A DNA stretch of 64,000 nt from Octopus sinensis (GCF_006345805.1 NC_043010.1:64294001-64358000); one strand, 5' to 3'. Numbered from the stretch's first letter, positions 1 through 64,000 are shown. Notes: generated by a model from the sequence alone, not told the origin. Numbers and translations are program-made.

Positions 1-645
1 GTAAAGATGTCGCGCTCGGCAGGCAGGGAGTATCTGGTCAAGTTCTGGCAGATTGTCATCAAGCTATTGGTCAGGACCAAAGTCGCAGTCAAAAGTGCAA
101 AATAAAAAGAATGAAATGGGGAAAAGAAGTAAACTAAATAGTAATCGAATACTGGCTGAGAAGTGAGCCAAATAAAAGAGGCTTCATGAATCAAATAAAG
201 AGAATATTTGGAAGAAAGGAGGCTTTGAAGCATCCACCCTGTGACTGATAGACTAAACAAGAGTAATGTGTGGGGACGACTGGATTATGGCAGTAGAGAT
301 TGAAGAAATTCAGATAAACATAATAATATAATTAGCAGAAGGAGAGTGAAACAACGGTAGCAGAGAGCGGTATTGATGAAGGGTAAAACAAGGAAGAATA
401 TGAAACGGATGGAAAGAATTGACACAAAAAAAAAGCCAAATTAATAAAAAAATGATGATAAATGCAAAGGTTTCGAATAGCATAGACTGTTCCAATAAAA
501 TAGAAGACGTCTATATGAGGAAACAGAGGGATGCCAACATTAAGAACTGATTTGACATGCGGAAGAAAGTAAAGAATTTGGAGGAAGACTGTAGAAGAAG
601 CCGGCGAGATATAAAGAAAGCGCAGAGTGGCTAAGAAAAGTAGAA
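1..645 (+). mobile_element. Highly decayed R4/Dong-like non-LTR fragment (fuller copies about 39520-40310 and 59255-60045)
   Basis: Broken frames read FE*HRLFQ*NRR and ESKEFGGRL*..AEWL, resembling the pre-RT region of R4 ORFs. The 5' part (ctagtgatggtgtcacaataaaaatactgg) resembles the start of the R4 copy at 17729. Confidence 0.5.
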
Positions 646-932
646 AGGGTGTTTTGTTCAATATCCTTAAACAACCTTTATTCAGAGACCTTTTGAGCGG
701 GATGGGTTACTCGACCAGTAGAAAATTCTAACTGTGCCCCACCTGCAAGGTAATGCGCTGTTTATCTTGATATGAGATCACCATCTTGCGCACATATAGT
801 TGGAATGCATGTGCCTGGTGTACCCTTATCAGACGGGTAGTCATGATGGGTATACTGGGCTTCGTATATTTTACCCCAGTGTCACTTTGATGGCATGCAC
901 TGCTCTCTCACTCAATAATAATAATAATAATA
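646..932 (+). mobile_element. Non-coding (TAA)n-tailed retroposon 3' part (copies 16205-16393, 40310-40592, 60045-60360; longer copy 60554-61127)
   Basis: Recurrent block cttaaacaacc...cagacgggtagtcatgatg...gcactgctctctcactc always followed by (AAT)n. No coding potential seen. Confidence 0.65.
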
Positions 933-2298
933 ATGAAAATTGGCAGGAAAATCCACAAGCTACTAACTTGTAATAAGATGCACCATCCAAAGGCAGACGT
1001 GGATCGCCTTTACCTTCCCAGAGCTCAGGGAGGTCGAGGTTTGATCCAGCTTGAAACTTACATACAAAAGACCCACAATCGGACTGGCCAAATACCTTGA
1101 AAGCAACCAACGGTTGGATGCTAAAACTTGTTGAAAAACATGAAAGGGCCTAAAAAACTTCACTCTATTCTAAAAGAGAGCAAAAAATTGCTGCTGATCT
1201 CTTAGATACCACCAGATTGAGCAGGCTGAAGGAAATGCGCCAACTACAGCTGTAATTAAATAAAATTAATGCAAAAGACAAAAGCACATGAAAATTTAGC
1301 TAGCAGATGGGAAACAGAAACCTTTCCATGGCAAGTATGTGGCCCGTAGCAAACAAGCTATGTCCACCAGAAACACACGCACCAATGGTTACGAAGTTCA
1401 GGGCTAAAAGCAGAGAGTGAAGGTTTCATATTAGCTGCTGAAGACCAAAGCTTTTTTACCCGCAACTACCAAGCCAAAGTGTGATGAAAAATGGAGAGCG
1501 ACCCCAAAATGCCGATTCTGTAACGATGAGATGAAACAAAGACCACCCTAATCTCAGGGTGTTTAGAGTCTTAGCACCTGCAGAATATAAAGGCAAGACA
1601 TGACAGAGTCGGCCAGTATACAATGGAACAATATGTCGGCATTACAAAACAAAACCGCTGACAATTGGTATAAACATCATAATGAAGCTGTGACTGAGGG
1701 AGAAAACGTGTCGATTTATGGTCTTTCCCAGGCAGACCACAGGACTATAAAAGCTAATAAACCGGATATCATTATAAAAGATCAGACACAAAGGATGTGT
1801 TTATTCATTGATATGAGTATTCCTGTGATCACAATATAGCGGCGAACGAATTGAGAAGATTAGTAAATATAAAGACCTGCTAATGTAAATTGAAAAAAAT
1901 GTGGCATCTCAAGACGACTACAGTACCAGTGATTGTAGGATCTCTAGGAATGATACAAAAAAAGGTACTGAACCTATTTGAAAATGATTCCAGGTTTACC
2001 ATCCCTACAGGAAGTGCAAAAAAATGTATTAACTGGAACGGCTTATCTACTGAAGAAGACACTATCTGTGAATATAACATCCATCCATGAATTTATTTAT
2101 TTATTAATTTTTAAATACATATTTTATCTGTGAATTTGCGCCGTTGTAATCTGGGAATGCATACAATGCCCTTCTCTGCTCTAGGTGTATGGAAACACTC
2201 GGCGAGAAAACGATTTAGAAAAATTTGAAGAGAAAGAAGGAAAAAACATAATAATAATAATAATAATATAATAATAATAATAATAATAAATAATAATA
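933..2298 (+). mobile_element. 5'-truncated R4/Dong-clade non-LTR retrotransposon (C-terminal CCHC + REL endonuclease), frameshifted
   Basis: Same sequence as 16394-17728 with many 1-nt indels. Flanked by (TAA)n on both sides. Confidence 0.85.
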
Positions 2299-4064
2299 GG
2301 AAGCGATTGGAAACTTCCCATGTCCTGATTGATGGTACACTAGTGATGTGGAGGGGTGGTAACAATTAAAAAATGGTAAATGTGCAATCTGATAGATCGC
2401 TATCTCATATGAGGGACGATGAAAAATATTGTGAATAACGGTAGTAATGTGATAAAGATAGGGAAATAAGAAAAAAATCGTTGGTTCTCGGAAGTATTGC
2501 TCAAAGCTATCAAAAGACGGGGTATTGGGAAACAGCAGTAGAAGAGAGGAAACGATGATGAAAATGCTGTTCATACTGATAAAAGTAATCTCGTAGTAGA
2601 AAGCAGAGGTGAGATATCTAATAAACCACAGGAAAGGAACAGTGATAACTTGCTCGATGAGAGACATGAAATTCTGAAATACACGAGAACAAAAAAACAT
2701 TACACAGAAAAAAAAAATTTGATCAAGGCAGCAAGTATTTCTGTAGCAGAAAATGTAGATGATGATGTCAAGAAAAAGATATATAATGGGAGTGACAAAA
2801 GAAAAAAAAAATGGTAGAAAAGAAGAATACAGGTGGGGTTAAATATGCTCCCGAAAGACATTACTGGTGAAACCGAAAAGAGAAGAGGTTACTTAAAAAC
2901 GAAATAAAAATACATGACACCGAACAGGAAGTATGATACTGAAAGAAAGGGCCTGAAGTGGTAATAGAAGAAACTGAAACAGCACTTCATTGCAAAGAAA
3001 GCAAAGATGGTAAGATATGACCAAAGAATGAAGGGTTACCACCAGCATGGTTATTCAGAGTAGATCAGAAGAGATTCCATAAAGGAATAAATGGAGAATG
3101 TACAGATGAAAAGTTGATACCAGATAACAATGAAAGTCAAAGATGTTCGAGTGACATCTGGAGCAAAGATAAGGAGCACGAAAAGGATGCTGAATGGTTA
3201 TGGTTGCAAGAACTGAAACAAACAGTAGTCTGTCCAAAACAGACAGGACTAGTCATTTCAGTACGGAAAGTGAAGGAAATAAGCAAAAAAAAAAACAAAG
3301 AGCAACTGGAAGGCCCCGGGATCAGATGGAGTTCAAGGCTACTGGATCAAATGATTTGGTGAATGTTATGCATGAATAGCTGCACAAATCAACACCTTGT
3401 TAAATGCCGACCAAGTAACACCAGAGTGGTTGACATTGGGTAGGACAGTGCCGTGCTTGAAAAACATCGAAAAAGGTAATATGGTACACAACTACTGGCC
3501 AATATCTTGTTTGCCACTTACGTGGAAATTATTAACTGGAATACTCGCAGAGTAACAAAATTTGGAGTCATTGCCACATGAGCAGAAGGGTTGCAAGCGT
3601 AAGTGCAGAGGTACCAAGGATCAACTCCTGATAGACAAAACTGTTTTTAGAGACTGTAAGAGGAGGAAAAGTAACTTAGCCATGTCATGGATCGACTATC
3701 GTAAGGCGTACAATATGATCTACATTCTTGGATTATGGAATGTATGAACCTATTTGGTATTGCATCGAATGTTGAGCGATTGCTTGGAAAAAGTATGGTG
3801 AATTGGAGGACGGACCTGGCAGCATACGAAAGAAGTTTAGGGGAAAGTAGAAATCAGAAAAAGCATCTTCCAAGAGGACTGCCTGTCTCCATTGATCTTT
3901 GTACTGTGCTTGATACCACTAACGCTGATTCTCAGGAAAGCAAAAGCTGGGTATGTATTCAAAAGCCAGCAACAAATAGTCAACCACTTGTTATTCATGG
4001 ATGACCTCAAACTTTATGGTAAAGATGAAGCCCAAGTCAGTTCCCTCGTTGATACGATGTACTA
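2299..4064 (+). mobile_element. Decayed R4/Dong-clade element, 5' region to RT core
   Basis: [32 protein letters not shown] and NHLLFMDDLKLYGK motifs. Stops after ...VDTMY. Confidence 0.85.
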
Positions 4065-4518
4065 GGAAGTTGAGCGATTGCTGAGAGATTGGCTTTCTTA
4101 TTTATTTGTATATCATTGCTTTTGTTGTTGCTGATGATGTTATTTGCATTTAGGTAAACTCAGATCGAGAAGGCAGTCCCATGTTATTCAACCACTATTA
4201 CTGCTGTTGTTTATATTCTGATGAATCCTGACTGATTAGAAGATCTACGGTTATAGATATTCCACCCGTGGCCATCTTAGAGATATTAGGTCTACCATTG
4301 TTTAATGTTTCTTGTTTGTAGTCTAACAGGGTATGTTTGAGGAAGATTTGGTCGCTGTTACTAGCAGATCAATCGAAAATATTAGTTGGTTAAATGATTT
4401 CCTATTATGGTTGTCTTGGTCATCAGTCATTCATTGATTTTTTCCATCTTTTCATTTATGAAAGGAGTTTTTCTTTACCGTTTTACGCAATATAAGGTAT
4501 AATACGTTTGTTTTATAG

Positions 4519-4651
4519 TCTGCGATAAAGGCACATATGGACTACATTGCAACAAAAATGTAATTGTATTGATGATGACAACTGCAACCGATTCATGGTG
4601 CATGTCCTAGAGGCTGTGCAACTGGATACACGGGTTCCGACTGTCAGGAAC
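4519..4651 (+). CDS. EGF-like exon A1 (frameshifted copy of A2; pseudo-exon or consensus error)
   Basis: AG acceptor at 4517-4518 and GTAAGT donor at 4652. 133 nt versus 135 nt in A2, from two single-C deletions (aacaaaa[c]atgt, caac[c]cgatt). Otherwise one silent difference from A2. Confidence 0.75.
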
Positions 4652-5562
4652 GTAAGTATACGTCTATACTAATAATCAAACTAAAACCCCACACTCACAC
4701 ACATGATTGTTCTTAACTTTAATTAAGTGGGATACAGTGCATAAACCTCATTAAAAATTTTTTTCTATTTGATATTGAAATGTCTTACTTAAAATTTTGA
4801 TTGTTATAATCTTACTTTAACAATGTCTATCTCACCTATATACACGTATTGTATATAGGTATTGTATATATACATGTATTGTATATACATGTATTGATTA
4901 ATTCAAGTTGTCATACTCTCTACAAGAGCATAAGTATATAAATACTTATTTTGCTAAGTATTGAGTTATGTTGAACTAGCACTATGACCCGGCAACGCCG
5001 GGTCATAGTGCTAGTGCATGCATATACAGCTGCGTGCGTGCACACATACACGCGAGTACTGTCCAAATCTCCGACCAATCACATACAGCTAGCTGGCATT
5101 CAATTGGCATATCAAGTTTCGGGCATTTTGATTGGTTTTGGAAAGAAAATTCACAAAAAAGTCACTTCTATTGATTTTTTAATGGCTTTACAGGGTGACT
5201 GGGGAAATGTAAAGATGTGCTCGACTACCCTTGGACGGTTTTGAATGACCATAGAAAGTGCGAGCCCTCTAACTGAAAAATTGTGGATTTGTATAAAGGA
5301 CACGCACGCAGACATTTTGCCGTTTATATATATAGAGATTATTAATGAAAACTGAGGGAAGTAAATGTGAACAACAGACATGTTTAACATCCTAGAATTT
5401 GTGGAAGTAAAACCCACACAGGTAAAGTTACCTCTCCGTATCTAATGCACTCAGTACATAAATATCTTAATGATGATAAAGATGATCATGTTGTTGTTGT
5501 TGTTGTTCGTCTTCTTCTTCTTCTACTTCTCCTCCTCTCTTCCTCCTTCTTCTTCTTTACGT

Positions 5563-5697
5563 TCAAATTACTCCCAAGTCGACTTTGCCTTTTATCCTTT
5601 CAGGGTCGATAAAGTAAGTAGTCGTTGAGTACTGAGGTCGATGAAATCAACTCATCACCTACCCCAAACTTGCTGCCCTTGTTGCAAAATCATCATC

Positions 5698-5729
<32 letters not shown>

Positions 5730-5730
5730 C

Positions 5731-5798
<68 letters not shown>

Positions 5799-6012
5799 GG
5801 CGAGCTGGTAGAATCATTCGTATGCCGAGTAAAATACTAAGCAGCATTTTCGTTCGACCTTATGTTCTGAGTTCAAATTCCGTCGAAGTCGATTTGCCAT
5901 TTCATCATTTCGTGGTCAATAAATTAAGTATCAGTTGAACACTGGGGTCGATATTTACTCCCTTCCCCGATCTTGCTGGCCTTGTGCCTAAATTTGAAAT
6001 AATCATTATCAT
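5563..6012 (+). mobile_element. Two tandem tRNA-derived SINE copies (3' fragment + near-full copy from 5799) separated by (CAT)/(ATT)n; copies about 24113-24530 and 46090-46560
   Basis: Head GGCGAGCTGGTAGAATC with B-box-like GTTCAAATTCC. Core gtcgactttgcc...ggtcgataaa that I recognise as an abundant Octopus repeat. Confidence 0.75.
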
Positions 6013-6019
6013 TATAGCA

Positions 6020-7790
6020 AATGCATATATCGCCTCGGTGGTGTACTATCACCTAACTATCGTACCTGTCCTAAGACAACCTAGACCAGATTGGAGCTCT
6101 TACTTTTTTGATTGTTATGGTCAGAAAAACCAATTGATGCCGGCATTCACACTGTGGTGGTCTTGGGATGACATCTTTGAGGATGAGGTGCCAAGTCTTA
6201 AAGCTGTATCACCTATAGAGATACATAAATCACAGCGATGATGTGAACAACAGCAGAGAAAATAAGAACGAGCTTTTCTGCAGCATTTCTTGTTGACAAA
6301 ACTCTAGTCGTGGATCAAACGAAGACCAAAGTTGAGTATTTGGCATCTAGAATATTGCCAGGAACTCATTGAATTGCATTAGCTGCACAAAACTGTTAAC
6401 GGGAAAACACATCAAGATTTCTCGGGCGTTGGGCTAGTTGAGGGTGTGAGCGATGATGGTTTAGGATTGAATCTAGGCCTGGACAGAAGATCTTCGGGTC
6501 GAAGATCATGGACACTTTCTAAAAGTCTTTGGTATAGCAGTACTACAGTGAGACATTGCCTGTTAGAGAATAACTCTTCAGGCATGGAAGATCCAACAGC
6601 CGAGCCTGCTTGAGGTGCATGCAGGGGGCCGAAACCGTCTTGCATGGAATAATTCAGTGTCCGTACATTGGATAAAGAAATAATATCCGACATTCAGCAC
6701 ATCTCGAGAGCCAAGCAATTTGTGGGTATTTGATTGCTCTTCAAGATTGAAGTTCTGGCCGTCAAATACTCTGTGGCTCCCTGTCGGAGCGAAAAACATC
6801 TTCTCTATCCATCGTATTTGGAAGGTGGACTGTGAGAGTGAAGATCTCAAGAATTCCACCTGAGTTAAATTTATGGTGGATTTTAGCGTGCGTCGTATTA
6901 TGAGGGCATAACAACCGCCTGGATGTGAAGGGAAACCGTCGTGGAAATTGGTCTGGGATTAGTGTGAAGGTACTACTCTACATTAAACCAGACACAATCC
7001 ACAAGATCCCAGATCTCTTTGGTATTCTTGGAGAAGAATTACTGCATCTTACAGTTGATGTTAGAAGGCCATGGCACCACCTACGTGGAGGTTGGGGGGT
7101 TGGCCACTTGAAAGCTTTCTCTTCTAAACAGAAGATAGGGAACAATAGGGCCTACTTATTGTCAATACCAGGTCCCCATAGGCCACAAGTCAGCTATCAG
7201 CGAACAACAATAAAGGCTGCAACAACTCTGGAAACAACAGCATCATCAACAAGAACAACAAAATCAGCAAATGCTGGAAGAAACCAAGGAATACAACAAC
7301 ATCAACAATACCAATAACGGGAGTAACAGACGCACCACCACCACCACCCTCAGCAGAAAGAATAATTATAACGTACACCCGACACTCAGGGTGTCCCTTT
7401 CAACGAAGCCCGGCCTCTCCTGTCCCCACTCCATCTCCTTTAAGGTCAAATACATACAGACTTGCACTCTGATTCTACAGATACTGATACCTCTGCAACA
7501 CAAAGTGAAAACGAGGGAGAAACCCCACCTGAAAAAGAAATATAAAAAGCATAAAGTATCATTCCCCTCGCCAACGCACGCCAAAATCCTCGAAAATATG
7601 CTCACAACATCCACAAATACACCTACAGCAACGCCAACCTCTCTTGTACTACAATTACCAATACATCCACTGCTATTACAACCATCTCCACCAATACTAG
7701 CAGCACTGCAACACTTCACAAAAAGAAAACACCCCAAGTAATAACAACCAATCACAAACACAAAACTTAGTGCTAGTTAGGATGGCTCTC
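6020..7790 (+). mobile_element. L1/Tx1-clade fragments (ORF2 C-terminal zinc finger, then ORF1-like low-complexity region); copies about 24540-26880 and 46570-48320
   Basis: CFRCMQGDETILHAIIQCP (25124-25180), a C-x2-C-x8-H-x4-C finger. Degenerate DVRRPWHHLRG..GHLKAF knuckle followed by a Q/N/T-rich tract. Confidence 0.6.
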
Positions 7791-7991
7791 ACAGCACGAA
7801 GAAAAGAAATATATATATATATCCATTTATATACATATATATATATACATTTTTTTTCTCTCCCTGTTTTTTCTGTAGAAGAGCATTGGCTCGAAACGTA
7901 AACGATTTTTTCTATTCCTGTGTGTTATACTAATACATCTGCTTGTTTTGTACACCACCTGTCTTCGTCTTTTGTTTATTTCGTAAACTCT

Positions 7992-8039
<48 letters not shown>

Positions 8040-8089
8040 TGAGAGAGAGAGAGAGAGGGTGTGAGAGGGTAAGTTCATCGGCGCCACCA

Positions 8090-8668
8090 CCGTTCTAGTG
8101 ACAGAAACATTAATGATAGTGCGTATGACTGTGGAAATATTTAAAAGCAATAGGGAACTCCTAATGTAAAATCTACGGATTGGCAACTCCTAATGTAAAA
8201 GCCATGAGTAGGCTTTTAAAGGGGTTCCCAAAGGAACCCAAATATATATGGAAGTTGAACCACCTGACCTTCAGTGGTACTTGGTGTGTATGTAGGCCTA
8301 AGTTTTTCTTCAAGCTCTTTCCGATCATCATGGTGGGCTTAAGAGTGAGTTGTACAAACGTTCAAGACTTGTGGTCGCCCTGGAACCAAGGTCATCTGCT
8401 CAACGACCTCAGGTTACTAACGACGGATGTGAAGGCCGTCAGCGAAACCAGGACTTCTGACGCAGCGATCTAAAACCTATTTTCGACAATTTTAAGATTA
8501 ACGCATCTTTTGGCTTGGAATGGGAAAAAGAGCGGCAGTGCTGTTTAGCAAAGGCCTGCATTTCGAGGTACGGCAGATCCTCCTGGGCCCGGATGGTAAG
8601 TTGATGGCCCTAGATGTAAGCAATAGCGAAGGTAGTGTTTTTAGATTTGTCGCTCTGTACATTCCAAC
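8090..8668 (+). mobile_element. L1/Tx1-type AP-endonuclease N-terminal fragment (copies about 27280-27862 and 48710-49295)
   Basis: TNVHDLWSPWKQGYLLNDL..VSET and GAAVLFSKGL..GPDGKLMALDV..FRLVALYIP motifs. Confidence 0.7.
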
Positions 8669-10500
8669 TGTTTCACTAATGGTAACCACATCTAAATCAA
8701 GAATTTTTCGCTGAGTGTTTTTAAAAGTCTGAGGACATTTTAACTAATAATCTGTCCTTCGGAGTTTGAAGATGAAATCCTTAAATTCCTTTCCCTGTGT
8801 CGTAGTTTTGATTTTATTTTCATTTACAAAATCCATCAATTCACTGTTGCATTTGTTCACAAAGTGAAATTGATGAATACATTTCACCTAAAATTGAAAG
8901 TATTTTCTTGTTTTTGCAGTTTCATTATTGGCTGTTTCTATGTTTTCAAGTTATTGTTGAAGATGCTCCTGTTTTTGTAAAAGTTGTCGTTGTTATTTTT
9001 GTTGGAGTGGTTGCGAATTGGGTTGCAGTAGTGGTGTTTGACTTTCGTCTTGCTGTGTTCTTGAGCAGGTGTATGTACTTTCCTCCCCATTCGTCTCTTC
9101 CTGTTTGTCACAGTGATACATTATTCGGTCTGCTCTTCTCTCTCCATATCATTGCTGTTGATGTTGGTTCGGGAGGCAGGACGTCCAGGTGAAGCTTGAT
9201 TTCCATGGTAGCCGGGAGTAGACTTCTTTGTATTGGTGTGGGCGAAGGAATCTTGAGCACGTCTCCATGATTTTGTGTTTGTGGTGTTGGTAGCAGTGGG
9301 AGTTTTGTTTTCCTTGCTTGAGGGCAGAAAGCCTTTAAATGAGTCATATATATGGCATCTTGGTTTTCTACCCTCCATTAACACTGACAGGTGAGTACCA
9401 TCCGGGAGGCCCATTAGGTTAGGTAGCTCTTCGATATAGGATTGCATACATTGTAATGTTAGTTTCATACCTATACATGACCAGTTTTGTTGAGGTATTT
9501 TCTTTACCTCCAAGATAGTCACGTTGTCTTCCTCTATTCTTGCCAAGACGGCGGCCACTAACCATCTGGCGATGGATATTTCTGGCGATATTTCACGTTC
9601 ATCACCACAACTTTAGCAAGGTGTTAGCTGCAATAGCTTCAATCGTCCCAAATTTCTTTCCTCGGATGATGTGGGTCTTCTGTTGTCACGCGCATTCAAA
9701 GCATTTCTGGATTTAGCTGTCAGAAACATTTTTCATTCGGAGCGATTTTACTCCAATGCAGCAGTATGTAACCGAGTATCTTAAGATGTTTCCGATCACG
9801 TCTAGTGGAGAGTTTTGGGCAACTTTTCTTCCATTTCTTTGAACGATTTTTTGGGCCAATTTCAATTCTTCTTCGTCGATGGGGAAATCTTCAAGATTTC
9901 TCGTAGCATTTACAAAAAAAAAAATAAATAAAATAAAAAAAATCCTAATTCCAGGATTCCTTGCTGCTTTAGCGGCTGCAGCGGAGACTGTTGTGGCGTC
10001 TATGGCGGTAGTGATGTTCACGTTTCCTTTAAAATTTTCTTTTTTTATCTTTCCTTCTTTAACTTTCACTTCGTTATCATTAGTATTGCTGTTGACGTTG
10101 TTGTTGTCGTCATCGTCGCCGTCGTCTTCGTATGTTTTCTTTAATTGCTACTTCACTGTTTCAGCATTGTTTAGAGACGAAGATGTATTCAACACGGTTT
10201 TCTTTTTCACTGGCTTGGTGGTCACATACTGTAGTCAATGGTATGCCAGTATTCTCTTTTTTCTCCGACAAGGAACGCATCCCGTCTTCGAACATTATAA
10301 TGACTTCTTTATCAGCCATGTTTCAATATATATGGAAAATAAGAAAATATTTGTCTTCTCCATTAGTTGGCAAAAAAAAAAAAAATTAATGCGCATCTCC
10401 CGCAAAACAGAATGCATTACTAAGCAAAAATACTATTCGCACAGTCCAGGCAATGTCAGAAACAAGGTGGTGATAAAAGAAACGAAAGAACGGTGCCTTA
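8669..10500 (-). mobile_element. 5' part of an L1/Tx1-type element (ORF1 and start of APE); copies about 27863-29960 and 49296-51370
   Basis: ORF1-like LPNLMGLPDGTHLSVLMEGRKPRCHIC. APE start NVRGLGSAWKQGHLLNDLRFLDLDVVTISET (27686..27958, 49120..49392). Confidence 0.65.
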
Positions 10501-10513
10501 GAATTCCGAAAAA

Positions 10514-10514
<1 letters not shown>

Positions 10515-10590
<76 letters not shown>
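10515..10590. repeat. (TTA)n(TAA)n inverted microsatellite; longer copy 29964-30128
   Basis: Read directly from sequence. Confidence 0.95.
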
Positions 10591-12400
10591 TGTGTACAGT
10601 GCTCAGGTGCACTACAACTCATCTAAAGTGTATATATAATCAGGTGTAGTTTCGGCGGATTTTGGAAAGCATGAGGGCCTTAAATGATGCAGTGTCATGG
10701 CAGTCAACAACTGACGCAGGCAGTTTATTCCATGCTTCAGCAACTCTGAGCGTCAAAAAATGTTTCCGAAAGTCATAGGAGCTGTGTTGTTTTCTGACTT
10801 TGTAGGCATGTCCACGTGTGTTAGACACATGGAGATCAAAAAGGTGTTCAGTGTTGTTGTTGGTGAGGTGGTTGATAACTTTGTGGGGTGTTTACCAAGT
10901 CCGTCGCCGACGCTGGAGCTTCAGTGAATCCATGCCCAGGGAAACAAAGCGCTCAGAATATGGTAGGTGTCTGATGGAGGGTATGCGTTTGGTTGCACGT
11001 CTCTGGACAGATTCCAGGAGGTCAATGTTCTGAGCAAGATAGGGGTTCCAAACTGATGATGCGAATTCCAAGTGTGGTCGTACCATAGCTGTATACAGTT
11101 TTAAATAGATGGCTGGAGAGCGGCTAAGAAAAGTCTTGCTGAGTGATGCCAAGACACCCTCGGCCTTCTTGACAATTTTAGAGATATGCTTTGTCCAACG
11201 CAAATCACTGCTGACAGTGATGCCTAGGTCATGCTCGCAGGAGGATTTCTTGATATCAGTGTTGTGGAGGGAGTATGTGGACGCAGGGTTTTTTCTCCCA
11301 AAATGCATGGTGGTACACTTGTCCACAGCCAGTTTCAGTTGCCAGTCTGTGATCCATTCCTGCATTGTGTCTAGGTCTGATTGCAGGAAAGAGTCGTAGA
11401 CATCAGGATCTCTCCTCTTGATTTCAAGGTACAGCTTGATGTCGTCTGCATATTTCAATACTGTGGCATTCTTTAAATTGGCATCTATGTCATTAATGTA
11501 TGCCACAAACAAGAAGGGACCAAGGACAGATCCCTGTGGTACACCCGATGACATCTCATATGGTGTAGAATGCTGTCCTAGAACTGTGACTACCTCCTTT
11601 CGGCTGAGAATGAAGGATTTCAACCGGTTAAAAAGGTCATCCCTCACACCCATTGCAGAGAGTTTCACCATAAGCCTTTTGTGTGGCACAGAGTTGAAAG
11701 CCTTAGCAAAGTCAAGGTAGACAACATCCACCCATGAGCCACTGTCAGTGATCTGAGTAATGTCCTCAAGGAACTCGACAAGCTGATCACTGCAGCTGGA
11801 GTTAGGGACAAATCCATATTGTGAGGCTCGGATGAGACTGTGAGAGCTCCAGAAGTTCCAGAGTGTTTCTCTGACACACGATTCCATCAGTTTTGCAATA
11901 CAGCTAGTGAGACTGACTGGGCAATAGTTGACAGGTGATGTGCGGTCGCCCTTTTTGAACAGAGAAATGACACTGGCAGTTTTCCACTGCTCCGGAGTAG
12001 CACCATTGTTGAGACATTACTGGAAGAAAATAGAAAGCTGGTATAAAAGGAAGTACCTGCCACGTTTGAGAAGCAGGTATGTAACTCCATCAAGACCAGG
12101 AGAGGCATAGTTGCACTTATTTTGAAGGTGACATCGCAGCATTGCAGGTGTAAATTCCATAGTTGTTATGGAATTTGCTGTTAGTGATGGTGAAGATGGT
12201 ACATTTTGACTTTCAACAGTGAATATGTTTGAATAGCACTCGGCAATGAGTTCTGCGCGTTCCTTGGGGTCGTCAGTGATCTGGTTTGTGTGAGGGTTGC
12301 GAAGAGGGCCCACTGGAGAGTGAGGTCTCTGCTTTGAATGCACATATATCCAGAAAACCTTGCTGTCAGGATTGGCTGCTATGCACTGTTCAAATTCAAG
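10590..12400 (-). mobile_element. 5'-truncated CR1-clade LINE, frameshifted copy
   Basis: YLDFAKAFNSVPH, GVPQGSVLGP, KYADD and VRPHLEFASSVWNP motifs split over ORFs 12017..12403, 10892..11887 and 10640..10828. (ATT)n tail. Confidence 0.9.
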
Positions 12401-12614
12401 CACTACTACAACTTACTGAGCTTCGAGGTACCGTGTCTCCTTAGTAGGGCGGCCATAAAAATTATACTTACTACTACTACTACTACACATTTTAACATCA
12501 TGACCTACTCCTTGGCTGCCTTTAGAAGTAACCACTCTGTTGCATTCCGGATCGTCTCTGCTCTGAGGATAAATTACCCCGTATCTTCCACCAGTTTTTG
12601 AATTCCTCCTGCTA

Positions 12615-12626
12615 TTGCTGCTGCTG

Positions 12627-12703
<77 letters not shown>
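12615..12703. repeat. (CTG)n/(CTA)n microsatellite (also about 32150-32240 and 51598-51660)
   Basis: Read directly; source of the poly-L/S/Y ORFs. Confidence 0.95.
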
Positions 12704-12704
<1 letters not shown>

Positions 12705-15589
12705 ACATTTTGTAGAATATGTTTCAAAGTTAATAATTCCTGGGTGTTTTCTTACAAGAATACTATAGCTGTTGGAATTTATATTCTCACTCAATCTTAA
12801 AGTGTCAAACACGACTATGAAGACATTAAAGATTCATTTTCAGCCGTAGGTTTCATACTTCGAAAAATTTGGGAGATATCAGTATCAGTCGATTAAACCA
12901 ATTCCGGTATTGGTAAATTTTTTTTAATATTATTAATTCTGGAAGGATGAAAAGTGGAGTTAATGTCAGTTAACTTCAGATCCTAATGAAGAGTTAACTT
13001 CAGACGTAAATGGCCAGAGCTAAATACTGCAAGGATTTTGCAATACACTGTAACAATTCTTTCAATTTAGTATCTTTTTTCTACGTCTCATCAAAAGGAA
13101 ACAAAAAGAAATCAACAAATTCATTATAAATCTAAATTTATTTCATGAGGTATCAAAATTTTCATCACGCAGCTGTAAAATGGTTCTTGACATAGATCCA
13201 CTGCAATGCTGAGTTAGTGACCAATTCGCAGTTGTGTGTCAATATGTTTAACATCACGTCAAATTTTATGAGATTTAACGGTTTTGTGTGCTATTGATTA
13301 AATGGCTGTTCGACGAGGTAGTAGATTCAAGTTACTTTCTTGTACAACTAGGAAATATAAACAAATTAAACCAGAGGGATCTATTTGGTACTGACTTCCT
13401 TATTAAGTAAATAGATTTAGTTATGAATGAGAAACGCGATATTGATATTTTTATCAATATATTTCAATGTTTGAATTTATTAAAGATAAACGTACCTATT
13501 TTCTTACAAGAATACTATAGCTGTTGGAATTTATATTCTCACTCAATCTTAAAGTGCAAATACGACTATGAAGACATTAAAGATTCATTTTCAGCCGTAC
13601 ATTTCATACTTCGAAAAATTTGGGAGATATCAGTATCAGTCGATTAAACCAATTTTTCCTTTCATCCTTTTGGCGTCAAGAATATAGAACTAATCCAATA
13701 TTTTTTTTCTTTCTTGAAAAAATCGGCTCTTAGTGGGAGATAGGATACACAAAGTTTAAAATGATGAAGATGTGCATGTATTAAATCTAGTCATATTTAA
13801 TTAAATTTTCAAACAGAATCGAAACAAAAACAGCTACTTAACACATCTTTATGAGATTTATACATACCTTATTTCTTCTTCAATCTATTTTTTTTTACAT
13901 GTAATGCTAGTAAATAAAGGAAGTACTTTATATTAAGTACATTATTTTGTCTTTTCTGCTTTAAAATATTGTATTATTATCGTGGCACATCTAATTACAC
14001 CTCGAGGTACATCATTGTATTGCAACACCCAGTTTGGGTATTATTACAAGAATATTAAAATTTGTAAAATAGAGAAGTTCATATATAGTAAAGAAAAGTA
14101 AATTTGGACATCAGAGAAGGTCAGTTTCTGAAGAAATAAAATACCTCTTTTAATTTCTCTGTCAAATTGGAGATAATGGATTAATCAACAAAGAGTTAAT
14201 GACAGAGATTAGAAGATAGTTTAATCCACCAAGTCTTTGGAAGAAAAGGATCGGATTTCTGAAGTCTGAGTGTCTGACTTGTAGAGCGGACAGTTTATAA
14301 GCAGACATATGCGATTTTGTTGAGTAGTACTTAACAGGGGCAACTATTGGTATAGTAGTTACTCAAAATATATGTTTAGATAAGAGTAAAGATTTTTGAA
14401 ATATTTAAGCCATGAAATATAAGAGAAATTCAGTATAGTTACCACAAAGACCCGAACTCTACCCATTCCTTTTAATCTTAAACTGCACATAACTTCCAAT
14501 AACAGATATGCATCACCTTCATATGTTACTTTCATTCCTCATTCTAAGTGAACCCTAAAAATGTAACCACTCCAAAGCTAGCAAAGAACAAATTGTGTTG
14601 GTACAGCAAAATCTAACCCTTACAATCTCTATAACTCCGTTAGCAAACATTTCCATATACAACGCCTTCACAACTACTGCAATATCAATCTCTCATACTC
14701 CTTCAAATATATCTGTTACACAGCCCAACACTGCCACAACACCAAAGGACCACGAAAGAAATTTTGTAGGATTGATTGATTTGTTAAAAATTGCAGCCAA
14801 ATGCCATTCAAATTGCATTCTCCATCTTAAAAAGATATTTTACACTTAAAACCAACAGCGAATGACGGAATACCTTAGATATCTGATCAAGGCTAACAGT
14901 GGTCGAAGCAACAATAATTTCAACACTATTCTGAAGAGAATATCCGTCTAAGGAAACACACACACACACACACAATCCTGACCTGCAAGAAATAGTAGCC
15001 AAATCTTCCTCAAATCACACACTACCCTCTTATACAAAGAAAGAATACATAAGATAATTTAGCTATTCAGATACTGTATACACTCTCTGAAAATAAGCTG
15101 GGTGGTCATTGTTTTGGGGCCAAACAACTCCAAGAACCACCTTAAATGCTCTCTAGATTTCACATTTGTCCTCGAGGAGTTCATCACTTGAACCGACAAG
15201 CATACAAAAATAGACTGGGCAAAAAAAGAAACACATGTCCCAACTGACATTAATTCATATTCAGGATGTATTAGTGCGAAGGCCCACCAAGTGGTGAAGG
15301 CTTCGTATATCAAGTGTAATAGATCTGTGACTTGCACTTACTCTTTCGATCAACTATTATAGATATGCTCATCGTATCTGATTTTAAACTGAACTCCGCA
15401 ATAACAGAAACAGCATTTGATAAATGGCATCGTAAGGAAATCCTTCACATAATTCTTTCGGTAGCTTTTAACTTGTCTCTTCTAATTCTTAATTCATGTA
15501 GTCAGTAAAGTGTATCTGATATTTTAAACTTTAACAGAGTCTGTTTAACATCAAATCTGGTGGATATTAAAAGAAATTGTTCTTTTCAG

Positions 15590-15724
15590 AGTGTTCTCCT
15601 GGAAAGTATGGTTCTGGCTGTAATGAGGAATGCAACTGTCGAGATAAGGACGTGTGTGACAGAGTCACTGGAATATGCCCACATGGATGTCCACCTGGTT
15701 TCACGTCAGGCACTTGTAAAGAAG
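15590..15724 (+). CDS. EGF-like exon B1 of a multiple-EGF (MEGF10/SCARF-like) gene
   Basis: ttcttttcAG acceptor, GTTAAT donor, 135 nt, phase 1-1. Encodes CSPGKYGSGCNEECNCRDKDVCDRVTGICPHGCPPGFTSGTCKE (8 Cys, C-x2-G-x-YG-x2-C-x3-C-x-C pattern). Confidence 0.9.
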
Positions 15725-16362
15725 GTTAATAACGTTTGCTTTCTGTTGTCATTGTGTATTGCAATTGTTGTTCTTTTCAGTTATGTATTCTGAGATGCTA
15801 ATACAAGATATAGCAAAGATTACCAACAAGGGTGACAGTACTGTGTGTGACATGGAACAGTGTACTAACAATGTACTTGCTTTTTCAGCAAAATATAAAA
15901 ACAAGGGAGACAACAAGATATACAAACTAGAGAAACAACAGCCTAAGCTAAAAACATAACAAAGTATACTAACAAGGGGTACAGCTAGGGGTACATCACA
16001 GGGAACGACAACTTGTGATGACAAGGGAAGTAATAACATGTATTGTCAACGTTGACTGCATAGTATACTAACATGGGCGAAGAACGTGTGCTAACAGGGA
16101 AGATAACAAAGTATGCAAGGGTGGCACAGCGTCTACTTAGGAGGGAGATGGCAGAAGATTGTGTGCCTGAAGACATCTAACTAATTGCTTGAAATAGTCG
16201 TCTGCGCTATTTATCTTGATATGAGATCACCATGTTGCGCACATATAGTTGTGATGCATGTGCCTGGTGTACCCTTATCAGACGGGTAGTCATGATGTGT
16301 ATACTGGGCTTCGTATATTTTACCCCAGTGTCACTTTGATGGCATGCACTGCTCTCTCACTC

Positions 16363-16393
<31 letters not shown>

Positions 16394-16397
<4 letters not shown>

Positions 16398-17728
16398 AAA
16401 TTGGCAGGAAAATCCACAAGCTTCTGACTTGTAATAAGATGCACCATCCAAAGGCAGACGTGGATCCCCTTTACCTTCCCAGAGCTCAGGGATGTCGAGG
16501 TTTGATCCAGCTTGAACTTACATACAAAACCACCACAATCGGATTGGCCAAATACCTTGAAGCAACCAACGATTGGATGCTAAAACTTGTAAAAAACATG
16601 AAAGGCCTAAAAAACTTCACTCTATTCTCAAAGAGAGCAAAAAATTCGCTGCTGATCTCTTAGATACCCACCAGATTGAGCAGGCTGAAGGAAATGCACC
16701 AACTACAGCTGTAATTAAATAAAATTAATTGCAAAGACAAAAGCACATGAAAATTTAGCTAGCAGATAGGAACAGAAACCTTTCCATGGCAAGTATGTGG
16801 CCCGTAGCAAACAAGCTGATGTCCACCAGAAACACACGCACCAATGGTTATGAAGTACAGGGCTAAAAGCAGAGAATGAAGGTTTCATATTAGCTGCTGA
16901 AGACCAAAGCTTTTTTACCCGGAACTACCAAGCCAAAGTGATGAAAAATGGAGCTGAGATAAAATGCCAATTCTGTAACGATGAGATTGAAACAATAGAC
17001 CACCTAATCTCCGGGTGTAGAGTCATAGCACCTGCAGAATATAAAGCAAGACATGACAGAGTAGGCCAGTATTTACACTGGACAATATGTCAGCATTACA
17101 AAATCAAAACCGCTGACAAATGGTATAAACATCATCCTGAAGCTGTGACTGAGGGAGAAAATGTGTCGATTCTATGGGACTTTCCCGTGCAGACCGACAG
17201 GACTATAAAAGCTAATAAACCGGATATCATTATAAAAGATCAGACAAAAAGGATGTGTTTATTAATAGATATGAGTATTCCCTGTGATCACAATATAGCG
17301 GCGAAAGAATCTGAGAAGATTAGTAAATATAAAGACCTGCTAAAGGAAATTGAAAAAATGTGGCATCTCAAGACGACTACAGTACCAGTGATTGTAGGAT
17401 CTCTAGGAATGATAAAAAAAGGTACTGAAACCTATTTGAAAATGATTCCAGGTTTACCATCCCTACAGGAAGTGCAAAAAATTGTATTAACTGGAATGGC
17501 TTATCTACTGAGAAGAGCACTATCGTTGTGAAAATAACATCCATCCATGAATTTATTTATTTATTAATTTTTAAATACATATTTTATCTGTGAATTTGCG
17601 CATGTAATCTTGGAATGCATACAATGCCCTTCTCTGCTCTAGGTGTATGGAAAATACTCGGCGAGAAACGATAGAAAATTTGAAGAAAGAAGGAAAAAAA
17701 CATAATAATAATAATAATAATAATAATA
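16394..17728 (+). mobile_element. 5'-truncated R4/Dong-clade element with REL endonuclease ORF (16938-17531)
   Basis: CQFCNDEIETIDHLISGC zinc knuckle, RHD, KPDI..D and EKISKY motifs of restriction-like endonuclease. 3' UTR then (TAA)n tail. Confidence 0.9.
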
Positions 17729-19756
17729 GGAAGCGATTGGAAACTTCCCATGTCCTGATTGATGGTACATCTAGTGATGGGGTCACAATAAAAACACTGG
17801 TAATTGTGCAATCTGATAATCGCTATCTCATATGAGTGACGATGAAAAATATTGTGAATAACGGTAGTAATGAAACTGAAATCTATGATTGTGACAGCGT
17901 TGCACCTGTCAGGCTCAGAGCTACAGGTCCGACTCCAGCCTGTCGTTATCCAGCAAGGGATCCGACCACACAGATTAGATGGAACTAACAAATCAATGCT
18001 GTGGTTATGGAATGTTACTACCTGAGCAACCCTGTAGACGAAAATGGTGTTCATATATTTGGGGACCCCGACAACTTATCTATGATCAAGGAAGAGAGAG
18101 AGGATAGTTTCAATACACGGAACAGAGATTATGTGATCAAGATAGAGAAATAAGAAAAAAATCGTTGGTTCACGGAAGTATAGCTCGAAGCTATCAAAAG
18201 ACGGGTATTGGGAAACAGCAGTAGAGGAAACGATGAAAATGCAGTTCTTACTGATAAAAGAAATCTCATAGTAGAAAGCAGAGGTGAGATCTCTAATAAA
18301 CCACAGGAAAGGAACAGTGATAACTTGCTCGATGAGAGACATGAAATTCTGAAATACACGAGAACAAAAAAACATTACAGAAACAAAAAATTTGATCAAG
18401 GCAGCAAGTATTGCTGTAGCAGAAAATGTAGATGATGATGTCAAGAAAAAGATATATAATGGGAGTGACAAAAGAAAAAAATCCATGGTAGAAAAGAAGA
18501 ATACAGGTGGGGTTAAATATGCTCCCGAAAGACATTACTGGTGAAACCGAAAAGAGAAGAGGTTACTTAAAAACGAATAAAAATACATGACACCGAACAG
18601 GAAGTATGATACTGAAAGAAAGGGCCTAAAAGTGGTAATAGAAGAACTGAAACAGCACTTCGTTGCAAAGAAAGCAAAGATGGTAAGATATGACCAAAGA
18701 ATGAAGGGTTACCACCAGCATGGGTTATTCAGAGTAGATCAGAAGAGATTCCATAAAGGAATAAATGGAGAATGTACAGATGAAAAGTTGATACCAGATA
18801 ACAATGAAAGTCAAAGATGTTCGAGTGACATCTGGAGCAAAGATAAGAAGCACGAAAAGGATGCTGAATGGTTATGGTTGCAAGAACTGAAACAAACAGT
18901 AGTCTGTCCAAAACAGACAGGACTAGTCATTTCAGTACGGAAAGTGAAGGAAATAAGCAAAAAAAAAACAAAACAAAGAGCAACTGGAAGGGCCCGGGAT
19001 CAGATGGAGTTCAAGGCTACTGGATCAAATGATTGGTGAATGTTATGCACGAATAGCTGCACAAATCAACACCTTGTAAATGCCGACCAAGTAACACCAG
19101 AGTGGTTGACATTGGGTAGGACAGTGCTGTGCTTGAAAAACAACGAAAAAGACAATACGGTACACAGCTACTGGCCGATATCCTGTTTGCCACTTACGTG
19201 GAAACTATTAACTGGAATACTCGCAGAGTCAATGTACGAACATCTGGAAAAAAATTTGGAGTTCTGCCACATGAGCAGAAGGGTTGCTAGCGTAAGTGCA
19301 GAGGTACCAAGGATCAACTCCTGATAGACAAAACTGTTTTTAGAGACTGTAAGAGGAGGAAAAGTAACTTAGCCATGTCATGGATCGACTATCGTAAGGC
19401 GTACGATATGATCCTACATTCTTGGATTATGGAATGTATGAACCTATTTGGTATTGCATCGAATGTTGAGCGATTGCTTGGAAAAAGTATGGTGAATTGG
19501 AGGACGGACCTGGCAGCATACGAAAGAAGTTTAGGGAAAGTAGAAATCAGAAAAGCATCCTCCAAGAGGACTGCCTGTCTCCATTGATCTTTGTACTGTG
19601 CTTGATACCACTAACACTGATTCTCAGGAAAGCAAAAGCTGGGTATGTATTCAAAAGCCAGCAACAAATAGTCAACCACTTGTTATTCATGGATGACCTC
19701 AAACTTTATGGTAAAGATGAAGCCCAAGTCAGTTCCCTCGTTGATACGATGTACTA
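17729..19756 (+). mobile_element. Decayed R4/Dong-clade element (N-terminal region + RT)
   Basis: TEQRLCDQDREIRK..EV*LEAIKRR N-terminal motif. [23 protein letters not shown] and LLFMDDLKLY RT motifs across frameshifts. Confidence 0.85.
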
Positions 19757-20222
19757 GCAAGTTGAGCGATTGCTGAGAGATTTGGCTTTCTTATTTATTT
19801 GTATATCATTGCTTTTGTTGTTGCTGATGATGTTATTTGCATTTGGGTAAACTCAGATCAAGAAGGCAGTCCCATGTTATTCAACCACTACTACTGCTGT
19901 TGTTTATATTCTGATGAATCCTGACTGATTAGAAAGATCTACGGTTATAGATATTCCACCCGTGGCCATCTTAAGAGATATTTAGGTCTACATTGTTGAA
20001 TGTTTCTTGTTTGTAGTCTAACAGGGTATTGTTTGAGGAAGATTTGGTCGCTGTTACTAGCAGATCAATCGAAAATATTGAGGCGCCGTAGTTGGTTAAA
20101 TGATTTCCTATTATGGTTGTCTTGGTCATCAGTCATTCATTGATTTTTTGCCATCTTTTTATTTATGAAACGAGTTCTTTACCGTTTTATGCAATATAAG
20201 GTATAATACGTTTGTTTTACAG

Positions 20223-20357
20223 TCTGCGATAAAGGCACTTATGGACTACATTGCAACAAAACATGTAATTGTATTGATGATGACAACTGCAACCCGATTC
20301 ATGGTGCATGTCCTAGAGGCTGTGCAACTGGATACACGGGTTCCGACTGTCAGGAAC
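20223..20357 (+). CDS. EGF-like exon A2
   Basis: ttttacAG acceptor, GTAAGT donor, 135 nt, phase 1-1. CDKGTYGLHCNKTCNCIDDDNCNPIHGACPRGCATGYTGSDCQE. Confidence 0.92.
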
Positions 20358-20936
20358 GTAAGTATACGTCTATACTAATAATCAAACTATTTCCCCACAA
20401 CTCACACACATGATTGTTCTTAACTTTAATTAAGTGGGATACAAGTGCATAAACTCATTAAAAATTTTTTTCTATTTGATATTGAGATGTCTTACTTAAA
20501 ATTTTGATTGTTATAATCTTACTTTAACAATGTCCATCTCACCTATATACATGTATTGTATATAGGTATTGTATATATACATGTATTGTATATACATGTA
20601 TTGATTAATTCAAGTTGTCATACTCTCTACAAGAGCATAAGTATATAAATACTTATTTTGCTAAGTATTGAGTTATGTTGAAGTAGCTGGCATTCAATTG
20701 GCGTATCAAGTTTCAGGCATTTTGATTGGGTTTTGGAAAGAAAATTCACAAAAAAGTCACTTCTATTGATTTTTTAATGGCTTTACAGGGTGACTGGGGA
20801 AATGTAAAGATGTGCTCGACCACCCTTGGATGGTTTTGAATGACCATAGAAAGTGCGAGCCCTCTAACTGAAAAATTGTGGATACGTATAAAGGACACAC
20901 ATGCAGACATTTTGCCGTTTATATATATAGAGCTTA

Positions 20937-22408
20937 CTAGCAGTATCGCCCGGCGTTGCTCGGGTTTGTAAGGGAAATAACTATATAAGCATTTTTAGAG
21001 AGTTATAGCCGAAAAATAGCAAAAAAATGCATTAAAAATGGAAAAAAAATTAAGCTAAATTCCTTTTTAAATCTTTGACACATCGTAGATATTTTTAGAG
21101 AGTTACTTCCCTTATATAATAGTGAAAAAAATGCATTAAAATGGAAAAATATGATGGTAAATTTTTTTTAAATCGTAGACTCATCGTAGACGCGTGCTAA
21201 TACCCAGAAGGGCTCGATATGACTCACGACTTTAAGATACCCGCTTTTGGTGAAACTGCACCGCAAAATGTGGGAGTAGTTACGAATCTAAATTGTAAGA
21301 GACAGACACACAACTTCAGTTTTATATATAAAGATATAAGCCACGTAGTTATATACACATACTTTGTTATATACACATTCTTAAAAGAAAATGTTATTTT
21401 GAACACAACATTTATAAAGAATAAAATATTTTTTGGTTTTTCTTAACCCTTTCGTTACTATATTTCTGACCAAAATACACCCCTTATGTGTTTCAATTAT
21501 TTTCTAACGTAATCATAAATTTAGTCTGGTTTCATTAAACAACTATAACTTTTTTATTTATCAATATATTAACATGAATTTTGGAAGATAATTTAATGAA
21601 ATGTTCTCAACCAATTCTATACTATAATTTTTGTCACAAAGGTAGATACAGGTAAATTCAACAATATATAAAATTATTAAAATTTTGTTCAAACATCGTT
21701 ATAGAAAATGGGTTATTAGCTAATATTCAATTGGGTATACAACAAAATTTTACAATAGAATTTGTTATTCTGGGTAACTTTCTGATACCCATAATAATAT
21801 TTATGGCAAAATAGGCCTTAATTTCATTTAAGGTTGTGGGAAATAACAAACTATCCTTTCTTTCGCTTTGTTTACGTTTAGCGTAACAGTTCGTTTCCGC
21901 CGTAATGATTTCAAATAGGCTCATTCGAAAAAGTAAAAGAAAATAGTCTAAGGCTTTACTCTTCAGGGAAAGTCTGTGGCTTGGTCCAGTTTCTTCAGAA
22001 AAATCACCGAAAGAAACAGTTTTTAAATTTTCACTCCATTCAGGTGCCAATTCATTTTCTTTATCGCTGTCGGATTCACTGTTTTCACTTTAATCGTTGC
22101 ACACTTGCAAAGAGAAAGGAGTAATTAGGGTGATAGATTCAGTGAAACAGTTCACTCCGTTTGTGTGTGTGTGCGTGTGCGTGTGCTGTAGCCCACACTA
22201 AGAAAAGCATTTGACATACACACCACAATGTGAGTTTTCTCTAAATTTTGCTTAATTGGGGTTGAAATTTTAAAAAGTGGACCTGGCACGACCCGATGCA
22301 TTCTACTCTTAAAAATGCTAGGTAAATTGTAATTGAAGAAATCCTATATTGTAGATTTCTATAAGAGACAAAGGGAGGCAGATAAAATCTGCCTTTTATA
22401 ATAAGAGA
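20937..22408 (-). mobile_element. Non-autonomous Helitron, copy 1
   Basis: On the minus strand it starts TCTCTTATTATAAAAGGCAGAT and ends with the CCCGAGCAACGCCGGG hairpin + CGATACTG + CTAG. No TSD. Confidence 0.85.
21727..22100 (-). pseudogene. piggyBac-type transposase N-terminal fragment inside the Helitron (also 23213-23536, 45196-45519)
   Basis: Acidic SENSESDSDKE leader, then F..ETGP..LDYFLLLF..FEIITAETNCYA..PTTLNEIKAYFAINIIMGIRKLP, matching the conserved N-terminal block of piggyBac (DDE_Tnp_1_7) transposases. No catalytic region. Confidence 0.7.
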
Positions 22409-23893
22409 CTAGCAGTATCGCCCGGCGTTGCTCGGGTTTGTAAGGGAAATAACTATATATGCATTTTTAGAGAGTTATAGCCAAAAAATAGGAAAAAAAT
22501 GCATTAAAAATGGAAAAAAAATTAAGGTAAATTCCTTTTTAAATCGTTGACACATCGTAGATATTTTTATAGAGTTACTTCCCTTATATAATAGCGAAAA
22601 AAATGCATTAAAATGGAAAAATATGATGGTAAATTTTTTAAAATCGTAGACTCATCGTAGACGCGCGCTAATACCCAGAAGGGCTTGATATGACTCACGA
22701 CTATAAGATACCCGCTTTTGGTTACACTGCACCGCAAAATGTGGGAGTAGTTACGAATCTAAATTGTAGGAGACAGACACACAACATCACTTTTATATAT
22801 AAAGATATAAGTCACGTAGTTATATACACATACTTTGTTATATACACATTCTTAAAAGAAAATGTTATTTTGAATACAACATTTATAAAGAATAAAATAT
22901 TTTTTGGTTTTTCTTAACCCTTTCGTTACTATATTTCTGACCAAATTACACCCCTTATGTGTTTCAATTAATTTCTAACGTAATCATAAATTTAGTCTGG
23001 TTTCATTAAACAACTATAACTTTTTTATTTATGAATATATTAATCTGATTTTTGGAAGATAATTTAGTGAAATGTTCTCGACTAATTCTATACTATAATT
23101 TTTGTCACAAAGTGACTCTAATTGCAGGTAGATACAGGTAAATTCAACAATATATAAAATTATTAAAATTTTGTTCAAACATCGCTATAGAAAATGGGTT
23201 ATTAGCTAATATTCAATTGGGTATACAACAAAATTTTACGATAGAATTTGTTATTCTGGGTAACTTTCTGATACCCATAATAATATTTATGGCAAAATAG
23301 GCCGTAATTTCATTTAAGGTTGTGGGAAATAACAAACTATCCTTTCTTTCGTTTTGTTTACGTTTAGCGTAACGTTTCGTTTCCACCGTAATGATTTCAA
23401 ATGGGCTCATTCGAAAAAGTAAATAGAAATAGTTTAAGGCTTTACTCTTCTGGGAAAGTCTGTGGCTTGGTGCACTTTCTTCAGAAAAATCACCGAAAGA
23501 AACAGTTTTTAAATTTTCACTCCATTCAGGTACCAATTCATTTTCTTAATCGCTGTTGGATTCACTGTTTTCACTTTAATAGCTGCCAACTTGCAAAGAC
23601 AAAGGAGGAGAAGGGTGATAGCATCAGTGAAACAGTTCGCTCCGTTTGTGTGTGTGTGCGTTTGCGTGTGGTGTAAGCCACACTAAGAAAAACATTTGAC
23701 ATACACACCACAATGTGAGTTTTCTCTAAATTTTGCTTAATTGGGGTTGAAATTTTAAAAAGTGGACCTGGCACGACCCGATGCATTCTACTCTTAAAAA
23801 TGCTAGGTAAATTGTAATTGAAGAAATCCTATATTGTAGATTTCTATAAGAGACAAAGGGAGGCAGATAAAATCTGCCTTTTATAATAAGAGA
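22409..23893 (-). mobile_element. Non-autonomous Helitron, copy 2 (head-to-tail with copy 1)
   Basis: Same termini. Plus-strand junction ataagaga|ctagcagt at 22408/22409. Confidence 0.85.
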
Positions 23894-24242
23894 TTAAGGA
23901 AAACTGAGGGAAGTAAATGTGAACAACAGACATGTTTAACATCCTAGAATTTGTGGAAGTAAAACCCACACAGGTAAAGTTACCTCTCCGTATCTAATGC
24001 CCTCAGTACATAAATATCTTAATGATGATAAAGATGATCATGTTGTTGTTGTTGTTGTTGTTCTGGTTCTTCTTCTACTTCTCCTCCTCCTCCTTCTTCT
24101 TCTTCTTGTTTACGTTCAAATTACTCCCAAGTCGACTTTGCCTTTTATCCTTTCAGGGTCGATAAAGTAAGTAGTCGTTGAGTACTGAGGTCGATGAAAT
24201 CAACTCATCACCTACCTCAAACTTGCTGCCCTTGTTGCAAAA

Positions 24243-24384
<142 letters not shown>

Positions 24385-26317
24385 GCCGAGTAATACTAAG
24401 TAAAATTAAGTTCAAATTCTGAAAGTTTTGCCATTTCATCATTTCCATGTGGTATCAGTATCAGTTGATATTTACTCCCTTCCCCGATCTTGCTGGCCTT
24501 GTGCCTAAATTTGAAATAATCATTATCATTATAGCAAATGCATATATCGCCTCGGTGGTGTACTATCACCTAACTGTCGTACCTGTCCTAAGACAACCTA
24601 GACCAGATTGGAGCGCTTACTTTTTTGATTGTTATGGTCAGAAAAACCAATTGATGCCGGCATTCCCACTGTGGTGGTCTTGGGATGACATCTTTGAGGA
24701 TGAGGTGCCAAGTCTTAAAGCTGTATCACCTATAGAGATATGTAAATCACAGTGATGATGTGAACAACAGCAGAGAAAATAAGAACGAGCTTTTCTGCAG
24801 CATTTCTTGTTGACAGAACTCTAGTTGTGGATCAAACGAAGACCAAAGTTGAGTATTTGGCATCTAGAATATTGCCAGGAACTCATTGAATTGCATTAGC
24901 TGCACAAAACTGTTAACGGGAAAACACATCAAGATTTCTCGGGCGTTGGGCTAGTTGAGGGTGTGAGCGATGATGGTTTAGGATTGAATCTAGGCCTTGA
25001 CAGAAGATCTTCGGGTCGAAGATCATGGACAATTTCTAAAAGTCTTTGGTATAGCAGTACTACAGTGAGACATTGCCTGTTAGAGAATAACTCTTCAGGC
25101 ATGGAAGATCCAACAGCCGAGCCTGCTTCAGATGCATGCAGGGCGACGAAACCATCTTGCATGCAATAATTCAGTGTCCGTACATTGGAGAAAGAAATAA
25201 TATCCGACATTCAGCACATCTCGAGAGCCAAGTAATTTGTGGGTATTTGATTGCTCTTCAAGATTGAAGTTCTGGCTGTCAAATACTCTGTGGCTCCTTG
25301 TTGGAGCGAAAGACATCTTCTCTATCCATCGTATTAGGAAGGAGGACTGTGAGAGTGAAGATCTCAAGAATTCCACCTGAGTTAAATTTATGGTGGATTT
25401 TAGCATGCATCGTAGTGGGAGGGAATAACAGCCGGCTGGAGGTGAAGCGAACCCGTCGTGGAAATTGGTCTGGGATCAGTGTGAAGGTATAACTCTACAT
25501 TAAACCAGACACAATCCACAAGATCCCAGATCTCTTTGGTATTCTTGGAATAAGAAGTGCTGCATCTTACAGTTGATGTTAGAAGGCCATGGCACCATCT
25601 ACGTGGAGGTTGGGGGGTTGGCCACTTGAAAGCTTTCTCTTCTAAACAGAAGATAGGGAACAATAGGGCCTACTTATTGTCAATACCAGGTCCCCACAAG
25701 CCACAAGTCAGCTATCAGTGAACAACAATAAAGGCTGCAACAACTCTGGAAACAACAGCATCATCAACAAGAACAACAATAAAGGCTGCAACAACTCTGG
25801 AAACAACAGCATCATCAACAAGAACAACAAAGTCTGCAAATGCTGGAAGAAACCAAGGAATACAACAACATCAACAATACCAATAACGTGAGTAACAGAT
25901 GCACCACCACCACCACCCTCAGCAGAAAGAATAATTATAACGTACACCCGACACTCAGGGTGTCCCTTTCAACGAAGCCTGGCCTCTCCTGTCCCCACTC
26001 CATCTCCTTTAAGGTCAAATACATACAGACTTGCACCCGGATTCTACAGATACTGATACCTCTGCAACACAAAGTGAAAACGAGGGAGAAACCCCACCTG
26101 AAAAAGAAACATAAAAAGCATAAAGTATCATTCCCTTCGCCAACGCATGGCAAAATCCTCGAAAATATGCTCACAACATCCACAAACACACCTACAGCAA
26201 CGCCAACCTCTCTTGTACTACGATTACCAACACATCCACTGCTATTACAACCATCTCCACCAATACTAGCACCACTGCATCAATTCACAAAAAGAAAACA
26301 CCCCAAGCAATAACAAC

Positions 26318-26847
26318 TGTAGTGACGTCATATTCCAGTGCGCGCACACGCAATATCATTCTTCAGTGTGCGTGTGCGGAACGTCATTCTTCAGTGTGCG
26401 TGTGCGTGGTTGGAGCCTTCTGGAACCTTCTGGAAAGGCATAAGGAAGTTCCCTCATTCACATGCGCTAGAGACTGAAGAATAAATTCTATAGCGTTCCT
26501 TAATAGCGTCGGGGACTTGAGACACGGCGATAGAAGAGAAAGGTATATTTTGAAACCTGTGATCAGCCTATTCTCCTGTCCCAGACGCTTAGGATTTAAC
26601 CTGTTCTATTGCTGCTGAATTGTTGTAAAGCTTACAAACGTTTGAATTCGGCTTTGCTGTGTTGAACTAGGTGGATACCAGCATACCATCGTGTTTCATT
26701 GTTGAACCAAGAAAATAAAGAATTATATCTATTTTTAAACTTGCGATTCGTTCCTGACTGATAGTTTCTAGAAACAAAAAGAAAGGAAATTGTGTTGCAC
26801 CCAAGTTGCACCCCAAAAGTGTAAAGAAGCAACCAGTTCCCTTTACA
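26318..26847. mobile_element. Solo LTR (530 bp), probably Ty3/gypsy
   Basis: TGTA...TACA termini, 4-bp TSD CAAC (26314-26317 and 26848-26851) and an internal AATAAA. Empty sites taacaaccaatcac at about 7742 and 48289. Confidence 0.85.
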
Positions 26848-26911
26848 CAACCAATCACAAACACAAAACTTAGTGCTAGTGAGGAGGGCTCTCACAGCAT
26901 GAAGAAAAGAA

Positions 26912-26954
26912 ATATATATATATATACATTAATATATATATATATATATATACA

Positions 26955-27038
<84 letters not shown>

Positions 27039-27185
27039 TACATTCTTTTTCTCTCCTTGTTTTTTCTGTAGATTATTTCTATTCCTGAGCGTTATGCTAA
27101 TGCATCTGCTTGTTTTGTACACCACCTGTCTTCGTATTTTGTTTATTTCGTAAACTCTCCCTATCTATATATATATATATATATA

Positions 27186-27255
<70 letters not shown>
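26912..27255. repeat. (TA)n and (TA)n(GA)n microsatellites (also about 7809-8058 and 48355-48690)
   Basis: Read directly. Confidence 0.95.
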
Positions 27256-27258
<3 letters not shown>

Positions 27259-29962
27259 GAGAGGGTAAGTTCATAGGCGCCACCACCGTTCTAGTGACAG
27301 AAACATTAATGATAGTGCGTATGACTGTGGAAACATTTAAAAGCATTAGGGAACTCCTAATGTAAAATCTACGGATTGGTAACTCCTAATATAAAAGCCA
27401 TGAGTAGGCCTTTAACAGGGTTCCCAAAGGAACCCTAAGATATGGAAGTTGAACCACCTGACCTTCAGTGGTACTTGGTGAGTATGTAGGCCTAAGTTTT
27501 TCTTCAAGCTCTTTCCGATCATCATGGTGGGCTTAAGAGTGAGTTGTACAAATGTTCATGACTTGTGGTCGCCCTGGAAGCAAGGTTATCTGCTCAACGA
27601 CCTCAGGTTACTAACTACGGATGTGAAGGCCGTCAGCGAAACCAGGACTTCTGACGCAGCGATCTAACACCTATTTTCAACAATTTTAAGATTTACGCAT
27701 CTTTTGGCTTGGAATGGGAAAAGGAGCGGCAGTGCTGTTTAGCAAAGGCCTGCATTTCGAGGTATGGCAGATCCTCCTGGGCCCGGATGGTAAGTTGATG
27801 GCCCTAGATGTAAGCAATAGCGAAGGTAGTGTTTTTAGATTAGTCGCTCTGTACATCCCAACTGTTTCACTAATGGTAACCACATCTAAATCAAGAAACC
27901 TGAGATCGTTGAGTAAGTGTCCTTGCTTCCAAGCTGATCCCAAGCCACGCACATTCACGCCCCAACTCTCATCATAGTCGTGCTAGTTGCAGAAAAAAAA
28001 GAGGTCGCTCACCTTGATTTTTGAGAATCCAGAGAGTTTCGGGCCTCTCTATTGGCAAATGTTTTTTAAAAGGCCCTCCCAAAAGCCTTTTGTCAATTGA
28101 TTTTTAAAAATCCCACACTAATTAGGAATTTTTCGCTGAGTGTTTTTAAATGTCTGAGGACATTTTAACTAATAATCTGTCCTTCGGAGTTTGAAGATGA
28201 AATCCTTAAATTCCTTTCCCTGTGTCGTAGTTTTGATTTTATTTTCCTTTACAAAATCCATCAATTCACTGTTGCATTTGTTCACAAAGTGAAATTGATG
28301 GATACATTTCACCTAAAATTGAAAGTATTTTCTTGTTTTTGCAGTTTCATTATTGGCTGTTTCTATGTTTTCAAGTTATTGTTGAAGATGCTCCTGTTTT
28401 TGTAAAAGTTGTCGTTGTTATTTTTGTTGGAGTGGTTGCGAATTGGGTTGCAGTAGTGGTGTTTGACTTTCGTCTTGCTGTGTTCTTGAGCAGGTGTATG
28501 TACTTCCCTCCCCTTTCGTCTCTTCTTTTTTTTTGTGTTAATGATACATTATTCGGTCTGCTCTTCTCTCTCCATATCATTGCTGTTGATGTTGGTTCGG
28601 GAGGCAGGACGTCCAGGTGAAGCTTGATTTCCGTGGTAGCCGGGAGTAGACTTCTTTGTATTGGTGTGGGCGAAGGAATCTTGAGCTCGTCTCCATGATT
28701 TTGTGTTTGTGGTGTTGGTAGCAGTGAGAGTTTTGTTTTCCTTGCTTGAGGGCCGAAAAACTTTAAATGAGTCATAAATATGGCATCTTGGTTTTCTACC
28801 CTCCATTAACACTGACAGGTGAGTACCATCCGGGAGGCCTATTAGGTTAGGTAGCTCGTCGATATAGGTTTGCATACATTGTAATGTTAGTTTCATACCT
28901 ATACAGGACCAGTTTTGTTGAGGTATTTTCTTTACCACCAAGATAGTCACGTTGTCTTCCTCTATACTTGCCAAGACAGCGGCCACTAACCATCTGGCGA
29001 CATATCCATCTGGCTACACATCCCTCTGGCGATGGATATTTCTGGCGATATTTCACGTTCATCACCACAACTTTAGCAAGGTGTTAGCTGCAATAGCTTC
29101 AATCGTCCCAAATTTCTTTCCTCGGATGATGTGGGTCTTCTATTGTCACACGCATTCAAAGCATTTCTGGATTTAGCTGTCAGAAACATTTTTCATTCGG
29201 AGCGATTTTACTCCAATGCAGCAGTATGTAACCGAGTATCTTAAGATGTTTCCGATCACGTCGAGTGGAGAGTTTTGGGCAACTTCTCTTCTATTTCTTT
29301 GAACGATTTTTTGGGCCAATTTCAATTCTTCTTCGTCGATGGGGAAATCTTCAAGATTTCTCGTAGCATTTACAAAAAAAAAATAAATAAAATAAAAAAA
29401 ATCCCAATTCCAGGATCCCTTGCTGCTTTAGCGGCTGCAGCGGAGACTGTTGTGGCGTCTATGGCGGTAGTGATGTTCACGTTTCCTTTAAAATTTTCTT
29501 TGTTTATCTTTCCTTCTTTAACTTTCACTTCGTTATTATCGGTATTGCTGTCGACGTTGTTGTTGTCGTCATCGTCTCCATACGTTTTCTTTAATTGCTA
29601 CTTCACTGTTTCAGCATTGTTTAGAGACGAAAATATATTCAACTCGGTTTTCTTTTTCGCTGGCACGGTGGTCACATACTGTAGTCAATGGTATGCCAGT
29701 ATTCTCTTTTTTCTCCGACAAGGAACGCATCCCGTCTTCGAACATTATAATGACTTCTTTATCAGCCATGTTTCAATATATATGTAAAATAAGAAAATAT
29801 TTGTCTTCTCCATTAGTTGGCGGAAAAAAAAAAATTGATGCGCATCTCCCGCAAAACAGAATGCATTACTAAGCAAAAAAACTATTCGCGCAGTCCAGGC
29901 AATGTCAGAAACAAGGTGGTGATAAAAGAAACGAAAGAACGGTGCCTTAGAATTCCGAAAAA

Positions 29963-30047
<85 letters not shown>

Positions 30048-30048
30048 T

Positions 30049-30129
<81 letters not shown>

Positions 30130-30131
<2 letters not shown>

Positions 30132-31945
30132 TTGTGTACAGTGCTCAGGTGCACTACAACTCATCTAAAGTGTATATACAATCAGGTGTAGTTTCGGCGG
30201 ATTTCGGAAAGCATGAGGGCCTTAAAGGATGTAGTGTCATGGCAGTCAACAACTGACGCAGGCAGTTTATTCCATGCTTCAGCAACTCTGAGCGTGAAAA
30301 AACGTTCCCGAAAGTCATGGTAGCTGTGTTGTTTTCTGACTTTGTAGGCATGTCCACATGTGTTAGACACATGGAGATCAAGAAGGCGTTCAGTGTTGTT
30401 GTTGGTGAGGTGGTTGATAACTTTGTGGGTGCTTATCAAGTCCGTCACCAGACGCCGGAGCTTCAGTGAATCCATGCCCAGGGAAACAAGGCGCTCAGAA
30501 TATGGTAGGTGTCTGATGGAGGGTATGCGTTTGGTTGCACGTCTCTGGACAGATTCCAGGAGGTCAATGTTCTGAGCAAGATAGGGGTTCCAAACTGATG
30601 ATGCGAATTCCAAGTGTGGTCGTACCATAGCTGTATACAGTTTTAAATAGATGGCTGGAGAGTGGCTAAGAAAAGTCTTGCTGAATGATGCCAAGACACC
30701 CTCGGCCTTCTCGACAATTTTAGAGATATGCTTTGTCCAACGCAAATCACTGCTGACAGTGATGCCTAGGTCACGCTCGCAGGAGGATTTCTTGATATCA
30801 GTGTTGTGGAGGGAGTATGTGGACGCAGGGTTTTTTCTCCCAAAATGCATGGTGGTACACTTGTCCACAGCCAGTTTCAGTTGCCAGTCTGTGATCCATT
30901 GCTGCATTGTGTCTAGGTCTGATTGCAGGAAAGAGTTGTAGACATCAGGATCTGTCCTCTTGATTTCAAGGTACAGCTTGATGTCGTCTGCATATTTCAA
31001 TATTGTGGCATTCTTTAAATTGGCATCTATGTCATTAATGTATGCCACAAACAAGAGGGGACCAAGGACAGATCCCTGTGGTACACCCGATGACATCTCA
31101 TATGGTGTAGAATGCTGTCCTAGAACTGTGACTACCTCCTTTCGGCTAAGAATGAAGGATTTCAACCAGTTAAAAAGGTCATCCCTCACACCCATTGCAG
31201 AGAGTTTCACCATAAGCCTTTTGTGTGGCACAGAGTTGAAAGCCTTAGCAAAGTCAAGGTAGACAACATCCACCCATGAGCCACTGTCAGTGATCTGAGT
31301 AATGTCCTCAAGGAACTCGACAAGCTGATCACTGCAGCTTGTGTCAGGGACAAATCCATATTGTGAGGGTCGGATGAGACTGTGAGAGCTCCAGAAGTTC
31401 CAGAGTGTTTCTCTGACACACGATTCCATCAGTTTTGCAATACAGCTAGTGAGACTGACTGGGGGATAGTTGACAGGTGATGTGCGGTCGCCCTTTTTGA
31501 ACAGAGGAATGACACTGGCAGTTTTCCACTGCTCCGGAGTAGCACCATTGTTGAGACAGTACTGGAAGAAAATAGAAAGCTGGTATAAAAGGAAGTACCT
31601 GCCACGTTTGAGAAGCAGGTATGTAACTCCATCAAGACCAGGGGAGGCATAGTTGCACTTATTTTGAAGGTGACGTCGCAGCATTGCAGGTGTAAATTCC
31701 ATAGTTGTTATGGAATTTGCTGTTAGTGATGGTGAAGATGGTACATTTTGACTTTCAACAGTGAATATGTTTGAATAGCACTCGGCAATGAGTTCTGCGC
31801 ATTCCTTGGGGTCGTCAGTGATCTGATTTGTGTGAGGGTTGCGAAGAGGGCCCACTGGAGAGTGAGGTCTCTGCTTTGAATGCACATATATCCAGAAAAC
31901 CTTGCTGTCAGGATTGGCTGCTATGCACTGTTCAAATTCAAGCAC
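30130..31945 (-). mobile_element. 5'-truncated CR1-clade LINE with open 587-codon RT frame
   Basis: ORF 30182..31945 carries all RT motifs and the CR1-type C-terminus RFFTLRVAEAWNKLP. Short 3' UTR and (ATT)n tail. Confidence 0.92.
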
Positions 31946-32169
31946 TACTACAACTTACTGAGCTTCGAGGTACCGTGTCTCCTTAGTAGGGCGGCCATAA
32001 AAATTATACTTACTACTACTACTACACATTTTAACATCATGACCTACTCCTTGGCTGCCTTTAGAAGTAACCACTCTGTCGCATTCCGGATCGTCTCTGC
32101 TCTGAGTATAAATTACCCCGTATCTTCCACCAGTTTTTGAATTCCTTCTCCTGCTGCTGCTGCTACTGG

Positions 32170-32222
<53 letters not shown>

Positions 32223-34727
32223 TACTACTACTACTACTACGTTAACATTTTGTAGAATATGTTTCAAAGTTAATAATTCCTGGGTGTTTTCTTACAAGAA
32301 TACTATAGCTGTTGGAATTTATATTCTCACTCAATCTTAAAGTGCAAACACGACTATGAAGACATTAAAGATTCATTTTCAGTCGTAGGTTTCATACTTC
32401 AAAAAATTTGGGAGATATCAGTATCAGTCAATTAAACCAATTCCGGTATTGGTAAATTTTTTTTAATATTATTAATTCTGGAAGGATGGAAAGTGGAGTT
32501 AATGTCAACAGAATTTGAACTTTAGACTTAAATGGCCAAAGCGAAATACTGCAAGGATTTTGCAATACACTGTAACAATTCTTTAAATTTAGTATCTTTT
32601 TTCTGTGTCAGTAATATACTTCACAGGTAATTTCATTGCACTACATTCCTGACATAAAAAATGACTTTCCCAATATAATGAATGCCAATAGACGCAGAAG
32701 AGGCAGAGGTGTTAAAACATCGAATAGGGTACCTTGCAGTATTTCTTAAGAATATTTGTACAGTGATTTCAAATACCACTGATGTCAATTTTTCCTTTCA
32801 TCCTTTTGGCGTCAAGAACATAGAACTAATCCAATATTTTTTTTCCTTCTTGAAAAAATCGGCTCTTAGTGGGAGATAGGATACACAAAGTTTAAAATGA
32901 TGAAGATGTGCATGTATTAAATCTAGTCATATTTAATTAAATTTTCAAACAGAATCGAAACAAAAACAGCTACTTAACACATCTTTATGAGATGTATACA
33001 TACCTTATTTCTTCTTCAATCAATTTGTTTTTACATGTAATGCTAGTAAATAAAGGAAGTACTTTATATTAAGTACATTATCTTGTCTTTTCTGCTTTAA
33101 AATATTGTATTATTGTCGTGGCACATCTAATTACACCTCGAGGTACATCATGGTATTGCAACGCCCAGTGTGGGTATTATTACAAGAGTATTAAAATTTG
33201 TAAAATAGAGAAGTTCATATATAGTAAAGAAAAGTAAATTTGGACATCAGAGAAGGTCAGTTTCCGAAGAAATAAAATATCTCTCCTAATTTCGCTGTCA
33301 AATTGGAGATAATGGATTAATCAACAAAGAGTTAATGACAGAGATTAGAAGATAGTTTAATCCACCAAGTCTTTGGAAGAAAAGGATCGGATTTCTGAAG
33401 TCTGAGTGTCTGACTTGTAGAGCGGACAGTTTATAAGCAGACATATGCGATTTTGTTGAGTAGTACTTAACAGGGGCAACTATTGGTATAGTAGTTACTC
33501 AAAATATATGTTTAGATAAGAGTAAAGATTTTAAAAATATTTAAGCCATGAAATATAAGAGAAATTCAGTATAGTTACCACAAAGGTCCGAACTCTACCC
33601 ATTCCTTTTAATCTTAAACTGCACATAACTTCCAATAACAGATATGCATCACTATCATATGTTACTTTCATTCCTCATTCTAAGTTAGCCCTAAAAATTA
33701 AATCACTCCAAACCTAGCGAAGAACAAATTGTGTTGGTACAGCAAAATCTAACCCTTACAATCTCTATAACTCCGTTAGCAAACATTTGCATATACAACG
33801 CCTTCACAACTACTGCAATATCAACCTCTCATACTCCTTCAAACATATCTGTTACACAGCCCAACACTGCTACAACACCAAAGGACCACGAAAGAAATTT
33901 TGTAGGATTGATTGATTTGTTAAAAATAGCAGCCAAATGCCATTCAAATTGCATTCTCCATCTTAAAAAGATATTTTACACTTAAAACCAACAGCGAATG
34001 ACGGAATACCTTAGATATCTGATCAAGGCTAACAGTGGTCGAAGCAACAACAATTTCAACACTATTCTGAAAAGAATATCCATCTAAGGAAACACACACA
34101 CACACACACACAATCCTGACCTGCAAGAAATAGTAGCCAAATCTTCCTCAAATCACACACTACCCTCGTATACAAAGAAAGAATACATAAGATAATTTAG
34201 CTATTCAGATACTGTATACACTCTCTGAAAATAAGCTGGGTGGTCATTGTTTTGGGGCCAAACAACTCCAAGAACCACCTTAAGCGCTCTCTAGATTTCA
34301 CATTTGTCCTCGAGGAGTTCATCACTTGAACCGACAAGCATACAAAAATAGACTGGGCAAAAAAAGAATCACATGTCCCAACTGACAATAATTCATATTC
34401 AGGATGTATTAGTGCGAAGGCCCACCAAGTGGTGAAGGCTTCGTATATCAAGTGTAATAGATCTGTGACTTGCACTTACTCTTTCGATCAACTATTATAG
34501 ATATGCTCATCGTATCTGATTTTAAACTGAACTCCGCAAAAACAGAAACAGCATTTGATAAATGGCATCGTAAGGAAATCCTTCACATAATTCTTTCGGT
34601 AGCTTTTAACTTGTCTCTTCTAATTCTTAATTCATGTAGTCAGTAAAGTGTATCTGATATTTTAAACTTTAACAGAGTCTGTTTAACATCAAATCTGGTG
34701 GATATTAAAAGAAATTGTTCTTTTCAG

Positions 34728-34862
34728 AGTGTTCTCCTGGAAAGTATGGTTCTGGCTGTAATGAGGAATGCAACTGTCGAGATAAGGACGTGTGCGACAG
34801 AGTCACTGGAATATGCCCACATGGATGTCCACCTGGTTTCACGTCAGGCACTTGTAAAGAAG
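34728..34862 (+). CDS. EGF-like exon B2
   Basis: ttttcAG acceptor, GTTAGT donor, 135 nt. Protein identical to B1 (one silent TGT/TGC change). Confidence 0.92.
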
Positions 34863-35681
34863 GTTAGTAACGTTTGCTTTCTGTTGTCATTGTGTATTGC
34901 AATTGTTGTTCTTTTTAGTTATGTATTCTGAGATGCTAATACAAGATATAGCAAAGATTACCAACAAGGGTGACAGTACTGTGTGTGACATGGAACAGTG
35001 TACTAACAATGTACTTGCTTTTTCAGCAAAATATAAAAACAAGGGAGACAACAAGATATACAAACTAGAGAAACAACAGCCTAAGCTAACAACATAACAA
35101 AGTATACTAACAAGGGGTACAGCAAGGGGTACATCACAGGGAACGGCAACTTGTGATGACAAGGGAAGTAATAACATGTATTGTCAACGTTGACTACATA
35201 GTATACTAACATGGGCGAAGAACGTGTGCTAACAGGGAAGATAACAAAGTATGCAAGAGTCGCACAGCGTGTACTAAGGAGGGAGATGGCAGAAGATTGT
35301 GTGCCTGAAGACATCTAACTAATTGCTTGAAATAGTCATCTGTCTTATACATTTTTAGATTTCTGTTGGTTAAAGTTTTTGACTTTACAAAGTTTTGGGT
35401 TGGTTGATTTATTAAGAAGCTAGTTTAGCTTGTTTAAGGTTTGATTTCGATGCAAAAAAAGTTTGGCAAATATCTTCTGTGAAAGTCCTGGTTTGATTCA
35501 AGACTTGTGAATGAAACAAACCATCTGGAAGCTTCAGGAAAACTCTGTGAAATTTGCAAGAGAATATGGTTCTGTCTTGAATTGGCGTTGACTATGATGC
35601 CAGTAATATTGTGTTACTGATATTTAAAAGGCAACAATAAATTTGTAAGTTAAAACGTGTTTCTTCTGTTATTTTTTTCAG

Positions 35682-35813
35682 TATGCCCTAAAGGCACATT
35701 TGGAGATAAATGTCATAAACAGTGTCATTGTAATGATGACAGTTGCAACCCAGCATATGGTCATTGTGCTCATGGATGTGTTGCTGGATATCGGGGTAAA
35801 AGCTGTCAAGAAT
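35682..35813 (+). CDS. EGF-like exon C2
   Basis: tttttttcAG acceptor, GTGAGT donor, 132 nt, phase 1-1. CPKGTFGDKCHKQCHCNDDSCNPAYGHCAHGCVAGYRGKSCQE (inside ORF 35657..35857). Confidence 0.92.
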
Positions 35814-36099
35814 GTGAGTATGAAACAACTGATTATACCATTGGAATTATGAAGTAATTTCAAAGTGAATATATTTAGTTCAAATCACTTATGGACGAAT
35901 TTTATGTTAGGACTTCACCTGCCAGAATTTATCTGGCCTTCTGTGATTGGCCTAGTGTAATTCTTTTCCTCATTTGACTGAAAATTACCCCGCCAACCTA
36001 CTCTCTTGAGGATTTTCTTTTCAAGTATATTTTTTGTTTCGCTTTCTAATTTGTCCTTGCGAAATCGACTCTTTTGTTGTTCCTGTAACAATAAAAGAT

Positions 36100-38790
36100 A
36101 TTATTTGACTTAGGTTCGTTCTTATTCTTGCTAGAATTTATGTGGGTAATGGGTTACTACCAGTAACTTTATATATCCTCAAGCTTTCGTTAATCTTTCA
36201 AGTGCTGAAAACCCTTCTGATAATTTTTCCTGTCCATAAGAGGCAAACTCTCTGTGGAAGCTCTTCAGGACATTCTATTCCAATCTCTCCCAACCATTCA
36301 TCTATATCCTTACTCCCAGATCCTAATGCACCAATTATTGCAGGAACAACCTTTACATATTTCATGCTCCAAAATCTCGCAAATGCAAATTTTAAAGGAT
36401 TGGATTTTAAAATGTTTTTCTTCTTTCTTAACAATCCTGGAATCGAACAGACACGATGGATCAATTAGTAAGCAACTTCGCCTTTCCTTGTCTATTATTG
36501 TTATATCTGGTTTATTGTTTCCTAGCTTCCTATCTGTTTGAATGGGAAAATCCCATAAAATCTTGCTTTCTCCGACTCAAGCACCCTCTCAACCCAATGG
36601 TGATACCAAGTACTTTGAGCTTCAAATCCCCATTTCTGATGAAGCGCCCAGTGAAAAACTTGCAATACTTGGTCATGTCTCCATTTCGTATATTCTGTAT
36701 GAGCCAACCTGGGATATTCTGCAACAATGTGCACCATTGTTTTATCTCAAATACCTCACACTTTACATTTTGCTGACACCTCCCCATACACATATTTTTT
36801 CAAATTATTTGTTTTTATTGCTTTATCTTCAGCTGTTTTAACAAGGCACTCTGTTTCTTTTTTTAAATGCCCTTTTGTTTTTAATGAAGCCCAGATTTTT
36901 GTTTCACGTACATCTTCAGTGGCTTTCAAATACTGACCATGCAGATTTTTTTTTCAATCTGTTTATAATGCTCTCTTTGAATATCATTTTCGTCTTTTCC
37001 TCCTATTTCCACATTTGACCACCTGCTCTCTATTCACTGCCTTTAGTATTTTCTGTGTGTTGTTCTATAGTAGCCTACTATATTTTAGCAGGCTTTGTCT
37101 GTGTTCTTTCAAGACCATACTTCTCATGCAATCTCTAGTGAACAAACTTAGCCCTGTTATCGTGCCTCTTTTTGTATTCCTTTTGGATTAGTTTGCTAAA
37201 TTCACTCACAATATGTGAGATTATTTCGTTTTTTTGATACCATAAACCCACAAAGGAGCGATTCATTGTTCTTGTCTATTTGGACCTTGGAGTAATTATT
37301 TCTCAGGGTTTGTTCCTGGGTACTACATATCAATGCCTATGTGCATCTCTGCTGTTCCACTGGCAGCTTGTCAGTTATTTTCAGCATGTCAAAAGCACAG
37401 TTAGTTACATTCCTGACATCAACTTCCAAATCAGTAGTAAGTAGGAGAATGGCCGGTAATTTTCCACTGCATTACATTTACTGGAGTCGTCTTTGGTAAA
37501 AAGCTATTTTCCCTGTGGTAATGCATTTTGGGATTTATACCCTGTTGTTGATCATTTTATCCATTTGCATATCTATTCTTTTGTATAATTCTGGGAAATT
37601 TTCCAGCCATTACCTTTGAACCCCATCCGGGCCAGGACACTTCCAGTTTGAAATCATTGTTGTCTTCTCGGTCACCATTTCAGTTGATATTCGTATACTG
37701 CTCTGTTCCATTTAAATTTTCTCGGATCTTAATTCCTTCAAGCATCTTTCTGATGATTTCTTCCATTATCTCAGATGTTACTCTAAAAACTCCTACTTTC
37801 TTCAGCGTTCGGTTTCTCATTGCTGCTAACCTCTCCATCTGCTGATAAACCATTTTCTGATCCGGCTGGAACAATATATTGATTTTATGTTGTTAAATTC
37901 TGTGGTCAGATCCCTTGATTTTTGTAGCTCTGCAGGGCTATATTCAATCCCTTTTTCGTGATACTAAACCTACGTTCTAGTTTTGATATTTCTCCATTTT
38001 GATTTACCTTGTTTCTTTCTTTTCAGAGTGTTGATATGCTTTCGTGATTCATTCATTGATTACATTATCCTTCTTTTCTTCCAAGGCTCTTTTGTCTCAT
38101 TTCCTCTTTTACGATTTGGTTTGAGGGTTACTTTTCTTCTTATATAGATGATACTAGTTTTAACCAATCTACCTGTAGCATTTATATTATCTTTCTTAGT
38201 TACTTTCAGTATTTTATTCATCTTCCGAGTCAACCCGCTGAGCAAAATTATACCACTTTCTTGAATTCATTTACTTCTATGTTCAAATTTTTCTGAATGA
38301 TACTAGTGATATCTTCAATCATTACTCTATCCTCGTCGCTCAATCCTTCGATATTCTCAAAACTTAAGCCAGCACCATTCTCCAGAGCAACTTCATTCAA
38401 TACAACTCGTCAACATTTTCTGTAACAATACAACTTCACTCACAGTGTTTTCGATCGTCCCCGTCTTCTTAATCTCATCAAACTCTAATGCTGTTAACCA
38501 TTCTTTCTTCCTTATTATCCTTGCTTGGTCATGTAGACTCTCTCTGAAATATCTAAGTTGAGCATCTCCATCCAAATGCCACGCATTCTCTTTCTGTATC
38601 CTTTTATAGGTTTCCCTTCATCATCAACAGGTCTGCTAAAAAAATAACATTCTATGGCAGCTATTTTCATCACCTTAGACCATTTTGTCTTGGCAACCAT
38701 ATAATGAAGACCGGGCCTGTGCTACTCACCCACAAGGCAAGAGCCCGTCACCTGAAGTTTCGTCCACATTTAAGCCGTTGTTTGTATTAA
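36100..38790 (-). mobile_element. Decayed, internally deleted R4/Dong-clade element (third family)
   Basis: N-terminal IAAIECYFFSRPVDDEGKPIKGYRKRM, MFQPDQKMVYQQ, KWRHDQV (RHD) and C-terminal VVPAIIGALGS. RT core not seen. Confidence 0.8.
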
Positions 38791-39169
38791 TACTTTTATC
38801 CGTTACTCTCATAAAAAGGAAAGTGATTTAACAACCACCAGTATTTTCATTCGAGACACTTTCTCTAGAGGGTTTGTATCAAAAAAATCATCGGGGCCTC
38901 TCTACCCTTTAAAAGTTTAAGTAAGCAATCTTGCATTGTACACCAACCCAGTACTCTGAGCGGTAATGATCTAATCGGATGCACAACTAATGAAAAGTTG
39001 CTGTGTAGGTGACCGCTGACTCCCCTGAGTTCATCTACTCTTCAACAGGCCTTGTATTTCATCCTGAAGGGTTAGCAAATAGAAAGAAAAATACACTCTC
39101 CACAGAGCAGGTTCTGTGGAGTTGCTGGTTTAGTCGCCAACGATTCGACACTTGTGATTCAGTTGAGAT

Positions 39170-39404
39170 AACAAAAACAACAACAACAATTATCTTTTCT
39201 AGTAAAGGCACAAGGCCTGAAGTTTTGGGGAGGGGACTAGTCGAATACATCGACCCCAGTGTTCCGCTGGTTCTTAATTTATCAACCCTGAAAGCAGGAA
39301 AGGCAAAGTCGATCTCGATGGAATTTGAACTCAGAATGTAACGATGGGTGAAATACTATTAAGCATTTCGTCCAATGTGCTAACGACTCTACCAGCTAGC
39401 CGCC
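39170..39404 (-). mobile_element. tRNA-derived SINE (copy 58905-59138)
   Basis: Reverse complement of the same SINE, GGCGGCTAGCTGGTAGAGTCGTTAGC...GAGTTCAAATTCC, with a (TTG)n tail. Confidence 0.75.
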
Positions 39405-40592
39405 TTAACAAAAATTCCCAGGAGTGAAAATGTCAAATATAAAAATATAAAACATTGGAATGAACAAGAATGACACTAAACACTGTACACGAGGGTAGAT
39501 GTGGACTATCGGAGCCTTGAGTAGCAACTCACCTAGTGATGGTGTCACAATAAAAATACTGGTGGTTGCACAATCTTACAAATGGTACTTCTAAATGAGT
39601 GATGTCAAAATTAAATAGTAACCACAACTGCACTAACAGGACTGGAAATGTAAAAGGTAAAGATGTCGCGCTCGGCAGGCAGGGAGTATCTGGTCAAGTT
39701 CTGGCAGATTGTCATCAAGCTATTGGTCAGGACCAAAGTCGCAGTCAAAAGTGCAAAGTAAAAAGAATGAAATGGGGGAAAAGAAGTAAACTAAATAGTA
39801 ATCGAATACTGGCTGAGAAGTGAGCCAAATAAAAGAGGCTTCATGAATCAAATGAAGAGAATATGGGATGAAGAAAGGAGGCTTTGAAGCATCCGCCCTG
39901 TGACTGATAGACTAAATAAGAGTAATATGTGGGGACGACTGGGTTATGGCAGTAGAGATTGAAGAAATTCAGAGAAACATAATAATAAATTAGCAGAAGG
40001 AGAGTGAAACAACGGTAGCAGAGAGCGGTAATGAAAGGGTAAAACAGGAAGAATATGAAACGGATGGAAGTATTGACACAAAAAAAAGCCAAATTAATAA
40101 AAAAAATGATGATAAATGCAAAGGTTTCGAATAGCATAGACTGTTCCAATAAAATAGAAGGCATCTATATGAGGAAACAGAGGGACGCCAACACTAAGAA
40201 CTGACTTGAGATGCGGAAGAAAGTAAAGAATTTGGAGGAAGACTGTAGAAAAAGCCGGCGAGATATAAAGAAAGTGCGGAGTGGCTAACAAAAGTAGAAA
40301 GGGTGTTTTGTTCAACATCCTTAAACAACCTTTATTCAGAGACCTTTTGAGTGGGATGTGTTACTCGACCAGAAGAAAATTCTAACTGTGCCCCACCTGC
40401 AAGGTAATGCGCTGTTTATCTTGATATGAGATCACCATGTTGCGCACATATAGTTGTGATGTATGTGCCTGGTGTACCTTTATCAGACGGGTAGTCATGA
40501 TGAGTATACTGGGCTTCGTATATTTTACCCCAGTGTCACTTTGATGGCATGCACTGCTCTCTCACTCAATAATAATAATAATAATAATAATA

Positions 40593-41098
40593 ATGAAAAT
40601 TGACAGGAAAATCCACAAGCTTCTGACTTGTAATAAGATGCACCATCCAAAGGCAGACGTGGATCGCCTTTACCTTCCCAGAGCTCAGGGAGGTCGAGGT
40701 TTGATCCAGCTTGAACTTACATACAAAACCACAACAATTGGACTGGCCAAATACCTTGAAGCAACCAACGATTGGATGCTAAAACTTGTTGAAAAACATG
40801 AAAGGCCTAAAAAAATTCATTCTATTCTCAAAGAGAGCAAAAAATTCGCTGCTGATCTCTTAGATACCCACCAGATTGAGCAGGCTGAAGGAAATGCACC
40901 AACTACAGCTGTAATTAAATAAAATTAATTGCAAAGACAAAAGCACATGAAAATTTAGCTAGCAGATGGGAACAGAAACCTTTCCATGGCAAGTATGTGG
41001 CCCGTAGCAAACAAGCTGATATCGACCAGAAACACACGCACCAATGGTTACGAAGTTCAGGGCTAAAAGCAGAGAGTGAAGGTTTCATATTAGCTGCT
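40593..41098 (+). mobile_element. R4/Dong fragment, 3'-deleted
   Basis: ORF 40593..40922 KMHHPKADVDRLYLPRAQGGRGLIQLE. Joined directly to the next R4 copy at tagctgct|tagcgattgg. Confidence 0.85.
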
Positions 41099-43117
41099 TA
41101 GCGATTGGAAACTTCCCATGTCCTGATTGATGGTACATCTAGTGATGGGGTCACAATAAAAATACTGGTAATTGTGCAATCTGATAATCGCTATCTCATA
41201 TGAGTGACGATGAAAAATATTGTGAATAATGGTAGTAATGAAACTGAAATCCATGATTGTGACAGCGTTGCACCTGGCAGGCTCACAGCTACTGGTCCGA
41301 CTCCCGCCTGTCGTTATCCAGCAAGGGATCCGACCACACAGATTAGATGGAACTAACAAATCAATGCTGTGGTCATGGAATGTTACTACCTGAGCAACCC
41401 TAACCCTGTAGACGAAAATATTGTTCATATATTAGGGGATACCGACAACTTATGTATGATCAAGGAAGAGAGAGAGGATAGTTTCAATACACAGAACAGA
41501 GATTATGTGATCAAGATAGAGAAATAAGAAAAAAATCGTTGGTTCCTGGAAGTATAGCTCGAAGCTATCAAAAGACGGGTATTGGGAAACAGCAGTAGAG
41601 GAAACGATGAAAATGCTGTTCTTACCGATAAAAGTAATCTCATAGTAGAAAGCAGAGGTGAGATCTCTAATAAACCACAGGAAAGGAACAGTGATAACTT
41701 GCTCGATGAGAGACATGAAATTCTGAAATACACGAGAACAAAAAAACATTACAGAAACAAAAAATTTGATCAAGGCAGCAAGTATTGCTGTAGCAGAAAA
41801 TATAGATGATGATGTCAAGAAAAAGATATATAATGGGAGTGACAAAAGAAAAAAAATCCATGGTAGAAAAAAAGAATACAGGTGGGGTTAAATATGCTCC
41901 CGAAAGTCATTACTGGTGAAACCGAAAAGAGAAGAGGTTACTTAAAAACGAATAAAAATACATGACACCGAACAGGAAGTATGATACTGAAAGAAAGGGC
42001 CTAAAAGTGGTAATAGAAGAACTGAAACAGCACTTCGTTGCAAAGAAAGCAAAGATGGTAAGATACGACCAAAGAATGAAGGGTTACCACCAGCATGTGT
42101 TATTCAGAGTAGATCAGAAGAGATTCTATAAAGGAATAAATGGAGAATGTACAGATGAAAAGTTGATACCAGATAACAATGAAAGTCAAAGATGTTCGAG
42201 TCACATCTGGAGCAAAGATAAGGAGCACGAAAAGGATGCTGAATGGTTATGGTTGCAAGAACTGAAACAAACAGTAGTCTGTCCAAAACAGACAGGACTA
42301 GTCATTTCAGTTCGGAAAGTGAAGGAAAGAAGCAAAAAAAAAAAAAAGGAGCAACTAGAAGGCCCCGGGATCAGATAGAGTTCAAGGCTACTGGATCAAA
42401 TGATTTGGTGAATGTCATGCACGAATAGCTGCACAAATCAACACCTTGTTAAATGCCGACCAAGTAACACCAGAGTGGTTGACATTGGGTAGGACAGTGC
42501 TGTGCTTGAAAAACATCGAAAAAGGCAATATGGTACACAACTACTGGCCAATATCTTGTTTGCCACTTATGTGGAAACTATTAACTGGAATACTTGCAGA
42601 GTCAATGTACGAACATCTGGAAAAAAATTTGGAGTCCTGCCACATGAGCAGAAGGGTTTCAAGCATAAGTGCAGAGGTTACAAGGATCAACTCCTGATAG
42701 ACAAAACTGTTCTTAGAGACTGTAAGAGGAAGAAATGTAACTTAGCCATGTCATGGATCGACTATTGTAAGGCGTACGATATGATCCTACATTCTTGAAT
42801 TATGGAATGTATGAACCTATTTGGTATTGCATCGAATGTTGGAAAAAGTATGGTGAATTGGAGGACGGACCTGGCAGCATACGAAAGAAGTTTAGGGAAA
42901 GTAGAAATCAGAAAGGCTTCTTCCAAGAGGACTGCCTGTCTCCATTGATCTTTGTACTGTGCTTGATTTCACTAACACTGATTCTCAGGAAAGCAAAAGC
43001 TGGGTATGTATTCAAAAGCCACCAACAAATAGTCAACCACTTGTTATTCATGGATGACCTCAAACTTTATGGTAAAGATGAAGCCCAAGTCAGTTCCCTC
43101 GTTGATACGATGTACTA
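41099..43117 (+). mobile_element. Decayed R4/Dong-clade element (N-terminal region + RT)
   Basis: Paralog of 17729-19756 with the same RT motifs. Confidence 0.85.
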
Positions 43118-43583
43118 GCAAGTTGAGCGATTGCTGAGAGATTTGGCTTTCTTATTTGTTTGTATATCATTGCTTTTGTTGTTGCTGATGATGTTATTTG
43201 CATTTGGGTAAACTCAGATCGAGAAGACAGTCCCATGTTATTCAACCACTACTACTGCTGTTGTTTATATTCTGATGAATCCTGACTGATTAGAAAGATC
43301 TACGGTTATAGATATTCCACCCGTGGCCATCTTAAGAGATATTTAGGTCTCCATTGTTTAATGTTTCTTGTTTGTAGTCTAACAGGGTATTGTTTGAGGA
43401 AGATTTGGTCGCTGTTACTAGCAGATCAATCGAAAATATTGAGGCGCCGTAGTTGGTTAAACGATTTCCTATTATGGTTGTCTTGTTCATCAGTCATTGC
43501 TTGGTTTGTTTCCATCTTTTCATTTATGAAACGAGTTCTTTACTGTTTTACGCAATATAAAATATAATACGTTTGTTTCACAG

Positions 43584-43718
43584 TCTGCCAAGGAGGCACA
43601 TATGGACTACGTTGCACCAAAAGATGTAACTGTATGAATAATGACGCCTGCAACCCGATTCATGGCGCATGTCCTAGCGGCTGTGCAATGGGACGCATGG
43701 GTTCCGACTGTCAGCAAA
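43584..43718 (+). CDS. EGF-like exon A3
   Basis: tttcacAG acceptor, GTAAGT donor, 135 nt. CQGGTYGLRCTKRCNCMNNDACNPIHGACPSGCAMGRMGSDCQQ. Confidence 0.92.
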
Positions 43719-44398
43719 GTAAGTATACGTCTATACTAATAATCAAACTATTTCCCCACAACTCACACACATGATCTGTTCTTAACTTTAATTAAGTGGG
43801 ATACAAGTGCATAAACTCATTAAAAATTGTTTTCTATTTGATATTGAGATGTCTTACTTAAAATTTTGATTGTTATAATCTTACTTTAACAATGTCTATC
43901 TCACCTATATACATGTATTGTATATATACATGTATTGTACGTACATGTATTAATTAATTCAAGTTTTCGTACTCTCTACAAGAGCATAAGTATAGAAATA
44001 CTTATTTTGCTAAGTATTGAATTATGTTGAACTAGCACTATGAGCCGGCAACGCCGGGTCATAGTGCTAGTGCATGCATATACAGCTGCGTGCGTGCACA
44101 CATACACGCGAATACTGTCCAAATCTCCGACCAATCACATACAGCTAGCTGGCATTCAATTGGCGTATCAAGTTTCAGGCATTTTGATTGGGTTTTGGAA
44201 AGAAAATTCACAAAAAAGTCACATCTATTGATTTTTTAATGGCTTTACAGGGTGACTGGCAAAATGTAAAGATGTGCTCGACCACCCTTGGACGGTTTTG
44301 AATGACCATAGAAAGTGCGAGCCCTCTAACTGAAAAATTGTGGATACGTATAAAGGACACACACGCAGACATTTTGCCGTTTATATATATAGAGCTTA

Positions 44399-45871
44399 CT
44401 AGCAGTATCGCCCGGCGTTGCTCGGGTTTGTAAAGGAAATAACTATATATGCATTTTTAGAGAGTTATAGCCCAAAAGTAGCAAAAAAATGCATTAAAAA
44501 TGGAAAAAAAATTAAGGTAAATTTTTTTTTTTTAATTCGTAGACACATCGTAGATATTTTTAGAGAGTTACTTCCCTTATATAATAGCGAAAAAAATGCA
44601 TTAAAATGGAAAAATATGATGGTAAATTTTTTTAAAATCGTAGACTCATCGTAGACGCGCGCTAATACCCAGAAGGGCTCGATATGACTCACGACTTTAA
44701 GATACCCGCTTTTGGTGAAACTGCACCGCAAAATGTGGGAGTAGTTACGAATCTAAATTGTAGGAGACAGACACACAACTTCAGTTTCATATATAAATAA
44801 AAATATAAGCCACGTAGTTATATACACATACTTTGTTATATACACATTCTTAAAAGAAAATGTTATTTTGAACACAACATTTATAAAGAATAAAATATTT
44901 TTTGGTTTTTCTTAACCCTTTCGTTACTATATTTCTGACCAAAATACACCCCTTATGTGTTTCAATTATTTTCTAACGTAATCATAAATTTAGTCTGGTT
45001 TCATTAAACAACAATAACTTTTTTATTTATCAATATATTAACATGAATTTTGGAAGATAATTTAATGAAATGTTCTCAACCAATTTTATACTATAATTTT
45101 TGTCACAAAGGTAGATACAGGTAAATTCAACAATATATAAAATTATTAAAATTTTGTTCAAACATCGCTATAGAAAATGGGTTATTAGCTAATATTCAAT
45201 TGGGTATACAACAAAATTTTACGATAGAATTTGTTATTCTGGGTAACTTTCTGATACCCATAATAATATTTATGGCAAAATAGGCCTTAATTTCATTTAA
45301 GGTTATGGGAAATAACAAACTATCCTTTCTTTCGCTTTGTTTACGTTTAGCGTAACAGTTCGTTTCCGCCGTAATGATTTCAAATAGGCTCATTCGAAAA
45401 AGTAAAAGGAAATAGTCTAAGGCTTTACTCTTCTGGGAAAGTCTGTGGCTTGGTCCAGTTTCTTCAGAAAAATCACCGAAAGAAACAGTTTTTAAATTTT
45501 CACTCCATTCAGGTGCCAATTCATTTTCTTTATCGCTGTCGGATTCACTGTTTTCACTTTAATCGTTGCACACTTGCAAAGAGAAAGGAGTAATTAGGGT
45601 GATAGCGTCAGTGAAACAGTTCGCTCCGTTTGTGTGTGTGTGCGTGTGCTGTAGCCCACACTAAGAAAAGCATTTGACATACACACCACAATGTGAGTTT
45701 TCTCTAAATTTTGCTTAATTGGGGTTGAAATTTTAAAAACTGGACCTGGCACGACCCGATGCATTTTACTCTTAAAAATGCTAGGTAAATTGTAATTGAA
45801 GAAATCCTATATTGTAGATTTCTATAAGAGACAAAGGGAGGCAGATAAAATCTGCCTTTTATAATAAGAGA
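44399..45871 (-). mobile_element. Non-autonomous Helitron, single copy
   Basis: Same termini. Sits between A and T; empty site at 5341/5342. Confidence 0.87.
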
Positions 45872-46274
45872 TTAAGGAAAACTGAGGGAAGTAAATGTGA
45901 ACAACAGACATGTTTAACATCCTAGAATTTGTGGAAGTAACACCCACACAGGTAAAGTTACCTCTCCGTATCTAATGCACTCAGTACATGAATATCTTAA
46001 TGATGATAAAGATGATCATGTTGTTGTTGTTGTTGTTGTTCTGGTTCTTCTTCTACTTCTCCTCCTCCTCCTTCTTCTTCTTCTTGTTTACGTTCAAATT
46101 ACCCCCAAGTCGACTTTGCCTTTCATCCTTTCAGGGTCGATAAAGTAAGTAGTCGTTGAGTACTGAGGTCGATGAAATCAACTCATCACCGACCCCAAAC
46201 TTGCTGCCCTTGTTGCAAAATCATCATCATCGTAGTCATGATCATCATCATCATCATCATCATTATTATTATTA

Positions 46275-46309
<35 letters not shown>

Positions 46310-48566
46310 TTATATATTATTATTATTATTATTATTATGGTGAGTTGGTAGAATCATTAGTATGCCGAGTAAAATACTAAGCAGCATTTTCGTTCGACCT
46401 TATGTTCTGAGTTCAAATTCCGTCGAAGTCGATTTGCCATTTCATCATTTCGTGGTCAATAAATTAAGTATCAGTTGAACACTGGGATCGATGTAATCTA
46501 TTTACTCCCTTCCCCGATCTTGCTGGCCTTGTGCCTAAATTTGAAATAATCATTATCATTATAGCAAATGCATATATCACCTCGGTGGTGTACTATCGCC
46601 AAACTGTCGTACCTGTCCTAAGACAACCTAGACCAGATAGGAGCGCTTACTTTTTTGATTGTTATGGTCAGAAAAATCAATTGATGCCGGCATTCACACT
46701 GTGGTGGTCTTGGGATGACATCATTGAGGATGAGGTGCCAAGTCTTAAAGCTGTATCACCTACAGAGATATGTAAATCACAGCGATGATGTGAACGACGG
46801 CAGGGAAAATAAGAAGGGGCTTTTCTGCAGCATTTCTTGTTGACAGAACTCTAGTCGTGGATCAAACGAAGACCAAAGTTGAGTATTTGGCATCTAGAAT
46901 ATTGCCAGGAACTCATTGAATTGCATTAGCTGCACAAAACCGTTACCGGGAAAACACCTCAAGATTTCTGGGGCGTTGGGCTAGTTGAGGGTGTGAGCGA
47001 TGATGGTTTAGGATTGAATCTAGGCCTTGACAGAAGATCTTCGGGTCGAAGATCATGAACACTTTCTAAAAGTCTTTGGTATAGCAGTACTACAGTGAGA
47101 CATTGCCTGTTAGAGAATAACTCTTCAGGCATGGAAGATCCAACAGCCGAGCCTGCTTGAGATGCATGCAGGGCGACGAAACCGTCTTGCATGCAATAAT
47201 TCAGTGTCCGTACATTGGAGAAAGAAATAATATCTGACATTCAGCACATCTCGAGAGCCAAGCAATTTGTGGGTATTTGATTGCTCTTCAAGATTGAAGT
47301 TCTGGCCGTCAAATACTCTGTGGTCCCTGTCGGAGCGAAAAACATCTTCTCTATCCATCGTATTAGGAAGGAGGACTGTGAGAGTGAAGATCTCAAGAAT
47401 TCCACCTGAGTTAAATTTATGGTGGATTTTAGCGTGCGTCGTATTGGGAGGGAATAACAGCCGCCTGGAGGTGAAGCGAACCCGTCATGGAAATTGGTCT
47501 GGGATTAGTGTGAAGGTACTACTCTACATTAAACCAGACACAATCCACAAGATCCCAGATCTCTTTGGTATTCTTGGAATAAGAATTGCTGCATCTTACA
47601 GTTGATGTTAGAAGGCCATGGCACCACCTACGTGGAGGTTGAGGGGTTGGCCACTAGAAAGCTTTCTCTTCTAAACAGAAGATAGGGAACAATAGGGCCT
47701 ACTTATTGTCAATAACATGTCCCGGTAGGCCACAAGTCAGCTATCAGTGAACAACAATAAAGGCTGCAACAACTCTGGAAACAACAGCATCATCAACAAG
47801 AACAACAAAGTCTGCAAATGCTGGAAGAAACCAAGGAATACAACAACATCAACAATACCAATAACGCGAGTAACAGATGCACCACCACCACCACCCTCAG
47901 CAGAAAGAATAATTATAACATACACCCGACACTCAGGGTGTCCCTTTCAACGAATCCCGGCCTCTCCTGTCCCCATTCCATCTCCTTTAAGGTCAAATAC
48001 ATACAGACTTGCACTCTGATTCTACAGATACTGATACCTCTGCAACACAAAGTGAAAACGAGGGAGAAACCCCACCTGAAAAAGAAACATAAAAAGCATA
48101 AAGTATCATTCCCCTTGCCAACGCACACAAAAATCCTTGAAAATATGCTCAAAACATCCACAAACACACCTAGAGTAACGCCAACCTCTCTTGTACTACG
48201 ATAACCAACACATCCACTGCTATTACAACCATCTCCACCAATACTAGCACCACTGCATCAATTCACAAAAAGAAAACACCCCAAGCAATAACAACCAATC
48301 ACAAACACAAAACTTAGTGCTAGTGAGGAGGGCTCTCACAGCACAAAGAAAAGAAATATATATATATACATCCGTTTATATATATATATATATACACATT
48401 TTTTTTCACTCCTTGTTTTTTTGCTGTGTCCCTTTCTGTAGAAGAGCGTAGGCTCGAAACGTAAAGGATTTTTTCTATTCCTGAGCGTTATACTAATACA
48501 TCTGTTTGTTTTGTACACCACCTGTCTTCGTCTTTTGTTTTTTTCATAAACTCTCCCTATATATCT

Positions 48567-48618
<52 letters not shown>

Positions 48619-48631
48619 GAGAGAGAGAGGG

Positions 48632-48684
<53 letters not shown>

Positions 48685-51600
48685 GAGAGGGTGAGAGGGT
48701 AAGATCATCGGCGCCACCACCGTTCTAGTGACAGAAACATTAATGATAGTGCGTATGACTGTGGAAACATCTAAAAGCATTAGGGAACTCCTAATGTAAA
48801 ATCTACTGATTGGCAACTCCTAATGTAAAAGCCATGAGTAGGCCTTTAACGGGGTTTCCAAAGGAACCCTAAGATATGGAATTTGAACCACCTGACCTTC
48901 AGTGGTACTTGGTGAGTATGTAGGCCTAAGTTTTTCTTCAACCTCTTTCCGATCATCATGGTGGGCTTAAGAGTGAGTTGTACAAATGTTCATGATTTGT
49001 GGTCGCTCTGGAAGCAAGGTTATCTGCTCAACGACCTCAGGTTACTAACTACGGATGTGACGGCCGTCAGCGAAACCAGGACTTCTGACGCAGCGATCTA
49101 ACACCTATTTTCGACAATTTTAAGATTTACGCATCTTTCGGCTTGGAATGGGAAAAGGAGCGGCAGTGCTGTTTAGCAAAGGCCTGCATTTCGAGGTACA
49201 GCAGATCCTCCTGGGCCCGGATGGTAAGTTGATGGCCCTAGATGTAAGCAATAGCGAAGGTAGTGTTTTTAGATTTGTCGCTCTGTACATCCCAACTGTT
49301 TCACTAATGGTAACCACATCTAAATCAAGAAACCTGAGATCGTTGAGTAAGTGTCCTTGCTTCCAAGCTGATCCCAAGCCACGCACATTCACGCCCCAAC
49401 TCTCATCATAGTCGTGCTAGTTGCAGAAAGAAAAAGAAATCGCTCACCTTGATTTTCGCGAATCCCGGAAGTTTCGGGCCTCTCTATTGGCAAATGTTTT
49501 TTAAAAGGCCCTCCCAAAAGCCTTTTGTCAATTGATTTTTTTAAATCCCACACTAATTAGGAATTTTTCGCTGAGTGTTTTTAAAAGTCTGAGGACATTT
49601 TAACTAATAATCTGTCCTTCGGAGTTTGAAGATGAAATCCTTAAATTCCTTTCCCTGTGTCGTAGTTTTGATTTTATTTTCATTTACAAAATCCATCAAT
49701 TCACTGTTGCATTTGTTCACAAAGTGAAATTGATGGATACATTTCACCTAAAATTGAAAGTATTTTCTTGTTTTTGCAGTTTCATTATTGGCTGTTTCTA
49801 TGTTTTCAAGTTATTGTTGAAGATGCTCCTGTTTTTGTAAAAGTTGTCGTTGTTATTTTTGTTGGAGTGGTTGCGAATTGGGTTGCAGTAGTGGTGTTTG
49901 ACTTTCGTCTTGCTGTGTTCTTGAGCAAGTGTAAGTACTTTCCTCCCCTTTCGTCTCTTCCTCTTTGTCACAGTGATACATTATTCGGTCTGCTCTTCTC
50001 TCTCCATATCATTGCTGTTGATGTTGGTTTGGGAGGCAGGACATCCAGGTGAAGCTTGATTTCCGTGGTAGCCGGGAGTAGACTTCTTTGTATTGGTGTG
50101 GGCGAAGGAATCTTGAGCACGTTTCTCCATGATTTTGTGTTTGTGATGTTGGTAGCAGTGGGAGTTTTGTTTTCCTTGCTTGAGGGCAGAAAGCCTTTAA
50201 ATGGTTCACATATATGGCATCTTGGTTTTCTACCCTCCATTAACACTGACAGGTGAGTACCATCCGGGAGGCCTATTAGGTTAGGTAGCTCTTCGATATA
50301 GGTTTGCATACATTGTAATGTTAGTTTCATACCTATACATGACCAGTTTTGTTGAGGTATTTTCTTTATCTCCAAGATAGTCACGTTGTCTTCCTCTATT
50401 CTTGCCAAGACGGCGGCCACTAACCATCTGGCGATGGATATTTCTGGCGATATTTCACGTTCATCACCACAGCTTTAGCAAGGTGTTAGCTGCAATAGCT
50501 TCAATCGTCCCAAATTTCTTTCCTCGGATGATGTGGGTCTTCTATTGTCACGCGCATTCAAAGCATTTCTGGATTTGGCTTTCAGAAGCATTTTTCATTC
50601 GGAGCGATTTTACTCCAATGCAGCAGTATGTAACCGAGTATCTTAAGATGTTTCCGATCACGTCGAGTGGAGAGTTTTGGGAAACTTTTCCTCCATTTCT
50701 TTGAAAGATTTTTTGGGCCAATTTCAATTCTTCTTCGTCGATGGGGAAATCTTCAAGATTTCTCGTAGCATTTACAAAAAAAATAAATAAAATAAAAAAA
50801 ATCCTAATTCCAGGATCCCTTGCTGCTTTAGCGGCTGCAGCGGAGACTGTTGTGGCGTCTATGGCGGTAGTGATGTTCACGTTTCCTTTAAAATTTTCTC
50901 TGTTTATCTTTCCTTCTTTAACTTTCACTTCGTTATCATCGGTATTGCTGTTGACGTTGTTGTTGTCGTCATCGTCGCCGTCGTCTTCGTATGTTTTCTT
51001 TAATTGCTACTTCACTATTTCAGCATTGTTTAGAGACGAAGATGTATTCAACACGGTTTTCTTTTTCGCTGGCATGGTGGTCACATACTGTAGTCAATGG
51101 TATGCCAGTATTCACTTTTTTCTCCGACAAGGAACACATCCCGTCTTCGAACATTATAATGACTTCTTTATCGGCCATGTTTCAATATATATGGAAAATA
51201 AGAAAATATTTGTCTTCTCCATTAGTTGGCCCCCAAAAAAAAAAATTAATGCGCATCCCCTGCAAAACAGAATGCATTTCTAAGTAAAAATACTATTAGC
51301 GCAGTCCAGGCAATGTCACAAACAAGGTGGTGATAAAAAAAACGAAAGAACCGTGACTTAGAATTCCGAAAAAATTATGAACACTACTACAACTTACTGA
51401 GCTTCGAGTTACCGTGTCTCCCTAGTAGGGCGGCCATAAAAATTATACTTACTACTACTACTACTACTACGTTAACATTTCAACATCATGACCTACCCCT
51501 TGGCTGCCTTTAGAAGAAACCACTCTGTCGCATTCCGGATCGTCTCTGCTCTGAGTATAAATTACCCCGTATCTTCCACCAGTTTTTGAATTCCTCCTGC

Positions 51601-54540
51601 TGCTGCTGCTGCTGCTGCTGCTACTGCTACTGCTACTACTACTACTACTACTACTACTACGTTAACATTTTGTAGAATATGCTTCAAAGTTAATAATACC
51701 TGGGTTTTTTCTTACAAGAATACTATAGCTGTTGGAATTTATATTCTCACTCAATCTTAAAGTGCAAACACGACTATGAAGACATTAAAGATTCATTTTC
51801 AGCCGTAGGTTTCATACTTCGAAAAATTTGGGAGATATCAGTATCAGTCGATTAAACCAATTCCGGTATTGGTAAATTTTCTTTAATATTATTAATTCTG
51901 GAAGGATGAAAAGTGGAGTTAATGTCAGTTAACTTCAGATCCTAATGAAGAGTTAACTTCAGACGTAAATGGCCAAAGCTAAATACTGCAAGGATTTGCA
52001 ATACACTGCAACAATTCTTTCAATTTAGTATCTTTTTTCTATGTCTCATCAAAAGGAAACAAAAAGAAATCAACAAATTCATTATAAATCTAAATTTATT
52101 TCATGAGGTATCAAAATTTTCGTCACGCAGCTGTAAAATGGTTCTTGACATAGATCCACTGCAATGCTGAGTTAGTGACCAATTCGCTGTTGTGTGTCAA
52201 TATGTTTAACATCACGTCAAATTTTATGAGATTTAACGGTTTTGTGTGCTATTGATTAAATGGCTGTTCGACGAGGTAGTAGATTCAAGTTACTTTCTTG
52301 TACAACTAGGAAATATAAACAAATTAAACCAGAGGGATCTGTTTGGTACTGACTTCCTTATTAAGTAAATAGATTTAGTTATGAATGAGAAACGGATATT
52401 GATATTTTTATCAATATATTTCAATGTTTGAATTTATTAAAGATAAACGTACCTATTTTCTTACAAGAATACTATAGCTGTTGGAATTTATATTCTCACT
52501 CAATCTTAAAGTGCAAATACGACTATGAAGACATTAAAGATTCATTTTCAGCTGTAGATTTCATACTTCGAAAAATTTGGGAGATATCAGTATCAGTCGA
52601 TTAAACCAATTTTTCCTTTCATCCTTTTGGCGTCAAGAATATAGAACTAATCCAATATTTTTTTTCCTTCTTGAAAAAATCGGCTTTTAGTGGGAGATAC
52701 GATACACAAAGTTTAAAATGATGAAGATGTGCATGTATTAAATCTAGTCATATTTAATTAAATTTTCAAACAGAATCGAAACAAAAACAGCTACTTAACA
52801 CATCTTTATGAGATTTATACATACCTTATTTCTTCTTCAATCTATTTTTTTTTACATGTAATGCTAGTAAATAAAGGAAGTACTTTATATTAAGTACATT
52901 ATTTTGTCTTTTCTGCTTTAAAATATTGTATTATTGTCGTGGCACATCTAATTACACCTCGAGGTAAATCATTGTATTGCAACGCCCAGTTTGGGTATTA
53001 TTACAAGATTATTAAAATTCGTAAAATAGAGAAGTTCATATATAGTAAAGAAAAGTAAATTTAGACATCAGAGAAGGTCAGTTTCCGAAGAAATAAAATA
53101 CCTCTCCTAATTTCTCTGTCAAATTGGAGATAATGGATTAATCAACAAAGAGTTAATGACAGAGATTAGAAGATAGTTTAATCCGCCAAGTCTTTGGAAG
53201 AAAAGGATCGGATTTCTGAAGTCTGAGTGTCTGACTTGTAGAGCGGACAGTTTATAAGCAGACATATGCGATTTTGTTGAGTAGTACTTAACAGGGGCAA
53301 CTATTGGTATAGTAGTTACTCAAAATATATGTTTAGATAAGAGTAAAGATTTTAAAAATATTTAAGCCATGAAATATAAGAGAAATTCAGTATAGTTACC
53401 ACAAAGATCCAAACTCTACCCATTCCTTTTAATCTTAAACTGCACATAACTTCCAATAACAGATATGCATCACTATCATATGTTACTTTCATTCCTCATT
53501 CTAAGTTAGTCCTAAAAATGAAATCACTCCAAAGCTAACGAAGAACAAATTATGTTGGTACAGCAAAATCTAACCCTTACAATCTCTATAACTCCATTAG
53601 CAAACATTTGCATACACAACGCCTTCACAACTACTGCAATATCAATCTCTCATACTCCTTCAAACATATCTGTTACACAGCCCAACACTGCTACAACACC
53701 AAAGGACCACGAAAGAAATTTTGTAGGATTGATTGATTTGTTAAAAATAGCAGCCAAATGCCATTCAAATTGCATTCTCCATCTTAAAAAGATATTTTAC
53801 ACTTAAAACTAACAGTGAATGACGGAATACCTTAGATATCTGATCAAGGCTAACAGTGGTCAAAGCAACAACAATTTCAACACTACTCTGAAGAGAATAT
53901 CCGTCCAGGGAAACACACACACACAATCCTGACCTGCAAGAAATAGTAGCCAAATTTTCCTCAAATCACACACTACCCTCATATACAAAGAAAGAATAAA
54001 TAAGACAATTTAGCTATTCAGATACTGTATACATTCTCTGAAAATAATCTGGGTGGTCATTGTTTTGGGGCCAAACAACTCCAAGAACCACCTTAAACGC
54101 TCCCTAGATTTCACATTTGTCCTCGAGGAGTTCATCACTTGAACCGACAAGCATACAAAAATAGACTGGGCAAAAAAAGAAACACATGTCCCAACTGACA
54201 ATAATTCATATTCAGGATGTATTAGTGCGAAGGCCCACCAAGTGGTGAAGGCTTCGTATATCAAGTGTAATAGATCTGTGACTTGCACTTACTCTTTCGA
54301 TCAACTATTATAGATATGCTCATCGTATCTGATTTTAAAGTGAACTCCGCAAAAACAGAAACAGCATTTGATAAATGGCATCGTAAGGAAATCCTTCACA
54401 TAATTCTTTCGGTAGCTTTTAACTTGTCTCTTCTAATTCTTAATTCATGTAGTTGGTAAAGTGTATCTGATATTTTAAACTTTAACAGAGTCTGTGTAAC
54501 GTCAAATCTGGTGGATATTAAAAGAAATTGTTCTTTTCAG

Positions 54541-54675
54541 GGTGTCCTGAGGGATCGTATGGTTCTGGCTGTAAAGAGAGATGCACCTGTCCTTTTCGTT
54601 GGAATTGTGACAGAGTCAATGGAAAATGCCCCTATGGATGTCCAGCTGGTTACAAGGATGGCACTTGTAAAATAG
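54541..54675 (+). CDS. EGF-like exon B3
   Basis: ttcttttcAG acceptor, GTAAAA donor, 135 nt. CPEGSYGSGCKERCTCPFRWNCDRVNGKCPYGCPAGYKDGTCKI (inside ORF 54528..54911). Confidence 0.92.
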   Translation, partial: GVLRDRMVLAVKRDAPVLFVGIVTESMENAPMDVQLVTRMALVK

Positions 54676-55495
54676 GTAAAATAACGTTTGCTTTCTGTTG
54701 TCATTGTGTATTGCAATTGTTGCTCTTTTTAGTTATGTATTCTGAGATGCTAATACAAGATATAGCAAAGATTACCAACAAGGGTGACAGTACTGTGTGT
54801 GACATGGAACAGTGTACTAACAATGTACTTGCTTTTTCAACAAAATATAAAAAGAAGGGAGACAACAGGATATACAAACTAGAGAAACAACAGCCTAAGC
54901 TAACAACATAACAATGTATACTAACAAGGGGTACAGCAAGGGGTACATCACAGGGAACGGCAACTTGTGATGACAAGGGAAGTAATAACATGTATTGTCA
55001 ACGTTGACTGCATAGTATACTAACATGGGCGAAGAACGTGTGCTAACAGGGAAGATAACAAAGTATGCAAGAGTCGCACAGTGTGTACTAAGGAGGGAGA
55101 TGGCAGAAGATTGTGTGCCTGAAGACATCTAACTAATTGCTTGAAATAGTCGTCTGTCTTATACATTTTTAGATTTCTGTTGGTTAAAGTTTTTGACTTT
55201 ACAAAGTTTTGGGTTGGTTGATTTACTAAGAAGCTAGTTTAGCTTGTTTAAGGTTTGATTTCGATGCAAAAAAAGTTTGGCAAATATCTTCTGTGAAAGT
55301 CCTGGTTTGATTCAAGCCTTGTGAATGAAACAAACCATCTGGAAGCTTCAGGAAAACTCTGTGAAATTTGCAAAAGAATATGTTTCTGTCTTCAGTTGGT
55401 GTCAACTATGATACCAGTAATATTATGTTACTGATATTTAAAAGGCAACAATAAATTCGTAAGTTAAAACGTGTTTCTTCTGGGTTTTTTTTCAG

Positions 55496-55627
55496 TATGC
55501 CCTAGAGGCACATATGGATATGACTGTAAGGACACCTGTCATTGTCGTTACAACGTATGCAACAAACAATATGGTACTTGTAAGTATGGATGTGCTGTTG
55601 GATATCGGGGTATAACCTGTCAAGCAT
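55496..55627 (+). CDS. EGF-like exon C3
   Basis: tttttttcAG acceptor, GTGAGT donor, 132 nt. CPRGTYGYDCKDTCHCRYNVCNKQYGTCKYGCAVGYRGITCQA. Confidence 0.92.
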
Positions 55628-55914
55628 GTGAGTATGAAACAACTGATTATACCATTGGAATTATGAAGTAATTTCAAAGTGAATATATTTAGTTCAAATC
55701 ACTTATGGACGAATTTTATGTTAGGACTTCACCTGACGGAATTTATCTGGCCTTCTGTGATTGGCCTAGTGTAATTCTTTTCCTCATTTGACTGAAAATT
55801 ACCCTGTCAACCTACTCTCTTTAGGATTTTCTTTTGAAGTATATTTTTTTGTTTCGCTTTCTAATTTGTCCTTGCGAAATCGACTCTTTTGTTGTTCCTG
55901 TAACAATAAAAGAT

Positions 55915-58525
55915 ATTATTTGACTCAGGTTCGTTCTTATTCTTGCTAGAATTTATGTGGGTAATAGGTTACTACCAGTAACTTTATATATCCTCAAGCT
56001 TTCGTTAATCTTTCAAGTGCTGAAAACCCTTCTGATAATCTTTCCTGTCCATAAGAGGCAAACTCTCTGTGGAAGCTCTTCAGGACATTCTATTCCAATC
56101 TCTTCCAACCATTCATCTATATCCTTACTCCCAGATCCTAATGCACCAATTATTGCAGACACAACCTTTACATATTTCATGCTCCAAATTCTCGCAATTT
56201 CAAATTTTAAAGGATTGGATTTTAAAATGTTTTTCTTCTTTCTTAACAATCCTGGAATCGAACGGACACGATGGATCAATTAGTAAGCAACTTCGCCTTT
56301 CCTTGTCTATTATTATTATATCTGGTTTATTATTTCCTAGCTTCTTATCTGTTTGAATGGGAAAATCCCATAAAATCTTGCTTTCTCCGACTCAAGCACC
56401 CTCTCAACCCAATGGTGATACCAAGTACTTTGAGCTTCAAATCCCCATTTCTGATGAAGCGCCCAGTGAAAAACTTGCAATACTTGGTCATGTCTCCATT
56501 TCGTATATTCTGTATGAGCCAACCTGGGATATTCTGCAACAATGTGCACCATTGTTTTATCTCAAATACCTCACACTTTACATTTTGCTGACACCTCCCC
56601 ATACACATATTTTTTCAAATTATTTGTTTTTATTGCTTTATCTTCAGCTGCTTTAACAAGGCATTCTGTTTCTTTTTTTAAATGCCCTTTTGTTTTTAAT
56701 GAAGCCCAGATTTTTGTTTCACGTACATCTTCAGTGGCTTTCAAATACTGACCATGCAGATTTTTTTTTCAATCTGTTTATAATGCTCTCTTTGAATATC
56801 ATTTTCGTCTTTTCCTCCTATTTCCACATTTGACCACCTGCTCTCTATTCACTGTCTTTAGTATTTTCTGTGTGTTGTTCTATAGTAGCCTACTATATTT
56901 TAGCAGGCTTTGTCTGTGTTCTTTCAAGACCATACTTCTCATGCAATCTCTAGTGAACAAACTTAGCCCTGTTATCGTGCCTCTTTTTGTATTCCTTTTG
57001 TATCAGTTTGCTAAATTCACTCACAATATGTGAGATTATTTCGTTTTTTTGATGCCATAAACCCACAAAGGAGCGATTCACTGTTCTTGTCTATTTGGAC
57101 CTTGGAGTAATTATTTCTCAGGGTTTGTTCCTGGGTACTACATATCAATGCCTATGTGCATCTCTGCTGTTCCACTGGCAGCTTGTCAGTTATTTTCAGC
57201 ATGTCATACGCACAGTTAGTTACATTCCTGACATCAAATTCCAAATCAGTAGTAAGTAGGAGAATGGCCGGTAATTTTCCACTGCATTACATTTACTGGA
57301 GTCCTTTTTGGTAAAGAGCTGCTTTCCCTGTGGAATTGCATTTTGGGATTTATACCTTGTTGTTGATCATTTTATCCATTTGCATATCTATTCTTTTGTA
57401 TAATTCTGGGAAATTTTCCAGCCATTACCTTTGAACCCCATCCGGGCCAGGACACTTCCAGTTTGAGATCATTGTTGTCTTCTCGGTCACCATTTCAGTT
57501 GATATTCGTATACTGCTCTGTTCCATTTAAATTTTCTCGGATCTTAATTCCTTCAAGCATCTTTCTGATGATTTCTTCCATTATCTCAGATGTTACTCTA
57601 AAAACTCCTACTTTCTTCAGCGTCCGGTTTCTCATTGCTGCTAACCTCTCCATCTGCTGATAAACCATTTTCTGATCCGGCTGGAACAATATATTGATTT
57701 TATGTTGTTAAATTCTGTGGTCAGATCCCTTGATTTTTGTAGCTCTGCAGGGCTATATTCAATCCCTTTTTCGTGATACTAAACCTACGTTCTAGTTTTG
57801 ATATTTCTCCGTTTTGATTTCACCTTGTTTCTTTCTTTTCAGAGTGTTGATATGCTTTTGTGATTCATTCATTGACTACATTATCCTTCTTTTCTTCCAA
57901 GGCTCTTTTGTCTCATTTCCTCTCTTACGATTTGGTTCGAGGGCTACTTTTCTTCTTATATAGATGATACTAGTTTTAACCAATCTATCTGTAGCATTTA
58001 TATTATCTTTCTTAGTTACTTTCAGTATTTTATTCATCTTCCGAGTCAACCCGCTGAGCAAAATTATACCACTTTCTTGAATTCATTTACTTCTATGTTC
58101 AAATTTTTCTGAATGATACTAGTGATATCTTCAATCATTACTGTATCCTCGTCGCTCAATCCTTCGATATTCTCAAAACTTAAGCCAGCACCATTCTCCA
58201 GAGCAACTTCATTCAATACAACTCGTCAACATTTTCTGTAACAATACAACTTCACTCACAGTGTTTTCAATCGTCTCCGTCTTCTTAATCTCATCAAACT
58301 CTAATGCTGTTAACCATTCTTTCTTCCTTATTATCCTTGCTTGGTCATGTAGACTCTCTCTGAAATATCATTCTAAAATAACATTCTATGGCAGCTATTT
58401 TCATCACCTTAGACCATTTTGTCTTGGCAACCATATAATGACGACCGGGCCTGTGCTACTCACCCACAAGGCAAGAGCCCGTCACCTGAAGTTTCGTCCA
58501 CATTTACGCTGTTGTTTGTATTAAT
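55915..58525 (-). mobile_element. Paralogous copy of the minus-strand R4/Dong element
   Basis: Near-identical ORF fragments (56013..56279, 56337..56552, 57495..57689). Confidence 0.8.
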
Positions 58526-60305
58526 ACTTTTATCCATTACTCTCATACAAAGGAAAGTGATTTAACAACCAGCAGTATTTTCATTCGAGACACTTTCTCT
58601 AGAGGGTTTGTATCAAAAAAATCATCGGGGCCTCTCTACCCTTTAAAAGTTTAAGTAAGCAATCTTGCATTGTACACCAACCCAGTACTCTGAGCGGTAA
58701 TGATCTAATCGGATGCACAACTAATGAAAAGTTGCTGTGTAGGTGACCGCTGACTCCCCTGAGTTCATCTACTCTTCAACAGGCCTTGTATTTCATCCTG
58801 AAGGGTTAGCAAATAGAAAGAAAAATACACTCTCCACAGAGCAGGTTCTGTGGAGTTGCTGGTTTAGTCGCCAACGATTCGACACTTGTGATTCAGTTGA
58901 GATAACAAAAACAACAACAACAATTATCTTTTCTAGTAAAGGCACAAGGCCTGAAGTTTTGGGGAGGGGACTAGTCGAATACATCGACCCCAGTGTTCCG
59001 CTGGTTCTTAATTTATCAACCCTGAAAGCAGGAAAGGCAAAGTCGATCTCGACGGAATTTGAACTCAGAATGTAACGATGGGTGAAATACTATTAAGCAT
59101 TTCGTCCAACGTGCTAACGACTCTACCAGCTAGCCGCCTTAACAAAAATTCCCAGGAGTGAAAATGTCAAATATAAAAATATAAAACATTGGAATGAACA
59201 AGAATGACACTAAACATTGTACACGAGGGTAGATGTGGACTATCGGAGCCTTGATTAGCAACTCACCTAGTGATGGTGTCACAATAAAAATACTGGTGGT
59301 TGCACAATCTTACAAATGGTACCTCTAAATGAGTGATGTCAAAATTAAATAATAACCACAACTGCACTAACAGGACTGGAACTGTAAACGGTAAAGATGT
59401 CGCGCTCGGCAGGCAGGGAGTATCTGGTCAAGTTCCGGCAGATTGTCATCAAGCTATTGGTCAGGACCAAAGTCGCAGTCAAAAGTGCAAAGTAAAAAGA
59501 ATGAAATGGGGGAAAAGAAGTAAACTAAATAGTAATCGAATACTGGCTGAGAAGTGAGCCAAATAAAAGAGGCTTCATGAATCAAATGAAGAGAATATGG
59601 GATGAAGAAAGGAGGCTTTGAAGCATCCGCCCTGTGACTGATAGACTAAATAAGAGTAATATGTGGGGACGACTGGGTTATGGCAGTAGAGATTGAAGAA
59701 ATTCAGAGAAACATAATAATAAATTAGCAGAAGGAGAGTGAAACAACGGTAGCAGAGAGCGGTAATGAAAGGGTAAAACAGGAAGAATATGAAACGGATG
59801 GAAGAATTGACACAAAAAAAAGCCAAATTAATAAAAAAAATGATGATAAATGCAAAGGTTTCGAATAGCATAGACTGTTCCAATAAAATAGAAGGCATCT
59901 ATATGAGGAAACAGAGGGACGCCAACACTAAGAACTGACTTGAGATGCGGAAGAAAGTAAAGAATTTGGAGGAAGACTGTAGAAAAAGCCGGCGAGATAT
60001 AAAGAAAGTGCGGAGTGGCTAACAAAACTAGAAAGGGTGTTTTGTTCAACATCCTTAAACAACCTTTATTCAGAGACCTTTTGAGCGGGATGGGTTACTC
60101 GACCAGTAGAAAATTCTAATTGTGCCCCACCTGCAAGGTCATGCGCTGTTTATCTTGATATGAGATCACCATGTTGCGCACATATAGTTGTGATGCATGT
60201 GCCTGGTGTACCCTTATCAGACGGGTAGTGATGTTGGGTATACTGGGCTTCGTATATTTTACCCCAGTGTCACTTTGATGGTATGCACTGCTCTCTCACT
60301 CAATA

Positions 60306-60354
<49 letters not shown>

Positions 60355-61074
60355 TGATAATAAAGTCAAAACTCATGTAGGACCAGAGAAAATATTAACA
60401 ATAGTAAAAAAAAGATAATAATAATATTAGTGATGATGATGATGATGATGATGATAATAATAAAGTCAAACTCATGTGGGACCAGAGAAAATATTAACAA
60501 TAGTAAAAAAAGGATAATAATAATGTTAGTAATAATAATAATAATAATAATAAATGCCGTGATGCAGTACCAGGCAGCTGCTCTCATGGCTTCTGATCTT
60601 AACTGATTGGAAGTGTTTTCATGTACATTGTTTTGTCTTGGTATAAAAGATGGGCTACAGCAAATATTCTGCTCAATACCACAGATTTGCTTGTCAGTTG
60701 TTTGACCTTAACCAGTTGAGCATGTCCCTTAGTGGCTGACGATATGTGCATCTCTGATCACGAGCAGAAGTAGTTGGGGAGCATCATAGCCATGTGTTGA
60801 GAGGGATTCTTTGGGGTTTGAATAATTCACCTCTGGAAACATGGGTGGTTCTTTCAACATACTTAAACAACCCTTATTCAGGGACCTTTTGAGCGGGATG
60901 GGCTACTCAACCTGAAGAAAATTCTAACTGGGCCCCACCTGCAAGGTCATGTGCTGTTTATCTTGATATGAGATCACCATGTCACGCATATATGGTTGTG
61001 ATGCATGTGCCTGGTGTACCCTTCGTATATTTTACCCCAGTGTCACTTTGATGGCATGCACTGCTCTCTCACTC

Positions 61075-61127
<53 letters not shown>

Positions 61128-61130
<3 letters not shown>

Positions 61131-62890
61131 AAATTTGACAGGAAAATCCGCAAGCTATTGACTTGTAATAAGATGCACCATCCAAAGGCAGATGTGGATC
61201 GTCTTTACCTTCCCAGAGCTCAGGGAGGTCGAGGTTTGATCCAGCTTGAACTTACATACAAAACGACCACAATCGGACTGGCCAAATACCTTGAAGCAAC
61301 CAACGATTGGATGCTAAGACTTGTTGAAAAACATGAAAGGCCTAAAAAACTTCACTCTATTCTCAAAGAGAGCAAAAAATTCGCTGCTGATCCCTTAGAT
61401 ACCCACCAGATTGAGCAGGGTGAAGGAAATGCACCAACTACAGCTGTAATTAAATAAAATTAATTGCAAAGACAAAAGCACATGAAAATTTAGCTAGCAG
61501 ATGGGAACAGAAACCTTTCCATGGCAAGTATGTGGCCCGTAGCAAACAAGCTGATGTCCACCAGAAACACACGCACCAATGGTTACGAAGTTCAGGGCTA
61601 AAAGCAGAGAGTGAAGGTTTCATATTGGCTGCTGAAGACCAAAGGTTTTTTACCCGGAACTACCAAGCCAATGTGATGAAAAATGGAGCTGACCCAAAAT
61701 GCCGATTCTGTAACGATGAGATTGAAACAATAGACCACCTAATCTCAGGGTGTAGAGTCTTAGCACCTGCAGAATATAAAGCAAGACATGACAGAGTCGG
61801 CCAGTATTTACACTGGACAATATGTCAGCATTACAAAATCAAAACCGCTGACGAATTGTATAAACATCATCCTGAAGCTGTGACTGAGGGAGAAAATGTG
61901 TTGATTCTATGGGTCTTCCCCATGCAGACCGACACGACTATAAAGGAATAAATGGAGAATGTACAGATGAAAAGTTGATACCAGATAACAATGAAAGTCA
62001 AAGATGTTCGAGTGACATCTGGAGCAAAGATAAGGAGCACGAAAAGGATGCTGAATGGTTATGGTTGCAAGAACTGAAACAAACAGTAGTCTGTCCAAAA
62101 CAGACAGGACTAGTCATTTTAGTTCGGAATCAGATGGAGTTCAAGGCTACTGGATCAAATGATTTGGTGAATGTCATGCACGAATAGCTGCACAAATCAA
62201 CACCTTGTTAAATGCCGACCAAGTAACACCAGAGTGGTTGACATTGGGTAGGACAGTGCTGTGCTTGAAAAACATTCGAAAAAGGCAATACGGTACACAA
62301 CTACTGGCCGATATCTTGTTTGCCACTTACGTGGAAATTATTAACTGGAATACTCGCAGAGTCAATGTACGAACATCTGGAAAAAAATTTGGAGTCCTGC
62401 CACATGAGCAGAAGGGTTGCTAGCGTAAGTGCAGAGGTACCAAGGATCAACTCCTGATAGACAAAACTGTTCTTAGAGACTGTAAGAGGAGGAAAAGTAA
62501 CTTAGCCATGTCACGGACCGACAATAGTAAGGCGTACGATATGATCCAACATTCTTGGATTATGGAATGTATGAACCTATTTGGTATTGCATCGAATGTT
62601 GAGCGATTGCTTGGAAAAAGTATGGTGAATTGGAGGACGGACCTGGCAGCATACGAAAGAAGTTTAGGGAAAGTAGAAATCAGAAAGGCATCTTCCAAGA
62701 GGACTGCCTGTCTCCATCGATCTTTGTACTGTGCTTGATTTCACTAACACTGATTCTCAGGAAAGCAAAAGCTGGGTATGTATTCAAAAGCCAGCAACAA
62801 ATAGTCAACCACTTGTTATTCATGGATGACCTCAAACTTTATGGTAAAGATGAAGCCCAAGTCAGTTCCCTCGTTGATACGATGTACTAG
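61128..62890 (+). mobile_element. Fused R4/Dong fragments (REL-side fragment joined to RT fragment)
   Basis: CRFCNDEIETIDHLISGC and RHD in ORF 61532..61951. Junction at ctataaa 61938-61944, then RT motifs to LLFMDDLKLY. Confidence 0.85.
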
Positions 62891-63355
62891 CAAGTTGAGC
62901 GATTGCTGAGAGATTTGGCTTTCTTATTTGTTTGTATATCATTGCTTTTGTTGTTGCTGATAATGTTATTTGCATTTGGGTAAACTCAGATCGAGAAGGC
63001 AGTCCCATGTTATTCAACCACTACTACTGCTGTTGTTTATATTCTGATGAATCCTGACTGATTAGAAAGATCTACGGTTATAGATATTCCACCCGTGGCC
63101 ATCTTAAGAGATATTTAGGTCTCCATTGTTTAATGTTTCTTGTTTGTAGTCTAACAGGGTATTGTTTGAGGAAGATTTGGTCGCTGTTACTAGCAGATCA
63201 ATCGAAAATATTGAGGCGCCGTAGTTGGTTAAACGATTTCCTATTATGGTTGTCTTGGTCATCAGTCATTCATTGATTTTTTGCCATCTTTTCAATTATG
63301 AAACGAGTTCTTTACTGTTTTACGCAATAAAAGGTATAATACGTTTGTTTCACAG

Positions 63356-63490
63356 TCTGCGCGAGAGGCGAGTATGGACAATATTGCACCAAAACATGTA
63401 GATGTTCTGGTTATGACAACTGCAACCCGATTTATGGCACATGTCCTAGAGGCTGTGCATCTGGATACAGGGGTTACGACTGTCAGCAAA
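63356..63490 (+). CDS. EGF-like exon A4
   Basis: tttcacAG acceptor, GTAAGT donor, 135 nt. CARGEYGQYCTKTCRCSGYDNCNPIYGTCPRGCASGYRGYDCQQ. Confidence 0.92.
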
Positions 63491-64000
63491 GTAAGTATAC
63501 GTCTATACTAATAATCAAACTATTTCCCCACAACTCACACACATGATCTGTTCTTAACTTTAATTAAGTGGGATACAAGTGCATAAACTCATTAAAAATT
63601 TTTTTTCTGTTTGATATTGAGATGTCTTACTTAAAATTTTGATTGTTATAATCTAAGCTTAACAATGTCTATCTCACCTATATACATGTATTGTATATAG
63701 GTATTGTATATACATGTATTGTATATACATGTATTGAGTTATTCAAGTTGTCGTACTCTCTACAAGAGCATAAGTATATAAATACTTATTTTGCTAAGTA
63801 TTGAGTTATGTTGAACTAGCACTATGACCTGGCAACGCTGGGTCATAGTGCTAGTGCATGCATATACAGCTGCGTGCATGCACACATACACGCGAGTACT
63901 GTCCAAATCTCCGACCAATCACATACAGCTAGCTGGCATTCAATTGGCGTATCAAGTTTCGGGCATTTTGATTGGGTTTTGGAAAGAAAATTCACAAAAA
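63356..64000 (+). repeat. Start of tandem unit 4
   Basis: Exon A4 plus downstream intron; first 110 nt identical to 43719-43828. Confidence 0.9.

Follow-up and report, generated by a model that had tools for sequence, protein, structure and literature searches.

Exon divergence far above the silent-site and intron background in tandemly amplified EGF-like modules of Octopus sinensis

The window analysed here, a stretch of 64,000 nucleotides of Octopus sinensis DNA (CM016872.1:64,294,001-64,358,000, starting at position 13530 of locus L003), raises the question of how the exons of neighbouring tandem units can differ at 23-27% of their sites when the introns differ at about 2-3%. It contains ~3.3 tandem units, each of which spans ~20 kb and includes at most three EGF-like exons (135, 135 and 132 nt) that are all of phase 1-1 and that are matched by the gene model P0002. 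The original prediction, made for the interval from 34728 (first base of an exon) to 63490 (last base of an exon), stated that half of the changed codons differ at two or three positions although silent sites barely move, and it named three explanations, i.e., that substitutions were fixed one after another in the same codons, that divergent paralogous exons acted as donors of micro-conversion or that a local mutagenic process was active. In the following, exons are assigned to classes A, B and C and to types I, II and III; the units of the window are numbered 1-3, and the upstream units are called alpha and beta. The features of the array are:

4519-4651, plus strand: exon A1 (type III), with two 1-nt deletions compared to A2, a pseudo-exon or an assembly error
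15590-15724, plus strand: exon B1 (type I), with one silent CpG change compared to B2
20223-20357, plus strand: exon A2 (type III)
34728-34862, plus strand: exon B2 (type I, near-ancestral), 135 nt, phase 1-1, with AG/GT splice sites
34863-35681, plus strand: B-C intron of unit 2, with 11 of the 16 intron sites co-segregating with exon type
35682-35813, plus strand: exon C2 (type I), 132 nt, phase 1-1
39481-40353: patch of ~0.9 kb in the C-A intron, partner in unit 3 at 59215-60087, grouping alpha with beta and unit 2 with unit 3
41246-41920: transposon-derived segment of type I units; the segment of type II units (61641-61927) is shorter and unrelated
43584-43718, plus strand: exon A3 (type I)
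54541-54675, plus strand: exon B3 (type II), with 30 derived substitutions compared to the outgroup state
55496-55627, plus strand: exon C3 (type II), with 25 derived substitutions, identical to Cb of the upstream unit beta
63356-63490, plus strand: exon A4 (type II), with 13 derived substitutions

Unit 1 is without a C exon, and all exons except A1 are open and retain every cysteine. The encoded module comprises ~43-45 residues with eight cysteines, which are kept in all copies together with a Gly/Tyr framework. It shows the spacing C-x2-G-x-[YF]-G-x2-C-x3-C-x-C...G-x-C-x2-G-C-x2-G, and phmmer matched it to PEAR1, MEGF10/11, Draper and SCARF, which identifies it as an EGF repeat of the MEGF10/PEAR1/SCARF/Tie2 type; Pfam support is weak, with EGF_laminin at 22.8 bits for P0002 (cut-off 21) and at 15.3 bits for the concatenated exons. 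The gene model P0001, located directly upstream on the same chromosome, encodes F5_F8_type_C and F5_F8_type_C_2 followed by two B-C-A modules, so that an N-terminal F5/8 type C domain precedes the EGF repeats within one gene, as in the mollusc lectin-EGF receptor tyrosine phosphatase family. The O. sinensis gene encodes a fucolectin/F5-8C domain followed by Tie2/SCARF/MEGF10-type EGF repeats, and the window is a part coding for the ectodomain. The Octopus bimaculoides orthologue (P0021/P0272, locus L004) has the same order of F5/8 type C domain and EGF repeats as P0001 and ends in a transmembrane segment, and the adjacent downstream gene model has a Y_phosphatase domain. A paralogue 410 kb away (locus L002) is a 1575-aa model that also includes Y_phosphatase. 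Neither a transmembrane segment nor a phosphatase domain lies inside the window, and the gene product probably carries a downstream phosphatase tail, i.e., it would be a receptor tyrosine phosphatase, into which all exons of the window may be spliced. A scan of the window against Rfam gave no matches, and the reverse-transcriptase ORFs of the introns belong to ordinary fragments of retrotransposons.

Intron divergence between the units amounts to 2.0-2.4% around B and C and to 2.5-4.4% around A, and the substitution density in exons is 7-12 times that in introns (Fisher P = 1e-15 to 1e-25). At silent sites of amino-acid-unchanged codons, types I and II differ at 2 of 46.1 sites (4.3%, 95% CI 0.5-15.7%), so it was correctly stated in the original prediction that these sites barely move, and the old exon classes A, B and C differ at 54 of 65.8 (82%). 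Silent sites behave neutrally, as the comparison of O. sinensis with O. bimaculoides yields 6 differences at 57.7 silent sites, matching the ~9% of the introns. Variable positions fall at the same places in classes A, B and C, outside the framework that these have in common. What is unusual at this locus is a roughly tenfold non-synonymous excess over the neutral clock, which is concentrated on one module type.

The O. bimaculoides orthologue possesses a single B-C-A module and one further EGF repeat, showing that the amplification is lineage-specific. Transposon-expanded introns with the insertions in the same order are common to all units of O. sinensis and these kilobase-scale insertions are absent from O. 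bimaculoides; whole units were thus duplicated recently. With the outgroup as reference, type II carries 68 derived changes and type I carries 22, the direction of another 13 is ambiguous, and the type II changes started from A in 25, from C in 21, from G in 12 and from T in 10 cases. The type II stem accounts for changes at 55 of 267 exon sites vs 7 of 779 intron sites. Cb and C3 are identical, and Bb and B3 are separated by 2 nt. The type I versions of exons B and C reappear in the O. vulgaris protein P0003; type II exons are known from one assembly, and a search for short proteins with the type II module returned no matches. Since type I and type II units each carry their own structural marker, a re-duplication of a two-unit block is supported. 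In the paralogous gene of locus L002, duplicated EGF exons differ by 8-13% and introns by 13-17%, pN is about equal to pS and few codons are multi-hit; as these exons are no more diverged than the introns, the extreme pattern is not a general property of the family.

It could be asked whether the contrast originates from the assembly, with mis-stitched haplotypes or paralogous loci making exons appear as neighbours that are none. The 1-nt deletions in exon A1 and the fragmented gene models would fit to this. However, the order of type I followed by type II recurs twice with distinct surrounding differences, the intact reading frames and cysteines of the other exons and the O. vulgaris protein speak against it, and mis-joining would leave the contrast between exon and intron divergence unchanged. 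An assembly artefact is therefore hardly credible.

The exon divergence is probably explained by episodic positive selection after intragenic amplification. A segment of ~6 kb with three phase 1-1 EGF exons (B, C and A) would have gained transposon insertions in the O. sinensis/vulgaris lineage. Tandem amplification would have followed and raised the number of ~20-kb units from one to six or more. With the earliest duplicates in place, diversifying selection would have driven many successive replacements in the non-framework (loop) codons, with type II changing most and the A exons of type I changing as well, while the Cys/Gly framework, the silent sites and the introns would have remained at the neutral 2-4%. 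A two-unit block of type I and type II may have been re-duplicated later, with exons evolving at an about neutral rate since, and the intron genealogy would have been scrambled in part by gene conversion among units. Selection against identical neighbouring domains, i.e., for avoidance of misfolding, was considered as the driving force and is a weak reading, since domains adjacent in the protein are never of one exon class; the selective agent may be ligand or pathogen recognition.

Selection was analysed with a codon model in an own maximum-likelihood implementation (131 codons, 3 taxa). It assigned an omega of ~31 to 42% of the codons (2dlnL=78.3 vs omega<=1, P=9e-19), which demonstrates positive, diversifying selection; this signal derives from ~100 replacements vs 2 silent changes and not from a handful of multi-hit codons. 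Multi-nucleotide mutations are known to confound tests for positive selection (bioRxiv 10.1101/165969; PMC6332903). Unlike in such cases, the fit to the octopus exons was not improved significantly by a double-hit rate delta (P=0.67) or by double- and triple-hit rates delta and psi (P=0.28 with two site classes and 0.25 with three). Kappa was fitted to 1.3 in the exons vs ~4 in the introns, and with kappa fixed at the intron-like value of 4 the multi-hit terms came near to significance (P=0.064).

The multi-hit codons themselves were recounted. C2 and C3 differ by 35 substitutions (11 transitions and 24 transversions, 13 of these A<->C) in 21 codons, 11 of which are hit at 2-3 positions; B2 and B3 by 37 substitutions (10 transitions, 27 transversions) in 21 codons, 19 of them non-synonymous and 10 multi-hit; and A3 and A4 by 31 substitutions (16 transitions, 15 transversions) in 18 codons, 9 of them multi-hit. 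The predicted share of one half was thereby reproduced, all example codons were found (GAC>TGG, GTG>AAT, CAG>ACC and ATG>TCT, the last one twice), and the transversion bias is non-uniform among the classes as had been stated. If substitutions are distributed uniformly over all codons, 21.7 multi-hit codons are expected and 30 are observed (P=0.0017), and triple hits number 12 vs 2.2 expected. If the Cys/Gly framework is excluded, leaving 27-31 permissive codons, 28-31 multi-hit codons are expected, as observed (P=0.3-0.75). As ~35 substitutions per exon fall within these 27-31 codons, half of the changed codons become multi-hit, so that this share is not a separate anomaly but follows from the non-synonymous excess. 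Triple hits are still in excess under this null, in which substitutions are placed randomly at a homogeneous rate (12 vs 4.4-5.9, P<=0.003).

This triple-hit excess is one of several observations against selection alone. The rate on the type II stem is extreme, ~20 times neutral over whole exons, and then near-neutral. In the B3 loop (codons 17-21), 13 of 15 nt differ from B2 with no intermediate sequence in any copy. Several multi-hit codons carry third-position changes not needed for the new amino acid, e.g., AAG>CGT and both ATG>TCT changes. The spectrum of B and C is rich in transversions (transitions to transversions 21:51 in exons vs 60:28 in introns, P=1e-6), 7 of the 117 variable exon sites are homoplasious, and the intron clock is imperfect. 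Except for the stem rate, the homoplasious sites and the clock, these are also the arguments for a short block replacement, in which single events would have rewritten 2-15 adjacent nt and selection would only have filtered the outcomes. Candidates for such events are multi-nucleotide mutations, templated micro-events or micro-conversion between neighbours in the array, and the process would resemble the accelerated segment switch in exons (ASSET) of snake toxin genes. Recent changes are in fact clustered: Ba and B2 differ only by ACT CAC vs TCT GGC, i.e., by 3 nt within 5 with the remaining 130 nt identical, and Ca and C2 by CAT vs ACT, where ACT is the type II state as well and lies inside a 13-nt identical stretch. 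CAT>ACT and TCT GGC thus form tiny patches common to neighbouring units, and the 2-nt change CAT>ACT common to Ca and type II is included among the homoplasious sites. The near-significant multi-hit terms at the intron-like kappa point in the same direction.

Opposed to this are the non-significant likelihood-ratio tests, the single hits that make up half of the changed codons and are spread over all loops, the intermediate state of type III at 4 sites in B and 9 in C, and the fact that rate variation among codons can account for the triple hits. Moreover, three-way runs tests for mosaicism were not significant (0.47, 0.053 and 0.53) and neither donors nor templates appeared. Type-specific 11-mers do not recur in other EGF exons over 258 kb (window, L001 and L002), matches of 11-mers and 9-mers outside of exons occur at chance level, the single match inside another exon lies in a conserved GTYG stretch, and local 9-mer templates within 4 kb on either side are not above chance. 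By eye, the B3 loop also showed no relation to a B2 loop rearranged by a shifted frame or by reverse complementation. Block replacement can hence be retained as a tentative alternative but is judged unlikely. That a germline process rewrites blocks of 2-15 nt in the EGF loops and spares adjacent silent sites and introns is very doubtful; if true, it would explain the type II burst, the excess of triple hits and the transversion-rich spectrum, and it would be a non-venom counterpart of the segment switch in toxin genes.

Gene conversion from divergent paralogous exons, one of the explanations originally offered, is disfavoured also for another reason: an old paralogue as donor would import silent differences, and almost none are present, so that neither donor tracts (within the 258 kb) nor silent co-conversion are found. 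Repeated sequential fixation, by contrast, is sufficient, as a standard model with a positively selected class fits the data. As this model explains the counts and no donors were found, the multi-hit codons lose, within the reach of the tests used, the special standing that they had been given.

The third explanation was a locally raised mutation rate in the exons, either of the germline or due to somatic hypermutation in the individual that was assembled; somatic diversification is reported for snail FREPs. The substitutions are indeed confined to exons with edges that are sharp at the splice sites, and the spectrum of B and C is unlike that of the introns. However, the interleaved silent sites remain at background, with 2 of 46 changed vs 100 of 347 remaining exon sites (P=1e-4), and as the silent sites were not moved an exon-wide hypermutation is rejected. 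The changes start from all four bases without an adenine- or motif-specific signature, the framework codons are untouched, and each type is present twice as near-identical copies, from which it follows that the sequences are inherited. This explanation is highly improbable. A system resembling diversity-generating retroelements or hypermutation does not fit either, with no restriction to one base, no template copy within the 258 kb and silent sites spared. An A-to-G strand asymmetry (10 A>G vs 0 T>C) was considered as a footprint of RNA editing and rejected because T bases are mostly located in constrained Cys/Tyr codons or at silent positions.

Gene conversion does occur among the tandem units, in the manner of concerted evolution. 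In the B-C region, three groupings are possible, and they are supported by 16, 8 and 4 informative intron sites. Neighbours are grouped by 15 sites of the C-A intron, 11 of them inside the ~0.9 kb at 39481-40353, a stretch with the appearance of a gene-conversion tract. For this reason, the introns are an imperfect clock, and it was considered whether the exon types are well older than 2-3% and only the introns were rejuvenated. Conversion would then have homogenised the introns but would have been unable to cross the mismatch-dense exons or would have been selected against there, so that the background would understate the time and ordinary diversifying selection over a longer period would suffice. 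In line with this, the distances between introns form a nearly star-like pattern that does not follow exon type, 12 of the 28 informative intron sites around B and C contradict the exon grouping, and the ~0.9 kb patch groups neighbouring units. Type-linked sites accumulate in the 821 nt of intron that separate the two diverged exons (P=6e-5), reaching 1.34% in the B-C intron of unit 2 vs 0.16% in other intron sequence, and the confidence interval of the silent sites extends above the 9% species divergence.

Against an older origin of the exons stand the kilobase-scale transposon insertions, which occur in the same order in all units and are unlikely to be copied by conversion, and the O. bimaculoides gene, with a single module and without these insertions. 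In B and C, type I has a far shorter branch than the outgroup (5 vs 14 and 8 vs 11), the two silent differences by which fully conserved codons depart from the outgroup occur in types I and II alike, the exon-adjacent intron upstream of B shows no gradient of divergence, and omega is still ~2 at the upper bound for the silent sites. Older exons in rejuvenated introns are thus quite unlikely, and episodic positive selection after amplification is kept as the probable explanation.

Several known systems resemble this locus in part. ASSET was described for snake three-finger toxins and other venom genes, and its mechanism was not demonstrated (PMC2474615, PMC2711939). As in these toxins, the introns of recent copies are conserved, short exon segments for surface loops of a disulfide-rich fold appear radically different and the framework cysteines are kept. 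In contrast to the separate toxin genes, the octopus case concerns repeated domain exons of one receptor gene, in which one loop was replaced at 13 of 15 nt. Scattered single hits are mixed here with a few loops rewritten almost completely; most changes outside that one loop are scattered and compatible with stepwise substitution, and a codon model with single hits fits the data. In the mature regions of conotoxins, also from molluscs, inter-cysteine loops evolve fast as well and each cysteine keeps its own TGT or TGC codon (PMC3823881). In the octopus, which deals with a receptor ectodomain repeat and not with a secreted toxin, the identity of cysteine codons simply follows from recent common ancestry, as silent sites as a whole are conserved at the ~4% level.

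Among solved structures, Tie2, the angiopoietin receptor, and SCARF1 are closest: one B-C-A module aligns to three EGF domains of Tie2 (residues 189-319, E=9e-10) and to SCARF1 (E=5e-5). The similarity is distant and covers mainly framework residues, and ligand contacts are not transferable. In the abalone egg receptor VERL, tandem repeats evolve mostly in concert and particular repeats diverged under positive selection, and in MHC class I and II genes, with homogenised introns, diversified exons and old allelic diversity, intron genealogies look younger than or are decoupled from the selected exon. The octopus locus differs from VERL, where whole repeats are homogenised, and from MHC, since here the silent sites within the exons are young too.

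In Biomphalaria (LG5R, SudRes1), single-pass receptors with galactose-binding/fucolectin domains and MEGF10/SREC-type EGF repeats, some with two phosphatase domains, cluster under peaks of association with schistosome resistance and are candidate pathogen-recognition receptors (PMC13712769). The octopus architecture is alike in its lectin domain and MEGF-type EGF repeats and, as predicted from gene models and relatives, probably also in a transmembrane segment and an optional tyrosine phosphatase, but the snail receptors form polymorphic gene clusters whereas the octopus amplified an exon module inside one gene. The locus constitutes a clean natural experiment, in which 20-kb copies are 97-98% identical in introns and silent sites and different in a quarter of the exon bases, and in which a single-module outgroup supplies the direction of change. 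If the residual signals, i.e., triple hits, loop rewrites and 2-nt patches, reflect single events, it would be a tractable locus for the segment switch in exons; if not, it would serve as a benchmark for how many multi-hit codons strong selection alone produces. The locus illustrates the speed at which amplification within a gene can be followed by the remodelling of a disulfide-framed recognition surface, and it adds a cephalopod case to the mollusc family of lectin, MEGF-type EGF and phosphatase proteins, which was proposed to be part of the pathogen-recognition machinery of snails.

The window is ~38% G+C. This composition, together with numerous retrotransposon ORFs and long direct repeats, shows it to be a eukaryotic tandem array whose units recur every 19-23 kb. 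By scanning its six frames for cysteine patterns, nine short plus-strand exons of three EGF-like classes (A, B and C, numbered by copy) were found, all AG/GT-bounded and of phase 1-1.

EGF-like exons of the window
4519-4651, plus strand: exon A1, class A, with two 1-nt deletions
15590-15724, plus strand: exon B1, class B
20223-20357, plus strand: exon A2, class A
34728-34862, plus strand: exon B2, class B, whose first base opens the interval of the original prediction
35682-35813, plus strand: exon C2, class C
43584-43718, plus strand: exon A3, class A
54541-54675, plus strand: exon B3, class B
55496-55627, plus strand: exon C3, class C
63356-63490, plus strand: exon A4, class A, whose last base closes that interval

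Three gene models were matched by the spliced exons, two of them on a 68.4 Mb chromosome of Octopus sinensis and the third from O. vulgaris. P0002 reproduces the window exons, and the window corresponds to CM016872.1:64,294,001-64,358,000. P0001 (locus L001) lies directly upstream; its product carries a fucolectin-like (F5/8 type C) lectin domain, which is followed by a single EGF repeat and this in turn by two further B-C-A modules. As P0001 adds modules upstream, the array numbers at least six units, of which alpha, beta and gamma precede units 1, 2 and 3 of the window. In mollusc relatives the lectin domain is combined with EGF repeats of the MEGF10/PEAR1/SCARF type and a transmembrane segment, in many cases with tyrosine phosphatase domains behind it, and the nearest solved folds are the EGF repeats of Tie2 and SCARF1. 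In Biomphalaria, the same architecture is located under schistosome-resistance peaks (PMC13712769). A chiton receptor phosphatase of this family (P0125, Liolophura sinensis, 1661 aa) contains ~25 EGF repeats, nearly identical to one another but varying in three-residue blocks (NSQ, QWE, DRE). An oyster relative (P0134 cluster, Saccostrea cucullata) has at least 24 annotated isoforms with length steps of ~50 aa, suggesting cassette use of its EGF exons.

Each exon class occurs in three types, with copies 0-5 nt apart within a type and 9-40 nt between types. Type I comprises alpha, unit 2 and exon B1, type II comprises beta and unit 3, and type III comprises gamma and exons A1 and A2. Unit 1 is thereby a hybrid unit of type I exon B and type III exon A, which probably originated by unequal exchange; it lacks exon C through a ~5 kb deletion at window position 16204 (35342-40408 in unit 2). 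Apart from the two 1-nt deletions, which may be assembly errors, A1 and A2 differ by one silent base; P0002 spans A1 via a transposon-derived ORF (8908-9192) and is therefore spurious there. An intact 587-aa reverse-transcriptase ORF (RVT_1) lies at 30182-31945 on the minus strand, the preceding unit holds a truncated copy of it (10892-11887, minus strand), and piggyBac-like transposase fragments (DDE_Tnp_1_7) recur in the array introns (21727-22050, 23213-23536 and, on the minus strand, 45196-45519).

The order type I-type II is seen twice in the array, and a transposon-derived marker in the C-A intron travels with the exon type (~0.67 kb in type I, 41246-41920; an unrelated retrotransposon-derived 0.29 kb in type II, 61641-61927), so that a two-unit block was re-duplicated. 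The O. bimaculoides orthologue (L004) has one B-C-A module in ~6 kb, free of the transposon insertions common to all O. sinensis units, from which it follows that the amplification is lineage-specific and that whole 20 kb units were copied with their exons. This ancestral-style module (L004 26473-30983) measures ~4.5 kb, where an O. sinensis module takes up ~9 kb. The gene model that comes next downstream encodes a tyrosine phosphatase domain; it may belong to the same gene, which the annotation would then have split.

The original prediction held that half of the changed codons carry two or three substitutions while silent sites barely move, and on recount every count and example codon was reproduced. 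C2/C3 differ by 35 substitutions (11 transitions, 24 transversions, 13 of them A<->C) in 21 codons, 11 of which are hit at 2-3 positions; B2/B3 by 37 substitutions in 21 codons, with 19 replacements and 10 multi-hit; and A3/A4 by 31 substitutions (16 transitions, 15 transversions) in 18 codons, half of them (9) multi-hit. The adjoining introns are 97-98% identical right to the splice sites, with a divergence over several kb of 2.0-2.4% around B and C and 2.5-4.4% around A, and substitution density is 7-12 times higher in the exons. The opening 7-8 nt of the intron behind exon B (34863-34870 and 54676-54684) likewise differ by type, GTTAGTAA versus GTAAAATAA, including a 1-nt indel, so that the diverged patch extends slightly beyond the donor site. 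In codons with unchanged amino acid, types I and II disagree at just 2 of 46.1 synonymous sites (4.3%, CI 0.5-15.7%), and silent sites do indeed barely move. The same statistic reaches 82% between the old classes A, B and C, thus silent sites are not generally constrained; between species 6 of 57.7 differ, with introns at ~9%, which validates them as a neutral clock.

With the O. bimaculoides outgroup setting polarity, 68 type I/II differences are derived in type II (B 30, C 25, A 13) and 22 in type I; for another 13 the polarity is ambiguous. On the type II stem, 7 of 779 positions changed in the B-C intron against 55 of 267 in its two flanking exons, a more than 20-fold difference. Since the re-duplication, exons and introns have evolved at about the same rate, with 8 singleton changes across 267 exon nt in four lineages.

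Random placement of the changes over the full set of codons would give 21.7 multi-hit codons, fewer than the 30 observed (P=0.0017). An invariant Cys/Gly/Tyr framework common to all classes occupies 13-17 of 44 positions, and with the remaining 27-31 permissive codons 28-31 are expected (P=0.3-0.75); only triple hits still exceed expectation (12 versus 4.4-5.9, P<=0.003). We fitted a purpose-written maximum-likelihood codon model to three taxa, in which codons fall into site classes and rates for double (delta) and triple (psi) hits can be added; it gave omega ~31 in 42% of codons (2dlnL=78.3 versus omega<=1, P=9e-19). Neither delta (gain 0.18, P=0.67) nor delta plus psi (gain 2.5, P=0.28; P=0.25 under three site classes) improved it significantly; when kappa was held at 4, a value like that of the introns, the multi-hit terms gave P=0.064. 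A standard positive-selection model hence explains the counts.

The original interpretation is partly supported: among the three mechanisms offered, sequential fixation at the same codons under strong selection suffices, while the other two are unneeded and partly refuted. Exon-wide hypermutation, a local mutagenic process, was rejected, as interleaved silent sites are spared (2/46 versus 100/347 elsewhere in the exons, P=1e-4) and derived changes begin from all four bases. Micro-conversion from divergent paralogues is disfavoured, since tracts from old paralogues would import silent differences, of which hardly any are observed; neither donor exons (258 kb searched) nor local templates for the changed blocks (4 kb searched on either side) were found. 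Short block replacement nevertheless has some evidence in its favour: the triple-hit excess, a loop of B3 in which 13 of 15 nt are replaced without an intermediate, unneeded third-position changes, a predominance of transversions in B and C (transitions to transversions 21:51, versus 60:28 in introns, P=1e-6) and two recent clustered events (TCT GGC versus ACT CAC; CAT versus ACT, shared with the neighbouring type). The extreme pattern was not seen in the paralogous gene 410 kb away.

That the exon types are older and sit inside homogenised introns also has some support, as intron genealogies are reticulate and type-linked intron sites cluster between B and C. In a ~0.9 kb C-A intron patch (39481-40353, 59215-60087), moreover, 11 sites join the neighbours alpha and beta versus units 2 and 3, against the exon-type grouping, and this patch looks like a gene-conversion tract. 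However, kilobase-scale insertions common to the units, the single-module outgroup, short type I branches and shared silent changes argue for a recent split, and omega stays near 2 even at the upper silent-site bound.

The pattern corresponds to the 'accelerated evolution' known from disulfide-rich proteins with conserved introns, exemplified by segment switching in snake toxins (PMC2474615, PMC2711939) and by conotoxins with position-specific cysteine codons (PMC3823881). The debate on multi-nucleotide mutations in selection tests bears directly on the octopus case. What is new is the setting, namely domain exons amplified within a single receptor gene of a cephalopod, for which an outgroup fixes the direction of change.
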